A DNA stretch of 64,000 nt from Candidatus Hodarchaeota archaeon (GTDB lineage: Archaea; Asgardarchaeota; Lokiarchaeia; Sigyniarchaeales; SOKP01). The stretch spans positions 124,342-188,341 of the forward strand of contig JBHLKM010000004.1 of the NCBI GenBank assembly GCA_048886685.1, read 5' to 3'. The position numbers and the translations under genes are program-made. The number at the start of each line of letters is the position of its first letter. Position 1 is the first letter of the stretch. The notes beneath the pieces were generated by a model that was not told the origin of the DNA, did not search any database, and saw only the letters and a list, made by a program, of their open reading frames with translations. Shown piece by piece: positions 1 through 64,000 of this stretch.

Positions 1-2481
1 GTAAATGCTATATCTACAACTCCAGATGGGTATTGGAGGATTGAAGCAACATCTCCAAATTATTGTGAGCGATTAACTATATATAATAATGTGACAGGCG
101 AATGGCTTCAAAATAATACATTTTTAAGTGGAGATTTCATTAACATAACTGGAAAAATAACAGATTCGTCATTGATTTCAAGTTATATCCAACAAACTGA
201 AGCTCAGCTCCATATAAAATTTCCAAATGGTACAGTTTGGTATAGCCAAAACCAATTAAAATCTCCTGATAGTAATGGTTACATCTATTTTGATAACTTC
301 CAGATACCTTCATTACCCCCAAATTATGAAGTTGGGGAATATCAGGCAATAATTACATGGAACAATTCATATATTTCAGGACTAAATGAAACTGGAGTTA
401 TTTGTAAGGATTTTACCATAATACACAAATCTCTCTTAATTTCTGATCAATATTTTTACGATGAAATTTTTGAAGGTGAAATGATTAATTTGAAGGTTTC
501 CTTTAACGATAAAGAAAATTATGATGCAATACAGAATGCCATAGTATATTTAGATAATTTTAGTGGGGGAAGACAATATTTTAGTGAAATTAGTCCTGGG
601 TATTACTTTCTGGAGTTTGATACTACTGGTGGAGTTGCCGATAATAACACTCTTACAATTTATGCTAATTCTACATCATATACAAATTCGCAAGTAAATG
701 TCAGTGTTGAATTAATTCAACAAACAGTCCTTACTGCTGAAGAATATCCAACTATGCAAGTTATCTGGAATGATAATTTTACAATCCATCTTAATTATAC
801 TATGAAATCAACAGGAGATGGTATATCAACTATGCCTACAAATAATTGGCTTGGTGAAACCCATACTGTTGAAGGGAATCCTGGAGAGTATAATATCACT
901 TGTAATAGTTCTGCTTATGAAGTGAATAAAATTCATTCTTTAATAATAAATGCGGATAAGGAGGGATATGAATCCAAAACGATAATTATAGGAATTTTTT
1001 TGATAAAAAGACAAATAAATATGTCAGTATATATAGATTCTTTGAAAGTTCCAGAATTATATCAAGCTAAAAAATCTTTTCATGAAGTCCTATCAGTATC
1101 TGTAAGGATTTCCGATACGGTTACAAGTGATTTCTTATCTGGTGAAGTATTAACTTTAATAAGTGAAAATTATATTCAAAATTTAACGTATACCGCTGAT
1201 TTCTGGTATAATCTGTCTATTCCTTGTTCTCCCTCAAATTTCTCATTAGGATTGAATTCAATTGATATTCGTTTTATAAAGGATAATTATGAGATATGTA
1301 TTTTTTCGTTTCAATTATTAATTAATCAAATTGAGTTAACCATTGAAACAATTGGATTTGAAGATACAATTAATGCCGAAAAAGGAGAAACAATAACAGT
1401 TCAGCTACAGTTATTAGATCCTAATACAAATAAAAGTGTTGAAAATGCATCTATTACTTATTCATGGAAATATGGAATAGGTTCAATTAATCAAACTACT
1501 CCAGGCATGTATCAAGCAAGTATAATTTTACCGGAAGATATACAAGGAAATTATAAATTCGAATTAATTATAACTCCTGATAATTCAACTTATAGAACAA
1601 CTATATACTCTTTTATAGTTATAATTGGTGATCCTATTCCCGGTGGAAATCAATTACCAAGTATTCTATTATGGATAATCATCGCGATTTTAGTGAGTAT
1701 AGTTAGTGTTTTAGGTGCTTTAAGTATGAGATCTTACGTGATTTTACCGCGAAAGAGGAAGAAAGAATCAGAATTATTATCAAAAACACAAAGATTTAAG
1801 GATCTTAAAAATATTCAGGCTATTGTAGTTGTCCATAAGTTGAGCGGGATACCTATTTATTCGAAGAGCTATTCGATTTTGGAAAAACACAAGAAGGAAT
1901 TATTTTCAGGATTTATTCAAGCTATAACCACAGTTGGAGAAGAATTTTCTGAAAGGGAAGCTAGTATGGAAGAATCTAAAGACTCATCGAAAGGTTATGG
2001 CATTGAGAAAATAATTGAATTGGATTTCAAGTATTTCTATTGTTTAATTGCAGATAAGGATGATATAAGAGTTGTATTCATCTTAAGAGAAAAATCTTCT
2101 GAAAGGTTAAAAAGTCAAGTATCTAATTTAATTTTAGCTTTAAACCTAAAATTATCTATAGAATTGGAAAATTGGGATGGTTCATTAGACAGGTTCGAAG
2201 AAGTGGTTCCTTTAATAATAAATGAATACTTTGAATTGCACTACAAAGGCTCTTTCAGATTACCTGGAAAGATAAATCTCTTTCAATTACGAAAAGATAA
2301 AAGCTTGAACAAGTTAGAAGTCCGTACGTTAAACGTGATCCAATCAATATCAAAAAGAAACAATAATATTGTTAATCTGGATAATGTTATAGAATTAGTT
2401 CACGAGGAAAATAAAGATCTCATAATTGTAGCTATTGAATCGTTGATAGAGAAAAAATTTATTTTACCGATTAATTCTTAA
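1..2481 (+). CDS. 5'-truncated single-pass surface protein: extracellular Ig-like beta repeats, one TM helix, cytoplasmic longin-like domain and C-terminal winged-helix-like segment
   Basis: Frame 1 is open from base 1 (VNAISTTPDGYWRIE...), so the start at 91 is probably internal. The region is Asn/Thr/Tyr-rich with repeated 'PGxY' motifs, followed by TM 'ILLWIIIAILVSIVSVLGAL', a basic stop-transfer 'RKRKK' and 'IVVVHKLSGIPIYSKSY...LFSGFIQAITT'. Confidence 0.75.
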   Translation, partial: VNAISTTPDGYWRIEATSPNYCERLTIYNNVTGEWLQNNTFLSGDFINITGKITDSSLISSYIQQTEAQLHIKFPNGTVWYSQNQLKSPDSNGYIYFDNFQIPSLPPNYEVGEYQAIITWNNSYISGLNETGVICKDFTIIHKSLLISDQYFYDEIFEGEMINLKVSFNDKENYDAIQNAIVYLDNFSGGRQYFSEISPGYYFLEFDTTGGVADNNTLTIYANSTSYTNSQVNVSVELIQQTVLTAEEYPTMQVIWNDNFTIHLNYTMKSTGDGISTMPTNNWLGETHTVEGNPGEYNITCNSSAYEVNKIHSLIINADKEGYESKTIIIGIFLIKRQINMSVYIDSLKVPELYQAKKSFHEVLSVSVRISDTVTSDFLSGEVLTLISENYIQNLTYTADFWYNLSIPCSPSNFSLGLNSIDIRFIKDNYEICIFSFQLLINQIELTIETIGFEDTINAEKGETITVQLQLLDPNTNKSVENASITYSWKYGIGSINQTTPGMYQASIILPEDIQGNYKFELIITPDNSTYRTTIYSFIVIIGDPIPGGNQLPSILLWIIIAILVSIVSVLGALSMRSYVILPRKRKKESELLSKTQRFKDLKNIQAIVVVHKLSGIPIYSKSYSILEKHKKELFSGFIQAITTVGEEFSEREASMEESKDSSKGYGIEKIIELDFKYFYCLIADKDDIRVVFILREKSSERLKSQVSNLILALNLKLSIELENWDGSLDRFEEVVPLIINEYFELHYKGSFRLPGKINLFQLRKDKSLNKLEVRTLNVIQSISKRNNNIVNLDNVIELVHEENKDLIIVAIESLIEKKFILPINS

Positions 2482-2526
2482 ATTTATTACACAAAAATTC
2501 AAATTTTAAAATTCTTTTCTTTTATT

Positions 2527-3168
2527 TTGATGCTAAATCCGAAGGATTTAAAATTTGCCTGTACTAGGTGTGGGAATTGTTGCACTGATAGAAATACGCT
2601 TGTAAATGTTACTTACTTAGATATTGGTAGAATAATTAACAGTTTAAACTTGGATTTAAAAGAATCGCTTGAAATTTTCGGATTTTACATATATGATAAA
2701 GCCTTAAATAATATCATCCTTGAGAAAATGGTAATTTCACCAATAGAAACTGAAAAGGGATTAGCTTTTATTGGACTTATGAAAAATAATCGGGGTGAGT
2801 GTTACTTCTATGATAAAAAAAATCAGAAATGTTTAATTTATAGTTTAAGGCCCTTACTTTGTAAATCATTTCCTTTTTCATTTATTCAGTTAAATAATAA
2901 CAATTTTATTACTGAAGGAAGAATTCAAATTATATATACTGAGAAGGCTAAGAAATATTGCCCCGGAATAGGTAATAATGCTCCTCCTATTGACATTGAT
3001 TATTGGCTTGAATTAGCAAATAGGACGTTAAGGGAATTAAAGGATAATTATATTTTTAATGAAAATTGGAATAATATTGTAAAAAATAGAGAAATTATTC
3101 CTTCTGCAAAGAATTTTATTAATAGAATAATTAGTATGGTTGAAGAACAAGTTTTTAATTTAAATTAA
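2527..3168 (+). CDS. YkgJ-family CxxCxxCC cysteine-cluster protein
   Basis: FACTRCGNCC; CYFYD...CLIYSLRPLLCKSFPF; CPGIG. Confidence 0.85.
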   Translation: MMLNPKDLKFACTRCGNCCTDRNTLVNVTYLDIGRIINSLNLDLKESLEIFGFYIYDKALNNIILEKMVISPIETEKGLAFIGLMKNNRGECYFYDKKNQKCLIYSLRPLLCKSFPFSFIQLNNNNFITEGRIQIIYTEKAKKYCPGIGNNAPPIDIDYWLELANRTLRELKDNYIFNENWNNIVKNREIIPSAKNFINRIISMVEEQVFNLN

Positions 3169-3192
3169 GCTTAATTTTTTCTATTTTTCACT

Positions 3193-4404
3193 CTAGAGGT
3201 TTAATAAATTTTTAGGAGAATATTGAGAGCACGCTAATAATGCCCAAAACAGCATTCTTAATTCTATTTTATATGCTAATTTGTCAATACGCCAATTAAA
3301 ATCTCTATCAAGATTCTCCAAATTAAAGAAGTCCGTCGATTTTATAATATAATTGAGTAATCGGCTACATAAAATTGACTCTTGCTCTTTTAAGTTAAGC
3401 ATATCTAAGATTAACAATGTTTTAGCAGATTCTGTTATTGAATCACTAATAGCTCCCTTCGGTGTCAATAATTTTTTGAGCTCATTTACATAAGGCACTG
3501 ATAATTCTGTAAGCTTTACATTCTTATCCAAAAATTTAATAACAGCTAATTGACTATAAAAATCTAAGGTTGGGTTCAGGCCTTTTATATTTAATATATT
3601 TAAATTTAATACTTGTTTTAATAAGGCATCTTTACGCGATGATATTATTTCATTTCGTGCTAATAGTTGTAAGCAAAGCAAAGTGTAGTAATTCAATTCT
3701 AATTTTTCAGGCAGAAAATCCTTCAATTCCATTTTAAGAAATTCTTCAGTAGCGTTTAGGTTTATAATGTTAGTTTTGTGGATTAAATTCAATTCAGTTA
3801 CAATTGAAAGACCATAAAATATGTTAATTGAATCTGGTATCGCATTTCTTGATGAGCTAAAGATCATTTCAGTTATATGATTTCTTAGAACATCTAATAT
3901 CTCGATTGAAGAGAAAGGAAATTTTGCATTTGTCATTTTCAAAATAGATATAAAATAGAAGAGGGTTTCTAAATCTAAAAAATCTGGATTAATCAGTCTA
4001 GAATTTAAAAGATTTTCAAAATTTATTTTGAATTTATTAAGAAGTTCAGGGTGTATTGAGGGTAAGTTACCAAAATGATCAAGAAAAATTACCTCCTCTG
4101 TCTTGAAGGCAAAATCTCTTGGTACAGTTTTTAAGGGATCAGAGATGTTTTGAGTTGTTGAAGTAGGTGTCTGATTGATTTTTTTCTTAACTTTTAATGA
4201 CTTTTCTTTAGGAATAACATTTTCCAATTGGTCTAGTGAAGATTGTAATAGATCTTTTTTAGGGGTCTTTAGAGTTTCAATAATATCCTTTTTAGCTTCT
4301 TGTAATTGTACAAGAATATTTGATTCACAACTGATCTTCTCTTCTTGTTTCTCTATTTCTTCCTCTTTTTTCATGGTGGAATAGTGAGTCTTTTTTGGAT
4401 TCAC
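3193..4404 (-). CDS. Hypothetical alpha-helical protein, possibly a degenerate prenyltransferase/squalene-cyclase-type alpha/alpha barrel
   Basis: 403-aa ORF with a charged low-complexity N-terminus and Leu-rich helical repeats ('FYGLSI', 'YYTLLCL', 'FWALLA'). Confidence 0.45.
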   Translation of the reverse strand: MNPKKTHYSTMKKEEEIEKQEEKISCESNILVQLQEAKKDIIETLKTPKKDLLQSSLDQLENVIPKEKSLKVKKKINQTPTSTTQNISDPLKTVPRDFAFKTEEVIFLDHFGNLPSIHPELLNKFKINFENLLNSRLINPDFLDLETLFYFISILKMTNAKFPFSSIEILDVLRNHITEMIFSSSRNAIPDSINIFYGLSIVTELNLIHKTNIINLNATEEFLKMELKDFLPEKLELNYYTLLCLQLLARNEIISSRKDALLKQVLNLNILNIKGLNPTLDFYSQLAVIKFLDKNVKLTELSVPYVNELKKLLTPKGAISDSITESAKTLLILDMLNLKEQESILCSRLLNYIIKSTDFFNLENLDRDFNWRIDKLAYKIELRMLFWALLACSQYSPKNLLNL

Positions 4405-4593
4405 TTTGAATGTTTTTATATTAATAGATTAATCAGAGAAATTTAAATTTTCTTCAATACCTGGGAAGGTCTCAATAATTGTATAAATTTAGTGAGAAAA
4501 ATGACACGATCTTCCATTTCCTAATTTCCTAACAATTCACTGTTAAATGTTGAAAATTATTTAACTATATTAACATTTATATGTCATAAAAGA

Positions 4594-5352
4594 ATGAAAC
4601 ATTTTCATTTCATGGAGGGTTATAACTACAACCATATTGCAAAAGACTATCATTTAAAAAGAAGTAAACCATGGAGACCACTTGAGTTTTTTTTAAATTT
4701 TTTAAAGAATAAGGGTTATAATTTTAGTGGATTAGGTTTGGATTTAGGATGTGCTAATGGCAGAAACTTTAAAATTTTAGGAACACATCCTAAGAAATTA
4801 ATAGGTATTGATCTATCACTTGAACTAGTAAAAATTGCTAATATTGATTTAAGGAATACCGATCATTATTCTAAAATTGAATCGAATTTAATTCAAGTTC
4901 TTCTTGCTGACATAAGAAACCTCCCGATTCGAAGAAATTCAATCCAAAATATTTATTCAATTGCTACAATTCACCACATCAAAAATAGATCTGACAGAAA
5001 AGATTTAATAACACAAATCAATGATTTACTCTCATTTAAGGGAAATTTAGTTATCACAGTATGGCGTAAGTGGCAAAAAAAATATAGAAGTTATTTTCTT
5101 TTAGATGGATTTAAAAGAAAATTTAGTTTTAACCATGACAAACAGCAAAAAATGGTTGGTTTGGAAGAATTTGGTGATAAGTTTGTCCCATGGAGTCTTC
5201 CAGGAGAAAATAAAGTATATAATAGGTTTTATCACTTTTTCTCCAAACGGGAGATAAAAAAACTGTTAAAGATCTTTAATATCAAAGAGTTTAATATAAT
5301 GGGAGGCCCAAGTAATAGTGATAACTTCTTTATATTCGCTCAAAAAAGATAA
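4594..5352 (+). CDS. Class I SAM-dependent methyltransferase, Trm9/ALKBH8-like (tRNA U34 carboxymethyl methyltransferase)
   Basis: LDLGCANGRN, SIATIHHI, ITVW, FVPW and YNRFYHFF match the Trm9-type motif order. Confidence 0.75.
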   Translation: MKHFHFMEGYNYNHIAKDYHLKRSKPWRPLEFFLNFLKNKGYNFSGLGLDLGCANGRNFKILGTHPKKLIGIDLSLELVKIANIDLRNTDHYSKIESNLIQVLLADIRNLPIRRNSIQNIYSIATIHHIKNRSDRKDLITQINDLLSFKGNLVITVWRKWQKKYRSYFLLDGFKRKFSFNHDKQQKMVGLEEFGDKFVPWSLPGENKVYNRFYHFFSKREIKKLLKIFNIKEFNIMGGPSNSDNFFIFAQKR

Positions 5353-5847
5353 TTATTGATGACATTCAATAAATTTATATGATTTTATTATATACGGTTG
5401 GTAATTTTCGTACATACTTTCTATTATAGAAGTGTGAATGTCAAATAATCGTTCAGAAATTTCACAATAGAAAATACCATGTATTACTTTTTCAACATAA
5501 TATCTTTTCCTTATCATCTTCCTTCGCTGCCCAAACCAAAATGTAAATTCATGACTCATTAACCAGTCTCTTTCCTTTTTAGTAACTACAATCCCAATCG
5601 CATTATAAGTCTCAATACTCTTCTCTACTTCTTTATAGTAAAAAAGATTCATCCTTTCTCTTTTCTCCCATTTTATTTCAAATGTAGAGGTTGCCCCCCA
5701 AATCTCATCATAATCATCTTGAGAATGCAATAGAATGTATCCATTATTCTCATCGCCTTCATATTCTATTTCTTTAAACCAAATTGGCATTTTGTTAATA
5801 TTTAAATTACATTCTGGTTTATTGTAGATAAAAAAATTGTATTCCAT
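5353..5847 (-). CDS. Hypothetical protein
   Basis: 164-aa ORF whose stop abuts the convergent methyltransferase stop. No family recognised. Confidence 0.6.
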   Translation of the reverse strand: MEYNFFIYNKPECNLNINKMPIWFKEIEYEGDENNGYILLHSQDDYDEIWGATSTFEIKWEKRERMNLFYYKEVEKSIETYNAIGIVVTKKERDWLMSHEFTFWFGQRRKMIRKRYYVEKVIHGIFYCEISERLFDIHTSIIESMYENYQPYIIKSYKFIECHQ

Positions 5848-5993
5848 GTTTATACTTGTCTTATTTGATTTTAGATTTATTAAATAAACTTATTTCTAAA
5901 ATAGATTATGTATTTATAAAACTTCTGATATTTGAAAAGACCTTCATAATAAAGGAAAAGTAAGATTTTGAAGAATAAGAAGAATCAATAATA

Positions 5994-6602
5994 TTACTTG
6001 GTGATCTCTTTACCTTCTTCAATCCAAAATTTTAATCTATCTAATGATACTCCTTTGATTAACGACGCTAATTCCTCTGGATTTTCATTACATAGATCTT
6101 CAACTGTATTAACTCCAAGTTCAATGAATTTTTTTGCTGTAGTAGCACCTAATCCCGGTAAATCAGTTAAAGGAGTTCCTCTCTCTTCAATTTTAATTTT
6201 CTCGGCTTTAACAGGTTTAATTTTCTCTTTTTTCACGGGTTTTGGTTTTTCTTTAACCACAGCTTTTTTAGGTGCTTTTTCAATGACCTTTTTGGGTACA
6301 ACTTTGGGTTTTTCTTTCTTAGGTTTGAAAGGAGTACCTTTTTTCTCCTTTTTAATAAATGGTTCTCTCTTCGTAATTTTTTTCTCTTGTATTTTTAAAT
6401 TCTTTAATAGTTCAATATTCTCAGGATAAGCAGAAACTCTAAAATAATCTATATTAATTCTCAGCTCTTTTAATTGATTAATACTCCTCCCAGATTCTTT
6501 TATCTCCTTTAAAGAGAAGCCTTTACCCTTCCTCCTATGTGAATCTTTAGTGGGACTCTTTACAGTAGCAATGACTTCCGTTTTGCTCTTCATAATTATC
6601 AC
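5994..6602 (-). CDS. rpl13e: Ribosomal protein eL13 (L13e) fused through a Lys/Pro-rich linker to a helix-hairpin-helix domain
   Basis: ATVKSP...RRKGKGFSLKEIKESG...IDYFRVSAYPENIELL is L13e-like. LTDLPGLGATTAKKF-ELGVNTVEDL is an HhH motif. Confidence 0.8.
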   Translation of the reverse strand: MIIMKSKTEVIATVKSPTKDSHRRKGKGFSLKEIKESGRSINQLKELRINIDYFRVSAYPENIELLKNLKIQEKKITKREPFIKKEKKGTPFKPKKEKPKVVPKKVIEKAPKKAVVKEKPKPVKKEKIKPVKAEKIKIEERGTPLTDLPGLGATTAKKFIELGVNTVEDLCNENPEELASLIKGVSLDRLKFWIEEGKEITK

Positions 6603-6727
6603 ATTATTATAAGGTAGTTTTGATAAACTAAGAAAACTTTTATTTTTTTCTATTTAGATACAATCCTATTTAGAAGATATATTCATTATTTAGTTTAAGC
6701 GACTATAAATATAGAAGAAGAGAATTC

Positions 6728-7363
6728 TTATATCCTAATAATATCCAATTTTTCTAAATTCTTAAGGGCATCATAGATTTCATTTCTTTTTTTATCTAAG
6801 TTTCTCGAAATCTTTAATGGCGAATTTTTCCCTGTACATAACAAGGCAATTTGAAATTCAATATTATTAATCACTCCCATGGTTAAGATTTTATCTAACA
6901 CGTTTTTGGCAACAAGTAATTTTGGAAATACCTCTGCTATTTTTCCTCCTATAGTAAGATTCTCAATATCCGCATTTAAAGTCTGGAACCTACTTTTTTC
7001 AGTTGTAGTTCTGAATACTTTGAGATCCGACCGATGTTTTTTCCAAAACCTATTAGCAATTTTATGAATAACTTCTTTTATTTTCTCAGTATCATCATCT
7101 GCATCTGAAATCGAACAAAAGAGAATTCTAGAGAGGGGATGATAATATATAAAAATTGTCGAATCTTCCGACTCTAAAACTCTATCCATCTCATTGACTC
7201 TTCTTCCTTTAGCCATAGATTCTTGTATAATATCAATCGTCTTATTAATTGCATTAAAAAATCCAGTTAATAAATCATCTTGAATCTTTTTTAATTCTTT
7301 AAATGTTGCCTCAAAGAGAGAGATTCCATTATCAGCATCAATTAAATATGTCTTATAGATAAT
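6728..7363 (-). CDS. Longin-like domain protein with C-terminal winged HTH; probable ATT start at 7363 (ORF track starts at 7216)
   Basis: The frame stays open upstream of 7216 and encodes (I)IYKTYLIDADNGISLFEATF...LLTGFFNAINKTID. There is no in-frame ATG/GTG/TTG before the upstream TAA, and GAGG lies 5 nt before the ATT. C-terminus: SPLKISRNLDKKRNEIYDALKNLEKLDII. Confidence 0.7.
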   Translation of the reverse strand: MIYKTYLIDADNGISLFEATFKELKKIQDDLLTGFFNAINKTIDIIQESMAKGRRVNEMDRVLESEDSTIFIYYHPLSRILFCSISDADDDTEKIKEVIHKIANRFWKKHRSDLKVFRTTTEKSRFQTLNADIENLTIGGKIAEVFPKLLVAKNVLDKILTMGVINNIEFQIALLCTGKNSPLKISRNLDKKRNEIYDALKNLEKLDIIRI

Positions 7364-7565
7364 TTTTTCCTCAACTGGCCTTAATTCGTTAGAGATTTAA
7401 AAAGTTAATAATAATTTTCCTATTAAAGACATAAAAATTTACAATAATAAAAATATCCAAACAGAAATTAAGATATGATTTTCATTCAAATTCAAAAGAA
7501 ATAAAATTATAAGTTGAGAGTTTTATACATTTTATAACAAATATTCATACACTAAATTTTTAAGA

Positions 7566-8771
7566 ATGAAAGCTAAAGCTAAGTACATTGGAATATATTT
7601 ACTCTTCTTCCCTATCGTATTTTCAGCCTATTCAACTATCCCATTACTTTCTACGGTATCGCATACTAATCCTTTCATTTCATCCCCGGTTTTTGGTGTT
7701 TCTAATTTTGAAATAACTCAAAATGTAACATATCAAGTTGAAATCAATTTTACGCTGACACAGACCTTAGGATCTGGAAATTATTATTTTAAATTTCCTA
7801 GGATAGATGATAGATTGCCTAATTCTTTAGATACTATGTATACGCCACCCTATCAAGATAGTGAACTTCTACATAACAATATAACGGGATACGATGCGAT
7901 ACTTATGAATATTAAAGATAAATTTAACAATACTCATGATTGGTTTAATGCTACATTAGGAGCTGGAGAAAAAGTTTCAATAAGTCAAAAATATATTGTC
8001 GGATTAAATGCGATTAAATTTTCCGGGATTAACGAATCTGAGATTGGAATTTATGATACTTCAGATGAAATTTTTGAATTATACTGTAATAAAACAGAAA
8101 CTTGTTATGAAAGGAATGAAACATCTTTAATTTCTTTATCTAATAGTATTGTAAATCCTAGCGATAATCCTATAGAAAAAGCAAAAAAGATTTATAACTG
8201 GGTTTCTGATAATATTGAATATACCGGGGATCTAACTGACGAAATGGGAGCCTTATGGGCGTATACCAATTTAAAAGGTGATTGTAGTGAGTTTTCAAGC
8301 TTAATGATTACATTATTGCGAATTCAAAATATACCTGCTCGTAAAATAACAGGTTATTTAGTGTCAAATAATCCCTCATTACGCCCAAAGCCAGGGGATA
8401 TATGGAGTTTTGATGCCAATGAAATTATGGGACATGCATGGATGGAATATTATGTTCCTGATATAGGTTGGATAGCTTGTGATCCTTTGTGGGAATATTT
8501 TAATAGAATTGATTATCTTCGCTTTAATTTAAATGTAGGTGCTAATTTTTTCTTCCCACCTGGCGATGTCATAAGTGAATTTAATAGGTTATTCTCTGCA
8601 ACTTCAATGTTCCATGATTATGATTACAACATTACTGTAACGGTAATAGAATCTAATCTTGCTCCTTTAGATTCAATTCCATTGATGTTTTATGTGTTTA
8701 TTGCAATTGGGTTAGCTGCTATACTAATCACTGTTCTTCTCATCATACGAATTAAGAGACATAAAGGATAA
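7566..8771 (+). CDS. Secreted, membrane-anchored transglutaminase-like protein
   Basis: Signal peptide; Cys-His-Asp triad in GDCSEFS / GHAWMEYY / WIACDP; C-terminal TM plus basic tail. Confidence 0.85.
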   Translation: MKAKAKYIGIYLLFFPIVFSAYSTIPLLSTVSHTNPFISSPVFGVSNFEITQNVTYQVEINFTLTQTLGSGNYYFKFPRIDDRLPNSLDTMYTPPYQDSELLHNNITGYDAILMNIKDKFNNTHDWFNATLGAGEKVSISQKYIVGLNAIKFSGINESEIGIYDTSDEIFELYCNKTETCYERNETSLISLSNSIVNPSDNPIEKAKKIYNWVSDNIEYTGDLTDEMGALWAYTNLKGDCSEFSSLMITLLRIQNIPARKITGYLVSNNPSLRPKPGDIWSFDANEIMGHAWMEYYVPDIGWIACDPLWEYFNRIDYLRFNLNVGANFFFPPGDVISEFNRLFSATSMFHDYDYNITVTVIESNLAPLDSIPLMFYVFIAIGLAAILITVLLIIRIKRHKG

Positions 8772-8801
8772 TATTAGTGAATATTAAATTATTTTTTTTT
8801 T

Positions 8802-10268
8802 TTAAATATATGTATGAATTAAATCTATAAGGTTTTTAGAAAAATCTGGTAAATTCTTCTCAATCTTTTCGATTTGGAGAGATTTTTCAATAAATAATAG
8901 CAAGTATAGATTATACTTTTCAACCTGGATTTTTTTAAATATTACTTTTTTCGATTCATCTGCTATTCCTGAAGATACTAAAAAATCTTGTTGTAAAATC
9001 TTAAATTCTTTAAACGTTTTATATAATTCTTGGAAATGAGGGGCAGAAATTTCAAATACTCTTTCAGATATTTCATCTTTAGAATAATTAGATAAAATAA
9101 TTCCATTTTCATTTAATAATAATATTGCATCTGATTGAGTTTTCTTCGCAAACTTTTTTAATTGATTTCTAAATAATTCTCGATTAGGACTAAGTTGTGA
9201 AAGCCCAAATGAATATGCTGTTATTAGGCTCCAATGATCAAAAATACTAGTTTGAAAAATTTTAATTAAAAATCTATCAGAATTCTTCTCAATTTCATCT
9301 GCAATAATCTCTAAATTTTTGAATATTTCTTTTGATCCCTTTAAATCTGGATCAAATTTATTTAAACAAACAACAATAGGAGGGAATTCCTCTAAGTCAA
9401 TTAAAGAAACTATAATTTTCCTAAAAAGGTCTAAGGCCTCTTCTATTCTCTCAACATCTTGAATATCAATAAAAAAGAAGATTAAATCCACATTATAGAG
9501 ATAAATTTTACTTTGTTCAAGAAATCTCTCTCGATATTGTTTTTGACCAGCTAGATCCCAAAGTGAGATTACAGAATTCTGCTCTTCAAAAATATTTTCT
9601 TCAGATCTTTCAACACCTCTAGTAGGTAAAGCCTTTATGATTTCTGAATATCTCTTCTTTATTCCAAACAAAAAACTTGATTTTCCTGCCTTATCCAATC
9701 CAGTTAATAGTACCTTGATTTGCCTTCTCACAGAAAATGGATCTTTTAATTCCTTAGTGAATTCAAACAATTCATTTTTTATATCATCCATTATTCTTTT
9801 ATGATCTTCAAGTTCTTTTTCTGCTTGTATCTGGCTAGCAGCCTTATCAATAATTATTCTTAAGTATTTCATATTTTCATAAAAGAAGACTCTATCATTT
9901 TCACTGATTAGTATGGTAATAGTAGCTGCTAAAGCTTGACCTCGGGCTTTTTCTTCAGGGATGAGAAAAAAGTATGTTAGACCATTTAATTTTAAGTCTG
10001 GAAACGGTAAAATACCAAAATAGTTAACACCCACGTCTGAACCTTGTGAATCTTGATAAACGGAATCACCCATAAGTAAACTGATGGTTTTCATTGCAAT
10101 TAAAAGTCCAGCTTTTTCATCTAAATCAATAGGCCAAATAACTCTAGGAATGGGCCCCTTTTCATCAAATATGCTTAGAACTATTGCTTTTATTAAATCA
10201 GATTTGTTAGCATTTTCGGTTTTTTTATTGGTTTGTTTCATTTTCGATTTAGAGTCGTTATTGGTCAA
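8802..10268 (-). CDS. uDENN/longin-like domain + Arf/Rag-like small GTPase + roadblock domain fusion
   Basis: N-terminus FDEKGPIPRVIWP and EEKARG; G1 GLDKAGKSS, G3 WDLAGQ, G4 NKFD; C-terminus AILLLNENGIILSNY. TTG start preceded by AGGGGA. Confidence 0.85.
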   Translation of the reverse strand: MTNNDSKSKMKQTNKKTENANKSDLIKAIVLSIFDEKGPIPRVIWPIDLDEKAGLLIAMKTISLLMGDSVYQDSQGSDVGVNYFGILPFPDLKLNGLTYFFLIPEEKARGQALAATITILISENDRVFFYENMKYLRIIIDKAASQIQAEKELEDHKRIMDDIKNELFEFTKELKDPFSVRRQIKVLLTGLDKAGKSSFLFGIKKRYSEIIKALPTRGVERSEENIFEEQNSVISLWDLAGQKQYRERFLEQSKIYLYNVDLIFFFIDIQDVERIEEALDLFRKIIVSLIDLEEFPPIVVCLNKFDPDLKGSKEIFKNLEIIADEIEKNSDRFLIKIFQTSIFDHWSLITAYSFGLSQLSPNRELFRNQLKKFAKKTQSDAILLLNENGIILSNYSKDEISERVFEISAPHFQELYKTFKEFKILQQDFLVSSGIADESKKVIFKKIQVEKYNLYLLLFIEKSLQIEKIEKNLPDFSKNLIDLIHTYI

Positions 10269-10432
10269 TTTATCCCCTTATCTTTGGCTATAAAGTAATA
10301 TTTTAAAAAGTACCGTATTTATTCTTTAGATTATAATATAATAAAATCAATATATTACATTAATATACTCAAAATAATAATTACTATTAAATAATTACTT
10401 TTCTCACCCAACGTTCCATATGTTTTAATCTT

Positions 10433-12232
10433 TTATGATAAAAACTTTAAACTTACAAGTTTAGATGGGAGGAATATTTTTTTTATAAAATCTACCAAAG
10501 TGAGATTACTTCTTTTTAGTTCATTTAAAGATATATACTCAATTGCTCCACTTTGGATGAAAATTTGATACTCTTCTTGTTTCTTAATCTTTTCTAATAC
10601 GTCAATTTTAGCATCTTTCCTAAAGTGAGTAGAGTTAGTATAATAAAAGATATCTCTACTAGATTGAGGTAGCGCAATTTTTGGAAAATGTTTTAAATCT
10701 AATTTCGCAAAACGGTATGGTGCTTTCTTTGAGATATTTTCACTTAAAATAAAGGATTTATCATGTATTTTAGAGAATTCTAAACATTTTTTATACATCT
10801 CACTTAAGATTTTTTTTCCCAGATTGAATGAGTTTGAATTTTCATGCAATTCAAAATCAGTTAGAAACTTAACAGCTTCATTTAATCCTATAAAACTAAT
10901 TGACATATGTTGTTCTTCTAAATTATAGAGTGATATATTATTGATTTTACCGCTACATAGCGGTAAATGTTTCGATTTTAACCTCTTTTTTATTATTTTA
11001 TATTTTTTTAATAATATCTGAGAAGATATTTTCATATTTGTATCGATTATCTCAAAGAAATTTGACTCATCTTTACTGGTATACGCAAATCGAGGAAGAT
11101 TTATACAAATTTCTTGAAGCATACCTGAATTAATAAGATTACTTGAATAAAACGACTCTGGATAATTATCATTTAAAGATTTAACATTTGAATTTATTAA
11201 AATAGGTGTTTTCATACTATCAATTTCATCACAAACATTCATAAAAGCTCCCTTATACTTATCTATCCAAAGGTTATTCACTAAAATCTCACGTATTGGG
11301 GATTTAAACGGATTTTTATTATTATCACCTTCTTTGAAGGTTAATGTCAGCGCGTTAAACAATCTTAGACACTCTTCATAATATTCTTCATAGAAATCCC
11401 TCGCTTTATTGGTGATAGGAACCTTTAAAAATGGTTCGAGAAAAGTAGGACTAGTTAACAATGAACTAGAAGAAATCGAACCACCCGTCATTACTGATAG
11501 ATGATTTAATTCGTAGATTAAGTCTTTCATTGCAAGAATTAACTCTGAATCACTCACTCCTTTAGCATAAGGTGATAAAAACATTGTTAAGTAATTATAT
11601 CCCTGGTTTCCACAAAACTCATTTTGAGTTAATGCTACCCATTTAACTAGATGACTAATTGCTTCTTTTAGAGTGCCTGCTGGTTTTAATTTACAGCAAG
11701 GGACAAAATTATTTATAGGGGGCAACCCATGTTCTAAAATTATGCGAGGATCCCACATCTGAGATAAAGGTCTTAAATCAAAATACCGTAACTTATGAAT
11801 ATGAAGATCGCCAGATAAATGAGCTGCTGATTCCTCACTCGATAAAATTCTTAAATGAGCATATTCTTCAGATATTCGATTTGCGGCCCAATTATGGATT
11901 TTTTCTGGATTAATTATTTTTTCTGGATGGTCTCCAAATCCTTTTTCAAGAATTTTTTCATAGTCCATTAACGGCATACCTATTCTCGTATATAACTTAC
12001 GTTCATTTTCAAAGTGTTGTTCAGAAAGTATAGAACAAACTATTTCTCTTATATGAGGTCCTGAGAGAAATTTTATTCCAGAACTAATAATCCTCCTAAC
12101 AACTAATTCTGTAATTTTGTTGGCATCAGCTTCGCTCATCCCAGTTTCTTTTATAATACTTTCAAGAATTCTTGAGGATTCAAATTCAGCAAAATCACCT
12201 TCGGTTCTAAAAACTTTTGGAAATAAGTCCAT
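10433..12232 (-). CDS. ATP-cone + class III ribonucleotide reductase (NrdD)-like barrel lacking the catalytic Cys loop and glycyl-radical domain
   Basis: ATP cone (FESSRILESIIKETG...LSGPHIREIV); AHLSGDLHIH; INLPRFA; SISFIGLNEAV; YYTNSTH. No MGCR loop, no C-terminal CxxC and no RxxGY. Confidence 0.8.
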   Translation of the reverse strand: MDLFPKVFRTEGDFAEFESSRILESIIKETGMSEADANKITELVVRRIISSGIKFLSGPHIREIVCSILSEQHFENERKLYTRIGMPLMDYEKILEKGFGDHPEKIINPEKIHNWAANRISEEYAHLRILSSEESAAHLSGDLHIHKLRYFDLRPLSQMWDPRIILEHGLPPINNFVPCCKLKPAGTLKEAISHLVKWVALTQNEFCGNQGYNYLTMFLSPYAKGVSDSELILAMKDLIYELNHLSVMTGGSISSSSLLTSPTFLEPFLKVPITNKARDFYEEYYEECLRLFNALTLTFKEGDNNKNPFKSPIREILVNNLWIDKYKGAFMNVCDEIDSMKTPILINSNVKSLNDNYPESFYSSNLINSGMLQEICINLPRFAYTSKDESNFFEIIDTNMKISSQILLKKYKIIKKRLKSKHLPLCSGKINNISLYNLEEQHMSISFIGLNEAVKFLTDFELHENSNSFNLGKKILSEMYKKCLEFSKIHDKSFILSENISKKAPYRFAKLDLKHFPKIALPQSSRDIFYYTNSTHFRKDAKIDVLEKIKKQEEYQIFIQSGAIEYISLNELKRSNLTLVDFIKKIFLPSKLVSLKFLS

Positions 12233-12489
12233 GGTTAGTCTTAAAGAAGTAATTTATATAATTTTAAAAAATATCTATTGAACTATTAAATTCAAGAGAT
12301 TTAAAAAATTAAATTATTAATAGGTTAAATGCGAGAATTATAGTTTATTTCATAAAAATATAAACAACTGTTTAAAAGGATAATTAAGCTTGCTATATTA
12401 TGAAATCCTTTAAAATCTCTATCAATTTATTTTTATAGAACTTCTATACTCTCTATGATTTATTTTATAAAGTTGCTAATGAGAAATAT

Positions 12490-13272
12490 ATGTCAAATTT
12501 ATACTCTGAAGCGTCTCTCCAAAATTTTTTTACTGAAATTTATTCCATATTGAAGGAAACTGATCCGAAAATAATTGAAATATGGTGTGAAATTTCAAAA
12601 ATTTCCTTTTTCAATGGATTGAGAAAAACAGAGTTATATAATTTCTTAGATAAGTTTGAATTTATATCTCTTAAAAAGGGAAATTATGTTTACTATATTG
12701 TAATTGATAAGGTTTTATTTATTATCAACTGTATCAAGTTCTTGAAGTATGATGTTGCACATCTTTCTGAAATATTGGATTATAACGGTTTTGAGTCATT
12801 AATAAAGGAAATTTTATCTAAAAATAATTTTCGGACAATTACGAATTTTAGATTTTCTGAAATTTCTAAACTATCATCAAATATTTCTCAGAAAAAATTT
12901 GAGATTGATGTTATTGGAATTTATTTAAACTATATTTTAATCATAGATGCAAAACAATGGAAGCGCAAAGATTCATATGGATCGCTTAATAAAGCAGCCA
13001 ATCTCCAATATAATCGGATTAGAGCATTGCAGCACAATGACGAAGCTTTTTCAAAGCTCATTAAAACAATTTTAGGTAAAGATCCTCAAGTGAAAAGGCA
13101 TTTACCGTTCATACTTATACCGGTTATGGTTACCCTTGAAGATAATAGCATAAAGTTAAATGAAAACCAGATACCACTCGTATCTATATATGAATTCAAT
13201 GTTTTTTTACAAGAGTTCCCAAATTATCTACATTACTTTAAATCAGTTCAAGTGAATAAAGTAGTACTATAA
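12490..13272 (+). CDS. PD-(D/E)xK nuclease-fold protein (Mrr/NERD-like)
   Basis: FESLIKEIL...FEIDVIG...IIDAKQWK. Confidence 0.7.
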   Translation: MSNLYSEASLQNFFTEIYSILKETDPKIIEIWCEISKISFFNGLRKTELYNFLDKFEFISLKKGNYVYYIVIDKVLFIINCIKFLKYDVAHLSEILDYNGFESLIKEILSKNNFRTITNFRFSEISKLSSNISQKKFEIDVIGIYLNYILIIDAKQWKRKDSYGSLNKAANLQYNRIRALQHNDEAFSKLIKTILGKDPQVKRHLPFILIPVMVTLEDNSIKLNENQIPLVSIYEFNVFLQEFPNYLHYFKSVQVNKVVL

Positions 13273-13313
13273 AAGAAAACTGAAAATTCTCACGTTAAAT
13301 TTTTAAAACAAAA

Positions 13314-14372
13314 TTATTCTTCTAAACCCAAATAGTATTTTATTTGTTTCTTTATTAGATTGATAGCAACGGAAATAATTCCACTTTTAACTTTGGGATG
13401 AGAAAATAGAATCAAAATCATATCTTTTAAACTTGGAGATTCACGATCGATAGGTGCTAAGTCTAATACCCCTTCACTTCCTTTTACACTTATAGATTTT
13501 AAAGCACCTGCGCTTAAACCATGAATAATATCCGAACCAATCATAGAAAGATTCACCCCTATCGTGCTAAATAAAGAATCTGACATCCTACTTGAAATTG
13601 CTGAAGCTAAGATTGTTCCATCTGTTTTGATAATCGCTGAAGCTTCTATTCGAGAGTCAAGCGTAATCAATTCGCGTAAAATTTCATTCATACTCGCAGG
13701 AGGGATCTTTTCTTCAGGTTTTTTTTCAATCTTAGACTCAACTACAGGTGATTCTAATTTCTTCACTGATATTTTCTTTGATAGAAAGCTTAGAACTTCA
13801 GTCATATCTTTTTCTAATCTTTTCTGTTTTGAAATAGAAACTTCAGTTTCTGGCCTCTTGGTAGGAATAGGAACTAATGTAGATTTTAGTTTTTCTTTCT
13901 CATCTTCAATAATTGATTGTTTAAGTTCTGAAAACGCATCAGAAATGGAATCTTGGGTGGTAACAGGAGGAGGTTGAAAGCCTTTTTTATCTGATATTAA
14001 TGAACTTTGAAATGGTTTTGGTGTAATTTCTTGAAGAACTTGGTTTTTATCTTGTTCAGATTTATCTTGAATTTCATTAAAAGAATCATCTTCACTAATT
14101 TCACTAGTTTCTGAGGGAATATCATCAAGATTTAATTCCATTTCTTTTGGAATTTCGTGTAATTCAATCTTTTCCTGGTCTTTTTCAACGGTTTCAATTG
14201 ATATTTCAATTTTTTCACTAGAAAACTCTTTATCAACTTTTTTCTCTGATTTCTTTTTTTTAGTTTTAACTCTAGAAGGTTTGGAAGAAATTGGCAGTAA
14301 AGCACCACATTTTCTACACGTACGACTTACTGCTTCGTTATTTGTGGTACCACAATTCTGGCAGATAATAAT
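13314..14372 (-). CDS. Zinc ribbon + low-complexity linker + roadblock/LC7 (MglB/LAMTOR-like) domain; probable ATT start at 14372 (ORF track starts at 14141)
   Basis: The open frame upstream of 14141 encodes IICQNCGTTN...TCRKCGALL with no canonical start, and GGAGG lies just upstream. C-terminus IEASAIIKTDGTILAS...LKSISVKGSEG is roadblock-like. Confidence 0.8.
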   Translation of the reverse strand: MIICQNCGTTNNEAVSRTCRKCGALLPISSKPSRVKTKKKKSEKKVDKEFSSEKIEISIETVEKDQEKIELHEIPKEMELNLDDIPSETSEISEDDSFNEIQDKSEQDKNQVLQEITPKPFQSSLISDKKGFQPPPVTTQDSISDAFSELKQSIIEDEKEKLKSTLVPIPTKRPETEVSISKQKRLEKDMTEVLSFLSKKISVKKLESPVVESKIEKKPEEKIPPASMNEILRELITLDSRIEASAIIKTDGTILASAISSRMSDSLFSTIGVNLSMIGSDIIHGLSAGALKSISVKGSEGVLDLAPIDRESPSLKDMILILFSHPKVKSGIISVAINLIKKQIKYYLGLEE

Positions 14373-14654
14373 AGTTTTATCTCTCCTCCATGAGTTTAAA
14401 TTACTAAAAAATTATTATAGGTGCTAATTTTCATAAAGTTTAGATATGAATCTTTATTTTATTTATATTAAATTAATGATTTTCTTGATTTTTAGTTTTT
14501 TGTTGTATAAATTACTAGTAAAAATTTGATTTTATTAATATTTATCATCTTAAATTAATGTTTTAATATATTCGCTGGATGTAAAGTTTGGGAGTTTAAT
14601 CTCACTAATGAAACCTACAATTTTGGAGAAATATAGTTAGATCAGTGGTTTTTA

Positions 14655-15629
14655 TTATCTATAAAGTATTTCTTTCATTATATTCGTAAACGTTTCAAAA
14701 TCCTCTTTTTGGAAAACTGGATCCTCCTTAAGTAGCAATAAATAATATGGAGTTGAATCTTTCTGTAATGAAATTTGCTTAAATATAAAATTTTTCCCAA
14801 ATCTTTGAACAATCATTCTATCCTCATATTTATTGTCCATAACGCCAGTAAATTGTATATTATCACTAAGGGTTAAAAAATAGGGCGTTGAGGCTGTCAG
14901 TAAATGCTTAGTCTCAGCATCTTTATAAAAAGAGCCAATTACAAGTGAATTATCATCAATAACTACTACACCAGCTGAATCGATTTTTTTGGCAAACTCG
15001 ATTATTGTTCTCTCAATAAGTTCTGATTTTGGATATAAGCTTAAAAGGATTTCCGACATTGCCTTAATTATGGATCCAAAATCATAAATAGATGTCTCAT
15101 AAAAGTATATTTCCTTATAATCAGTAGCACCTTTTACTTGCTCTTTTAAATCTATTGTAAGATTTTCCATTTCATTTAAAGCCCCTCTTCTTAAAGCGGG
15201 ATCATATTTGTGAAGAAAAACATAAATCGGGGGTTCAATCTCTAATTTGTTGAACTGTTCAATTACATCCTTAAAATAACTTATTGCTTCTGGTATTCTA
15301 GGTTTGTTTTGAATATCGATGACATAAATAGCAATTTCCGTACCATCGAAAAATTTTCCTGGATTCTTTAAATACGAGATTCTATAGCTAATTTGTCCAC
15401 CTAAATCCCATTCTGCAATTTCTTTTCCTAAAAAATCAAAAACTCTTCTTTGGGCACCTCTGGTTGGAGATAATACGGCTATTTTTGAAAATTCTCTTTG
15501 AAGTGAGAGAATAATACTTGTCTTTCCTGCATCGTCCAATCCCGTAAATAATAACTTTGATGGTTCCGGTTTCGGTTCCGGTTCTTCTTTTTTCAAATAC
15601 ATTATTGATTGTTTTAGATTTTTCTCCAA
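14655..15629 (-). CDS. Rag/Gtr-like small GTPase with C-terminal roadblock domain
   Basis: GLDDAGKTS, PTRG, WDLGGQ, HKYD; C-terminus GVVVIDDNSLVIGSF. Confidence 0.85.
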   Translation of the reverse strand: MEKNLKQSIMYLKKEEPEPKPEPSKLLFTGLDDAGKTSIILSLQREFSKIAVLSPTRGAQRRVFDFLGKEIAEWDLGGQISYRISYLKNPGKFFDGTEIAIYVIDIQNKPRIPEAISYFKDVIEQFNKLEIEPPIYVFLHKYDPALRRGALNEMENLTIDLKEQVKGATDYKEIYFYETSIYDFGSIIKAMSEILLSLYPKSELIERTIIEFAKKIDSAGVVVIDDNSLVIGSFYKDAETKHLLTASTPYFLTLSDNIQFTGVMDNKYEDRMIVQRFGKNFIFKQISLQKDSTPYYLLLLKEDPVFQKEDFETFTNIMKEILYR

Positions 15630-15725
15630 AGTTAAATTTCACCTTTACACATCTAGAAAGCAATTAATTAATATATATTCTTTTATAAGATAAAATATGA
15701 TCTTATCGCTTATTTAAATTTTGCT

Positions 15726-17081
15726 TTATAACTTATTTTTGATGAATAATTTCAGATCTTCATACTTATTAATTTCTACTGGATTCGAGAATTCCTTTTT
15801 ATTTTGAATAATCTCCAATGCTTTTGGTAATTCTGGTTTAACTTTTATTAATGAGATAATTTCATTAGGAAATTTAGCTGGATCAGCAGTTTCGAAAGTA
15901 ATAGATTTGATTTGACTTTGAGAAGGATTGTTATTACGGTAGATCTGAAGAGCTGCCCATCCGACGGCACCATGAGGTTCTATAATTTTCTCATATCTTC
16001 TATAAAATTGTACAATTGTTTCTCGTGTTAAATCATCACTTATGGAGTATGATGCTATATTAGCTCTAAGTTTTTCTAAATCTGGATTTCTTTGAATATT
16101 TCCATTTTCATCAATTTGTCCTCCATATAAATCAAATATACGGGCTAAATTACTAGGATTACCTACATTCATAGCAGAAGAGAGGCAATTTCTTGAGGGA
16201 ACGATTTTTGAATAAATTCCTGATTTTAGAAATTTTGGGAATTCATCATTCTCATTTACAGCAGAAATAAATTTATCAACTGGCAAGTCCATTTTAGATG
16301 CTATAAGTCCACCAGTAAGATTACCAAAATTACCTGAAGGTACTGAAAAAATCACTTTTTCATTTAGGTGTTGGATTATTCGTGAATAACTCCAAAAATA
16401 ATAAATGACTTGGGGGACAAGACGACCAATATTAATAGAATTTGCAGATGATAGGTTATAATCTTGTAAATCTTTATCTGCAAAAGCGGTTTTTATAATT
16501 TTCTGACAATCATCAAATTTCCCATTGATTCCTATTGCTATAACATTTTTTCCAAGAGTTATCATTTGTTTTCTTTGCAGTTCGCTGATTTCTTTTTTAG
16601 GATAGAGTACAATTACTTTAATTCTTGACATTTTATAGAATGCTTGCGCTACAGCGCCCCCCGTATCCCCAGAAGTTGCTGTTAATATTATTATTTCTTT
16701 TTTCTCAAGTGAAAGAAAATATTCCATGATTCTTGCTAAGATTCTTGCTCCAAAATCTTTGAAACTACAAGTAGGACCTTTACTTAGATGGCATAAATAG
16801 TCAGATTTTTCAATTGTCTCTAATCCAATTTCAAAATTCAAAGCACTTCGTATAATCTTTTTTAATGACTTTTCAGGTATTTGATCTTTTAAAATTTTTA
16901 ATAAAATCTCAAAAGCAATTTCTTGTAAACTTAAGTCTTTAAAACTAAATATTTTTCGATGATCTATTGTTGGAATCTTATTTAACATGTATAAACCCTT
17001 ATCTAAGGCTTGCCCTCTCAAAACAGCCGTTTTAAAGTCGACATCTGGAGTGTTGTAGTTTGTTGAATGGAATTTAATCAT
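15726..17081 (-). CDS. thrC: Threonine synthase (E. coli-like long type)
   Basis: GPTCSFKDFG (PLP Lys), ATSGDTG, SANSINIGRL, VPSGNFGN, EPHGAV, TADPAKF. Confidence 0.95.
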   Translation of the reverse strand: MIKFHSTNYNTPDVDFKTAVLRGQALDKGLYMLNKIPTIDHRKIFSFKDLSLQEIAFEILLKILKDQIPEKSLKKIIRSALNFEIGLETIEKSDYLCHLSKGPTCSFKDFGARILARIMEYFLSLEKKEIIILTATSGDTGGAVAQAFYKMSRIKVIVLYPKKEISELQRKQMITLGKNVIAIGINGKFDDCQKIIKTAFADKDLQDYNLSSANSINIGRLVPQVIYYFWSYSRIIQHLNEKVIFSVPSGNFGNLTGGLIASKMDLPVDKFISAVNENDEFPKFLKSGIYSKIVPSRNCLSSAMNVGNPSNLARIFDLYGGQIDENGNIQRNPDLEKLRANIASYSISDDLTRETIVQFYRRYEKIIEPHGAVGWAALQIYRNNNPSQSQIKSITFETADPAKFPNEIISLIKVKPELPKALEIIQNKKEFSNPVEINKYEDLKLFIKNKL

Positions 17082-17099
17082 AGTTGATATTGATTAATT

Positions 17100-17618
17100 T
17101 TATTTTAATAAATCATTAATTTTGTTGATTGCTTCTAATGGAGTATTTACACCATATATCATGTCATTTCTTCTATTATCTAACTTTTGATTAGCAATTT
17201 TAGAAGACCAACCCTGAACACTCGATAAAGCTACTAAAGGTTTATCATATATCCATGCGAAACAAATTTCAGATAAAGTTCCTGCTTTTCCACCAATAGC
17301 TAAACATATGTCACCTGTAAGTACGACAACAATATTTCTTGCTTGTGAAAACGGACATGGAATTACAAGATCTACATATTTGTTAGCTAAGCTTTTTTCT
17401 GTATGTGGAATAATTCCGACTGTAAAGCCTCCTTCTTCTTTGGCACCTTTACATACTGCTTCCATTACACCAGAAAGACCACCACAAGCCACAGCGTACT
17501 GGTTTTTTGCGATTAATCTCCCGATTTCTATGGTTTTATCCTCTATTTCTTTATCAATTTCACTTGCTCCTATAACAGAAATTACAGCTTTAAAGTTATT
17601 TTTATAATTTAAACTCAT
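17100..17618 (-). CDS. LOG/SLOG-family protein (TIGR00725-like)
   Basis: ISVIGA, CGGLSGVMEAVCKGA, ARN, GGKAGTLSE. Confidence 0.85.
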   Translation of the reverse strand: MSLNYKNNFKAVISVIGASEIDKEIEDKTIEIGRLIAKNQYAVACGGLSGVMEAVCKGAKEEGGFTVGIIPHTEKSLANKYVDLVIPCPFSQARNIVVVLTGDICLAIGGKAGTLSEICFAWIYDKPLVALSSVQGWSSKIANQKLDNRRNDMIYGVNTPLEAINKINDLLK

Positions 17619-17653
17619 AATATTGAATCTATATTTATTAAATTAAAAATATA

Positions 17654-18667
17654 TTACGTAATATATCCTCTTTTTATTGAAATATCTATTAAATCATTTA
17701 GTATAGCCGATGCGGCTTCAAAACCCCCAGCACCTCTCCCCATTAAGATTATTGGCCCTGCATATTTAGTTTCTAGTTCGACCACATTTAAATTTCCGCT
17801 AATATTAAGAGGAGAATACTTATCAATCAAACGTGGTTCTACAGATAATTCATTATTTTCTGCTATAGCCAGATGTTTAATGACAAAACCATCTGGTTTA
17901 ACTAATTCAATCGCATGAGGGGTTACCTTCGAAATACCTTCTACTTTAACATCCGTTATACTTTTTGACCATCCTAACAATTCGTTCGCTAATATAACTA
18001 ACTTTCCAGCAGCATCATAACCTTCAATATCTAAAGTAGGATCTGATTCAGCATATCCCAACTCCTGTGCTTCTTTTAAAGCTAAAGGAAAATTAACTCC
18101 TTCCGCAGTCATTCTGCTTAATATGAAATTGGAAGTGCCGTTTAATATTGCTTTTATGCTAAGAATTTCATTTCCAATTAAATCTTCTTTGATCTTTAAT
18201 GAAGGAACACAACTCGCAACAGTTGCTTCAAATTTTACGTAGCAATTATTCTGTTCAGCTAAATTCTTAATCTTTTTATATTCGAGATAAAATGGTCCTT
18301 TATTAGAAGAAATAACGTCTATATGGTTATTAAGAGCTTCAATAACATGAGACAAACCGGGTTCTCCTGTTTCCGGATTTGTAGGTGTGGTTTCTATACA
18401 AATATTTACATCTAATTTAGAGATTAAATCGATTGCTTTTAGATCACTTTTCCAATATGAAAGATTTCTAAAATCGTTGTCCGCATCCAAAACTTCTTTT
18501 AAATCAATTCCTTTTTTATTGATAAGTGCTCCATCGATTTCGAAAATTGAATTCACAATAACTTTTAAATTAAATTTCTGCTTTAAAAAATCTTTTTTTT
18601 GATATAATAATTGAATTAAACTAGTTCCAACCACCCCTTTCCCGATTAAACAGATTTTAACAGTCAT
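17654..18667 (-). CDS. hom: Homoserine dehydrogenase
   Basis: GKGVVG, SNKGP, FEATV, ILNGTSNFIL, AQELGYAESDPTLDIEGYDAAGK, GRGAG. Confidence 0.95.
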   Translation of the reverse strand: MTVKICLIGKGVVGTSLIQLLYQKKDFLKQKFNLKVIVNSIFEIDGALINKKGIDLKEVLDADNDFRNLSYWKSDLKAIDLISKLDVNICIETTPTNPETGEPGLSHVIEALNNHIDVISSNKGPFYLEYKKIKNLAEQNNCYVKFEATVASCVPSLKIKEDLIGNEILSIKAILNGTSNFILSRMTAEGVNFPLALKEAQELGYAESDPTLDIEGYDAAGKLVILANELLGWSKSITDVKVEGISKVTPHAIELVKPDGFVIKHLAIAENNELSVEPRLIDKYSPLNISGNLNVVELETKYAGPIILMGRGAGGFEAASAILNDLIDISIKRGYIT

Positions 18668-18766
18668 TGTTTTGATTAGAACAGATTTTAATTATTGTTT
18701 GGTTTTACAGAGAATTTAGTCGGTTTATTATCATTTGATTTATGATACATATTAAACTCATTCAAT

Positions 18767-19258
18767 TTAACTTGTAATTAAAAATAAATTCTTTTCTTCA
18801 CATATTTTTCTAAGTTCATTATTAAGTTCCTTTTTATTCATATATTCAGGGAATTCAATTCTTAACTTAACATTACTTACTTCTTCTAATTCTGTAAATT
18901 TAGCTTGTAATTCTAACACATTAATGTTTTTAGATGCTAATCTTTTAATTGTATCCATCACATCTGTATCAAATACATGTCCGGTTAAAATTATTGTGAT
19001 CAGTTTCTTCTCAATCCCATAATTTATGTTCTCTATTTGAATATTTTTTTCCTTTAACTCTTTTTTTATATTTTTTATGCTAACTTCTTGAATTTCCTTA
19101 CTCAATTCAAAAGTAACGTTTACAGGAATCATGTTATTTATTTTTCTATCATGGAAATGAAGGATACCATAAATATTTCCCCCATTATTAGAGATCGGTT
19201 TGATTAATTCAATTAAACTTCCAGGCGTGTCAGGTAATTTAACTTCTAAATTTATCAT
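18767..19258 (-). CDS. Tandem ACT-domain protein (archaeal allosteric regulator of homoserine dehydrogenase type)
   Basis: LPDTPGSL...ISNNGGNIYGILH; ILTGHVFDTD; lies directly upstream of hom. Confidence 0.85.
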   Translation of the reverse strand: MINLEVKLPDTPGSLIELIKPISNNGGNIYGILHFHDRKINNMIPVNVTFELSKEIQEVSIKNIKKELKEKNIQIENINYGIEKKLITIILTGHVFDTDVMDTIKRLASKNINVLELQAKFTELEEVSNVKLRIEFPEYMNKKELNNELRKICEEKNLFLITS

Positions 19259-19368
19259 AATTATTTTTCTATTTTCTGTAATTTTCTCTTGATATTCCTT
19301 GATTGGATCTTAAGAATTTAGGATTATTACGTTATTAGCAATTCTATTACTTATATTAACTAAAAATT

Positions 19369-20334
19369 TTAAAATCTAATTACATCAATAGACTCTTCTT
19401 TTCCATTATTTATCCTCAGAAGATTTGGATCTTTAATAATATTTCCTATAATATTAGCATTTAACCCATATTCTTGAAATGTTTCTATAATTTCTTCGCA
19501 GTTTATTTCAGGGGCAGTCAATAGAAATGAGGTAGTTAAATACATTTGAATATAGGTTTCTAAATTATATCCATTATCCTGTAATTTTGGGGGAATTTTA
19601 ATTTTTGATATATTCACATCTGCTCCTACATTTGAATAATTTATCATTTGAAATAGTGTTCCAAAAATTCCACCATTAGATATGTCTTTTGATGCATTGG
19701 CTAGATGTTTTTGCGCAATCATATTCATAGCTTTTCTCTTTCTTAAAACTTCTTCGGAACTTTTAAAAGTGGTAGTATCATAATATAGGTTGCTTGCTTT
19801 ACCCTTTTTTCCATCGAAATCAACTGCTAATATAATATTATCTCCTACTTGTGCATTTCCTGCAGAAATGTAATCTTCCTTTTTAATTTCACCAATCATT
19901 GTAGAACTTAACTCATAACATTTTCCATGGACGTTAGTATGTCCTCTAATAATCGGAACATTAAATTTCTGGGAACCCGCACATATTCCTTCAAGCAATT
20001 CTTTACAGATATCTGGTTCTTTCACTGAAATAATTATGCTTGCTGCTAATGGGACTCCCCCACATGCATAAATATCATCTACACTAACCAGAATTGAGCT
20101 AAAACCAGCACCAAATGGGAAATTTTCGATAAAAGTAGTTTTTATTCTATCTGTAGTAACCAGTATATATTTATCATCATCTTTTATAGTGGCAGCGTCT
20201 TCACCTATATCTGTGAATATATTTGCACTTTTAAACGAATTTTTGTCAATAAATTGAACTATAGGACTAATTTGTCGCTTTTCTAGAATGTATTGATTAT
20301 TTTTAATGCTATTAGCAATCTTTTTAAGTGTCAT
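19369..20334 (-). CDS. PurM/AIR-synthase-superfamily ATP-binding protein (ThiL/HypE/methanogenesis marker 2-like)
   Basis: GEDAA, VSVDDIYACGG, RGHT, AQVGD, KDISNGG. Confidence 0.8.
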   Translation of the reverse strand: MTLKKIANSIKNNQYILEKRQISPIVQFIDKNSFKSANIFTDIGEDAATIKDDDKYILVTTDRIKTTFIENFPFGAGFSSILVSVDDIYACGGVPLAASIIISVKEPDICKELLEGICAGSQKFNVPIIRGHTNVHGKCYELSSTMIGEIKKEDYISAGNAQVGDNIILAVDFDGKKGKASNLYYDTTTFKSSEEVLRKRKAMNMIAQKHLANASKDISNGGIFGTLFQMINYSNVGADVNISKIKIPPKLQDNGYNLETYIQMYLTTSFLLTAPEINCEEIIETFQEYGLNANIIGNIIKDPNLLRINNGKEESIDVIRF

Positions 20335-20352
20335 CTATGAATTTAATATGAA

Positions 20353-20640
20353 GTTATTAATAAATAACTGAGTAAAATTACTCGGTTTACTTATTTATAC
20401 TTAATATTGTTATTAATAAATAACTGAGTAAAAATACCCAGTTTACTTAATTATAGTTATATAAAGTTATTAATAAATAACTGAGTAAAATTACCCAGTT
20501 TACTTATTTATACTTAATATAGTTATTAATAAATAACTGAGTAAAATTACCCAGTTTACTTATTTATACTTAATATTGTTATTAATAAATAACTGAGTAA
20601 AATTACCCAGTTTACTTATTTATACTTAATATTGTTATTA
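20353..20640. repeat. Tandem array of five 56-57 bp units, each with a palindromic core
   Basis: Units start at 20353, 20409, 20466, 20522 and 20578, with a partial unit at 20634. Consensus: GTTATTAATAAATAACTGAGTAAAATTACCCAGTTTACTTATTTATACTTAATATT. Confidence 0.97.
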
Positions 20641-20727
20641 TAAATTAAATACGTTAAATAACATTATTTACTTAATTTTAAGTTATTTTGTTTAAGTTTA
20701 GTTTAAATCATCAATAAAAACTAAAAT

Positions 20728-22923
20728 CTAAGCAATTAAGGGGACACTTTTATCTATGAAGATTTTGGTTATCATAAGCTCAAGAGAAGGAATATCTTTT
20801 ACTTGAATTTCCTTATTTAACCGGTAAAAATCCCTAAAAGTCTGCCAGGCATCTTTATCTTTCTGTAATTCGTCAATGAAATATCTAATCCTCTGTTGTG
20901 CCGAATATGATTGCCCCTTGTATACATAACACATCAGAAAGGGTGAAACAGAGTTCATTAGGAGAGTATGTTCACCAAAAGTAGCTCGATCAAGCCCCTC
21001 AGAGAATTTTTCATTTATAAATGAATTAATTGCTGTAAAGAAACTCCCAAGTAGATCATTCTCCAAAGACCATTGTTCAGTAAATGATTGAGAGAATATT
21101 GGTATTCCCCCTTCTGAGACAACTAAAAGTAGAACAGGATCTTCATCTGAAAGTTGAGGAGCTTCCACTACTCGCCTTCTGATCATATTCTCCAATTGTT
21201 CATTTAATCGAGCAAATTCTATACGATCTTTTATTGATGAACTTGATTCTTTTAAACTCTCCCATACATTTAATTGTTTTAGAAGATCATCATGTTCATT
21301 TGAAATTTTTATAGCTAGCAATTTAAGACCGAATTTTTCGGCGATTTGCTGAGCTTGAGTTAAAAATCGCTGAGCCTCCTTCATATCAAAGGTTAATAGA
21401 GATAATTTAGCTTTTAACAAGTAAGTTTCGCATTGAACCGAGAAAGAACCCGTATTTTCGGCAATATTTAATAATTGAGCAATAAGAGGTTTGATTTCCT
21501 CCAGTACCTCTAAGTCGTTAGTCATTCGTAACTCGGTTAAGAGCAATTCACATAAGTTAGTTAGTGTTTTTATTGTTAGCTCGTAATCTTCATCCTTATC
21601 TTCAAGAATTTGCTTCAATACTTTCTCGGATTCAGCTCTATTCTGAGCTCGAGTGCTCGTTTTCAGCAATAAAGCTTTATTTAAGAGATACCTCAAATTA
21701 TAATCTTTTTCTTTAAGCTGATTGTTTAGTTGTTCATAACGGTGAAGAAATTGTTGCGATCGTTCAAGGTCTCCCTTTTCAATTAATGTTTGAATTAAAT
21801 AATCGTAAATACTAGCCAGACGTCTTAAATTTCCCGAATCTTCATATAGCGCCAAGCATTGTTCTATACACTCTAAAGCACGATCTAATTCTCCTCTCTG
21901 TCTATAGGCTTCCCCCATATTATTAAGAACACCAGCAATCCACCTTTTAATGTTAAGGTCACTGAAAATTGTCAACGCTTGCTCATAAAGCTTAATACCA
22001 CGATCCAAATCACCTTTAAATATATATACTGCTGCCATACTATAAAAAGAAAATCCGATAAGCCATTTAATGCCACTTTCCTCGGCGATAATCATTCCTC
22101 GTTCCAGGGTTTTTAAAGCACGATCTAATTCTCCTCTCCTTATATAGGCTAAGCCCCTATTGTTAAGATGAATTCCGATCATAAATTCATTGTTAATACT
22201 ATTGAAAACTGCTAAACCCCGATCCGAAAACATTAAACCAAGCTCCAAATCACCTTTACCATAATACTTAACAGACATACTACTCAAAGAATATCCGATA
22301 ACCCATTTATTACCACTTTCCTCGGCAAGTGGCCTAGCTTGCTTGGAAAATTTTAAAGCTTGATCATAATCGGATTTCAAAAAAGTATATACCCAAGAAA
22401 TTGCTATAAGGGTAATAGTCATATCCTTTTTAGCGTTAAGTTCTTCTCGTAACGCTAAACTATACCCAAGATGCTTTAATGCTTGATCAGCTTCATCTAT
22501 TAATATGTAATACCAACCCTTAAGATAAGCTAAATAAGCCTTTCTTTTCTTATAATCTTCTGATATCTCTTGCGGTGAAACCTTTAGCAGTCCTTCTACT
22601 TGTTTAATAATATTGTTAAGTTTATCCGATTGTTTATGCCATACTAAAGCATCGGCCATTCTAAGTAAGATATCGACTGACAGGAGGTTTTTTTCTAATC
22701 CTAAACTCTCTTTATATGTTTGTTCAGCAAGTGTAATAACATCTTTATGTAAACCTCTCCAAAATAAAAGATCACATTTGAGGAGATGAGATAAAACAAT
22801 ACTATGAAGAGAGTGTCCTCCCTTTTCCTCGAAGTTTTTAAGTAATTGATTCGCTTCATCTAATTTACATTCTTCAAGGAGTTGTTTTATAAGAATTAAT
22901 TCCTTAGGTTCTAAATAAGACAT
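20728..22923 (-). CDS. Tetratricopeptide-repeat protein with C-terminal longin-like domain
   Basis: About 40-aa TPR/MalT-like repeats (LNNMGEAYRQRGELDRAL); C-terminus LLVVSEGGIPIFSQSF...LLGSFFTAINSF. Confidence 0.9.
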   Translation of the reverse strand: MSYLEPKELILIKQLLEECKLDEANQLLKNFEEKGGHSLHSIVLSHLLKCDLLFWRGLHKDVITLAEQTYKESLGLEKNLLSVDILLRMADALVWHKQSDKLNNIIKQVEGLLKVSPQEISEDYKKRKAYLAYLKGWYYILIDEADQALKHLGYSLALREELNAKKDMTITLIAISWVYTFLKSDYDQALKFSKQARPLAEESGNKWVIGYSLSSMSVKYYGKGDLELGLMFSDRGLAVFNSINNEFMIGIHLNNRGLAYIRRGELDRALKTLERGMIIAEESGIKWLIGFSFYSMAAVYIFKGDLDRGIKLYEQALTIFSDLNIKRWIAGVLNNMGEAYRQRGELDRALECIEQCLALYEDSGNLRRLASIYDYLIQTLIEKGDLERSQQFLHRYEQLNNQLKEKDYNLRYLLNKALLLKTSTRAQNRAESEKVLKQILEDKDEDYELTIKTLTNLCELLLTELRMTNDLEVLEEIKPLIAQLLNIAENTGSFSVQCETYLLKAKLSLLTFDMKEAQRFLTQAQQIAEKFGLKLLAIKISNEHDDLLKQLNVWESLKESSSSIKDRIEFARLNEQLENMIRRRVVEAPQLSDEDPVLLLVVSEGGIPIFSQSFTEQWSLENDLLGSFFTAINSFINEKFSEGLDRATFGEHTLLMNSVSPFLMCYVYKGQSYSAQQRIRYFIDELQKDKDAWQTFRDFYRLNKEIQVKDIPSLELMITKIFIDKSVPLIA

Positions 22924-23139
22924 ATTTTTTCCTAGAAATTATTGAATCAGATAGCTTGGTATTATCACTTTTTAATTACAAGTTACATATTAAGAATATT
23001 ACACTTTAAAATATAGGTACATGTGTAGAAATACAAATTCTACTTAAATATAGGATACCATCACCTTTAGTTTAAGTATTCATCTAAAAAAGTAACTAAA
23101 AAAATTAAAATTACGTATTTATATATTAATAACTTTATA

Positions 23140-23185
23140 AAGTATAATTAAGTAAAGTGGGTAATTTTACACACTTATTAATAAA
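23140..23185. repeat. Single diverged copy of the 56-bp repeat, inverted relative to the array
   Basis: TAATTAAGTAAAGTGGGTAATTTTACACACTTATTAATA aligns with the reverse complement of the array unit. Confidence 0.8.
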
Positions 23186-23239
23186 TAATAATAACAATAA
23201 AAAAAAAAATATATTTTTTAACAAATACTTATTTTAAAT

Positions 23240-23473
23240 TTACTCTCCGCGTCCAACGAACTTTTCAAATATAAATGCGACAATACATATAATACCTGAA
23301 ATGAGAATCCCAATAGGTGCGAAACCAATAGTAGTTTCACCCATCGCAATATTTTCTGAATCAAATACAATATATAAGATTGGAAATATAATCAGTGCAA
23401 TTCCTACTAGTGCATAGACTAACCAATCCCATTTAAAATCCATACCTTTCATATTATGGATTCCATAAAACAA
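23240..23473 (-). CDS. Small two-TM membrane protein (true start may be ATG 23443)
   Basis: Two hydrophobic helices; AAAGGT precedes the ATG at 23443. Confidence 0.65.
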   Translation of the reverse strand: MFYGIHNMKGMDFKWDWLVYALVGIALIIFPILYIVFDSENIAMGETTIGFAPIGILISGIICIVAFIFEKFVGRGE

Positions 23474-23658
23474 TAAAACACTATATAAAACTATCGCATT
23501 CTCTCAATTGTGTTACAATCCAACTTTCTTTTTTATCTATTAATTGCTTTTATTTCAATTGTATTACAAAAAATTATTTTTATAAAAATAACAAAGTAAA
23601 AACTTTTTCTTATTGTGTACACATTAAAAAAATATTTATTGATAAAGGTTATGTAAAA

Positions 23659-23696
23659 TTAAATAAAGTGAGTAAAATTACTCAGTTATTAATAAT
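23659..23696. repeat. Second diverged, inverted copy of the palindromic repeat core
   Basis: TAAATAAAGTGAGTAAAATTACTCAGTTATTAATA, about 60 bp upstream of the 23759 start. Confidence 0.8.
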
Positions 23697-23758
23697 TAAT
23701 TTTGCTTAATTACTTTAAGAAATTTAAAATTTAAAACAAAAAAAAATTACTTCAAGCA

Positions 23759-25264
23759 ATGGAGGAATTATTCAAAACTTCAATTATCAAGGGATTAATT
23801 TTTTCATCTTACGGAGATTTAGGTCCACAACCAATTTATGTATGGCCTAAATATTATACCGATAAAGAGATAGAAATTGTTAAAGAAGAGAGGGAAAAAC
23901 AAAACCTTCTCACTCTAACAACTAGAGATGTTACACAAATCTCAATTAAAAACCTTAGTTTGTTTATTAGTGATAGAGCATTTACTCCAGATATAGATAT
24001 TCAAGGTTTAATGTATTTTGCCATCTTACCTTATCCTGATTTCAATGCAACATCTTTAACATATTTTCATTATATCAACACTGGTCCTTCTAACTCCCAG
24101 ATTCCTACAGCTTTTTCAATCTTAGTTGATGAAATTAGTAGAAGTTTTTTATATAATAATATAAACAGAATTAAACCTATTGTTATTGAATTTTTTAAAA
24201 CTTTTGATAATAAATTAACTGATGGGTTTCCACCTCAATTGGAGATAGAATCTGCATTTCATGATTTATTCAAAAAAATTATAGAGATCGAAAGAAATCC
24301 ATCAACTCCAATTACTACTCATCGAAAGATGAAGATTTTATTTGCTGGGCTTGACGATAGTGGTAAAACAAGTTTTTTACTTTCTGTAGATCGAAAATAT
24401 AGTAAGTTGATTGGATTAAAACCTACTACTGGTGCTAGTATTAAATCAATAGAAGCTTTAGGAGCAACAATCTTTTTATGGGATTTAGGTGGACAACTAG
24501 AATTTAGAAAAAAATACATTAGTAAAGCAGAAATATATTTATATGAAGCAGATTTATTATTTTATTTTATTGATATCAGGAATAAAATTAGATTTGAAGA
24601 AAGTATTGAATATCTTCTTGATTTAAAAAGAGTCTTAAAACAATTTAATCAAAATACTCCGATTATCTATATTCTATCAAAAGGGGATTCTGATATTATA
24701 AAAACTGGGGAAATTATAGAAAATATTGAAACTATTAGAAATAGTTTAACTGAAATTTCACCAGAAGAACCACCTGAAATATATGTGACTAGTATTTTTC
24801 AGATATTTACAATATTAAGAGCCTTCTCTTCAGGAATCTCAAAATTAAGTCCTAACAGAAATCTTATCAATCATAATCTTAGGAATTTCTCTTTAAAAAC
24901 TAACGCTTATTTAACTCTATTGTTAAGTGTAGATGGGTTGGTTTTAGCAGATTTCTATTCCCCAAAAGCGAAAAAATTGACAAGGTTACCTGAATCCGAG
25001 GAATTAGTTAATGTTTTTGAGATAACTGCCCCACAATTTGCTATGTTATTCAAAATTTTCTCTAGATTCAAGGCACTACAGGAAGAAGAAGCAATCTTTA
25101 AAGTAGCAGATTCAGTGATACTTTTCAGAAGGGTTCAAGCAGCAGAAAACGATATGTTCATGTTATTTCTGATTGATAACGAAAAAAGAAAAGAAAAAAT
25201 AAATGCTAAGCTAGTTGATTTCCTTGGTCAAACAAAAGATCTTTTATTAAGATATATTGCTTAA
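23759..25264 (+). CDS. uDENN/longin-like + Arf/Rag-like GTPase + roadblock fusion (paralogue of 8802..10268)
   Basis: SYGDLGPQPIYVWP; ILPYPD; GLDDSGKTS, WDLGGQ, atypical G4 SKGD; shared linker LSPNR; LLLSVDGLVLADF. Confidence 0.85.
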   Translation: MEELFKTSIIKGLIFSSYGDLGPQPIYVWPKYYTDKEIEIVKEEREKQNLLTLTTRDVTQISIKNLSLFISDRAFTPDIDIQGLMYFAILPYPDFNATSLTYFHYINTGPSNSQIPTAFSILVDEISRSFLYNNINRIKPIVIEFFKTFDNKLTDGFPPQLEIESAFHDLFKKIIEIERNPSTPITTHRKMKILFAGLDDSGKTSFLLSVDRKYSKLIGLKPTTGASIKSIEALGATIFLWDLGGQLEFRKKYISKAEIYLYEADLLFYFIDIRNKIRFEESIEYLLDLKRVLKQFNQNTPIIYILSKGDSDIIKTGEIIENIETIRNSLTEISPEEPPEIYVTSIFQIFTILRAFSSGISKLSPNRNLINHNLRNFSLKTNAYLTLLLSVDGLVLADFYSPKAKKLTRLPESEELVNVFEITAPQFAMLFKIFSRFKALQEEEAIFKVADSVILFRRVQAAENDMFMLFLIDNEKRKEKINAKLVDFLGQTKDLLLRYIA

Positions 25265-25282
25265 ATAATAAGAGTTAATGAA

Positions 25283-26185
25283 TTAAAATATTACATTTAA
25301 TGGGGTTTTTTCAGATATTTTTTCCCTTAATATTCTCTTTCTATAATAGGAGTTAACGCCAGAGATTAATGCAACTGCAGGTACGGCACATTTTGCGAAT
25401 TTTACAGGGCCAAATAATATGAAATCGCTTGGGGCACATGCACAATAGGTCATAATAGAGGCTATTGCTCCACATCTAGGGATATCCCCATATTTCTTAA
25501 CAAAATCCCATCCATAAATTGCATTTGAAGGAGCAAATCCCGTAGGTAAACCTAATTCACTTTTTACCATATGATTCGTTTCAAAATTTATTGAAATTGA
25601 AGGTAAATCTAATACAGCACTATCAATAATTATATTTTTAATATTTGCTTTATTAGCTTTGGGAATTAATATTTCTTTTAACAATTTTAGTTTTTGATGA
25701 GGAAAAACATATTTACTTCCAAATGTTAGCAATACTGCATTTTTAACTCCAATTTCCTTTAATTTTTCAAGATTTTCTTCGTTAGTAGCGTCATCGATAC
25801 TATTTAAGATAGCTCTATCAATTAAACCAATTTCCTTCAACCCTTCCATAGCGGGAATACGGGATGAATCATTTAACCCATCAACTAGAAAAGGATAATT
25901 TATTAAATCTGCCACAAATTCGCACTCTTTTAATAATGCATCGGGATATGCTCCAACGACATCCACTATTCCTTGCATTTTAGTTTCTTCTATAATCTCA
26001 GTAAATTCATTTAATTCTCTTTCCACAAGGAGTTTATCTATCTCACCAGTTTTTTCATTTAATAAAGCTGCATGTTTCGAGTAGAAAACAGTGCCAACCA
26101 TCACAATTGGATTTTCTCCTGGTTGTCCTCCTATCCTAATCTCACCAATTTGAGCTACTTTTTGCTCAGATTCAAAATTTAGCAT
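25283..26185 (-). CDS. mtrH: MtrH/MtgA-family pterin methyltransferase
   Basis: IGGQPGENP-VMVGTVFY, AILNSI, IIDSAV, LGLPTG. No other mtr genes are adjacent. Confidence 0.8.
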   Translation of the reverse strand: MLNFESEQKVAQIGEIRIGGQPGENPIVMVGTVFYSKHAALLNEKTGEIDKLLVERELNEFTEIIEETKMQGIVDVVGAYPDALLKECEFVADLINYPFLVDGLNDSSRIPAMEGLKEIGLIDRAILNSIDDATNEENLEKLKEIGVKNAVLLTFGSKYVFPHQKLKLLKEILIPKANKANIKNIIIDSAVLDLPSISINFETNHMVKSELGLPTGFAPSNAIYGWDFVKKYGDIPRCGAIASIMTYCACAPSDFILFGPVKFAKCAVPAVALISGVNSYYRKRILREKISEKTPLNVIF

Positions 26186-26253
26186 AATTCATCACAGGAT
26201 TTCTTCCATATTTATTTGATTAATAATAACTCAATTACTCTATTAAAGTTGAT

Positions 26254-27126
26254 TTAAGTTTTCTCTTTTGCAAATGGCTTGTTCTGCATAAGTAATTCAA
26301 TGAAATTAGATATTTCATTATCAGGAATAAGCAAGAAGTTCCCTTCTACTGTGTATCCATATTCTTCAGACCATTTAACAATATCTTTTAAATATGTTTT
26401 CTTTTCCATTCTTAGAACTTTTCTTATTAGATTTAAATCAACTTTACCTGTTTCTTTTACAAGTTCCTTAACTTTTTTCTTTCTATTCTGTTTAACTGGT
26501 TCACTTACAAGTGTTCCTACATATATTATTGAAATAATAAATTCTGGAATCCACTTATGCATTAATAGTACGATTATAGCCGCTATAAAAGAGCTTGCCG
26601 CACTTATTGAGAAATGAATGTCTTCCCATGCATAGCCAATATTATATAACTCAATTTGGATAAGCATTCTAATAATGTTGACAACATAAAAGATTATTGA
26701 TGATATAATGAGCGCTTTGGTTTTTCGCCATATAACATCTCTTTTTGTGTCTGAATCTTGACTGTGGGGTGTAAAAATGATGACACCAGCAAATACGCAT
26801 ATTGCCTGAATCCCAGTACAGAATGTCTCGAAGGAAATATTTGATTTCCCCGGAATTACAAAATCCCAGTGATATTTTCCTACGGGATTATAGACCGCGC
26901 TCGCATTCATATCAAAAAATAAATTTAGAAAATAAACTGTTTGTTTTACCACAATCTCATGAAGATAGTAGTTTATCTCTAAATCAAAGAACAGATAAAT
27001 GAGGTAGGCAGATAAGGGGGCTCCAATAGCAAATATAACCAAAAATCTAATAGAAAAAATATATTTTCGTTCATTATATTCAATTATTGGCTTTTTGATT
27101 TTTTTTATTCCTTCAATCTTTAACAT
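26254..27126 (-). CDS. Archaeosortase/exosortase-family membrane transpeptidase with a soluble C-terminal winged-helix-like extension
   Basis: Multi-TM protein with a Cys-Arg-His triad in FETFCTGIQA / VNIIRM / EDIH. GAGGAG precedes ATG 27126 (ORF track starts at 27147). Confidence 0.8.
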   Translation of the reverse strand: MLKIEGIKKIKKPIIEYNERKYIFSIRFLVIFAIGAPLSAYLIYLFFDLEINYYLHEIVVKQTVYFLNLFFDMNASAVYNPVGKYHWDFVIPGKSNISFETFCTGIQAICVFAGVIIFTPHSQDSDTKRDVIWRKTKALIISSIIFYVVNIIRMLIQIELYNIGYAWEDIHFSISAASSFIAAIIVLLMHKWIPEFIISIIYVGTLVSEPVKQNRKKKVKELVKETGKVDLNLIRKVLRMEKKTYLKDIVKWSEEYGYTVEGNFLLIPDNEISNFIELLMQNKPFAKEKT

Positions 27127-27352
27127 TGAGTTTCTCCTCTTTATCATTAAGCTGAGTAATTATATAATGAAATCTATCTACTATGATGTAATTTAAAATA
27201 ATTAACAAGGGAATCATTACAAATCCGAAGATATAACTATTCCTTGTTTCTAATAGTGGAATAGTGAATCCAATAAGATATGCAAACAGTAAATTTATTG
27301 ACAATAATAGCCATATATATACTTTCTTTAAAGTTATTTGCTCCATGATCAT
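27113..27352 (-). CDS. Small two-TM protein overlapping the archaeosortase start
   Basis: 79-aa hydrophobic ORF whose stop overlaps the start of the next gene. Confidence 0.65.
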   Translation of the reverse strand: MIMEQITLKKVYIWLLLSINLLFAYLIGFTIPLLETRNSYIFGFVMIPLLIILNYIIVDRFHYIITQLNDKEEKLNVKD

Positions 27353-27661
27353 GATAACAACTATTTTAATATAAAAATGACAAATTAACCATCGATAAAA
27401 AACCTTTATTAGAAAGTGAAAATATTGCTTTCATTTATTTTTATCTCTTATATAACTTTGGTAAATTGCTTAAAAGAGCTAATATTTACTCATTCATAAT
27501 TTTTTTATATCTAAAATTTTTGTAGATACTTCAATTATGCCATAAACGGGATTTAAGTCTCATTTTGGGCAAATCTTAAGTAAAATATTATAGTTAAATA
27601 GAATGCAATCTTAATATGTTTATAAAAATCAAAGGTTATCATTAATCTTCGGAGTTCTTTA

Positions 27662-28261
27662 ATGGTTCTTGAAATCCAAACTAGAGAAGATATAAGTAGT
27701 CTGACATATACTATTCAAAACATCGTTGTTAAATCATTTTTAAAAGTTGCCGAAGATCTTGATTTAGTATTATTATCAGAAAAATTGAAAAACTCACAAT
27801 ATGATAAAGATCGCTTTCCTGGGCTTTTTACGAGGTTTAGTCATCCTAAAAGTGCCATTATAATTTTTAGAAATGGAAAGTTGATTCTAACGGGATTAAA
27901 AGCATTTTCTCATGTTGATCTAATAATTAATAGACTAATTTTAAAACTAAAAGAGATTTTTCCAATTGATATACAAATTGATTTAGTTGAAACTCAAATT
28001 GTCAATATAGTAGTAACCGCTGATTTTTCTAAGCCAATCAACTTAGATGCAGCGTCTATCAAACTAGAAAATGTTATTTATGAGCCAGAAGTTTTCCCTG
28101 GATTGACATATAATTCCTCTATTCCTGTGAAATCAGTATTTTTAATATTCAGTACAGGGAAAGTTGTACTTACGGGAATTAGAGATAAAAATATGATTGA
28201 ACCTGTATTAACTAACCTTGGACGATTGTTTAAAAAGGAGAAATTATTTAAAAGTAGATAA
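27662..28261 (+). CDS. tbp: TATA-box-binding protein (divergent paralogue)
   Basis: Two repeats: IQNIV / YDKDRFPGL / IFRNGKLILTG and IVNIV / YEPEVFPGL / IFSTGKVVLTG. Confidence 0.9.
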   Translation: MVLEIQTREDISSLTYTIQNIVVKSFLKVAEDLDLVLLSEKLKNSQYDKDRFPGLFTRFSHPKSAIIIFRNGKLILTGLKAFSHVDLIINRLILKLKEIFPIDIQIDLVETQIVNIVVTADFSKPINLDAASIKLENVIYEPEVFPGLTYNSSIPVKSVFLIFSTGKVVLTGIRDKNMIEPVLTNLGRLFKKEKLFKSR

Positions 28262-28368
28262 AATAGTTTTTCAACAAAGTCAATAATTATTAAAAATAAA
28301 ATTTTTAGTCAAAGAAATATAGTAATTTATGATAAATTAAAGTAAAAGATCTTTTTGGGAAAAATAAT

Positions 28369-29115
28369 ATGTCAGATAATAATCAAGAAAATCAAAACTC
28401 AGATAAGAAAGAAGATCCTGAAATAACAGAATCGGAAGCAAGTGGAATTAGTGATGAAGAGAAAGAAGTTAAAACTAAATTTACATTCAAATGTACCCGC
28501 TGCGATGCATGCTGCTTAGCTAGAGGTCCCGTTCCAATCACTTTTTGGGATTTAGAAATGTGGGCAAGAAATGGAGTAGTTGCAAACTTTATGCCCTATT
28601 TGGATATCTACCAAAAACCAGATGGTGGGATTGATTTAATATTAAAACCATTACCTCCACCTAAAGAAGGAGATGCAGAAAGTCCTCCTCAAGATCCATT
28701 TGAGACAGCACCAATTGAGGAACTGCTTGATGTTAAATGTCCTTTATATAATAAAGATGACAAAAAATGTCTTATTTATGATAATCGTCCATTAAGTTGC
28801 AGAACGTACCCTTTAGAATTTGATGGAAAAAATTTTATAGTGGTTGATGCTGATTGTCCTGGTATAGGTGAAGAAGGTATGACAAAAGAAGATCTTGCTG
28901 AGATGAGAGAAACAGCAAAAACAATGCATTATGAATTAACTCGTATGAGGATTGCTTTACCCGTTCTAAATCAAATTGTATCAAGTAATTTCATGAAGAT
29001 GCTAATGAAACAACAAATGGAAGCAATGAGTAAAATGTCAGATGACGATAAAGCCAAATTAGACGAAATTTTTAAGAAACAAGAACAGAGCCACGATCAT
29101 GATCATGAATCTTAA
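28369..29115 (+). CDS. YkgJ-family CxxCxxCC protein with acidic N-terminus and His-rich tail
   Basis: CTRCDACC; CPLY...CLIYDNRPLSCRTYP; CPGIG; tail HDHDHES. Confidence 0.85.
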   Translation: MSDNNQENQNSDKKEDPEITESEASGISDEEKEVKTKFTFKCTRCDACCLARGPVPITFWDLEMWARNGVVANFMPYLDIYQKPDGGIDLILKPLPPPKEGDAESPPQDPFETAPIEELLDVKCPLYNKDDKKCLIYDNRPLSCRTYPLEFDGKNFIVVDADCPGIGEEGMTKEDLAEMRETAKTMHYELTRMRIALPVLNQIVSSNFMKMLMKQQMEAMSKMSDDDKAKLDEIFKKQEQSHDHDHES

Positions 29116-29198
29116 ATTTTTTATTTCTTTCTATAAATTTTTTTAAAAATCTTATCTACTTATATCATATTTGAAAATAATAGCAAAAGTGTAATTGT

Positions 29199-29717
29199 AT
29201 GAAAGAAATAATTATAAAAAATTCTAAAATTAAACTTGTTCAAGGGGATATAACGGAGTTGGAAACAGATGCCATTGTTAATGCGGCAAACGCTCAACTA
29301 ATATTAGGAGGAGGGGTTGCAGGAGCAATTAAGAAGAAAGGTGGATCCTCAATTCAAGAGGAATGCAATAAAATTGGTGGTACGTTTGTGGGTGGTGCTG
29401 TTATTACAACAGGGGGAAATTTAAAAGCAAGACATGTAATTCATGCAGTAGGGCCTAGAATGGGAGAAGGGAATGAGGATGAGAAATTAAAAAATGCTAC
29501 TATTAATAGTCTAAAATTAATGGATGAGCATAAATTAAAAACAATAGCATTTCCTGCTATATCTACTGGCATATTTGGTTATCCAATCGATAGATGTTCA
29601 AAAATCATGATTTCTACAGCGAAAGAATATTTAAGTGGTAATACTCAAATTGATGAGGTTATTTTTTGCCTTTATACCGCTTCAGATTATGATATCTTTT
29701 TCAAAGAGTTAAAATGA
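29199..29717 (+). CDS. Macro domain ADP-ribose hydrolase (YmdB/MacroD-like)
   Basis: GDIT, AIVNAAN, GGGVAGAI, VIHAVGP, FPAISTGIFGYP. Confidence 0.95.
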   Translation: MKEIIIKNSKIKLVQGDITELETDAIVNAANAQLILGGGVAGAIKKKGGSSIQEECNKIGGTFVGGAVITTGGNLKARHVIHAVGPRMGEGNEDEKLKNATINSLKLMDEHKLKTIAFPAISTGIFGYPIDRCSKIMISTAKEYLSGNTQIDEVIFCLYTASDYDIFFKELK

Positions 29718-29827
29718 TTAATTTTTGACGTTACTTTTTTTATTAACGTTTAATTTATAATTAGAAGAAGAATAATTATTATTTAGAGAAAGTCGCATTA
29801 TTACTATAGTTTAAGGTTTCTCTTTAA

Positions 29828-32740
29828 ATGAGTAATTATAGATATATCAAGTTCTTTGAAGATTTAAGAGTTGGAGATGTGCCTCTCGTAGGAGGCAAAA
29901 ATGCATCACTTGGGGAATTATTAAGTTTTGGGATAGCAGTTCCACTTGGTTTTGCTGTAACTTCTACAGCTTTTGACTATGTTCTGGATACTAACTACTA
30001 TACAATTAAAGAAAAGGAAGTCTCACTTCGAGAATTGATTGCAAGAGACATAAAAAGAATATCTAATGAATTAAAATCAGAAGATATTAAAGCTGTAGAA
30101 AAAGTTGATAAAATTTGTGCAAATATTCGATATGTCATTGAGCAATCCAAAATTCCAGATTCACTCGCTGATGAGATCCTAGATGCTTATAACAAATTAA
30201 TTGAAAAGATTGGAGAAGAATCCACGTTTGCCGTGAGAAGTTCTGCTACAGCAGAAGATCTTCCTGATGCTTCTTTTGCGGGACAACAAGACACACATTT
30301 AAATATCTCTGGTGAGAAGGAAATATTGGAATATATTCTAAAGGATATGGCTTCTGTATTTACCACAAGAGCCACAATGTATCGTGAACGGGCAGGCTTT
30401 GATCACTTTTCAGTTAAACTTTCTGTAGGAGTTCAAGAAATGGCTGGTGGTTTGGGTGGAGTAAAATCTTCTGGTGTAATGTTCACAGAAGATCCTGATT
30501 CTGGTAATCCGAACGTTGTTGTTATTAGATGTACTTGGGGTTTAGGCGAATTAATTGTACAAGGTGTTGAAAAAGGGGATGAATTTATCGTCTTTAAGCA
30601 TGATCCAAAAGCTCTCAGAATTATTCGACGAGAACTTGTTAAGAAAGAGAAAATGATGATTTTTTCTGAAGGTAGGGAAAAAATTGGAACTGAAGTCGTC
30701 TCTGTGCCAGAAGAAAAGCAAACATTATACTGCTTAACAGAAGAAGAAGTCTTAACTCTTGCAGAATATGCCCAAAAAATCAGAAAACATTACGGCAGAC
30801 CGATGGATATTGAATGGGCTGTTGGCAACAACGGAAATGTTTATATTGTCCAAGCGCGTCCTGAAACTGTCCATAGCATAAAAGGTGATGTCGAGGAAAT
30901 TTTTTATCTACTTGAAAGTCCAGAGGAATTGACAGAGAAAGGTTTATTAATCGAAAATTCAGGTATTGCTATTGGTAGAAGAATTGGATATGGGAAAATA
31001 AAGGTAATAGAGTCTATAAATGATGCTCATTTGTTAAGAGAAGGAGATATCCTTATCACTGAAGAAACTAATCCTGATTGGACATCATATATGCAGAATT
31101 TAGGGGGTGTAATCACTGAAAGGGGGGGACCAACTTGTCATGCAGCAATAGTTTCAAGAGAATTAAATATTGCCTCTATAGTAGGAGCAGATGAGATAGT
31201 CCAAACAATGAAGGAAAAACAAAGGGAAGGTATTGAGTACGTTACAATTGATTGCAGTGAAGGTGAACCCAAAATATGGTTGAAAGATGTTGAATACGAT
31301 TCTGATACAATCGAATTTGCTAAACTTCCGCATACAAAAACTAAGGTATTAGTGAATTTAGGAATCCCTAAAGGAGCATTATCTGCCGGGAAGTACCCCG
31401 ATGGAACTGGATTAGCAAGATTAGAGTTTATCATCAACGATGAGGCTCAAATTCACCCGAATGCGTTAATAGATTTTGAAGCCTTAATAATGAGATATGA
31501 GATATTATTAGATCAACGAAAAAAAATAGAAAATATCAAAAAAAGTGATTTATATCATAAAGATCCTTTTAATAAAGAAATTTTTCAATTAAAGGAAACT
31601 CTTGATAATATAAGGACTCAAACCGTTGGTTATGAGGATAAAGAAGAATTTTACGTAGATAAATTAGCTGAAGGTATTGCTACAATTGCTGCTGGTGTAT
31701 GGAAAACATTGGACGATGGGAGTATAGCTGAATGTGTTGTTAGACTTTCAGATTTTAAAACAAATGAATATGCTAATCTTATTGGTGGTTGGATTTATGA
31801 AGGAGAAGAGAATAATCCTCTACTAGGTTTTCGAGGAGCATCACGTTATGTACATAATGAGTTTCAAAATGCTTTTATTTTAGAATTAAGAGCAATTAAA
31901 AAAGCTAGAGATTGGGGTTTAACAAATATAATTCCAATGGTTCCATTCTGTCGATCCCATCTTGAAGGGAAACAAATTTTAGAAATAATGGAAAGCGAAG
32001 GATTAATAAGAGGTCAAGATGACCTAAAAGTCTACGTTATGGCTGAAATTCCTTCAAATATCATATGTGCAGACTTATTTTGCCAATATTTTGATGGATT
32101 TTCTATAGGATCAAATGACCTCACAATGCTCACTTATGGAGTTGATAGAGATGAAGCAAAGTTAATTCCGATAGCGAAAGAATTTAAATATAGCACAAAT
32201 AGTGAAGCTATTCGAAGATCTCTAAGCTTTCTAATAAAAACAGCTCATGAACATGATAGAAAAGTTGGTATTTGTGGACAAGCTCCAAGTGATGACCCTG
32301 ACTTTTTAAGATTTTTAGTACGAGAAGGAATTGATTCAATTTCCTTAAATTTCGATACATTTGCCCGAGGACGAATTAATACCTGGAGAACTGAGATAAT
32401 CGAAGCTAAATTGGATGATATCAATAAATCTAAATCTTATGATTTTTTAAATGATTGTGATAAACTTATAGAAAATATCAGGATCCCAAGAGGCAAACTT
32501 CGAAATATGGTTAGAAAACAAGGTAGAAATGTAAATCCTAGACTAATTGAATCTACAGAACAATTTAACCAAATTTTTGATACTATCCAGAAGTTATCAT
32601 ATGATTTTGTAGAAGGTATTGACAAGGGAAAAATTAATAAATTCGACGATTATTTTGAAAATTTAAATAACCAGATCAAAGAATTTAAAAACAAAATTCC
32701 TTTAATGAAACGCGAAATTCGTGAATTTGGTATTTACTGA
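29828..32740 (+). CDS. ppsA: Phosphoenolpyruvate synthase (pyruvate, water dikinase)
   Basis: GGKNASLGE, AVRSSATAEDLPDASFAGQQDT, DIEWA, GGPTCHAAIVSRE (phospho-His), SIGSNDL, GICGQ. Confidence 0.95.
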   Translation: MSNYRYIKFFEDLRVGDVPLVGGKNASLGELLSFGIAVPLGFAVTSTAFDYVLDTNYYTIKEKEVSLRELIARDIKRISNELKSEDIKAVEKVDKICANIRYVIEQSKIPDSLADEILDAYNKLIEKIGEESTFAVRSSATAEDLPDASFAGQQDTHLNISGEKEILEYILKDMASVFTTRATMYRERAGFDHFSVKLSVGVQEMAGGLGGVKSSGVMFTEDPDSGNPNVVVIRCTWGLGELIVQGVEKGDEFIVFKHDPKALRIIRRELVKKEKMMIFSEGREKIGTEVVSVPEEKQTLYCLTEEEVLTLAEYAQKIRKHYGRPMDIEWAVGNNGNVYIVQARPETVHSIKGDVEEIFYLLESPEELTEKGLLIENSGIAIGRRIGYGKIKVIESINDAHLLREGDILITEETNPDWTSYMQNLGGVITERGGPTCHAAIVSRELNIASIVGADEIVQTMKEKQREGIEYVTIDCSEGEPKIWLKDVEYDSDTIEFAKLPHTKTKVLVNLGIPKGALSAGKYPDGTGLARLEFIINDEAQIHPNALIDFEALIMRYEILLDQRKKIENIKKSDLYHKDPFNKEIFQLKETLDNIRTQTVGYEDKEEFYVDKLAEGIATIAAGVWKTLDDGSIAECVVRLSDFKTNEYANLIGGWIYEGEENNPLLGFRGASRYVHNEFQNAFILELRAIKKARDWGLTNIIPMVPFCRSHLEGKQILEIMESEGLIRGQDDLKVYVMAEIPSNIICADLFCQYFDGFSIGSNDLTMLTYGVDRDEAKLIPIAKEFKYSTNSEAIRRSLSFLIKTAHEHDRKVGICGQAPSDDPDFLRFLVREGIDSISLNFDTFARGRINTWRTEIIEAKLDDINKSKSYDFLNDCDKLIENIRIPRGKLRNMVRKQGRNVNPRLIESTEQFNQIFDTIQKLSYDFVEGIDKGKINKFDDYFENLNNQIKEFKNKIPLMKREIREFGIY

Positions 32741-32835
32741 AAATTGCTTAAAATCAAAAAAATTAAATTTCAAAAAATATTTCACAATTTAAATTTCTCA
32801 CTAACTAAAAACACTATTTTTGGAGATTTCTGATC

Positions 32836-33111
32836 ATGACTAAAGGATTTAGTGATGAAGTTAAAACTGCTTTTGAAACTGTTGAGGAGCTTTTAAATGG
32901 AATGTTAGGAGATCGAAGTGTGCCCCGAAACATAAAACGGGTGGCTCAAAGGAGTATTGATGAATTACATAAGGAAGATGAGACCCCGGGTGTGATTTCC
33001 AGTAATGTAATGTATATGGTTGATGATCTTGCTCAGGACGCTAATATTCCATTTCATGCGCGCACTACAGTTTACCGAATTATTTCAATATTAGAGAACA
33101 TTAAAGATTAA
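32836..33111 (+). CDS. UPF0147-family protein
   Basis: DRSVPRNIKR...DANIPFHARTTVYRIISILE. Confidence 0.9.
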   Translation: MTKGFSDEVKTAFETVEELLNGMLGDRSVPRNIKRVAQRSIDELHKEDETPGVISSNVMYMVDDLAQDANIPFHARTTVYRIISILENIKD

Positions 33112-33242
33112 AAAAGTGTATAAACGATTCTCTTTCTACTTATTTTTTAACCAATTATTTATTAAACCGAAAGGTCATATAATAAGTTAAGATTATATCT
33201 TTTTCCAATAAATTATACGAATTAATTTGGTGGATTATACTT

Positions 33243-33956
33243 TTGGCTATAGAAGATATAAATGGATGGGTTGATGGTATTACCGCAACCGGAGTAGTTC
33301 TTCTTGGTATCATATTCGGTTTATTCTTCATCTACAAATCACGAAAAACTGGTGCAAAACTACTTTTATATTTAGGCTTAGCAAATGTACTTGCAGGATT
33401 AATGTTTTTAGGAGTATTCATGGATTTCTTATTTGTTATATTATTAAAAGAGAATATAAAAAACAATGGAACAGTTGCCATATTATCATATATCTGGTTT
33501 GCGCCTGTTATTATTACTGCAATGTATATTGGAACAGAACTTTTAATACCAAAAATAAAACTACATATCTTTATAATAGTTTTAATTATCTCCATATTCT
33601 TTGAGATAATAATCTTCATGGATCCTCTAAATTCTTTTAATTTTAATCCAGAACCACCAATACCACAAACTGAAAATTTAATTGATTATAATGTAAATTT
33701 ATTTACCCTAGCAGGTATGGTGATGGGAGGTTTACTATTGGTTGTTATAATCTTTCTTGGGTTAGGATTTCTCTTAAAAGGTTTGAAATCTTCAGGAGTA
33801 ATAAGAAAAAATTTCTTGTTCTTATCAGGAGGTTCTTTATGCTTCTGCATATTCGGATTACTAGAAGGATTGACAGTTCCTGGATTTCTTGTGATTGTAG
33901 TGAGGATAGGTTATCTTAGCTCATTTTGGCTGATGTATCTTGGATTAAAAGATTAA
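33243..33956 (+). CDS. Stand-alone seven-TM membrane protein
   Basis: Seven hydrophobic segments, a Pro-rich loop between TM4 and TM5, and no soluble domain. Confidence 0.75.
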   Translation: MAIEDINGWVDGITATGVVLLGIIFGLFFIYKSRKTGAKLLLYLGLANVLAGLMFLGVFMDFLFVILLKENIKNNGTVAILSYIWFAPVIITAMYIGTELLIPKIKLHIFIIVLIISIFFEIIIFMDPLNSFNFNPEPPIPQTENLIDYNVNLFTLAGMVMGGLLLVVIIFLGLGFLLKGLKSSGVIRKNFLFLSGGSLCFCIFGLLEGLTVPGFLVIVVRIGYLSSFWLMYLGLKD

Positions 33957-34070
33957 CGCAATTTTTTTTTCTTATCGATCATTATTTATAGTATTAAATT
34001 TTATTACTAGTTATATTAACATTATATCCAAATAATTACAATTCGGTATTATCAACGTTTTTTATCTATC

Positions 34071-35111
34071 ATGGAAAGGCAAATAATCAAAGCTCTTATA
34101 TATAGTAATTTAGATGATGAAATCGGCCCTAATCCTAAAGCATATTCTCCCCAAGATTTTTCTCAACTAAATCTATTGCATATTAGTGTTAAAACTTTTG
34201 CAATTCTTACAGGTGAGAGAGGAATGATACCTGAGTCTTTAGTTATTTTACCATTTCCATCTCTGCAATTAAAAGCTTTGATTAAATATATTCAATGGAA
34301 AGATCCTGATATACGAGGAGGTATTGGTCAATCTAATATAGCTTTATTATTTCAAGAGATGGATGATGTAATTTTCTATAAGTACTTGAAAGAATTTTCA
34401 AATACTTTTGACGATATTGCTCAAAATATTGCTTTCTTAGAAAGATCCAAGGCAAGTAAAGAGGAATTTGGTGATGAATTAAAAAATCTTGAAGCTTCAA
34501 TAACAGAGCTTATAGAAAAATTAAAAAATCAAGAACTAACAGAATATAGGATTGAGGCATTAGCAGAGGAAATAGATAGAAGTTTGATTGATTATCAATT
34601 CAAGATAATAGTTGTAGGAGATCCAACTGTTGGAAAAACAAGCTTAATCTTAAGGTATACTAATAATGCGTTCAGAAGATCATATGTATCAACCCTAGGT
34701 GTTCATGTTTCAAATAAGATATTTAAAACTGAAGACTCCACTATTATCCAGCTTGTTTTATGGGATGTAGGGGGTCAAGAAAGGTTTAAACTTATGAGAA
34801 AACAGTTTTATCAAGGATCTGATGCTATTCTTTTGGTTTTTGATTTAACTAACCCTGAAACTTTTAGCAATATCCCCGTCTGGTTTTTAGATATAAAGAA
34901 ACAGATTAATAAGCTGGATGAAGATTTTACAGGTTATATCATTGGAAACAAAAAAGATTTAAAGGAGGATATAAAAATAACTGCTGATAATGCTCAAAAG
35001 CTAGCCGATCAAATGAATTTAAAATATCTTGAAACTTCTGCTTTATCTGGGGAAAATGTAGATTATGCCTTCACAACACTCGCAAAATTCCTTTACGAGT
35101 CGCGAAAGTGA
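34071..35111 (+). CDS. uDENN/longin-like domain + Rab-like small GTPase
   Basis: LDDEIGPNP; DPDIRGG; GDPTVGKTS, YVSTLGV, WDVGGQERF, GNKKD, ETSAL. Confidence 0.9.
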   Translation: MERQIIKALIYSNLDDEIGPNPKAYSPQDFSQLNLLHISVKTFAILTGERGMIPESLVILPFPSLQLKALIKYIQWKDPDIRGGIGQSNIALLFQEMDDVIFYKYLKEFSNTFDDIAQNIAFLERSKASKEEFGDELKNLEASITELIEKLKNQELTEYRIEALAEEIDRSLIDYQFKIIVVGDPTVGKTSLILRYTNNAFRRSYVSTLGVHVSNKIFKTEDSTIIQLVLWDVGGQERFKLMRKQFYQGSDAILLVFDLTNPETFSNIPVWFLDIKKQINKLDEDFTGYIIGNKKDLKEDIKITADNAQKLADQMNLKYLETSALSGENVDYAFTTLAKFLYESRK

Positions 35112-35271
35112 TAAAGAATGAATTTTTCGTGAAAGGTTAGTTTCACGACCAATCAAATTGATTTAGACTTATAATGATAAATATGATTCAATCTTTTATT
35201 ATTTATATCCTATAAGATGAACTCATTTAATCATGAAAAAACTATTTTATATATAACTGCACTCAATAATT

Positions 35272-36303
35272 ATGTCTGAAGAGATTATCAAGGCAATCAT
35301 ATATATTTCGCTTGACGAGTCCATAGGACCCAATCCTCTTTTATGGATTCCACTTGATTTATCAGAAAGGATTAGAATGGGAGTAAGTATTAAGACTATT
35401 ACTATGCTTACTACAGATCAAGGAATCGTTCCTAATTCATTAGTCATTATGCCGTTCCCTGCATTCAAATTAAAGGGAATTATCAAATATATTGAGAGAG
35501 AAGATAATTCTCGACGAGGGGGGATTGCTTTGTCATCAATTGCTCTATTGTTTAATGAGGCAGATGATCTTATTTTTTATAAGTACATGGATTATCTTGA
35601 GCCTGCGTTTTCTAAATATGCAGAAAATATCATTGAATTAGAAAATGCAAATGTAAATATTGATGATATATTTGTTGAGATAAATAAACTTCGAAGTGAA
35701 TTATCAGGTATTCTTAAAGATTTGTATAATAAAGAGAAAGCGACTTTAGAGTTAGAAGCTTTTCCTGAGCAGAAAGAAATAGGGGAAGAGATATTAGAAT
35801 TTGTTTTTAAAGTGGTGGTATGTGGTGATCAGGGTGTTGGTAAAACAAGTACAATATTGCGGTTTACTGATAATGCTTTTATGCGTACGTACGTCCCAAC
35901 ACTAGGTGTAAACATTACAGAAAAGGTAATAAAAGTAAAGGATAAACCTGTTAATTTAATTCTTTGGGATATTGCAGGTCAAGCTAAATTTGAATTAATG
36001 AGGCGACACTTTTATCAAGGCGTTAATATAGTTATTTTAATATTTGATCTTACAAACCCTAAATCATTGGAGAATGTATCTAAATGGTACAATGATATAA
36101 GAAAATATCAAAGGGAATTTATTGGTTTCATTTTGGGAAATAAAGAAGATTTAGTTGATGAGAGAAAAATCCTTTTTGAGGAAGCTTTAAAGATAGCTGA
36201 AACTCTAAACCTTAAATATTTTGAGACATCTGCAAAAACTGGTAAGAATATTGAAGAGAGTTTTTATAAGATAGCAGAAACTTTAGTTAAATCAAATGAA
36301 TAA
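35272..36303 (+). CDS. uDENN/longin-like domain + Rab-like small GTPase (tandem paralogue)
   Basis: LDESIGPNPLLWIP; DNSRRGG; GDQGVGKTS, YVPTLGV, WDIAGQ, GNKED, ETSAKTG. Confidence 0.9.
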   Translation: MSEEIIKAIIYISLDESIGPNPLLWIPLDLSERIRMGVSIKTITMLTTDQGIVPNSLVIMPFPAFKLKGIIKYIEREDNSRRGGIALSSIALLFNEADDLIFYKYMDYLEPAFSKYAENIIELENANVNIDDIFVEINKLRSELSGILKDLYNKEKATLELEAFPEQKEIGEEILEFVFKVVVCGDQGVGKTSTILRFTDNAFMRTYVPTLGVNITEKVIKVKDKPVNLILWDIAGQAKFELMRRHFYQGVNIVILIFDLTNPKSLENVSKWYNDIRKYQREFIGFILGNKEDLVDERKILFEEALKIAETLNLKYFETSAKTGKNIEESFYKIAETLVKSNE

Positions 36304-36322
36304 TTAAAAATCAGATGAAAAA

Positions 36323-36898
36323 ATGAATATAGAGGATATTATTTATAGGAGGAGAACAATCAGAAGATTTAAACAAGAGCCGATTTCTTTAGATACATTA
36401 AAAAAATTAATAGATTTTGCTCGGGTTGCTCCTATGGCAAGGAATGTTCAAGCACTTGAATTTATTATCGTTGAGAATGCTGAAGTAAGGGAAAAATTAT
36501 TCCCATTAGTAAGTTGGGCAGGATCTTTACCTGCAGATCAAAGAACACCTGAAAATGGAAGAGAACCCACTGGTTATATTATAGTTTTAGTAAATACTAA
36601 AATCAAAAAGGTATATGTAGATTTTGATGTAGGTGCTGCCGTTGAAAATATATTACTTGGAGCAGCAAGTTTTGGGATCGGAACTTGCTGGATGGGTGCA
36701 ATCAACTTTAAAAAAATAAGAGAATTATTTGAAATCCCTGAACATTATGATATAAAACAGGTAATTAGTTTAGGATATCCTGATGAAGAATCGGTTATGG
36801 AAACGTACAAAGATTCATTTACATATTGGAAAGATTCTAATGGAAAGATGCATGTTCCCAAAAGGGAATTAGATGATATAATTCTTAAAACATACTAA
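36323..36898 (+). CDS. Nitroreductase-family protein
   Basis: RRRTIRRF, APMARNVQ, DVGAAVENILL, GIGTCW, LGYP. Confidence 0.9.
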   Translation: MNIEDIIYRRRTIRRFKQEPISLDTLKKLIDFARVAPMARNVQALEFIIVENAEVREKLFPLVSWAGSLPADQRTPENGREPTGYIIVLVNTKIKKVYVDFDVGAAVENILLGAASFGIGTCWMGAINFKKIRELFEIPEHYDIKQVISLGYPDEESVMETYKDSFTYWKDSNGKMHVPKRELDDIILKTY

Positions 36899-36941
36899 TT
36901 AGTAATTTCTTTAAAAAATTTAAAAAGGAATAATAAAAAAA

Positions 36942-37535
36942 TTATTTAACTTCGATTTTCTTCTTTTCTTTTTTCTCTTCTTCTTTTTTAGGTAATTTCA
37001 GAGTTAATATTCCCTTTTCAAGCTTAGCGTCAATATTCTCCTCATCTATATTTTCAGGGATCATAAAACTTCTATGATAACTTGCACTGTGATATTCTCT
37101 CCTGACATAACCATCTTTCTTCTCTTCATGTTCATTCTTTTGTTCTCCTTTAATCTCTAAAACACCATCATGAACTGAAATTTCTATGTCACCCTTATCT
37201 ATACCGGGTAATTCAGCAGTAATACTATAATTATCACCATTATCCGTTATATTTGTGAGAGGTGTTCGGAAAAACTTCTCTTCGTCAAAAATTTTAAGAT
37301 TAAATGGCTCAAAATCCCAGAATCTAGAAGGTCTCCATAAATTGTTGAAATATCTATCTAAATCATCAAATAAATGGTCAAATCTTTTAAATATCGAAAG
37401 TGGTTTGTAGCGTCTTAACTGAATTGCACCTTTTTTAACATCCTCTTTAGGATGTTCTTCTTCTTTAATATCTATGCTTTCTTTTTCTTTTATATCTGAC
37501 ACAATTTTTACCTCCATTATTTTGTTTATTGTCAA
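36942..37535 (-). CDS. Small heat-shock protein (Hsp20); start probably GTG 37502
   Basis: AELPGI, GVLEIKGE, AKLEKGILTLKLPK, KIEVK tail; GGAGGT precedes GTG 37502. Confidence 0.93.
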   Translation of the reverse strand: MTINKIMEVKIVSDIKEKESIDIKEEEHPKEDVKKGAIQLRRYKPLSIFKRFDHLFDDLDRYFNNLWRPSRFWDFEPFNLKIFDEEKFFRTPLTNITDNGDNYSITAELPGIDKGDIEISVHDGVLEIKGEQKNEHEEKKDGYVRREYHSASYHRSFMIPENIDEENIDAKLEKGILTLKLPKKEEEKKEKKKIEVK

Positions 37536-37714
37536 TCATGCATTGGCAATCCATATTTAACATATATTGATTTACATATTTAAATGTTTTGTTTAAATCC
37601 AATATTATTAAAAATAGATAGTCTGATATGAATAATCCTTTTGATTGAAATATAATTGCTATTACAATTAACCGCTTTGTACTATTGAACCAATATTAGT
37701 AGAGTAAATAGTTT

Positions 37715-39388
37715 TCAATTAGTAATTTCTTCTTCTTCTACGTTTAATAATAATTTGAAAGTACTCCCTTTCCCAAATTTGCTTTTTACTAGAATATCTC
37801 CTCCTAAAAGATTTGCTAATTTTTTAGAGAGATGAAGTCCTAGGCCACTCCCTTCTTCGAATTTCCCAGATTCATCAATTCGACTAAATGGTTTAAATAA
37901 TTTTTTTATATCTTCTTTTTGTATTCCTAGTCCAGTATCTTTAACTGAGATAACAATTTCCCTTTTTGATGTTCGAACTTTTATCGTAATTATTCCTTTA
38001 TCCGTGAATTTTACTGCGTTTCCAATTAGATTTAAAAGAATTTGGTTTATTCGCTTCTTATCATTGTAGATTGTAAGATGTTCGGGAGTATCCATGAACA
38101 TTTCTAGTTCTTTTTCCTTAATAGCAACATCAAATGTATCTTTCAGGATAGCTAGCTCATTTATAAGATCAAATCTCTGTTTTCTTACGTTCAATTTATC
38201 AATTTCTATTTTAGCAATATCAATTACGTCATTAATTAATTCATGTAAATGATTTGCGCTATTTAGAATAATATTAAGCTGCTTTTCTTGTTCTTTATTT
38301 ATTTCTCCAGTTCTACCCTTCAAAATCGTATTAGCAAAACCTATAATTGAAGTTAATGGCGTTTTTAATTCATGACTTATGCTTGCTAAAAAATTAACTT
38401 CTTGTGGTCTAGTAAACATTGCTAAAAAATCAGCTTTAAAATCTTCATCAGCTTCATGTGTTTCTTGACTTACCGAAACAATTTCAGATTTTATATCTCT
38501 TATTATTAAAAGAAATAAGAAGAGTATATAGAAAAAGGCTATAAAAAACATAATGATAAACAATGGATTAAATCCTTCCGGAATTCCTTCTACTATATCA
38601 ATAAATATCAAAGCTATGAGGATAGGAAAAGTTAAAATAGCGAATGATAACCAATAAGTTAAAGCTCGAGAAATAATCTTAGGATTAATAATTATTGGTA
38701 ATATAATTATGCAGCAACCTAACATAAAAAGAATCGGACTCAATTCTAATGGGTAAACATCAATCTTTTTATGAGCTCTTTCTGCTAGTACTAATGAAAT
38801 CATGAATAAAATAAATCCGAACAATAAAAATGAAGAAACAGCCTTAAACTCAAGATGTGACCACTTTGTATAAAGATATAAGATAAATGGAACAAGGATT
38901 ATTAATGCGGGAAATAAAAATATATTAAAAATACCTCTTGTCAAATCATAGTCAAGAGATAGAATCTCTATTATTATTATAATTATTATAATAATTATAA
39001 AACCTGTAGTGAGAAGGAATTTTGTTCGCTTTATTATTATTTCGAAAGCCAATGCGAAGATCATACCTGCTAATCCAACCAAGATATAACTTAACGTGCC
39101 GAAAAATTCATAATCTGCTGTATCCGAATAGAAACCGCAGAAAAAAAAGTTATTAAACTCAATTACTTCGAGTTGAAGAACTTGGAAGAATGTGAAAAAC
39201 AAACTAATTGCAAAACCAAGAGGTAAACTTGCTAGTCCTAACATAATGATTCTTTCATTAAAGACTTCTCTTTTTCGAGCTATATGTATAAAATATAAGC
39301 CACACATTATTGCTATTATAAAAGCAGTCCCCCACAAAAATCGTTCAAGGGGATTCCATATCATTACCGGTTCATTCGGACATGCCAT
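37715..39388 (-). CDS. Multi-TM sensor histidine kinase (HisKA + HATPase_c)
   Basis: About 10 TM segments; H box FLASISHELKTPL, N box NLIGNAVKFT, G1 DTGLGI, F box LFKPF, G2 GSGLGL. ATG 39388 preceded by GAGG is preferred over 39451. Confidence 0.93.
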   Translation of the reverse strand: MACPNEPVMIWNPLERFLWGTAFIIAIMCGLYFIHIARKREVFNERIIMLGLASLPLGFAISLFFTFFQVLQLEVIEFNNFFFCGFYSDTADYEFFGTLSYILVGLAGMIFALAFEIIIKRTKFLLTTGFIIIIIIIIIIEILSLDYDLTRGIFNIFLFPALIILVPFILYLYTKWSHLEFKAVSSFLLFGFILFMISLVLAERAHKKIDVYPLELSPILFMLGCCIIILPIIINPKIISRALTYWLSFAILTFPILIALIFIDIVEGIPEGFNPLFIIMFFIAFFYILFLFLLIIRDIKSEIVSVSQETHEADEDFKADFLAMFTRPQEVNFLASISHELKTPLTSIIGFANTILKGRTGEINKEQEKQLNIILNSANHLHELINDVIDIAKIEIDKLNVRKQRFDLINELAILKDTFDVAIKEKELEMFMDTPEHLTIYNDKKRINQILLNLIGNAVKFTDKGIITIKVRTSKREIVISVKDTGLGIQKEDIKKLFKPFSRIDESGKFEEGSGLGLHLSKKLANLLGGDILVKSKFGKGSTFKLLLNVEEEEITN

Positions 39389-39473
39389 ATTTTCGTCCTC
39401 TCTATACAAATTGAATGTTACATTTAAATTTAATAATAACATAAATATCAATATTATTCATGAGGGAGTTAAA
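39389..39473. promoter_or_regulatory. Divergent promoter region shared by the histidine kinase and receiver genes
   Basis: 85-bp AT-rich spacer between head-to-head starts, with a TTTAAATTTAATAA tract and an SD-like purine run before each start. Confidence 0.5.
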
Positions 39474-40373
39474 ATGAAACCTTTAATATTAATAGTTGAA
39501 GATGACCCAAATATTTTAAAATACCTTAAAATAACATTAGAATTTAATGAGTGCCAAATTATTACAGCAGAAAATGGAAAAGAAGGATTAAAAGTTCTTT
39601 CGGAGTTAAAAAACACCCCTGATCTTATTATAAGTGATATAATGATGCCAGAAATTAATGGATATGACTTTTTTAATACAGTTTCTAATAATCCTGCTTA
39701 TTATCACGTACCGTTCATCTTTTTATCTGCTCTTGATTCTCCTGAAGATGTCCGACTAGGAAAAATGCTTGGAATTGATGATTATCTCACCAAACCCATT
39801 AATGAGGAGGACCTACTGGCAATAGTTGCTGGTAAAATTAAACGTAGTAAAACAAGCAGTTTGATTAATAAAAAAATTACGGAAATTTTTGGTTCATATG
39901 AAATTGAAAAAGAAAATATTCTTGATGAGCATAAAGATTTAATAATATTAATAGAAGTAGAATGGGATGACGTTGTAGGTCCAAAAATTGTGAATAGCTT
40001 CCCGAAAGATATCAAATTAGACTTTTCACTCAAAAAGATTGGTGAAGAGCTCTATGATGGAGTTGTAGCAATGTATGGTCAGGATAGCATATTAGATGCT
40101 GATGGTTTTTTAGTACCTAAAAAGAATATTAATATTATGGCATATGTGTTTTTTGATTCTTATCCTGATAGTTCTTATAGAGGGGGAAGAAAACAATATA
40201 TGGTTTCTCTTATTGCTACAAAGATTACATATTTCCAATCATTAAAATTAAAGCAACTATTTATAGAACAATCTTCATTATATAAAAATCAAGATAAATG
40301 GGATATTGAAGAATTTTGGAATAAGGCTTCGGATATCCTTACAAAATCATCATTAATTACCGGTTCTAATTGA
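39474..40373 (+). CDS. Response-regulator receiver fused to a uDENN/longin-like domain
   Basis: ILIVEDD, PDLIISDIMMP, FLSA and DDYLTKP form an intact REC domain; then EWDDVVGPKIVNSFP and DSSYRGG. ATG 39474 follows GAGGGAG; the track's start at 39192 overlaps the kinase. Confidence 0.9.
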   Translation: MKPLILIVEDDPNILKYLKITLEFNECQIITAENGKEGLKVLSELKNTPDLIISDIMMPEINGYDFFNTVSNNPAYYHVPFIFLSALDSPEDVRLGKMLGIDDYLTKPINEEDLLAIVAGKIKRSKTSSLINKKITEIFGSYEIEKENILDEHKDLIILIEVEWDDVVGPKIVNSFPKDIKLDFSLKKIGEELYDGVVAMYGQDSILDADGFLVPKKNINIMAYVFFDSYPDSSYRGGRKQYMVSLIATKITYFQSLKLKQLFIEQSSLYKNQDKWDIEEFWNKASDILTKSSLITGSN

Positions 40374-40415
40374 AATTTTTATTTAATAATTAAAAGTAAA
40401 GAGATGAAATAATTA

Positions 40416-40970
40416 ATGGTAAATGCTGAAAATGAAGAAAAACCAATAAAGCTTGTAATTATGGGCATGGAAAATGCTGGAAAAACCACGATATTGGATG
40501 TGCTTATGGGCAAAATTAATGAAGCACCTAATAGACCACCAAGTATGAATCCAACCAAGGGTATAGAAAGGAGTACTTTTTTGTTTTTTGAGAAAGAGAC
40601 TAAAATTTGGGATTTTGGGGGGCAAGAGTTATATCGTAATGAATATTTACTAAATCCCGAAAATTATTTTTATACAATCTCATTCTTTTATTACGTGGTG
40701 GATATTCAAGATTACTATCGTCTTGCTCCCTCAGTGATGTACTTCAAAGGCGTTTTTAATCTTATTAAAAGATACAGTCCTGATGCAAAAATTATTTTTT
40801 TATTTCACAAAATGGACCCCGATTATATTTCAGATGAGAGAAATCTAAAGGGAAAATTCCTAGAACAAGTTGAACCAGATTTAAAGTCAGCAAACACACC
40901 ATATATAATGTTTGATACAACAGTTTTTGATATCCATAGTATTAAAACTGCTTTTGCTCAAGATTCATAG
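40416..40970 (+). CDS. Stand-alone Arf/Rag-like small GTPase
   Basis: GMENAGKTT, PTKG, WDFGGQ, HKMD, TTVFD; starts 42 bp after the receiver gene. Confidence 0.9.
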   Translation: MVNAENEEKPIKLVIMGMENAGKTTILDVLMGKINEAPNRPPSMNPTKGIERSTFLFFEKETKIWDFGGQELYRNEYLLNPENYFYTISFFYYVVDIQDYYRLAPSVMYFKGVFNLIKRYSPDAKIIFLFHKMDPDYISDERNLKGKFLEQVEPDLKSANTPYIMFDTTVFDIHSIKTAFAQDS

Positions 40971-41035
40971 CTATAAATCGAGACTCAAAAAAAAATGACA
41001 AAAAATTGATAAAATTTATCTTGTTTTTTAATTAA

Positions 41036-41776
41036 CTATTCCAAGATTTTCCCATTTGGTAATATGAAATCGTATTCTGCGTAAAAACCTCCTAAGTCTT
41101 TAACTGCATTTTCGAGCACTTCATCGGAAATATCATATTGAGAACGTTGACTTTTTAGGTAATTAGCAAGTGCACCATTTTGAGTATGAACTTTTTCTAT
41201 TTTTATGGAGGTTTCTGTTAATTGTCGAAGCGCTGCCTTTGTATTATTTTCAACATCTGGGATTAGTTTCAAATTGTAAAAAGGTAGGCTTTCAAACATA
41301 TCTTTAGGATTTAAACCTGGTTCAGTGTCCATGATTTCAGCACTGATATCAAAGATTGTCGTTCCTTTCCGTGTAACTTTTCCATTTATTTCATTTTTCT
41401 TGATTTTAGATAACCTAATTTCTGCTATTTTCTTAGGAATTCCCCATATTTCTCTACCTGCGGCTAATGCTACATCATCATCCACATATATACTATAAAT
41501 GTATAACCCTGGTTTATTTTGATATGTACAACTTAGCACAAGTATAGCTTCATTATAAGGACCAATTGAAGTCTCTGGATATTCTAATATAATAACTGTG
41601 TCAAGGCTACTTTCTATAGGTTCTAGTTCCCTGGGTAAATAGGATTTTTTCTTGTTAGGTGAACACTGAAATACTAATGCAAGAGCCCGTGCATTTTTTT
41701 AATAGATTGGGGGGGGAGGATACAAACCACATTGACGTGGCATGGAATAATCCACATTTTGATTATTTTCTATCAT
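41036..41776 (-). pseudogene. Acetoacetate-decarboxylase-family gene interrupted by an in-frame TAA at codon 26
   Basis: ATG at 41776 gives MIENNQNVDYSMPRQCGLYPPPPIY*KNARAL...GPYNEAIL, in frame with the 41539 ORF (GREIWGIPKK). The stop is at 41699-41701. Confidence 0.75.
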
Positions 41777-41799
41777 TTTATAACACCTTCCTATTATTT

Positions 41800-42033
41800 T
41801 TAAAGCGGTACTACTATATGAGTTTGTGTTCTATCGACACCTTCAATTTTATGAATTTTAGCTAAAATAGTTTTAGCGATGGTCTCAACATCTTTACCCT
41901 CTACTTTTGTGATAATATCAATACCTCCTGTTACTGGATAAGTTTCTTTTATTTCCGATATTTTATTTAATTCATCGACAACGGATACAACAAAACCAGC
42001 TTTAACTTTCATTAATACGAAGCATAAAGTCAT
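41800..42033 (-). CDS. Stand-alone Lrp/AsnC ligand-binding (RAM) domain
   Basis: YPVTGGIDII...IHKIEGVDRTQTHIV. Confidence 0.9.
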   Translation of the reverse strand: MTLCFVLMKVKAGFVVSVVDELNKISEIKETYPVTGGIDIITKVEGKDVETIAKTILAKIHKIEGVDRTQTHIVVPL

Positions 42034-42109
42034 TTTTTAGTATCGCCTCTTTAAAATTATTTTTATTATTGTTAAGATTATTATTAAAATTTAAAAGTTT
42101 TACAGTTAT

Positions 42110-42796
42110 CTATGGAAGAAGCACTTGTTCAATCAAAAAATAAAAGAATACAGCACTTCCAAGATATAAAATCATTACAATATAAGCTAAGGGAATTTTA
42201 TACCAATGCTTTTTCTCTTTTACCAGTTCATAGGAATAATAAGTACTTAATCCAAGTATAATCTCAGGCACAATGATATATAATGCGATATGCCCGATCA
42301 TTACTACATTTTGAGCATACCAAGATTGAAGCATCCACATCGATTGTTCAGCTAACCCAAAGATTAATAATGACAATAATATAACAAAAATATAACTTAC
42401 TTTCCTAGAATAACGTTCTTGAAGCTGTTGAGCAATAAATAAAATTAAAAACAAAGGGATTACCCATAATCCTGCCATATATCCTGAGACTGTTCCAATT
42501 TTAAATGACCCATCTTCAGGAAAAACTAATATATCGAGTTCTGCCGATAAAACCCAATCTGGCCATATTTGAAAAAAGCTTATAAATAAAGTGAAAAACC
42601 AAATATTTAACCAATTTTTATGTTTTTGCCATATTCCTACCGATAAAATTAGAATATTATAGATAATTACTAAAATGAATAATTTAATACCAATTTCAAT
42701 CCCAAAAGGTATTAATAATACCACAATACATGAAATAATAAAAGCTAAATGCGTTAGTATAGCATCTTTTTCAATTTTAGATAAGAAATCTTTCAT
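42110..42796 (-). CDS. Polytopic membrane protein of unknown function
   Basis: About 7 TM segments; PDWVL...LVFP motif. Confidence 0.7.
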   Translation of the reverse strand: MKDFLSKIEKDAILTHLAFIISCIVVLLIPFGIEIGIKLFILVIIYNILILSVGIWQKHKNWLNIWFFTLFISFFQIWPDWVLSAELDILVFPEDGSFKIGTVSGYMAGLWVIPLFLILFIAQQLQERYSRKVSYIFVILLSLLIFGLAEQSMWMLQSWYAQNVVMIGHIALYIIVPEIILGLSTYYSYELVKEKKHWYKIPLAYIVMILYLGSAVFFYFLIEQVLLP

Positions 42797-42892
42797 TATT
42801 TTCTAAACTTTCTCTAATATCTTATTTTAAATTTTATAAAAAAATTAATTGTAATTATTAACTTTAATTAATACAGAGAAATTTTTAATCAT

Positions 42893-43663
42893 ATGATAAC
42901 TATGCAGGAAGAAATTAAAGATATGGCTAAGGATTTCATTGAAGAATATAAGAAAATAAATAAAATTAAAACTAAATGGAAAGAAACAATTGTAGCTTTT
43001 GCTAATGCTAAAGATCCAATTTTTCTGCAATTAAAACAAGCAGTAAATGAAGATCATAAGCTACCCCATGAATTACTTAAAAATGCTAATAGTATAATTA
43101 CTTTTTTTGTATCCTTTAATAAAGAAGTTGTACTTAGCAATTCTAATGGTATTAATGCTTCAAAAGAATGGGCAATTGCGTACATCGAAACTAATAAATT
43201 AGTGTCAGATTTATCAAGATTTTTAGCTAACTCTTTAAATGAAAAAAATTATGATTGTTTTGAAGTTCCACCAATCCTTGATTTTGATAAAAAAAAATTG
43301 ATGTGTTATTGGTCTCATAAACATGTTGCTTATATTGCGGGATTAGGAAAATTCGGCCTGCATAAACTATTGATAACTGAAAAAGGATGTTGTGGGAGAT
43401 TAGGGAGTTTAATAACCTCAGCTAAAATTGAGGCTACAAAAAGAAGTGAAGAAAATTATTGTCTCTATTTTCAGAATGGAAGTTGTACACATTGTATTGA
43501 TAAGTGTATATTTGGCGTGTTCAATAATGATTTTTTTGATCGGCATAAATGTTATGAGATTTGTTTAAAAAATGGTAAGTTTTATTCAAAATTGGGTCCT
43601 TCAGATATGTGTGGAAAATGTGCTTGCGGAGTTCCCTGTTCATTAACAAATCCTTGTAAATAG
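42893..43663 (+). CDS. Epoxyqueuosine-reductase (QueG)-like Fe-S protein
   Basis: WSHKHVAYIAGLGKFG; C...CTHCIDKC; C...CGKCACGVPC. Confidence 0.85.
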   Translation: MITMQEEIKDMAKDFIEEYKKINKIKTKWKETIVAFANAKDPIFLQLKQAVNEDHKLPHELLKNANSIITFFVSFNKEVVLSNSNGINASKEWAIAYIETNKLVSDLSRFLANSLNEKNYDCFEVPPILDFDKKKLMCYWSHKHVAYIAGLGKFGLHKLLITEKGCCGRLGSLITSAKIEATKRSEENYCLYFQNGSCTHCIDKCIFGVFNNDFFDRHKCYEICLKNGKFYSKLGPSDMCGKCACGVPCSLTNPCK

Positions 43664-43743
43664 ATTGATATTTACTTTCTATTAAGTAGAATAGTGATTA
43701 AAATCAATAATTTAATATAAAAAAAAAGAAGTATAAAAAAAAA

Positions 43744-45159
43744 TTATTTTAATTCAGGGTGTTTTTCTAATTCTTCTCTCACTTTTTCGAGTTTTTCTCC
43801 ATGTAAATCGTAAGATCTGAAGAATAGGATTGATCCAATAAGTGCTATTGAAGGAAATAGAAATATTAACGCTTTTATGCCAAGTTCTATTAAAACACGA
43901 TTAGTAGTAATGAGAGAATATTCACTCCAACCTGTTCCTGAGAATACAATATAAATCGAAGTAATACCTAGAATCATTGAAAAACGATGAACAAACGCAT
44001 TAACACCATAATAACTAGCAGCTCGTTTTATACCAAAATTAAGTGCGTCCTGATCGATTATGTCTCCATGAATTATATCAATAAAAAACAGTGCAGCTGA
44101 CAGACCATAGCCTATAGTAATAAAAATTATCATTGACATTAATCTACTTATATTATTATCTGAAAGAAAAACTAAAGGAAATAAGGTGATAATCCATATT
44201 CCCATTCCTAACATAAGTCCCTTCCGTGTACCTATCTTCTTTCTTATCCAAGATTGAAGTGGCATAAAAGCAGCGGCAGATAATAGGGCTAACATTAAAG
44301 TTATTCCTATTAATAAAGATTCATCTTTACCTCTTCCAAGTATTTCGACTGAAAATAGAGGAAAGACGGTTAACAAAACATTAAAACAATACCATATAAG
44401 CATGTTACCTAAAGTGAATTTTATAAAGGTCTTATTGGAAAATGTTATTTTAATTGATTCAAAAAATCCAGGTCTTCTTTGAAAATCAGATGCATGTTCT
44501 TCTTTTTCCTTGACTGCAAAGAAAATGAATAATATTGCCATTATTAATACTATAAAAGCTAAAATTATACCTGAAATAACATAATTTGGATGTATTTCCT
44601 TTGCTTCTACAGCATCTGGTATTGCATCTTCAGTATTAGGTACTAAAGGATCAATGATGAAAGTTGGAATTATTGATGCTACTATTACAGCAATCATTGT
44701 AAAAATTTTTACAAACACATTAACCTCCCCTCTTTCTTTTTCTGTAGGAAACATTTCGGGGAATACTGCATTTGTATTTACTGAAAACATGGTATAAAAT
44801 AATTCAAAGATAAAGATTATGAAAATAAAATACCAAAACTTAAAGCTGGAGGGCGTTGTAAAAAGAAAAATCATCATTAATGATAAAGGAATAAACGAAA
44901 TTATTAAATAAAATTTCCGTTTTCCTAATTTTCCCTTATGCTTAGTTTTCTCGCTTAATGCCCCTAATAGAGGGTCATTGAACATGTTCCAAATGCCCCA
45001 TAAAACGAAACCAATCCACATTTCAAGCATTGTAAGGCGTACAATCGCAAAATAAAAAGTAAAAACATAGATGGTAAATGCTTGATAAGTTAATTGATCC
45101 GGGAAAGCACTTGTACCGAATAATATTCTTTCTTTTAATGGTATTTTTTGTTCACTCAT
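43744..45159 (-). CDS. MFS transporter, GPH (MelB-like) family
   Basis: 12 TM; WNMFNDPLLGALSEKT...GKRK. Confidence 0.9.
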   Translation of the reverse strand: MSEQKIPLKERILFGTSAFPDQLTYQAFTIYVFTFYFAIVRLTMLEMWIGFVLWGIWNMFNDPLLGALSEKTKHKGKLGKRKFYLIISFIPLSLMMIFLFTTPSSFKFWYFIFIIFIFELFYTMFSVNTNAVFPEMFPTEKERGEVNVFVKIFTMIAVIVASIIPTFIIDPLVPNTEDAIPDAVEAKEIHPNYVISGIILAFIVLIMAILFIFFAVKEKEEHASDFQRRPGFFESIKITFSNKTFIKFTLGNMLIWYCFNVLLTVFPLFSVEILGRGKDESLLIGITLMLALLSAAAFMPLQSWIRKKIGTRKGLMLGMGIWIITLFPLVFLSDNNISRLMSMIIFITIGYGLSAALFFIDIIHGDIIDQDALNFGIKRAASYYGVNAFVHRFSMILGITSIYIVFSGTGWSEYSLITTNRVLIELGIKALIFLFPSIALIGSILFFRSYDLHGEKLEKVREELEKHPELK

Positions 45160-45351
45160 AAAACATACTCTGTTGTAATTAAATTAACCTTAAAGTTTAG
45201 ATATATGTATTTAGATTTTGATCGTTTTAAAACTATATCATTGATAATTTTGAACAATATTAGTCTTAATAATATTCATTTAATTTGAATCATATTCTAT
45301 CTATAGAAAAAATTCTATTTTAATTACAAAAATTGAAGAGTTTGATATAAG

Positions 45352-45936
45352 ATGACTGATTTAAATATAGAGGTAACATATTTTGAAAGGGGAGGTCCTC
45401 ATAATACAAAAAAGGCTTTAGAAATTGCAAAAAAATATGCCGATCAATTTGCTATTAGGGATATTATTATGGCTAGCACGACTGGAACTACTGCAGAGAA
45501 ATCGCTTGATGTTTTTGACCCTAATGAATATAATTTGGTGGTTATAACCCATTCTTATTATTTTGCTGGTGTAAATAATAGGCAAGAATTCCCTAAAGAA
45601 AAAATGGATGATCTAAAAAATAAGGGGTTGAAATTCTTTGTAGGTACTCATGCTTTTGCTGGTCCAGAAAGGAGTATGAGAATTTCATTAAAGCAATGGG
45701 GTCCTGTTGAATTAATGGCTAAATATTTGCGAACAAACTTTAGTCAAGGTATGAAAGTTTGTATGGAAATTGCTATTATGGCTGTTGATGCAGGATTAAT
45801 AGAAGATATTGAAAGAGACATTATTTGTATAGGAGGAACTGGGCGAGGAGCAGATACAGTATGCGTTATTAAACCCGTACCTACTAGTTTATTTGATAAA
45901 TTACGAGTTAAAATGATACTCTGTAAACCATTATAA
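45352..45936 (+). CDS. Pyruvate-kinase C-terminal-like alpha/beta domain protein (archaeal conserved family)
   Basis: YFERGGPHNT, ASTTGTTA, GMKVCMEIAIMAVDAG, GGTGRGADT. Confidence 0.85.
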   Translation: MTDLNIEVTYFERGGPHNTKKALEIAKKYADQFAIRDIIMASTTGTTAEKSLDVFDPNEYNLVVITHSYYFAGVNNRQEFPKEKMDDLKNKGLKFFVGTHAFAGPERSMRISLKQWGPVELMAKYLRTNFSQGMKVCMEIAIMAVDAGLIEDIERDIICIGGTGRGADTVCVIKPVPTSLFDKLRVKMILCKPL

Positions 45937-45993
45937 TACTGTATTGTATTCAATCACTAAAAATAAAAGTAAGAAATGAAATAATAAAGAAAT

Positions 45994-47181
45994 TTAGATT
46001 ATTTTTAATTTTTTTCCAACTTTTTCTATCGCCCCTAATGCCTTATCCAAGTCTTCTTTTGTTAACAACGCATTCATCTGAACTCGAATTCTAGAAAGCT
46101 CTCTCGCGACCATAGGAAATACTATAGGGGTACCATAAATATTTTCCTCTTCAAATAGTATTCTAGCTAGTTCTTGGGCTTTACCGGGATCACCAATTAT
46201 TAAAGGAATGATAGGTGTATCTGAATTACCCGTATTATACCCCATATTTTGTACTTCTTTTTTAAAGTAATTTGTATTATCCCAGACTCTTTGTACGTGC
46301 TGTGGTTCACTTTCTACCACTTCAATTGATGCTATATTAGCAGCGACCACTCCTGGTGGATGTGCTGTACTAAGGAGATAGGTTCTACTTTTATTCGCAC
46401 AAAACTCAATTAAATCTTTTGAACCGGCTACTGTTCCCCCAAAAACCCCAAAACCTTTGCTCATTGATCCTCCTTCTACATGTACTTTTCCCTGTAGATT
46501 AAAATGAGCTACAATTCCTCTTCCTTCTCCTAAAACACCTTCACCATGACAGTCATCAACAAAGATCATAGCTCCAAAATCTTCTGCTACTTTTGCTATT
46601 CCTGGTAATGGTGCCACATCACCGTCCATTGAAAAGACACCATCCGTTATTATACATATTCGCCTTGCTCCTTCTTTTTCTGCTTCTTTAAGTTGCCTTT
46701 CTAAATCCCCAACATCATTATGTTTATAAATAATTCTTTTTGCTCCAGATAAACGTACACCATCGATAATAGATCCATGATTTAATTCATCCGACACTAC
46801 AATATCAGGTTTTCCTACTAACATAGGGATTAATCCTGAATTGACTGCAAATCCAGTTTGACATAAAAGAGAGGCTTCCACTTCTTTAAATTTGGCAAAT
46901 TTCTTTTGGAATTCCTTAGTTAAATCAAAACTACCTGCAATAACTGGAACCGCGCCAGCACCAGCGCCATATTTCTTCGTAGCATCTATAGTAGCTTGAA
47001 TAATTTTGGGATGTGTCGCAAGACCAAGATAATTATTGGTATTTAACATTAGCACTTCTTTACCATCAACAACAGAATGTGGTTTAGAACCTTCTTCTAA
47101 GTATCTAATTATCCACTCTAAGTTATTTTTCCTTAATTCAATCATGTCTTCCTTAAGGAAGGCAACAGGATCTCTTTTCAT
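45994..47181 (-). CDS. kbl: Glycine C-acetyltransferase (2-amino-3-ketobutyrate CoA ligase)
   Basis: NNYLGLA, SDELNHGSIIDG, DGVFSMDGD, DDCHG, SMSKGFG; divergent from tdh. Confidence 0.9.
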   Translation of the reverse strand: MKRDPVAFLKEDMIELRKNNLEWIIRYLEEGSKPHSVVDGKEVLMLNTNNYLGLATHPKIIQATIDATKKYGAGAGAVPVIAGSFDLTKEFQKKFAKFKEVEASLLCQTGFAVNSGLIPMLVGKPDIVVSDELNHGSIIDGVRLSGAKRIIYKHNDVGDLERQLKEAEKEGARRICIITDGVFSMDGDVAPLPGIAKVAEDFGAMIFVDDCHGEGVLGEGRGIVAHFNLQGKVHVEGGSMSKGFGVFGGTVAGSKDLIEFCANKSRTYLLSTAHPPGVVAANIASIEVVESEPQHVQRVWDNTNYFKKEVQNMGYNTGNSDTPIIPLIIGDPGKAQELARILFEEENIYGTPIVFPMVARELSRIRVQMNALLTKEDLDKALGAIEKVGKKLKII

Positions 47182-47365
47182 TATATCACCATATTTGATT
47201 TTAAAACAAGTGAGTGAAATTATAAGTTATTGGTATTCTGAAAACTATATTAGTTTTTCTCATTATAAGGAGAGGGTAAAAAGTGGGAAAATAATGAATA
47301 AACCTTTTTTTATGGAGTAAATTATGAATTATACTATCAACTTAATATGTTAAAATCTGATAAAA

Positions 47366-48310
47366 ATGAGACGAATCCTTGTTATTGGGGCAGCGGGACA
47401 AATAGGGAGTGAGTTAGTACCTTTTCTTAGGAAAAAATATGGAAATGATAATGTTATTGCAACGGGAAGAAAAACTCCCCTTCCAGATGTTATCAAAAAA
47501 ACAGGTCCCGTTATATATTTAGATACTTTAAAGAGAGAAAGATTATCAGAAATTTTATATGAATATGAAATCAATACTATTTTTCACATGGCATCAGTTC
47601 TATCAGCCACAGGGGAAAAGATACCTCAAACCGCATGGGATATTAATATTAATGGATTAATTAACGTCCTAGAAGAAGGGAGAAGTTATAATATTGATAA
47701 AATTATCTGGCCAAGTTCTATAGCTGCATTTGGGCCTACAACTCCAAGAGAAAACACACCAAATATTACTGTGCTTCAACCAACTACAATGTATGGAATT
47801 ACAAAAGTAGCTGGGGAGTTATTAGCTGAATATTATTATAAAAAGTATAACTTAGACGTTAGATCAATTAGATTGCCTGGAATTATAAGTAGTGAAACTT
47901 TACCCGGAGGTGGGACTACAGATTACGCTGTAGAAATCTTTTATGAAGCTATTAAGAATAAGAAGTATACCTGCTTTTTAAGAGAAGATACAGTTTTACC
48001 CATGATGTACCAACCTGACTGTTTAAAATGCATGGTTGATTTATTAGAAGCAGACAATTCTAAATTAAAAAGACGAGTTTATAATATAACTGGTATGAGC
48101 TTCTCTGCTGGCGAAATCGCAGCGGAGATTAAGATATATATTCCAGATTTTGAAATTGATTATAAACCAGATTTCAGACAAGAAATTGCAGATTCTTGGC
48201 CTAAAACGATTGATGACTCTCTGGCTCGTGAAGAATGGGGATGGAATCCTTCATACGACTTATCATCTATGACTAAAGATATGATCGAAATACTTAGTAA
48301 AAAATTATAA
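47366..48310 (+). CDS. tdh: L-threonine 3-dehydrogenase (SDR/epimerase type)
   Basis: GAAGQIG, LSATGE, PTTMYGITK, PGGGTTDY, IADSWP. Confidence 0.92.
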   Translation: MRRILVIGAAGQIGSELVPFLRKKYGNDNVIATGRKTPLPDVIKKTGPVIYLDTLKRERLSEILYEYEINTIFHMASVLSATGEKIPQTAWDININGLINVLEEGRSYNIDKIIWPSSIAAFGPTTPRENTPNITVLQPTTMYGITKVAGELLAEYYYKKYNLDVRSIRLPGIISSETLPGGGTTDYAVEIFYEAIKNKKYTCFLREDTVLPMMYQPDCLKCMVDLLEADNSKLKRRVYNITGMSFSAGEIAAEIKIYIPDFEIDYKPDFRQEIADSWPKTIDDSLAREEWGWNPSYDLSSMTKDMIEILSKKL

Positions 48311-48345
48311 AAATAAACTATGATCTAATTTCTTAAAATTAAAAT

Positions 48346-49206
48346 TTATGAAAAGAATTTAGTCCGTAATTCATTGTGAAAAGCAACCCCTTTTTCTGGA
48401 AGAGAGGGGTATTTTTTCCTGTTAATGAGTCTTCTGGTCGCTCTCAATCCAATTGAATTGGATGGATTGAATCTTCTCATGAATTTTAATTCTTCTGCGG
48501 TGGGAGGTTTTGTTTCCGATAAATTTGGTGATATTTTTAACTCCCATGGAATATCTTTTTTAATTTCATCAACTGTAATGCTTGGGTGATTATAAGCAAG
48601 AAACATTTCTTTACTCGCAGGATCAAACTTAAAAATACCCTTTCTACTAATGAGAGAACACGGACCACTTCCTTTCAAAAAATGCCTTGAATTATCTCTG
48701 CTATCACTCCCATCTAAATATCCTGGAGAAGTTAAATAATCAAGCTTTTCCACAAATTGACCCCTATTCAAGGTTAGTATCGTCCGTTTGGCATAAGAAA
48801 TAAAATCTGAGGCACCCCCTGAACCTGGAAGCCGTCTTTCAAAATTATCATAATCTCCTATTACTGTTGAATTTACATTTCCAAATTTATCAACCTGCCC
48901 AACACCTAGGAAGCAAGAATCCACAAAACCACGATAGGTATGCGTCGTGAAAATAGAAAACATATCTGTTGAATAAGAAAATCCTCTACAAGCTTCTACG
49001 TCTGCTATACCAATTAAAGGAATTAATGGATCAAATCCTATCATACCAGATTCTGTAATCAAAATCGCATTTTTAGCATGCAAACCCTTTGCTAATGCAC
49101 ATGCGGTCACAGGAATACCTGCACCAATAACAACATTCTCATAATCACGGATTTCTCGGGCAATTGCAATATTTAATAATTCATCAATTGAATAGCGATT
49201 ATTCAT
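48346..49206 (-). CDS. Family I CoA-transferase beta subunit (glutaconate CoA-transferase-like)
   Basis: GAGIP, ITESG (catalytic Glu), QVDKFGNVNST, LPGSGG. ATG 49206 overlaps the alpha-subunit stop. Confidence 0.88.
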   Translation of the reverse strand: MNNRYSIDELLNIAIAREIRDYENVVIGAGIPVTACALAKGLHAKNAILITESGMIGFDPLIPLIGIADVEACRGFSYSTDMFSIFTTHTYRGFVDSCFLGVGQVDKFGNVNSTVIGDYDNFERRLPGSGGASDFISYAKRTILTLNRGQFVEKLDYLTSPGYLDGSDSRDNSRHFLKGSGPCSLISRKGIFKFDPASKEMFLAYNHPSITVDEIKKDIPWELKISPNLSETKPPTAEELKFMRRFNPSNSIGLRATRRLINRKKYPSLPEKGVAFHNELRTKFFS

Positions 49207-50233
49207 GAAAAAGCCCCTCCTTTTCCATGATTTTTTCAATATCTTCATATTTTATTCCCAACGTCGTGTGTACACCATTTTCATCCCAACTTGGATGAGG
49301 ATCGCCGAAATTTGTTGGAGCTGAATAAAATGGTTTACATTTAAGGGAATTTAACATATTACTTCCATAATATTCTCCATATTTCTGAATATAAGCATCA
49401 TGATCTTCACAGCCATAAACCCATTCATCCAACCATCTTTTTGTTCCTTCATCTGACGTCATTAGACCAAAAGCCCAATTATTGAAAAAGCTATCATCTT
49501 TATAATATCCTGCCACGGGAGTTGGATGTGCTCCAAATTTAGCCTTAACAATGGCATTAGTTCTATAAGCTGGAATGATTGTACAATGGGGACTTGACTG
49601 AATGATTTCATGGTCAACAATCTCTTCACATGATACAACAACCTTTTTACTTGCAAGTGCTGCGGCTTGAACGCTTCCCATTGCTCCCCAGTATTGAGCA
49701 TTTCCATATTTATCCGCTCTCTGCACATGTACTATGCATACATCAGGATTTGCAGCAGGTACCGTAAGAATATCTTTTCCTGTATAAGGACACTTAATAA
49801 TCTTAAATTTATTTTCTCCCATAAATGTCCTTTTTTTGAAAAGATCTGTATCAATAGCACTCTCAAGCACAGGCATGAAAGAAAAACCATACATCCCCGC
49901 TTGAAGCCGTGCATTATAATGAAAATTTGAATATTCTTCTACCTCAATTTCTCCTCTTTGCATCCTACGAATCACGTTACCGGTTCCACCAATTACAGAT
50001 ATAAAATTAGTGATTATTTTATCTATGCAATTCGCTCCAGCTAAATATTCAAGATCAATATGACTGGATTGTGAATAAACAGTAAGGTGCTTCTTTTTTT
50101 GTCTGATTACTTCCGAAGCTAATGCGACGCACATTGAAAGTGTATAATTTCCGAGAACTAATTCATCACCATCTTTTACATTATTACTAATGGCTTCCTT
50201 TAGACTCATAACCTTATTATTCGAATTAACCAT
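49199..50233 (-). CDS. Family I CoA-transferase alpha subunit
   Basis: VMSLKEAI, VKDGD, PDVCIVHVQRADKYGN, GAHPT. Confidence 0.9.
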   Translation of the reverse strand: MVNSNNKVMSLKEAISNNVKDGDELVLGNYTLSMCVALASEVIRQKKKHLTVYSQSSHIDLEYLAGANCIDKIITNFISVIGGTGNVIRRMQRGEIEVEEYSNFHYNARLQAGMYGFSFMPVLESAIDTDLFKKRTFMGENKFKIIKCPYTGKDILTVPAANPDVCIVHVQRADKYGNAQYWGAMGSVQAAALASKKVVVSCEEIVDHEIIQSSPHCTIIPAYRTNAIVKAKFGAHPTPVAGYYKDDSFFNNWAFGLMTSDEGTKRWLDEWVYGCEDHDAYIQKYGEYYGSNMLNSLKCKPFYSAPTNFGDPHPSWDENGVHTTLGIKYEDIEKIMEKEGLFHE

Positions 50234-50343
50234 TATTCAATCATCTGTGATAGATATATTATCTAATATTATGGACAAATAATAATAAATATTATTTCTC
50301 AATTCCTTTTATTATCATTTAATTCAAATGGAGAAATATTTGA

Positions 50344-51114
50344 ATGAAAATTGTATTTCATGAAAGATACTATAATTCAGATTACGCAATGGATCCTGCT
50401 GCAAGACAGGGTCGTCTAGAAGGAATTATTGAATTATTACACGAAACTAAAGATTTTGAATTTATAACCCCGAAACCAGCAACAAAAGTAGATATATTGC
50501 GAGCCCATACGGAAAGACATTTTAATAATATTAGAAAAAATTCATTGTTATTTGAATTAGCTTCATTAGCCGCAGGTGGTTCAATCTTAGCCGCTGAAGA
50601 AGGACTTAATGGAAATCCTACTTTTGCAGTAATTCGGCCCCCAGGGCACCATGCTTCAGCAGACTCTTGCTGGGGATTTTGCTATTTTAATAATATAAGT
50701 ATAAGTTTATTGAAATTATTTTCGGAGCGAAAAATCACTTCTGCTTTTGTTTTAGATTTTGATCTCCATACTGGTGATGGTAATATCAATATTCTAACAA
50801 ATAGAGATGATGGATTCAAAGTGAAGATCTTAAATCCAATTTCGAGTGGACATATTAATTACGTTAGAGAAGTTGAGGATTTTATGCAAAATTTAAAAGA
50901 TATTGATATTTTTGTCGCGAGTGCTGGATTTGATCAAGGTATTGAAGATTGGGGCAATCTTTTGTATCCTGAAGATTATTATGAATTAGGTAGACTAATG
51001 AAAGATTATTCGGAAAAACTGTGTAAGGGAAGACGATATGCCTTATTAGAAGGAGGATACAATCACAGCGTATTACCTAAAAATGTAAATGAATTTTGTC
51101 AAGGATTTAAATAA
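50344..51114 (+). CDS. Compact Zn-dependent histone-deacetylase-family (AcuC/AphA-like) protein
   Basis: RPPGHHA, GFCYFNN, DFDLHTGDG, SAGFD, LEGGY. Confidence 0.9.
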   Translation: MKIVFHERYYNSDYAMDPAARQGRLEGIIELLHETKDFEFITPKPATKVDILRAHTERHFNNIRKNSLLFELASLAAGGSILAAEEGLNGNPTFAVIRPPGHHASADSCWGFCYFNNISISLLKLFSERKITSAFVLDFDLHTGDGNINILTNRDDGFKVKILNPISSGHINYVREVEDFMQNLKDIDIFVASAGFDQGIEDWGNLLYPEDYYELGRLMKDYSEKLCKGRRYALLEGGYNHSVLPKNVNEFCQGFK

Positions 51115-51178
51115 AGGATTATTTTTTTAAGGGGAAAAAATCTCATTACATTATATTATCTTTATTAAGAATTTTTAG

Positions 51179-53290
51179 TTGAATATTATGGAAAAGCATC
51201 GAGTAGGTATCATACACTATAGGAAAAAAATTAAATCTTTAAAAAGGGTTATAGAGCTCTCTGGAGCATTCGAAGGATTAAATGGGGATGAGAGAATATT
51301 TTTAAAACCGAATATTGTTTATTGGTTTCCTTCTTGTCCCCCCTATGGGGTTGCAACAACCTCCAGAATAGTTGAAGATACAATCATTTTATTAAAAGAA
51401 CTTGGAATTAAAGATATTACTATAGGTGAAGGGACTGTTACTATGAATCCTAAAGATATTCAGACTACTCAACATGCATTTGAGTATTTAGGATACAATA
51501 GGTTTAAAGAAAAATATGGAATTAAAGTTATTAACGTTCTCGAAAGGCCCTTTAAAAAATTAGATTTAGGTGATAATATTGAATTAAATTTTAATGCTGA
51601 TGCTTTAAACACTGACTATATCATTTCACTTGCAGTTCTTAAGACCCATAGTCAATCAAAAGTAAGCTTGAGTCTAAAAAATTTAAAAGGTCTAATCGAT
51701 GTTACTTCACGAAAAAAATGCCATTCCCCAGATGAAATCAAAGATTTAGAATTTTACTTATACCATCTACCGAAGAAATTACCCCCAGTAATTCCCATTA
51801 TCGATGGTATTTATACTAACGAATTAGGTCCTGGATATGATGGGACGATGAGAAGAAGTAATATATTAATTGCTTCTTCAGATATGTTTTCAGCCGATAA
51901 AATTGGCACTTCAATTCTTGGATATGATCCTTCAGATGTGTCATATTTGTCTTATTATGCTCAAGAAAATAATCGCCCTATTGACTTTTCAGATATTGAG
52001 GTTATTGGAAAATCTATTGAGAGTATTAGCGATCCTCATAGATATCAATTTCCATACACGGAGGATCATACGCTTCCACTAGCACTTTCTAAGCAAGGTG
52101 TTAAGGGAATATCTTATCGTCAATATGATAATACAACTTGCACTTATTGTGCCCTTATTACAGGATTACTCCCCATAGCAATTACATATGCCTGGAATAG
52201 TTCACAAGGAGATCCTTGGGATAATATTGAGGTTATTATGGGAAAAAGGATGAAACCTACTCCAGGAAAGAAAAAGACAATCTTATTAGGACAGTGCATG
52301 GTAAATAAACACAGGAATAATCCAGATATTAATGAAATGCTCCCTATAAAGGGTTGTCCTGTAAAATTAGAAAACATAGCAAAAGTTTTTCATCAAGCAG
52401 GTGTAAATATTCATCCAGAATTTTTTGAAAATCTTGATAATATTGCTCGATTTCTTGGTTTAGTATATAAAAATCGGTTTAATGAATTTCAAGAGTCTTT
52501 TTTTAATGATGAAGTTAAGGATGAAACTGTCCCTCCTATAGATAATATCGGTGTAAGTCAATTTTTCTTAGATGGCAGAGGTTCAAAAGATTTACCAGAA
52601 AAACAAGGTAAATTTGAAGTGAGATTTTTTGGATTAGTTGGAGAAAAGAATACTAATGCAATAAAAAATATTACAGTTGAAGGTCCAAAAGGATATGAAT
52701 TTCAATTTAAAAACCAACCCTTTGACTATCGAAATGGAAATGGATATATAGTTGACAACTACAATCGTCAGATGGTGTGGTACCTTGGGTATGATAGAAA
52801 TGGCTTTTTAGAAGATGGAGAGTATAAATTTAAGATAGATTATTGGAATGGTGAGACGCGATTTAAAACTCGCATTTTAGACGCTAATAATAAATTATTA
52901 GAGAATTATTTGAAACTTAAAAACAGGATTGAATATTCCTATGAGGAAAAATCTAAATACATGGGAGATCCAAAGATTTATGTTAATGCAAAATGGACAA
53001 CGCTGGATAAATTAAAAGGTGTCGATGCCTATTATGCGTTTTATGTTTCTAAAGGAAGAGAGGATTTCATTAATTTACATGATTTGACTCATTTTGACAA
53101 TATATTTGCAACCTCAATTTTAATCCCTTCTTATGGATTGAATAAAAATTCAGGGTTAATAAACACTCGATGGAGACCATTAACTCCTGATACTTATTAC
53201 TCATGGGTAACCGAAATTTGCGACTTTAATACATATAAAAATATTAATATGACGATTCATCAGCCAACTCAATATTTTAAAACTAATTAA
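51179..53290 (+). CDS. DUF362-family Fe-S protein with an extra C-terminal beta-rich domain
   Basis: LKPN, GEG, LKTH, SLKNLKG, IIDG; CTYC...GQC...GCP. Confidence 0.8.
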   Translation: MNIMEKHRVGIIHYRKKIKSLKRVIELSGAFEGLNGDERIFLKPNIVYWFPSCPPYGVATTSRIVEDTIILLKELGIKDITIGEGTVTMNPKDIQTTQHAFEYLGYNRFKEKYGIKVINVLERPFKKLDLGDNIELNFNADALNTDYIISLAVLKTHSQSKVSLSLKNLKGLIDVTSRKKCHSPDEIKDLEFYLYHLPKKLPPVIPIIDGIYTNELGPGYDGTMRRSNILIASSDMFSADKIGTSILGYDPSDVSYLSYYAQENNRPIDFSDIEVIGKSIESISDPHRYQFPYTEDHTLPLALSKQGVKGISYRQYDNTTCTYCALITGLLPIAITYAWNSSQGDPWDNIEVIMGKRMKPTPGKKKTILLGQCMVNKHRNNPDINEMLPIKGCPVKLENIAKVFHQAGVNIHPEFFENLDNIARFLGLVYKNRFNEFQESFFNDEVKDETVPPIDNIGVSQFFLDGRGSKDLPEKQGKFEVRFFGLVGEKNTNAIKNITVEGPKGYEFQFKNQPFDYRNGNGYIVDNYNRQMVWYLGYDRNGFLEDGEYKFKIDYWNGETRFKTRILDANNKLLENYLKLKNRIEYSYEEKSKYMGDPKIYVNAKWTTLDKLKGVDAYYAFYVSKGREDFINLHDLTHFDNIFATSILIPSYGLNKNSGLINTRWRPLTPDTYYSWVTEICDFNTYKNINMTIHQPTQYFKTN

Positions 53291-53306
53291 CGAGAATGGG
53301 TTTTAT

Positions 53307-53939
53307 ATGGATAAGAAAGAAATGGTTAGAGTCGGTTATAATGAAGCTGCCCAGAAGCTGGAAAAAATCCTGGGTGTATTTAGAGAAGAAGAGGAAGAAA
53401 TTAGAGCTTTATCTGAATTCTCGTCTCGAATAGAATCAAATAGTCGAGTGTTGGATGTTGGTTGTGGAAATGGCGCGTATTCTCGAATTTTAAGTGAGAA
53501 ATTCGAAGTAATTGGTGTGGATATCTCCGAAAAACAAATTGAGTTAGCGAAACAAAATGCTCCTAATGCTAAATTTATTTGTCAAGATATAACAAGAGTT
53601 AGTTTCCCTGATGAGCAATTTAATGGAATCCTGGCTTACTATTCTATAATTCATATACCAAGAGAGGAGCATTATGAACTCTTAAGAAAATTTCATCGTA
53701 TGTTAAAAACGAAGGGTATTATTCTCATAATTTTTGAGAATTTTGATAATCCTGAATCTTATAATGGAGATTTTTTTGGAACTGGATCCAAAATGTTTTG
53801 GAGTGGTTTTGACAAAGAAACTAATATAAAAATGGTTCAAGAAGTGGGATTTAAAATCATTTGGTCGAAATTGGTGCAAGAATCACCTAAATGGGGAAGT
53901 ACCTATCATTTATTTATAATGGCAGAGAAGGTACTGTAA
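53307..53939 (+). CDS. Class I SAM-dependent methyltransferase
   Basis: VLDVGCGNG, GVDIS, YSIIHIP. Confidence 0.9.
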   Translation: MDKKEMVRVGYNEAAQKLEKILGVFREEEEEIRALSEFSSRIESNSRVLDVGCGNGAYSRILSEKFEVIGVDISEKQIELAKQNAPNAKFICQDITRVSFPDEQFNGILAYYSIIHIPREEHYELLRKFHRMLKTKGIILIIFENFDNPESYNGDFFGTGSKMFWSGFDKETNIKMVQEVGFKIIWSKLVQESPKWGSTYHLFIMAEKVL

Positions 53940-54009
53940 TACTTTCTTAAAAAAATCAAATTTTGACTAATTCAAAATTAAAAAAAAATAGATTTTTTAT
54001 TATTGAATC

Positions 54010-55743
54010 TTATAAGGGGATTAAGGGCTTTTCCTTTTTTTCTAATTCCATTTCCCTTAACTTTCTTCGAAACACTTTGCCTATTGCTGTTCTTGGTAAA
54101 GATCTTAAGAATTCTACATGGCGAGGATATTTATATGTTGCCATCTTTTCTTTAGCCCATTCAATAATATCGCGCTCAGTGATCCCTTTATCTTTATAAT
54201 CTTGTTTAAGAACGATGAATGCTTTTATTGTTTCACCTATATTGGGGTCTGGTATACCTATTACACCTGCTTCTAAAATTGCAGGATGTTCCATTAACTT
54301 TTCTTCAACCTCCCTTGGCATCACCTTATAACCCTTGTATTTTACCATATCTTTAGTACGACCCTCAATATAGAAGTATCCATCATTGTCCATTCTTGCA
54401 AGATCACCTGTTCTTAACCAGCCATCTACAAAAGTTGCTGCTGTGGCTTCAGGTCTCTTCCAATATCCTTTCATTACCTGAGGTCCCTTAATTAATAATT
54501 CACCTATCTCATTAATCGCTAATTCATCTAATGTGTCTGGATTTATGATTTTAGCATCAGTATCTATAATAGGCATCCCTATACTCTCAGGTTTAATTCC
54601 TTGCATCCATCGTGCAGCTCCATGTGTGCCTGGTGAAGTTTCGGTAAGGCCATATCCTTGGAAAACCTTGGTTCCAACAACATCTTCCCACTTTCTTGCG
54701 AGTTCTGGTGCTAATGGTGCGGAACCAGAACTTGCACTTTCTAAGCTTGAAAGATCTCGCTCTGTAAAATCAGGACAATTAATTAGCATTTGAAACATAA
54801 CTGGTACACCAACAAATAATTCAATTTTGTAGAATTCAATAGCTTCTAAAATTTCAACAGGATCAAAAGAAGCAAATATTACCATCATAGCTGCAGATGC
54901 CATATAAATAAGTGCTACGGTAAAACCAAATGCATGACAGAGTGGTAAAATAGCTAAATTTACAATCTTTCCTACTAGTGCTTCCAACTCTTCACGAGTT
55001 GAATCACCTAAATTACTATAGATAATTTGAAGACTATTAGCAACTAAATTTGTATGCGTCAACATAACTCCTTTTGGTAAGCCTGTTGTACCTCCAGTAA
55101 ATAATAATGCTGCAAGGTCATTATCTGGATCTATATCCACTTCTGGAGCATTGGCAGCCTTACCTTCTATAAATTCTTCAAGGGTAATCGCGTCATCTTT
55201 TGCTTCTTCAGTAGCTAATAAAATTACATCTTTTATTTCAACTTCTTTCCGAGTTCTTTTGATAGTTCTATAATTAGCTTTATGGACAAAAACAACCTTT
55301 ATATGACCTGATTCTCGAACAATATGGATCACATCCGATTCTTTAAGAAGTGGATTGATTGGTACGACAGTGGCACCAGTTTCTAAGATTCCTAAGAGAC
55401 AAAATAAAAATTCAGGACAATTTCCTGACATTATACCAACTGCATCCCCCTTTCTAATACCTAGTTCGTACAAAGCGTTAGCAATTTTATCTGCATAATT
55501 CAGAACTTCTCGATATGTATATTTTTTATCTGAGGGTTTATGATAAATACATACGTTATTAAGATGTTTAGACGCGTTTACCTTTATAAAATCATGAACA
55601 GGTATTGGGGCGAAGTGTATTGAATTTGGTAAGCTTGGTGGTCGACTTTTCAACCAAGGTCGATTTGGATCCTCAATATATGGCGACATATTTTCATAAT
55701 CAAACTCAGCTTCCCAATCTGAATAATCTTTTATAATATTCAC
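54010..55743 (-). CDS. Long-chain acyl-CoA synthetase (AMP-forming)
   Basis: FTGGTTGLPKG, QGYGLTE, TGD, PRTAIGK. Confidence 0.93.
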   Translation of the reverse strand: MNIIKDYSDWEAEFDYENMSPYIEDPNRPWLKSRPPSLPNSIHFAPIPVHDFIKVNASKHLNNVCIYHKPSDKKYTYREVLNYADKIANALYELGIRKGDAVGIMSGNCPEFLFCLLGILETGATVVPINPLLKESDVIHIVRESGHIKVVFVHKANYRTIKRTRKEVEIKDVILLATEEAKDDAITLEEFIEGKAANAPEVDIDPDNDLAALLFTGGTTGLPKGVMLTHTNLVANSLQIIYSNLGDSTREELEALVGKIVNLAILPLCHAFGFTVALIYMASAAMMVIFASFDPVEILEAIEFYKIELFVGVPVMFQMLINCPDFTERDLSSLESASSGSAPLAPELARKWEDVVGTKVFQGYGLTETSPGTHGAARWMQGIKPESIGMPIIDTDAKIINPDTLDELAINEIGELLIKGPQVMKGYWKRPEATAATFVDGWLRTGDLARMDNDGYFYIEGRTKDMVKYKGYKVMPREVEEKLMEHPAILEAGVIGIPDPNIGETIKAFIVLKQDYKDKGITERDIIEWAKEKMATYKYPRHVEFLRSLPRTAIGKVFRRKLREMELEKKEKPLIPL

Positions 55744-55858
55744 CTCTTAAAAATTTAGTTAAAAAGACTTGGATTAATTATATAATTGCATTATTTTCAT
55801 TTTTAAACATTTTGGTCAAATATAATAAAAATAGGAAAAAAACTGATTCAATTTAGTT

Positions 55859-57574
55859 CTATAAAGTAGTTAAGGGTTTTTCTTTTTCTTGCTTTTCTAT
55901 TGCACTTTCTCTTAGTTTTCTTCTAAAGATTTTACCAACAGCAGTTCGAGGTAGTACATTTATGAACTCTACTTGACGAGGGTATTTATATGCTGCTAAT
56001 CTTTCTTTTGACCACTCAATAATTTCACGTTCAGTAATTTTATCTTTATATTCTGAATTTATTACAACATATGCTTTAATTGTCTCCCCTATGTTTGGAT
56101 CTGGAACACCAACTACCCCTGCTTCTACTATTGCTGGATGTTCTACGAGTTTTTCTTCTACTTCTCTTGCCATAACCTTGTAACCCTTATATTTAACCAT
56201 ATCTTTAGTGCGTCCCTCAATATAAAAATACCCATCCTCATCCATTCTCGCTAAATCGCCTGTTCTTAACCATCCATCTATAATGTCTTTTTTGGTAGCT
56301 TCCGGATTTTTCCAGTATCCTTTCATTACGTTTGGACCTTTTATTAATAATTCACCAATTTCCCCAAGTTTTAGCTCTTCCAAAGTATCAGGATTTACTA
56401 TTTTAACATCCGTATCTATATTAGGAACACCAATACTGTTTGGTTTAATTTCAGGCATCCATGATGCAGCTGATGTGGCAAATGCTAATGATTCTGTGAG
56501 ACCATAACCTTGACCTACTTTAAATCCAACAACCTTTTCCCATTTATTATTAAATTCTGGAGCCAATGCAGCAGATCCAGACCCTGCAGATTCAAGACTA
56601 GATAAATCTGTTTCTGTGAATTCGGGCGAATTGATTATCATTTGATACATTACTGGAACTCCGACAAATAAGGAAACTCGATAATAATCAATTGCTTTTA
56701 ATACTTCAGAGGGATTGAAAGGAAACATTACTAGCATAGAAGCAAGATATAATGCAATTATCAATATACCGAATCCCATAGCATGACATAATGGTAAAAT
56801 TGATAAATTAATAAAATTTCCCACCCTCTCTTCATATTCATCCCCCGATGCATAAGCTAAAGAAAGACAACTATGAAGAAGTCCATCATGTGTCCATATT
56901 ACCCCTTTAGGGAGCCCAGTGGTACCACCCGTAAACATCAATGCCACAATATCATTTATAGGATCAATATCTACATCTGGGGGAGAAGGTCTTGTATCCT
57001 TTATGAATTCACTAAAAAGAGTCGCATCTATTTTGTCTTCTTCGGTACCGATTAATATCACATTCTCAAAATTAACTTGTTTTCTTACTCTTTTTACAGT
57101 TCTAAAATTATTCTTATGCACAAAAAAGGCTTTAACATTTCCTGCTTCTCGTACTATATGAGAAACATCTGACTCTTTAAGCAATGGATTCACAGGTATA
57201 ACAATTGCTCCAGTTTCCATAATACCTATACAACAGAAAATAAACTCAGCACAATTTTCTGACATTATAGCAACAGAATGCCCTTTTTTAACTCCCAGTT
57301 TCGATAATGCATTTCCTATTTTATCCGAATAATAAATTAATTCACGATAAGTATATTTTTTGTCGGTTGGTTTGTGATAAACACAGACGTTATTTGGATA
57401 TTGTCGTGCAATCCATTTAATAAACTCATGGATTGAAATTGGATCAAATTTTATTGATTTTGGCACATTAGGCTCTCGAAACTTTAGCCATGGTCTATTT
57501 GGGTTCACATATGGTGATTCATTCTCAAAATCTAAATTTATTTTCCAATCTGAATAGTCCTTCATTACATCCAC
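55859..57574 (-). CDS. Long-chain acyl-CoA synthetase, tandem paralogue
   Basis: FTGGTTGLPKG, QGYGLTE, TGD, PRTAVGK; long stretches identical to 54010..55743. Confidence 0.93.
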   Translation of the reverse strand: MDVMKDYSDWKINLDFENESPYVNPNRPWLKFREPNVPKSIKFDPISIHEFIKWIARQYPNNVCVYHKPTDKKYTYRELIYYSDKIGNALSKLGVKKGHSVAIMSENCAEFIFCCIGIMETGAIVIPVNPLLKESDVSHIVREAGNVKAFFVHKNNFRTVKRVRKQVNFENVILIGTEEDKIDATLFSEFIKDTRPSPPDVDIDPINDIVALMFTGGTTGLPKGVIWTHDGLLHSCLSLAYASGDEYEERVGNFINLSILPLCHAMGFGILIIALYLASMLVMFPFNPSEVLKAIDYYRVSLFVGVPVMYQMIINSPEFTETDLSSLESAGSGSAALAPEFNNKWEKVVGFKVGQGYGLTESLAFATSAASWMPEIKPNSIGVPNIDTDVKIVNPDTLEELKLGEIGELLIKGPNVMKGYWKNPEATKKDIIDGWLRTGDLARMDEDGYFYIEGRTKDMVKYKGYKVMAREVEEKLVEHPAIVEAGVVGVPDPNIGETIKAYVVINSEYKDKITEREIIEWSKERLAAYKYPRQVEFINVLPRTAVGKIFRRKLRESAIEKQEKEKPLTTL

Positions 57575-57673
57575 CTTAGAAAAGTTGAATTAAAATTAGA
57601 ATTCATATACTTATAAATATTTTGGAAAAAGAAAATTAAAAAAGAAGAAAAAAGAAATATTAAAGTAGAAATC

Positions 57674-59008
57674 TTATTTAATTTGAAAGAAAGACTCATC
57701 GAATTCTGGTCTTCCTTTGTATTTTGCCATTAAGAATCCAGCGCCCCCCTGACTTACATTCTGTAACATCGATGAAGGAAGTTCGATTCCAATTTGGCTA
57801 AAAGCTTGTCTAACATCTTCCATCGAAGGAGGACAGCCTCTAATTGGAATCATTTCTTTTATATCTGGATGATCTTTATTTTTGTTATATTGACATTGCC
57901 CAATGAGAATGGTTTTGTTCATACCTGGAGATGGTTCCTGAATTTTACCATTTAGGAATTCGACATTATCAAAAGGCTTACCCTTCCTCCCCAACCATGC
58001 GTTTTTGATAATAAGTAATAAGATTCCGTTAATACTTGAGCAATAAGTACATAAAGTACTATCATATTTATGATATTTCAATCCCTGAACACCAATTCTC
58101 TTGAATGGAAGTGGAAGATCTCCTGCATCATTATAAATAAAATCCCATTCATGATGAGACGCAAGATTTTCTATTTTTTCACCAACAATTTCAACATCCG
58201 ATAAATCCATTGGTCTATTTCTGTCTTTTGCTGCTTGTACTAAATGAGGAACATCAGTAGGCTCAATACCTAATAATTTTGTACCTACCATATCTGCAGA
58301 TAAAATTTCTGTTGAAGCTACAAGAATGTCTTTTCTATGAGCTTTTCCATCAATAGCAGGTCCTCGTTCAAGAGTATAGAGTCCATCAATAATAGTTAAT
58401 ACCTTTTTTAACTTATTAGGTAATTGAGCAACATTATAATGCAAATCTTTAACTGGATCATCGCTATGAAACTTCTTACGAGAAGCATAATTGATCAGTC
58501 CCTTTAAATTTTTAAAACCTAATGAAACTACCGCTTGACTATGTGTTTTAAGAACAGGAATATCTATAACAACATCCGCGGCTAAAGCAACCGAACTGAA
58601 ATTGACTTTAAAACCGGTATCTAAATCTATCTTCTCAAATGGATGTTCAAAAGTATTGATTGGTTTTACACCATATCTTTCTTTAAGAATATTATATCCT
58701 AATTTCTCAAATGCGTCTGCTGCCGTTTCGGTATCCGTAACATCACCCGTTACAATCCCTTCACCAATTGAGATATTATCAATTCCTCGTTCTTTAAGTA
58801 ATACAACAACATCTTCAATAATACGTGATGATGTAATCACACCCCATTTTGGGAAATTGGTAGAACGATACCAGGATACAATGTTAGGTTTAATAAATAC
58901 TTTTGCATCCTTGGGGATCTCGTCAAATAAATTTACTAATTCAACTAATTTTCTAACCGATTCAAGAGGTTGCTCGTATTTTACAATAGAAACTTTTGAT
59001 TTACTCAT
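57674..59008 (-). CDS. DUF362-family Fe-S protein (paralogue of the N-terminal part of 51179..53290)
   Basis: IKPN, GEG, LKTH, FKNLKG, IIDG; CTYC...GQC...GCPP. Confidence 0.82.
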   Translation of the reverse strand: MSKSKVSIVKYEQPLESVRKLVELVNLFDEIPKDAKVFIKPNIVSWYRSTNFPKWGVITSSRIIEDVVVLLKERGIDNISIGEGIVTGDVTDTETAADAFEKLGYNILKERYGVKPINTFEHPFEKIDLDTGFKVNFSSVALAADVVIDIPVLKTHSQAVVSLGFKNLKGLINYASRKKFHSDDPVKDLHYNVAQLPNKLKKVLTIIDGLYTLERGPAIDGKAHRKDILVASTEILSADMVGTKLLGIEPTDVPHLVQAAKDRNRPMDLSDVEIVGEKIENLASHHEWDFIYNDAGDLPLPFKRIGVQGLKYHKYDSTLCTYCSSINGILLLIIKNAWLGRKGKPFDNVEFLNGKIQEPSPGMNKTILIGQCQYNKNKDHPDIKEMIPIRGCPPSMEDVRQAFSQIGIELPSSMLQNVSQGGAGFLMAKYKGRPEFDESFFQIK

Positions 59009-59111
59009 ATTTTTACACCAATGTGCATTTAATATAGAAATGAATCTGGGATTTCTTAAAAATTAATTTGTTGTTAAAAATAATTAAATAATTTGATTCA
59101 GAAATATTAAT

Positions 59112-60170
59112 ATGAAGTTTTCTTTTTCTATACCCGTTCCTACACCTCGATTAGAATACATGATTGAAGGTGTAAAAAAATCAGAAGCATGTGGATTTGA
59201 TGCGGTTTTTTATGCTGATCATACAACTATGCTCCCTCCAGGTCCAGGAAGGTGTTTTGATGCATATATTTTTTTAACTGCACTTGCGATGGTAACTAAT
59301 AAAATTAAGCTTTGTACTGGAGTATCTGATTGTCATCGGTTTCATCCTGCTCTAATGGCCCATAAGGTTGCTTCTCTGGACGTAATATCCAATGGAAGGG
59401 CTATGATTGGTATTGGTGCTGGAGAAGCAATGAATATTGATATATATGGATTAAAAAGAGAAAGATGTCTATCAAAGTTAGAGGAATATATCAAGCTTCT
59501 AAGAAGTTTTTGGACAAAAAGAAGGATTAATCTAGATAGCCAGTTTTGGGGCAATCTTAGAAATGCCTATATTCAAATAAAACCAGTTCAAAAAACACCA
59601 CCAATTTATTTGGCTGCAAATAGCCCTAAAACAAGAATCCTAACTGGGGAGATAGGCGATGGTTGGTACCCTATTGTTGAAACCCCTAAGACATATAAAG
59701 AAAATTGTGAGGAAGTTAAAGAGGGTGCTAAAAAAATCGGAAGAGATCCAGCTGAGATTGATTATGTTTTAAATTGTTTTATAGCAATAGACGATGGCCA
59801 TCCTGAAAAAGCTAGAGAAAGATGTGAGTTTTTTAAAGGTTCATATCTAGTAAATCCTACGAAGACAAATCAGGCTTATCCGGGCTTAAATTTACCTGAA
59901 AACCTAACTATACATAACTTCCTTATGGATAGTGAGGGAGCTGCGGAATTAATGGAAAGTATTGATTGTCTTCCTGATTCCATCCTTGATGATATGAATT
60001 GTATCGGTACCACTGATGATGTTATTGCTAGCATAGAAAAATTCAAAAATGCTGGAGCAACACATTTCTCTTTTATGAATAGAGGTCCTGATGTAAATAA
60101 AGTATATGATATTTTCAAAGAGAAAATAATCCCATATTTTATAGATTTAGAAGAGCAACAAAAAGTGTAA
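59112..60170 (+). CDS. LLM-class (luciferase-like, probably F420-dependent) oxidoreductase
   Basis: ADH, HPA...VASLDVISNGR, GAGE, PPIYLAA, GDGW. Confidence 0.88.
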   Translation: MKFSFSIPVPTPRLEYMIEGVKKSEACGFDAVFYADHTTMLPPGPGRCFDAYIFLTALAMVTNKIKLCTGVSDCHRFHPALMAHKVASLDVISNGRAMIGIGAGEAMNIDIYGLKRERCLSKLEEYIKLLRSFWTKRRINLDSQFWGNLRNAYIQIKPVQKTPPIYLAANSPKTRILTGEIGDGWYPIVETPKTYKENCEEVKEGAKKIGRDPAEIDYVLNCFIAIDDGHPEKARERCEFFKGSYLVNPTKTNQAYPGLNLPENLTIHNFLMDSEGAAELMESIDCLPDSILDDMNCIGTTDDVIASIEKFKNAGATHFSFMNRGPDVNKVYDIFKEKIIPYFIDLEEQQKV

Positions 60171-60188
60171 AACTAAATATGTGTGAAA

Positions 60189-60734
60189 TTATTCATTAGA
60201 ATCTTTTTTTGGCCATTCATCTTTTAGGATTCCCATCATGATGACATCATGATACTCGCCATTTTTAAAGATTGCTTTTCGTCGAGTTCCCTCCTCTTTA
60301 AATCCAACTTTTTTATATGATTTTAATGCTCTAATATTAAAATCATATGTCTCAAGTTGAATCCTATTAAGATTTAATGTATTAAAACCGTATTCAACAA
60401 GCAGTTTCATTGCTTCGGTTCCATATCCCTTACCTTGATTCTCCGTTTCTCCTACCATAATTCCACAAGTACCAACGCGGTTTTGCCAATTTACATCTAT
60501 TGAACAATTACCAATAAGTTTTTCATTTTTATTTTGGTCATAAATTAAAATAGCAAAAATAAAGAAATTCTCTCGATTTTTTAAACTATTATACCAATCT
60601 TCTTCCATTTCTCTTGTAAGTGGGCGGTATATTAAAAGATATTGCGTAAGTTCGGGATTATTCATCCATTTTAAATAAGTTTCAATATAATCTCTTTTAA
60701 TTGGGCCAAGTATGACTCTATCTCCTTTTAACAT
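60189..60734 (-). CDS. GNAT acetyltransferase, RimJ/RimL/SpeG type
   Basis: QGKGYGTEA, LNLNRI, NIRALKSYKKVGF-EEG. Confidence 0.92.
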   Translation of the reverse strand: MLKGDRVILGPIKRDYIETYLKWMNNPELTQYLLIYRPLTREMEEDWYNSLKNRENFFIFAILIYDQNKNEKLIGNCSIDVNWQNRVGTCGIMVGETENQGKGYGTEAMKLLVEYGFNTLNLNRIQLETYDFNIRALKSYKKVGFKEEGTRRKAIFKNGEYHDVIMMGILKDEWPKKDSNE

Positions 60735-60813
60735 AACAAAGAAAATCTATTTTTGCATAAAAAATTATTGAAATCTTTGTCCAAAAGGAAAATAAGAAAG
60801 ATAAATAAGTTTA

Positions 60814-63702
60814 TTAAAAGGTTATACCATAATAACGAGCTACATATTTCACAATCTCAAAAGAGATAATACAGATTAAGGAAACTAAAAAGCACAATAA
60901 CCAATCTAAACCCGTTAAGTACATAAACATAAAATTAATTCCTGCCTCTGCGAGTGCTACTTGAACACCAGGAATATACATTAGCATTATAAAGAGTGCA
61001 AATAAAAACCCAATTATAAGGTACATTCTTTTATTGCTATCTTCTATTAAACTCCTTATTAATGATTTATTTGGTCGTCTAATCTGAAATATTAAAAATG
61101 ATTCACAGAAAAACAACGTAACCATAAGCATTGTTAAAGTTTTTGCCTCAGTTAATCCTACACTAAAGGGATTTAAATCAGCATTTTCAGCCGTATAAAG
61201 GTATGCATTATTAAAATTACCAAATTCCCAATTTTCTGAAAAGACCGGATAGATTCCACTAAATGTAAACCAATATACTACAACCATACTGACAGCTAGT
61301 AATAATCCAAATATAAATAAAAGAACAATAATGTTTTTCGAAAGAATTTCTTCAGAGTCCCTTGGTTTTTCTTTCATTACGTCCTTGGATGTTGAATCAA
61401 AAGTCAGTACTAAACCTGGGAACATATGTAAAGTTATCGAAAGGAAAATCCATTGATAATAAAAAGCTTCATCTAAGAAATAAGGCAAATCTAATATAAT
61501 TGCTAACAAAAATTGGATAATACCTTCAAAAACATTAATGCAAATATAAAAGAATACCACGGCTCGAATTCTTGCAAATATACCTCTCCCATGATGAATA
61601 CCAGTAACAATGGAATTAAAAGAATCGTCTGAGATTACCATATCTGAAGCTTCTTTAGCTACGTCAGTTCCTGTGATTCCCATTGCCACACCCGCATCTG
61701 CCATATTTAAGGCTAAAGCATCATTTACACCATCGCCTGTCATAGCAACAACTTTTTTTTGTGCTTGATAATGTTCCACGATATCCTCTTTATGTTCTGG
61801 GGAAACTCGTGCAAATACCTTGATGTTAGAAAATTCTTCATACGATTGAATGTTATTGACATCCTTACCTTCAGTTACTATATCACTTTCTTTTGTTATA
61901 ATCGCTATTTGCGAGGCAATCGCTCTCGCTGTAGTTGGTGAATCCCCTGTAATCATCACAACATCTACTCCCGCTTCATGGCACTGTTCTACAGATTCTT
62001 TGACACCTTCTCGTGGAGGATCTAGTATTGTAACAAATCCTATAAAGGTTAAATCCGATTCACTTACTTTTCTACCCTCATCACCTTCAGGAGGGATGTC
62101 ATTCATTTCTTTATAACATAAACTTAATATTCTATATCCTTGATTTGCATATAGATTTACAATTTCCATTACTTTTGTTCTAATCTCTTCATTTAACTCA
62201 ATTTCCTTATCTTGATATATAATTTTTTTACATAAAGGCAATAAAACTTCACTTGCTCCCTTTGTAAAAGAAACATAAACATGATCTCTCTTATATAGTT
62301 TAGTCATTCTTTTTACCAAAGAATCAAAAGGATATTCTGTTATAGATTCATATTCATCAAGAAGATAATCACCCATCCCTTTCTGAAATAACACCATCAA
62401 GGCACCCTCCGTAGGAGAACCAATTACATCCCAATTATAATGTGTTTTCCCGGAGATCTCAAGTTCGTTTTTTACTAAAGCAGAATTATTATTTAGAAAA
62501 CCAGAAGTTAATAATAATTTAAGATAAGGGTATTCATCGATATGCTTAATATAAATGTGATTTTTAGGATCATCCATTAATACGATTTCTCCTTCAGGAT
62601 TATACCCACTACCTGTAATTCTAAATATTGACCCATTTGTCCAAACATGCTGAATAGACATCTGATTTTTAGTTAATGTTCCTGTTTTATCAGAACATAC
62701 AACACTTACACGCCCTAAACTATCAACTGAAGCAAGGTTCCTTATAATAACACCACGATGAGCCATTGCAAGAACTCCAGTTATTAAAACAATCGTTACG
62801 AGTAAAGGAATATTGATAGGCATAAGATCAAGAGCCGAATTCAGACTTTCAACAATCTCGAGTCGTTCAAATTTACTTGCTACCCATATTATTATCAATG
62901 TTATAAACCAAAATATAAAAACAGCCAGACCTAACCATTTACCAAAATTGTTCATTTTCTGTCGAATTGGGATTTCACTGGTTCCAGCTTCTTCCAGACC
63001 ATGAGAAATCTTTCCTATTTCAGTATATCCTCCTGTTTTTACTACGATTGATTTCCCTGTACCAGTTGTAATATATGTTCCATAAAAAACCATATTTTTA
63101 CGTTCACCAATAGATATATCTTCATTTTTTAATGCTTTTCCTATTTCAGATTTTCTGACAGGCTCTGATTCTCCAGTTAGAGAAGCTTCATTAACTACCA
63201 AGTTAAAAGATTGAATTATTCTAGCATCAGCAGGGACCTTATCCCCTTGCTCTAATACTAATAAATCTCCATTAACAATATTCTTGGTTGGAACATCCAT
63301 CTTTTGGCCATCTCTTATAATAGTAGACGTAGGAGCTGTTAATTCACGTAAAGCTTCAAGCTTTTTAGTTGCTCTATATTGTTGAATGATGGCAACCAGA
63401 CAATTAATGAAAACGATTCCTAAAGTCAAAGCAATAAAGGTTAAATTTCCCTCACCACCAAAAGCCCAGGCTAAGAATAATATCAAGGCTCCGATAAGGT
63501 ATATCACAATTAACCAATTAAATAATGGCGCTAAATATATTTTAATGAACCCTTTCGAGACTTTAGGTATCTCATTTAAACCATACTCCTCTAATCTTCT
63601 CATAGCTTCCTTTTGAGATAAACCTTTATCAGGATTAGTTTGGAGTTTTTTATAAATTTGCTCTAGTTCAAGATTATAAAAGTTTTCTTCTGGAGCTTCC
63701 AT
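60814..63702 (-). CDS. P2-like P-type ATPase with non-canonical ion-binding residues
   Basis: LTGES, DKTGT, KGASE, DPPR, MITGD, TGDGVND; 10 TM; M4 reads PINIP rather than PEGLP. Confidence 0.93.
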   Translation of the reverse strand: MEAPEENFYNLELEQIYKKLQTNPDKGLSQKEAMRRLEEYGLNEIPKVSKGFIKIYLAPLFNWLIVIYLIGALILFLAWAFGGEGNLTFIALTLGIVFINCLVAIIQQYRATKKLEALRELTAPTSTIIRDGQKMDVPTKNIVNGDLLVLEQGDKVPADARIIQSFNLVVNEASLTGESEPVRKSEIGKALKNEDISIGERKNMVFYGTYITTGTGKSIVVKTGGYTEIGKISHGLEEAGTSEIPIRQKMNNFGKWLGLAVFIFWFITLIIIWVASKFERLEIVESLNSALDLMPINIPLLVTIVLITGVLAMAHRGVIIRNLASVDSLGRVSVVCSDKTGTLTKNQMSIQHVWTNGSIFRITGSGYNPEGEIVLMDDPKNHIYIKHIDEYPYLKLLLTSGFLNNNSALVKNELEISGKTHYNWDVIGSPTEGALMVLFQKGMGDYLLDEYESITEYPFDSLVKRMTKLYKRDHVYVSFTKGASEVLLPLCKKIIYQDKEIELNEEIRTKVMEIVNLYANQGYRILSLCYKEMNDIPPEGDEGRKVSESDLTFIGFVTILDPPREGVKESVEQCHEAGVDVVMITGDSPTTARAIASQIAIITKESDIVTEGKDVNNIQSYEEFSNIKVFARVSPEHKEDIVEHYQAQKKVVAMTGDGVNDALALNMADAGVAMGITGTDVAKEASDMVISDDSFNSIVTGIHHGRGIFARIRAVVFFYICINVFEGIIQFLLAIILDLPYFLDEAFYYQWIFLSITLHMFPGLVLTFDSTSKDVMKEKPRDSEEILSKNIIVLLFIFGLLLAVSMVVVYWFTFSGIYPVFSENWEFGNFNNAYLYTAENADLNPFSVGLTEAKTLTMLMVTLFFCESFLIFQIRRPNKSLIRSLIEDSNKRMYLIIGFLFALFIMLMYIPGVQVALAEAGINFMFMYLTGLDWLLCFLVSLICIISFEIVKYVARYYGITF

Positions 63703-63825
63703 ATCGGGTCAACCAGTTTCAGTATTATAATTTAGAGATAATTCATTTATAAAATCTAATCAATATAATAAATAACCAATAATAATCATGCCTTTTAATA
63801 TTACTTTTTTTTGAAAAATAGCTAT

Positions 63826-64000
63826 TTAGCGATAATTTTTTTTATATTCTTTTTTGGTTATTTTTGAAACATTATCAATTGCAAATAAGATGAAATTACA
63901 GCATTTGTTTTCCCATGTACGGGTTTTAAAATACTGCTTAAGATCGATATTTAAGTCAAATCCACATAATTCCTCACACATTACGGATCCAAATGGGGTC
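63826..64000 (-). CDS. 3' end of a probable C-GCAxxG-C-C family redox protein (partial, runs off the window)
   Basis: Manual translation: ...PFGSVMCEELCGFDLNIDLKQYFKTRTWENKCCNFILFAIDNVSKITKKEYKKNYR*. Confidence 0.6.
   Translation of the reverse strand, partial: TPFGSVMCEELCGFDLNIDLKQYFKTRTWENKCCNFILFAIDNVSKITKKEYKKNYR

Follow-up and report, generated by a model that had tools for sequence, protein, structure and literature searches.

Does a longin domain that is joined to different partners within one lokiarchaeal locus act as an arginine-finger GAP and, if so, on which GTPases? The window, the 64,000-nt stretch of a Lokiarchaeon (Promethearchaeota) analyzed here (GCA_048886685.1, JBHLKM010000004.1, 124,342–188,341, forward strand), contains one homologous longin domain common to five intact genes, 8802, 23759, 34071, 35272 and 39474, labeled A to E. 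These genes and three others considered with them are:

Gene A, 8802..10268, minus strand, 488 aa: longin (residues ~25–153; Arg109 at 9942–9944), Rag-like GTPase from residue 185 onwards, roadblock-like C-terminus
Gene 14655, 14655..15629, minus strand: longin-free Rag-like GTPase-roadblock protein lying between A and B, perhaps an additional partner or substrate
Gene B, 23759..25264, plus strand, 501 aa: paralogue of A; longin with GP and without the Arg loop, Rag-like GTPase (G4 is SKGD), roadblock-like C-terminus
Gene C, 34071..35111, plus strand, 346 aa: longin (Arg82 at 34314–34316, between strands 4 and 5), long helix, Rab-like GTPase
Gene D, 35272..36303, plus strand, 343 aa: tandem paralogue of C; longin (Arg82 at 35515–35517), Rab-like GTPase
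Gene 37715, 37715..39451, minus strand: membrane histidine kinase (HisKA and HATPase_c), head to head with E; start codon uncertain; candidate phosphodonor
Gene E, 39474..40373, plus strand, 299 aa: receiver (acidic pocket, phospho-Asp and Lys intact), C-terminal longin (Arg236 at 40179–40181)
Gene 40416, 40416..40970, plus strand, 184 aa: stand-alone Rag-like GTPase without roadblock, 42 bp past E (Pfam Gtr1_RagA, E 7e-19); candidate substrate of E

A preliminary description of this DNA had proposed that one folliculin/SMCR8-like longin module is reused in the five proteins. All nine motifs that it quoted are in frame within the genes named, each of the four GTPase fusions has I(L/M)P(F/Y)P once while the rest of the window has no further copy, and the Arg codons of A, C and D lie where it placed them. 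The partner domains that it named agree with Pfam (Gtr1_RagA in A and B, Ras in C and D, Response_reg in E). The roadblock at the C-terminus of A and B is suggested by alignment with gene 14655 and by the published longin-GTPase-roadblock (LGR) layout. The five genes do not form a dedicated cluster, as the block around A–D is syntenic in general, and E lies outside it in relatives.

Homology and fold of the longin domain

A, C and D match one another with pairwise E-values of 1e-13 to 1e-44, and A and B with 1e-15. The domain of E has no match at E 10 with a leave-one-out profile of the other four domains; a profile built without any receiver-fused rows recovers E at 3e-10 and B at 5e-11. These values bear out the single module. 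The GP motif lies between strands 1 and 2 in all five genes; all but B also have the Arg, located between strands 4 and 5.

The proposed relationship to the longins of FLCN and SMCR8 is likewise upheld by profile alignment and predicted fold, and extends to that of NPRL2. The SMCR8 motifs quoted in that description match the PDB sequence, and our profile of 148 sequences (A4) aligns with SMCR8 residues 57–187 (E 6e-4), placing GP on G68-P69 and the Arg on R147, an equivalence at the level of the sequence-profile alignment. NPRL2 is matched at E 0.009. The folliculin sequence gave no match to either profile at E up to 10, and R164 of FLCN is linked to the family Arg only through its published equivalence with SMCR8 R147. 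Gene A scores below the curated cut-off of Pfam Folliculin PF11704 (13.8 bits, E 0.053, against 23.3 bits); 17 of 148 homologues match this family at E up to 0.05, the best at 1.8e-5.

The longin was modeled for gene C (pLDDT 92.9 for the longin alone), and the other four genes were assigned by homology. The predicted fold is nearest to the Loki longin dimer 8YQG, with an rmsd of 2.1 over 128 residues (VIA Z 16.5; profile E 8e-8), and next to Lst4, the folliculin complex, NPRL2 and C9orf72. The VIA Z-scores are 11.7 for Lst4, 11.5 for 6NZD_H, 11.4 for NPRL2, 11.1 for C9orf72 and 10.5 for a SEA subunit, compared with 8.3 for DENND1A and 7.5 for adaptin longins, and the Atlas TM is 0.76 to SMCR8 and C9orf72 and 0.71 to NPRL2. 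The longin fold also resembles GAF/PAS-type sensors (Z ~8). In a fold search with full-length C, the matches listed were taken up by its GTPase domain. Sequence and fold of the longin show that the shared domain belongs, as the Asgard member, to the same GP-motif arginine-finger longin family as FLCN, SMCR8 and NPRL2.

The Arg is among the three best-kept residues of the domain: it is present in 95% of 148 sequences, with a mean column identity of 22%, in 119 of 119 homologues of A and in 119 of 120 homologues of C. It is retained equally well in receiver fusions and in GTPase-free proteins, so conservation alone does not tie the Arg to a fused GTPase. Nor is it needed for folding, since Arg-less members (8YQG and lineage B) keep the fold.

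Partners of the longin domain

Among the fused GTPases are Rag-, Rab- and Arf-like proteins; in the Arf-like fusions of this genome, a longin of this kind flanks the GTPase on either side. The domain also occurs in longin-Arf-longin-PAS-PAS-HATPase proteins, in receiver fusions, in a TrmB fusion and in many GTPase-free proteins, amounting to ~25 proteins per genome. In a quick tree of 130 columns (deep branches with 86–88 support), the longins group by partner, and the Rag-, Rab- and Arf-like fusions are separate. The fusions are found mostly in Loki/Hel lineages. Close C-type fusions were absent from the best 150 of ~1,100 matches in 80 genomes outside the class, in a search that missed a known distant fusion in one genome (G025). 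Three Rab-like proteins of one family (f18; 339–372 aa) were rejected as fusions, having a different N-terminal domain and no profile match. The clustering by partner and the Loki/Hel concentration make the fusions look like repeated secondary events, which would have arisen several times within Asgard lineages and would identify partner classes rather than an ancestral state. The Rosetta-stone argument of the preliminary description is stronger than claimed in one respect, as Arf-like GTPases are fused too; its further claim, that an ancestral GAP-GTPase fusion is preserved, is not supported.

For E, adjacency suggests a partner. Its orthologue adjoins that of 40416, in tandem or convergently, at all 19 of the closest genome loci (its own included), and the adjacency survives an inversion; by comparison, a GTPase is present in a random 3.4 kb window 7% of the time. 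A metagenome scan with E gave four full-length relatives, and the two orthologues are adjacent in 4/4 metagenome loci. A GTPase lies within 1.5 kb of only one of ten more distant receiver-longin paralogues. A homologue of the N-terminal part of kinase 37715 is divergent from the E orthologue in 9 of the 19 loci. This gene pairing makes 40416 a candidate substrate of E.

A and B may function as a pair. Every fused GTPase of the window keeps DxxGQ, and that of A has G1–G5 intact. The preliminary description had noted that B lacks the Arg loop; RG is absent from this loop in all 121 sequences (B and 120 homologues), of which 112 have SKGD, and two distant orthologues of B lack the Arg as well. 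This lineage has stably lost the Arg and forms a long branch nested inside the Rag-fused clade of the quick tree. B is not a decaying copy, its orthologues being intact and 60–88% identical in two families. A and B co-occur across genomes; A seems to be missing from one single-contig genome (G157), where a scaffold gap adjoins B. The two genes are 13.5 kb apart on opposite strands, a linkage that belongs to the generally syntenic block, and the related blocks examined retain a 14655-type Rag-roadblock gene close to A or B. B is a candidate non-catalytic partner of A.

Chains with two longins show a similar pattern: at most one Arg is lost in 31 of 32 and exactly one in 12, compared with an Arg kept in 112 of 114 single-longin chains, a statistic that is biased because Arg-less single domains score lower and fall outside the best 150, and that reflects about three independent losses. 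A Helarchaeota record (L195) contains a tandem longin-Rab pair with the Arg in one copy only.

A putative arginine-finger GAP and its alternatives

We consider it probable, with moderate confidence, that the domain works in longin pairs as an arginine-finger GAP for a fused or neighboring GTPase. Two longins would pair, as suggested by 8YQG and the eukaryotic complexes, and bind a GTP-loaded small GTPase, whose own switch II Gln would complete the active site together with the strand 4–5 Arg of one longin. That the fused partners represent the three reported substrate classes of eukaryotic longin GAPs counts for this reading. The longins of C and D probably act on the Rab-like domain fused to them, in a homo- or heterodimer. 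An A-B heterodimer seems likeliest for the Rag-like fusions; as in SMCR8-C9orf72, one chain (A) would donate the Arg and the other (B) would be non-catalytic. For E, the divergent kinase may phosphorylate the receiver and thereby gate GAP activity on 40416. A prediction of the complex of A-longin, B-longin, GTP and A-GTPase scored 0.00, with the controls not folded, and speaks neither for nor against binding. More tentatively, and with less than even confidence, we suggest that Lokiarchaeia control Rag-, Rab- and Arf-like GTPases through a complete set of arginine-finger longin GAPs, in which A and B, derived by duplication of one Arg-bearing gene, would be the two-chain equivalent of a Rag heterodimer with an attached catalytic/non-catalytic GAP pair, and E would link phosphorylation by a histidine kinase to GAP action on a Rag-like GTPase.

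The longin pair could instead be a GTP-state sensor or scaffold that binds the GTP form, perhaps via the Arg, and relays this state to kinases, receivers or membranes without faster hydrolysis. The breadth of contexts (PAS-HATPase, receiver, TrmB and GTPase-free proteins) would suit such an effector, Rag binding with no catalysis is known from the inactive lysosomal FLCN complex, and other longin dimers mostly serve as GEFs or platforms. However, the nearest folds are those of GAP longins, with GEF and adaptin longins further off, and GP and the strand 4–5 Arg are both marks of GAP activity in FLCN, SMCR8, NPRL2 and Avl9; we regard this alternative as unlikely. Retention of the Arg whatever the partner domain, and the likeness to GAF/PAS-type sensors, would also fit another conserved role of the Arg loop, in contacting a phosphorylated ligand, lipid or dimer partner, with its GAP use being later and eukaryotic. 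The repeated fusions to GTPases of three classes, together with the stable pairing of E and 40416, speak for a GTPase ligand, and we find this other role very improbable.

The strong form of the preliminary description, in which the fusions are the ancestral state and each protein is a monomeric self-inactivating GTPase with its own longin Arg inserted in cis, agrees with the well-conserved longin-GTPase linkers of A and B, with the pTM of 0.73 for the two-domain model of C and with the precedent of Avl9, a single-polypeptide DENN GAP. Avl9, however, requires its cDENN part, which is absent from these chains. A one-domain self-GAP is doubtful because the SMCR8 longin alone has no GAP activity unless C9orf72 is present (10.1101/2020.04.16.045708), and FNIP2 V146 is required with FLCN. 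The Arg-to-P-loop spacing varies by fusion (81 versus 101–103 residues), the fusions are polyphyletic, and a constitutive cis GAP would leave little scope for switching. This strong form is thus quite unlikely, and the paired arginine-finger GAP is our preferred reading.

Comparison with known systems

The GP/Arg motif, the longin-GTPase layouts and the two-component fusions have each been published separately; no paper linking them was found. Asgard "Folliculin/SMCR8 longin domain-containing" proteins with a GP motif and arginine finger were described by Novak Vanclova, Jackson and Dacks (Traffic 2025; PMC12290439), from a heimdallarchaeial reference and 14 proteins. They suggested that these longins may be GAPs and share an ancestor with the GAP longins of eukaryotes, and left open an ArfR versus Rag GTPase partner. 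The window genes share the domain family, GP motif and Arg with these proteins; the main text discusses no GTPase fusion, whereas in the present genome the domain has Rag-, Rab- and Arf-like GTPases as fusion partners. The layouts of A–D, an N-terminal longin and a GTPase with or without roadblock, are those of the longin-GTPase (LG) and LGR proteins of Prometheoarchaeum MK-D1 (Tran et al., Commun Biol 2024; PMC10933270), a study that neither assigned the longin to the FLCN/SMCR8 type nor mentioned an Arg finger. It considers Asgard GTPases hard to match to GAPs from genome layout, and its supplement says that the GTPases may need GAPs. Gene E, a receiver with an NPRL2-like longin, and the PAS-HATPase fusions fit the NPRL2-like longins fused to two-component domains in Asgard archaea (Liu et al., 10.1101/2020.10.19.343400), although the main text describes no Arg finger, GAP role or conserved neighboring Rag-like GTPase.

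To these reports our analysis adds the longin-Arf-longin proteins, the reading of A and B as a catalytic/non-catalytic pair and the E-40416 adjacency. The fusions and the E-40416 pair are named enzyme-substrate candidates in small soluble proteins, and bear on the question raised in PMC12290439 of which GTPases Asgard GP-motif longins act on. No GAP assay of any Asgard member was found in the literature searched. If GAP activity is real, the catalytic chemistry of folliculin, GATOR1 and C9orf72-SMCR8 would predate eukaryotes and would be wired to two-component signaling, and the complete set would contain the first prokaryotic arginine-finger GAP homologous to FLCN/SMCR8/NPRL2. The Arg-finger mechanism, and with it a GTPase off-switch, may thus be older than eukaryotes, as PMC12290439 already proposed for the mechanism.

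The closest solved structure to the gene C longin, 8YQG, is a homodimer of the longin domain of a Lokiarchaeota roadblock-longin protein, and differs from the longins of A, C, D and E in lacking the Arg and in its roadblock partner domain; literature searches found no papers on 8YQG or LokiRag. Monomeric DENN GAPs (Avl9 and DENND6A) bind the GTPase switches through a cDENN subdomain, for which the five chains have neither a match nor room. The eukaryotic longin GAPs are C9orf72-SMCR8 (acting on Arf and Rab8/11), FLCN-FNIP (RagC/D) and NPRL2-NPRL3 of GATOR1 (RagA/B). They combine catalytic and non-catalytic paralogues, a division that A and B would share, and have in common with the Asgard domain the longin fold, the GP hairpin and the strand 4–5 Arg, which aligns with SMCR8 R147. 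In contrast, the C-terminal DENN or winged-helix domains of the eukaryotic subunits are absent here, and the rest of each chain is GTPase, roadblock or receiver.

The shared longin domain

The domain is carried by five genes, all intact, in which the motifs and arginine codons quoted in the preliminary description were all found in place.

Genes carrying the shared longin domain (Pfam match of the partner in parentheses)
Gene A, 8802–10268, minus strand: longin, Rag-like GTPase (Gtr1_RagA) and roadblock-like C-terminus
Gene B, 23759–25264: longin, Rag-like GTPase (Gtr1_RagA) and roadblock-like C-terminus
Gene C, 34071–35111: longin and Rab-like GTPase (Ras)
Gene D, 35272–36303: longin and Rab-like GTPase (Ras)
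Gene E, 39474–40373: receiver (Response_reg) and longin

In Pfam, the longin itself matches only Folliculin, below threshold. The domains of A–D are significantly similar, pairwise or by profile; that of E was missed by a search with the other four alone and was matched at E 3e-10 and 4e-7 by profiles without receiver-fused rows. The recurrence of one module in five proteins, as originally proposed, is thus real homology, well supported at the sequence level.

A profile of the domain found 769 matches among 1.84 billion representatives. In an alignment of 148 domains (mean column identity 22%), only Gly19 (97%), Pro27 (96%) and Arg82 (95%; C numbering) are more than 90% conserved. Among PDB sequences, this profile matches 8YQG (E 8e-8), SMCR8 57–187 (E 6e-4) and the NPRL2 N-terminus (E 0.009). 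The profile alignment places the arginine on SMCR8 R147 and the Gly-Pro motif on G68-P69. R147 is a demonstrated arginine finger, the counterpart of FLCN R164 (10.1101/2020.04.16.045708).

The AlphaFold2 model of the C longin (pLDDT 92.9) consists of three helices and five strands, with the arginine between strands 4 and 5, as in Avl9-type GAPs. Its closest fold match is 8YQG (Z 16.5), followed by Lst4, chain H of 6NZD, NPRL2, C9orf72 and a SEA subunit (Z 11.7–10.5), with SMCR8 (8.9), DENND1A (8.3) and adaptin longins (7.5) at lower ranks; Foldseek and Atlas results are in agreement. The domain is one of the GAP longins, but not one allied to folliculin in particular.

Arginine conservation and its loss in gene B

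The arginine is kept in 119/119 homologues of A, 119 of the 120 of C/D, and 112 of 114 scored single-longin representatives. Gene B does lack the arginine loop: RG is present in the loop of 0/121 B-type sequences, in which the first helix and Gly-Pro motif are conserved despite the missing arginine. B has SKGD as its G4 motif and a variable switch I position, and its sister-family orthologues likewise lack the loop. A and B are found together in most genomes of two families. Since Sigynarchaeum and CR_4 show a single, arginine-bearing gene of A/B type, and B is a long branch nested within arginine-bearing Rag fusions, the simplest history is that one gene duplicated and one of the two copies then lost the finger.

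Both arginines are present in 19 of 32 two-longin chains, one in 12 and none in 1, a biased count with few events behind it. The proteins P0263, P0299, P0344, P0352, P0364, P0366 and P0386 and locus L194 have two tandem longins, the first without and the second with the arginine, and no GTPase; they are putative one-chain catalytic/non-catalytic pairs. A Helarchaeota record (L195, G219:C52) contains tandem longin–Rab genes resembling C/D, with the arginine in the first only.

Fusion partners and gene context

The GTPases fused to the domain in the window have intact motifs, including the switch II Gln. Over all fusions, the GTPases are Rag-, Rab- and Arf-like, the classes reported as substrates of eukaryotic longin GAPs. 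The source genome (G000) has 25 ORFs with the domain. Two ORFs, C18:69866-72703 (L008) and C9:733-4191 (L007), encode longin–Arf-like GTPase–longin–PAS–PAS–HATPase, with arginines in both longins of the C18 protein and in the second only of the C9 protein; these are candidates for a longin pair and its Arf-like substrate in one chain, tied to a kinase-type output. Related domains also lie near the C-termini of several proteins of 2,300–2,700 aa, and of a further one truncated at a contig boundary (C20:48742-64919, C6:7095-15092, C16:77189-84142 and C31:1-3651); the profile match covers the first hairpin only. Other fusions include longin–Rab–TIR (P0272, 525 aa) and longin–TrmB (P0336, 518 aa).

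In the tree, separate groups are made up of the receiver-fused domains (support 99), the second Arf-flanking domains (97), the first Arf-flanking domains together with free ones (96), and the Rag-fused domains (96); Rag- and Rab-fused domains unite at a support of only 86. Domains thus group separately by partner and, therefore, GTPase fusion arose more than once, which strengthens the argument from partners and weakens the ancestral GAP–GTPase fusion initially envisaged. Full-length A-type genes were found in the organism's own order and in CR_4; five genomes from three further families in the class yielded none. C-type genes occur in records of Promethearchaeota, Sigynarchaeum, CR_4 and Helarchaeota, and no close C-type fusion was among the top matches listed from 80 genomes outside the class. 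There, the domain is common and mostly free or receiver-joined, one exception being MFQ6125646.1 (labelled Heimdallarchaeota), a longin–Rab fusion of a different longin clade. Small GTPase genes are dense around receiver–longin and longin–GTPase genes at L191 (G219:C83) and L189–L190 (G025:C51).

The 31 kb span from A to E is not a functional cluster, because genes A–D belong to a family-wide syntenic block that includes unrelated metabolic genes, and E is outside that block in relatives. At the 19 closest genome loci, counting that of E itself, and at 4/4 full-length metagenome loci, the orthologue of E directly adjoins that of 40416, a stand-alone Rag-like GTPase gene (58–81% identity), the two being either in tandem or convergent. 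Nine of the 19 genome loci also have a relative of the divergent histidine kinase. Of random 3.4 kb windows in the source genome, 7% contain a GTPase; 2/14 other receiver genes have one in such a window. As the loci are kin, the 23 count as a single conserved pair, E–40416, rather than as independent events. Among more distant receiver–longins, most have no neighbouring GTPase.

Elsewhere in the window, at 13314–15629, a Rag-like GTPase–roadblock gene is followed by a 275 aa protein (acidic low-complexity N-terminus, roadblock-like C-terminus, no Pfam match), an adjacency kept in the related blocks compared. An NrdD-like protein (10433–12232; Pfam NRDD, E 2e-65) is shortened or broken in some relatives (L045, L051 and L056). 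The last ~130 residues of a 731 aa TPR protein (20728–22923) appear longin-like by eye; the Gly-Pro/Arg profile does not match it.

Proposed longin pairing and comparison with known systems

Recurrent association of the domain with GTPases is shown, together with its homology, fold, and arginine position and conservation. On balance, we favour a reading in which two longins would pair and supply an arginine finger, as a putative GAP, to the fused or adjacent GTPase. A–B would be a heterodimer of catalytic and non-catalytic subunits, C and D homodimers or a heterodimer, and the activity of E might be controlled by phosphorylation. We consider an effector or scaffold role unlikely. A monomer acting as a GAP on its own GTPase in cis is still less probable; eukaryotic longin GAPs require two longins, the SMCR8 longin by itself is inactive (10.1101/2020.04.16.045708), and FNIP2 V146 is needed alongside FLCN. 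An unrelated role for the arginine is the most improbable of these alternatives.

The overall finding is partly published already. For Asgard longins with the Gly-Pro motif and the arginine finger, possible GAP activity and a shared ancestry with the eukaryotic GAP longins have been proposed (PMC12290439). The longin–GTPase and longin–GTPase–roadblock layouts of MK-D1 have been described, with the longin not typed (PMC10933270), and Liu et al. (10.1101/2020.10.19.343400) reported two-component domains fused to NPRL2-like longins. We found no paper linking typed longin, GTPase layouts and two-component fusions, in a search with most subscription journals outside its scope. Loki Rag and longin structures without a published paper (8YQG, 8YL2 and 9M28) show that a group is active on a nearby subject. 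The paired-longin reading has two parallels among known proteins: 8YQG, a Loki homologue of the domain, is a dimer, and A/B resembles SMCR8/C9orf72, with B and C9orf72 (PMC12290439) both having the Gly-Pro motif and lacking the arginine.

Follow-up and report, generated by a model that had tools for sequence, protein, structure and literature searches.

In the archaeal window analysed here (the whole stretch of 64,000 nucleotides), two proteins are, judged from their sequences, paralogues in which a longin domain, a Rag-type GTPase domain and a roadblock domain follow one another in a single chain, one with and one without an arginine loop in its longin. Our preferred reading, to which we assign a probability of roughly 0.4, is that the two form a longin-GAP platform acting on Rag-type GTPases, parallel to the eukaryotic system. 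The preliminary description had listed three open reading frames of Rag plus roadblock type, and all three are present at their coordinates: the 8802 gene, here A (488 aa, 8802..10268, minus strand), the 14655 gene, B (324 aa, 14655..15629, minus strand), and the 23759 gene, C (501 aa, 23759..25264, plus strand). Pfam agrees, with Gtr1_RagA (PF04670) as the top family for A, B and C (E 2e-24, 6e-26 and 2e-19), and PDB profile searches with A and C ranked RagA/Gtr1 over Arf. The genome holds 16 strong Gtr1_RagA matches, 14 of them within frames of at least 300 aa, and three such genes in 16.5 kb are more than random placement would give (~0.02 by a rough Poisson estimate). The cluster is, however, part of a syntenic block that has been inherited.

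Modelled with AF2, A has a longin topology (aa 26-172), a G domain (182-357) and a roadblock topology (363-487), and LokiRagO, RagA and Gtr1 match it best in structure, over about 300 columns. On the minus strand, the folliculin-like, GP/Arg-type longin (aa 25-172) occupies 9753..10196, with the GP motif FDEKGP at 10152-10169 and the codon of R109, the candidate arginine finger in the motif KARGQ, at 9942..9944; the G domain follows at 9198..9725 (GLDKAGKS, PTRG, WDLAGQ, NKFD, TSIF) and the roadblock, assigned from the model and a fold search, at 8805..9194. Protein C aligns with A over its full length (HHalign probability 100, 480 columns, 31% identity). On the plus strand, its longin (23780..24292) retains the GP motif (YGDLGP, 23810-23827), while the arginine loop is substituted by YINTGPSNSQIP, which is devoid of arginine (24071-24106). 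The G domain lies at 24323..24841 (GLDDSGKT, PTTG, WDLGGQ, SKGD, TSIF), and the C-terminal domain (24845..25261) is assigned as roadblock by its alignment to A and to the C-terminal domain of RagC. B has a Rag-type GTPase and a roadblock, with the G4 motif HKYD and no longin. Pfam, the model of A and HHalign thus bear out the architectures first proposed for the three proteins, and the C-terminal domains are roadblocks in every case, by model and fold in A, by alignment in C and by homology to 8YL2 in B. A and C are the sole GP-longin-Rag-roadblock proteins found in the genome.

The fourth G motif of C, SKGD, was read correctly in the preliminary description, but calling it aberrant overstates the case, because the K and D are kept, the other G motifs including the switch-II glutamine are intact here, and SKSD occurs as G4 in another paralogue of the same genome. 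A histidine at this position (HKxD) is found in B and in many orthologues of A, the present A having NKFD, while C has [S/T]KxD in 45/45 proteins. That C could be a dead GTPase was considered and rejected: the G motifs and the switch-II glutamine are intact in all orthologues of family f1, and C equals A in the conservation of its G domain (0.67 vs 0.67). The glutamine is absent in 5/9 orthologues of C in family f2. The longin and roadblock of C have diverged faster than those of A; its G domain has not.

Concerning the longin, 34 of 34 A-type longins hit the Pfam family Folliculin, with E values down to 4e-6, and R109 falls within this match, in the loop between strands 4 and 5, a loop that we take to resemble the one of FLCN. 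The fold search returned 8YQG (Z 19.0), Lst4 (13.1), chains of the FLCN complex (12.6), of C9orf72-SMCR8 (12.5) and of GATOR1 (11.4), with TRAPP and AP longins lower (at most 9.8). 8YQG, a roadblock-longin of the same domain family as A (E 7e-19), has a GP longin that lacks the arginine, and its crystal contains a dimer of a single sequence. A profile search for FLCN, NPRL2 and SMCR8 gave only 8YQG and a non-significant match to the GP region of SMCR8 (E 0.9), and no residue-level alignment with FLCN. In the eukaryotic longin GAPs an Arg-bearing longin is joined to an Arg-less one (PMC12290439). The pair formed by A and C is like these complexes (FLCN-FNIP or Lst7-Lst4, NPRL2-NPRL3, SMCR8-C9orf72) in having longins of the same fold class, the GP motif and an arginine loop, between strands 4 and 5, restricted to one partner, and it is like SMCR8-C9orf72 in that both partners retain GP. 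It differs from them in that the longins of A and C are fused to GTPases, with the G domain and roadblock directly after the longin and without DENN or winged-helix modules.

The architecture itself and the GP/Arg longin are already in the literature (PMC10933270, PMC12290439), and Rag-like proteins of Prometheoarchaeum MK-D1 with the GTPase between longin and roadblock, as in A and C, were reported from AF2 models by Tran et al. 2024 (PMC10933270). There a heterodimer was proposed for an operonic Rag pair, whereas A and C are not operonic, and the accessible text does not remark on an Arg+/Arg- asymmetry; our literature search found no paper on an Arg+/Arg- fused pair. Genome G037, which encodes the 8YL2 protein, carries in the same block an orthologue of A (39% identical) and one of C (34%). 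What is new is the arrangement in family f4, where a single Arg+ fusion stands beside a stand-alone Arg-less longin.

As first proposed, only the longin of A carries the arginine loop, and this asymmetry is kept across the order: 69 of 69 A-type proteins have the loop and 0 of 45 C-type proteins do, and the GP motif is kept by nearly every protein of either type. An independent library of 50% clusters contained eight full fusions with the arginine and 16 without it. Both paralogues are near-universal, at least 33 of the 38 order genomes counted (at least 90% complete, at most 5% contaminated) holding A and C together, so that the co-occurrence expected of partners is indeed found. Among the genomes examined, no longin-Rag-roadblock fusion was found outside this order of Lokiarchaeia. 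In family f4, each of the four genomes (63-88% complete) has one Arg+ fusion and, 1.1-1.9 kb off, a divergently transcribed stand-alone Arg-less longin, cut by a contig end in one of the four cases; a C-type fusion was not found in these four genomes. The idea that C is split in this family was discarded, because the best hits of the C profile among the Rag-roadblock genes of f4 group with another paralogue, C1:356562 (100/97). In three genomes of family f6 a stand-alone Arg-less longin comes after Rag-roadblock genes, with a gap of about 60 bp in two of them. A single clade of Arg-less longins receives support of 90/74 in one tree and of 68 once long branches are removed, and the alternative clade uniting the longins of A and C is not rejected (p-AU 0.64). 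The two putative dimer helices, longin helix 1 (A 0.82, C 0.74) and roadblock helix 2 (A 0.77, C 0.71), count among the best-conserved parts.

It was also noted that A and C bracket threonine-biosynthesis genes, which was taken as suggestive of amino-acid sensing but perhaps coincidental. Here they do bracket thrC, a LOG-family gene, hom and an ACT-domain gene (15726..19258, minus strand, named from their translations), but the stretch from these genes to C also contains a TPR gene and 836 non-coding bases; a scan of the gap 5' of C with a bacterial promoter model gave nothing above shuffles. Of 33 loci, 27 lack the threonine genes between A and C, a count biased to short loci, since at most 20 kb was retrieved for each. 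No hom gene was found in three genomes that are 99-100% complete and retain A and C (G010, G058 and G067). A recent insertion was considered and rejected, as a wider comparison of loci indicates that these genes are old in the block and repeatedly lost; their adjacency is taken to be old because they occur in the block in several genera. Since thrC, hom and the ACT gene are lost independently of A, B and C, which persist, they are part of the block and not of the A/B/C system. The proposed threonine link is not sustained, and the place of A and C beside these genes looks coincidental.

Protein B, by analogy with its solved orthologue, is a separate homo-oligomeric Rag of LokiRagO type. It is orthologous and syntenic to LokiRagO (PDB 8YL2), with 46% identity to the G037 protein, which matches 8YL2 over its whole length and is encoded at the same locus, and in the tree B and LokiRagO share a branch (100/99) that also takes in two more paralogues from this genome. 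LokiRagO crystallised as a homotetramer with GTP and LokiRagM (8ZLA/9M28) as a monomer; both are without longin, and A and C stand on a separate branch. A role for B in heterodimers, as previously imagined, is not supported because its orthologue is a homotetramer. The nearest solved relatives of A and C are homo-oligomers or monomers (8YL2, 8YQG; LokiRagM 8ZLA and 9M28), an observation that speaks against their pairing. The gene 3' of B (13314..14372, minus strand), with zinc-ribbon, low-complexity and roadblock parts, was listed as a frame at 13314-14141; very probably it begins upstream near 14372, with the zinc ribbon as N-terminus, its start probably being a non-standard Ile codon there. 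Its product is a candidate partner of B.

For A and C together, ESMFold2 gave a score of 0.49 against 0.00 for the best control, the controls including no A-A or C-C homodimer; runs shared at least 93% of contacts, partner pLDDT was at least 76, and no interface was given. The mark was passed by 58/80 solved complexes and 2/110 mismatches, and this support is weak, because the scores at the mark of up to 0.60 come from only seven solved complexes and yet from both mismatches. The score may reflect resemblance to solved Rag and longin dimers. The heterodimer put forward in the preliminary description therefore has a weak signal for contact in its favour, and we regard binding of A to C as an even chance and a heterodimer with GAP activity as somewhat less probable than that. 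In such a complex A would bind C through longin-longin and roadblock-roadblock contacts, and the longin pair would serve as GAP platform, with the arginine from A and the passive half from C. Its target would be a Rag-type G domain, either its own, the partner's or that of a longin-less paralogue such as B, and the outcome a self-contained GTP/GDP switch, parallel to the eukaryotic Rag and longin-GAP system and not ancestral to it, whose input is probably not threonine.

The opposite possibility is that A and C act independently as homo-oligomeric switches: A would be a homodimer with a built-in GAP, and C, having lost the arginine after the duplication, a slower switch or scaffold with no need of A, their linkage being leftover synteny. 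Asgard Rag and longin relatives are homo-oligomeric in crystals (8YL2, 8YQG), the longin-containing MK-D1 GTPases were modelled as homodimers by Tran et al. (PMC10933270), and in family f4 the single Arg+ fusion is without a C-type roadblock partner. A and C are also not co-operonic, being divergent and separated by 13.5 kb here and by about 80 kb in G031, and the synteny spans the entire block, the linkage being common to unrelated neighbours (L13e-like, NERD, AIRS-like and archaeosortase genes). However, A and C are nearly always retained together, the Arg+ fusion comes with an Arg-less longin in f1, f2 and f4, the latter in two different gene forms, and the model of A with C, weak as its support is, points the same way, so that we consider independent switches rather unlikely. 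A broader role for the longin of A, as a module regulating GTPases in trans (with other longins, B/LokiRagO or Rab-like proteins as partners) or as a GEF or scaffold, with A and C swapping among some 14 Rag-like paralogues, is in our judgement improbable. The GP/Arg longin is not Rag-specific, because it is fused also to Rab-like GTPases in the window (34071, 35272) and joined to many other proteins across the phylum; the genome has 14 long Gtr1_RagA-type frames, and most longin and roadblock platforms are GEFs (PMC10933270). Against this, no GP-longin-Rag-roadblock protein besides A and C was found in the genome, and the invariant arginine and GP motif are typical of GAP-type longins (PMC12290439).

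The relation to eukaryotic Rags bears on the proposal that the pair is a proto-Rag heterodimer, ancestral to RagA/B-RagC/D and FLCN/GATOR1 and relaying amino-acid (threonine) status. A and C share with the eukaryotic proteins (RagA/B-RagC/D, Gtr1-Gtr2) a homologous G domain and roadblock tail (E 3e-26, TM ~0.74 to RagA), and differ from them in the additional N-terminal longin, in G4 (NKFD or SKGD, not HKxD) and in lacking the RagA/RagC split. One RagA/Gtr1-type and one RagC/Gtr2-type subunit were not found in the pair, both profiles scoring far higher on RagA/Gtr1 (A, 95 bits vs 52.5 on Gtr2; C, 79 bits vs 43 on Gtr2 and 42 on RagC). Some f2 C proteins have a DIPGQ switch II, which we take to resemble the RagC motif; the profile scores rule out a RagC-like C. 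In the tree of Lokiarchaeial Rags the Rag parts of the two proteins fall together on a single branch (99/94), outside which lies the long-branch A of G140, so that by phylogeny the pair arose through lineage-specific duplication. No PI3/PI4-kinase (TOR) domain (PF00454) was matched in the host genome, the control genomes being all prokaryotic. The occurrence of threonine genes in the block in several genera, the DIPGQ motif and the early tie of NPRL2-like longins to amino-acid regulation suggested by Liu et al. (10.1101/2020.10.19.343400) would favour ancestry; the RagA-like profiles, the single branch, the fusion seen solely in this order among the genomes examined and the repeated loss of the threonine genes make it very unlikely. 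In the ancestral sense the proto-Rag fails because A and C are sister duplicates, both RagA-like, and from the sequences descent of the eukaryotic RagA/RagC pair from them is not supported.

Whether Asgard folliculin-type longins act as GAPs, and for which GTPases, is a question posed in PMC12290439, where the choice between Rag and ArfR clients was left open; in A such a longin is joined to a Rag-type GTPase. A natural longin-Rag fusion with a built-in Arg-less sister as control makes a short in vitro test possible, helped by the presence of orthologues in the LokiRagO-encoding genome, which is probably that of the cultured MK-D1. The pair appears confined to one order, not the nearest to eukaryotes, and is uninformative on the RagA/RagC split and on amino-acid sensing, but it bears on the origin of Rag-GAP chemistry in mTORC1 signalling. 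Tentatively, A and C may be a two-chain machine that combines a Rag-like GTPase dimer with its own catalytic and non-catalytic longin GAP. If so, Arg-finger longins would have acted as GAPs on Rag-type GTPases already in archaea, and the asymmetric longin pair, stand-alone in f4 and f6 and fused in f1 and f2, would predate the fusion.

All three Rag-type open reading frames of the preliminary description were confirmed in the translations, with their coordinates and motifs: A (8802-10268, minus strand), B (14655-15629, minus strand) and C (23759-25264, plus strand). Each has Gtr1_RagA as its top-scoring Pfam family. A and C are paralogues (31% identity, full length) and, in a host genome of 4.4 Mb in 47 contigs with 14 long Rag-type frames (the window is on contig C4), they are the sole two found with a GP longin ahead of a Rag domain and a roadblock. 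Homologues of the window's sequences bear Promethearchaeota/Lokiarchaeia names. Longin, G and roadblock domains are recognisable in A as modelled by AF2 (pLDDT 74, pTM 0.58), and the top solved structures for this model over about 300 columns are LokiRagO (8YL2), RagA and Gtr1. The same layout was already reported for MK-D1 proteins in Tran et al. 2024 (PMC10933270), where an operonic Rag pair is also predicted as a heterodimer, and Asgard Rag families and NPRL2-like longins have been described (10.1101/2020.10.19.343400). In the literature searched, we found no publication on a fused pair in which one longin carries the candidate catalytic arginine (Arg+) and the other does not (Arg-).

Modelled by itself (pLDDT 86), the longin of A has as its top fold match the Lokiarchaeal longin 8YQG (Z 19.0, rmsd 1.8 over 139 residues), followed by Lst4 and then by FLCN, C9orf72-SMCR8 and GATOR1 complex chains (Z 13.1 to 10.6), with TRAPP and adaptin longins ranking below these; Pfam Folliculin was matched by 34/34 A-type longins tested (best E 4e-6). 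According to a published survey (PMC12290439), a GP motif with an arginine finger is the mark of eukaryotic GAP longins and of one Asgard class; the survey left their client GTPase undecided. Since a residue-by-residue alignment of R109 with the FLCN finger was sought but not obtained, their putative equivalence rests on loop position, on invariance and on that survey.

The asymmetry between A and C is old, and strict in the proteins compared: the ARG motif is found in 69/69 A-type versus 0/45 C-type proteins, a second, separate sequence library yields the same two classes, and the GP motif is kept by nearly all proteins of both types. Longin and roadblock have diverged more in C than in A (40/41 and 41/41 genome pairs, respectively), while the G domain of C has not; This makes C look less like a dead GTPase than like a protein that still binds nucleotide and whose longin is passive. 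The C-type G4 motif is [S/T]KxD in 45/45 proteins, and the switch-II Gln is missing in 5/9 C proteins of family f2.

The feature is genuine and conserved. A and C co-occur in at least 33/38 high-quality genomes of the order, which are kin and not independent. The triple fusion was not found in the genomes examined outside the order, where Rag-roadblock genes and GP/Arg longins occur in other architectures. In family f4 (4 genomes, 63-88% complete) a single Arg+ fusion is accompanied by a divergently oriented stand-alone Arg-less longin 1.1-1.9 kb away (L102:12350-12859, L103:9476-9985, L105:11366-11905, L104:1-524), and in family f6 a GP longin that stands alone and lacks the Arg comes after one or more Rag-roadblock genes (L219:10082-12508, L220:8204-9704, L213:5912-9068). 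These stand-alone longins fall within the A/C longin family (support 99 against the outgroup), at positions inside it that lack firm support. Among the comparative arguments for a putative longin pair, the strongest is that Arg+ and Arg- longins recur together in differing gene forms. One A orthologue (G021, L110:5605-6579) has an open frame of just 324 aa, from a frameshift or an assembly error.

That A and C could be a proto-Rag heterodimer ancestral to RagA/RagC is not supported: both profiles score RagA/Gtr1 far above RagC/Gtr2, and A and C form one branch (support 98 in a first tree, 99/94 in a second) in Rag-domain trees of Lokiarchaeial sequences only. The long-branch A of G140 lies outside it, and the single f4 copy is its weakly placed sister (92/56). 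The pair thus arose by duplication inside the order, in parallel to the eukaryotic one.

Concerning gene order, A and C are divergent and about 5-21 kb apart in 33 loci of two families, unrelated neighbours (L13e-like, transglutaminase, NERD, LOG, AIRS-like, archaeosortase) are equally linked, and in G031 A is displaced 80 kb from C; what keeps the two genes close is synteny of the whole block rather than an operon. The threonine genes between A and C in the window had been seen as suggestive of a tie to amino-acid sensing. However, thrC/hom/ACT occupy this place in 6/33 loci (a sample biased toward short loci); three genomes that are 99-100% complete (G010, G058 and G067) yielded no hom, and G022 and G037 carry the gene at another position. 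No support emerged for an amino-acid link, and an ancestral sensor of this kind is very improbable. No PI3/PI4-kinase domain was found in the host genome. An AIR-synthase-like gene (19369-20334, minus) stays head-to-head with C even where hom and thrC are lost, so a role restricted to threonine synthesis is less likely for it; a TPR gene with a weak C-terminal longin match (20728-22923, minus) and an 836-base AT-rich gap (22924-23758) are inserted between it and C, whereas in relatives some 100 bases separate the two. Families f1 and f2 conserve a putative winged-helix (TrmB-like) protein at the second gene downstream of A (6728-7216, minus; relatives mostly 211-235 aa, start possibly upstream). 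An ATP-cone/NrdD-like protein (10433-12232, minus) varies in orientation among relatives, and the G007 and G008 versions are shortened to about 140 aa.

Whether A and C pair was evaluated with ESMFold2 on A(20-488) and C(4-501), with alignments built for this analysis. The score was 0.49 (runs 0.49, 0.53, 0.49) against 0.00 for the best control, with at least 93% of contacts common to runs and partner pLDDT of at least 76. The mark used is reached by 58/80 solved complexes and 2/110 mismatches, but at 0.60 or less by only 7 solved complexes and both mismatches. This weak score comes without an interface and without a comparison of hetero- and homodimers, and may mirror resemblance to solved Rag and longin dimers; it leans towards the proposed heterodimer, for which we see about even chances. 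That A and C are independent homodimers is less probable. Asgard Rags and longins need not be heterodimers, since the title of 8YL2 (LokiRagO) describes a homotetrameric RagA-like GTPase, a second Loki Rag (8ZLA) is a monomer and crystals of 8YQG, an Arg-less GP longin, contain a dimer of a single sequence. B itself is of a known type, that of LokiRagO: it shares 46% identity and a common branch with the G037 protein encoded at its position, which matches 8YL2 along its length. The roadblock gene adjoining B in most f1 loci (13314-14372, minus), absent beside B in several f2 loci, very probably begins before its listed ATG, apparently at an Ile codon, and the added N-terminus is a zinc ribbon (CQNC...CRKC). 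A single-domain Rag/Arf-like GTPase (40416-40970, plus; G4 HKMD) lacks a roadblock.

The longin could also be a promiscuous or trans-acting module, an alternative that we consider unlikely. Tandem fusions of GP/Arg longins with Rab-like GTPases (34071-35111 and 35272-36303, plus), both keeping the arginine (DIRGG, SRRGG), lie elsewhere in the window and make this longin a general GTPase-associated module. A further product (39192-40373, plus) has, in translation, a response-regulator receiver domain and a C-terminal domain whose GP and RGG motifs resemble those of an Arg-type longin. The most likely reading, at a probability of roughly 0.4, is that A and C dimerise through both longins and roadblocks, and that the longin pair, with C as its passive half, would bring A's R109 to the G domain of a Rag-type GTPase and accelerate GTP hydrolysis. 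A and C are not members of the eukaryotic Rag heterodimer family, but they may work like a Rag plus longin-GAP module.
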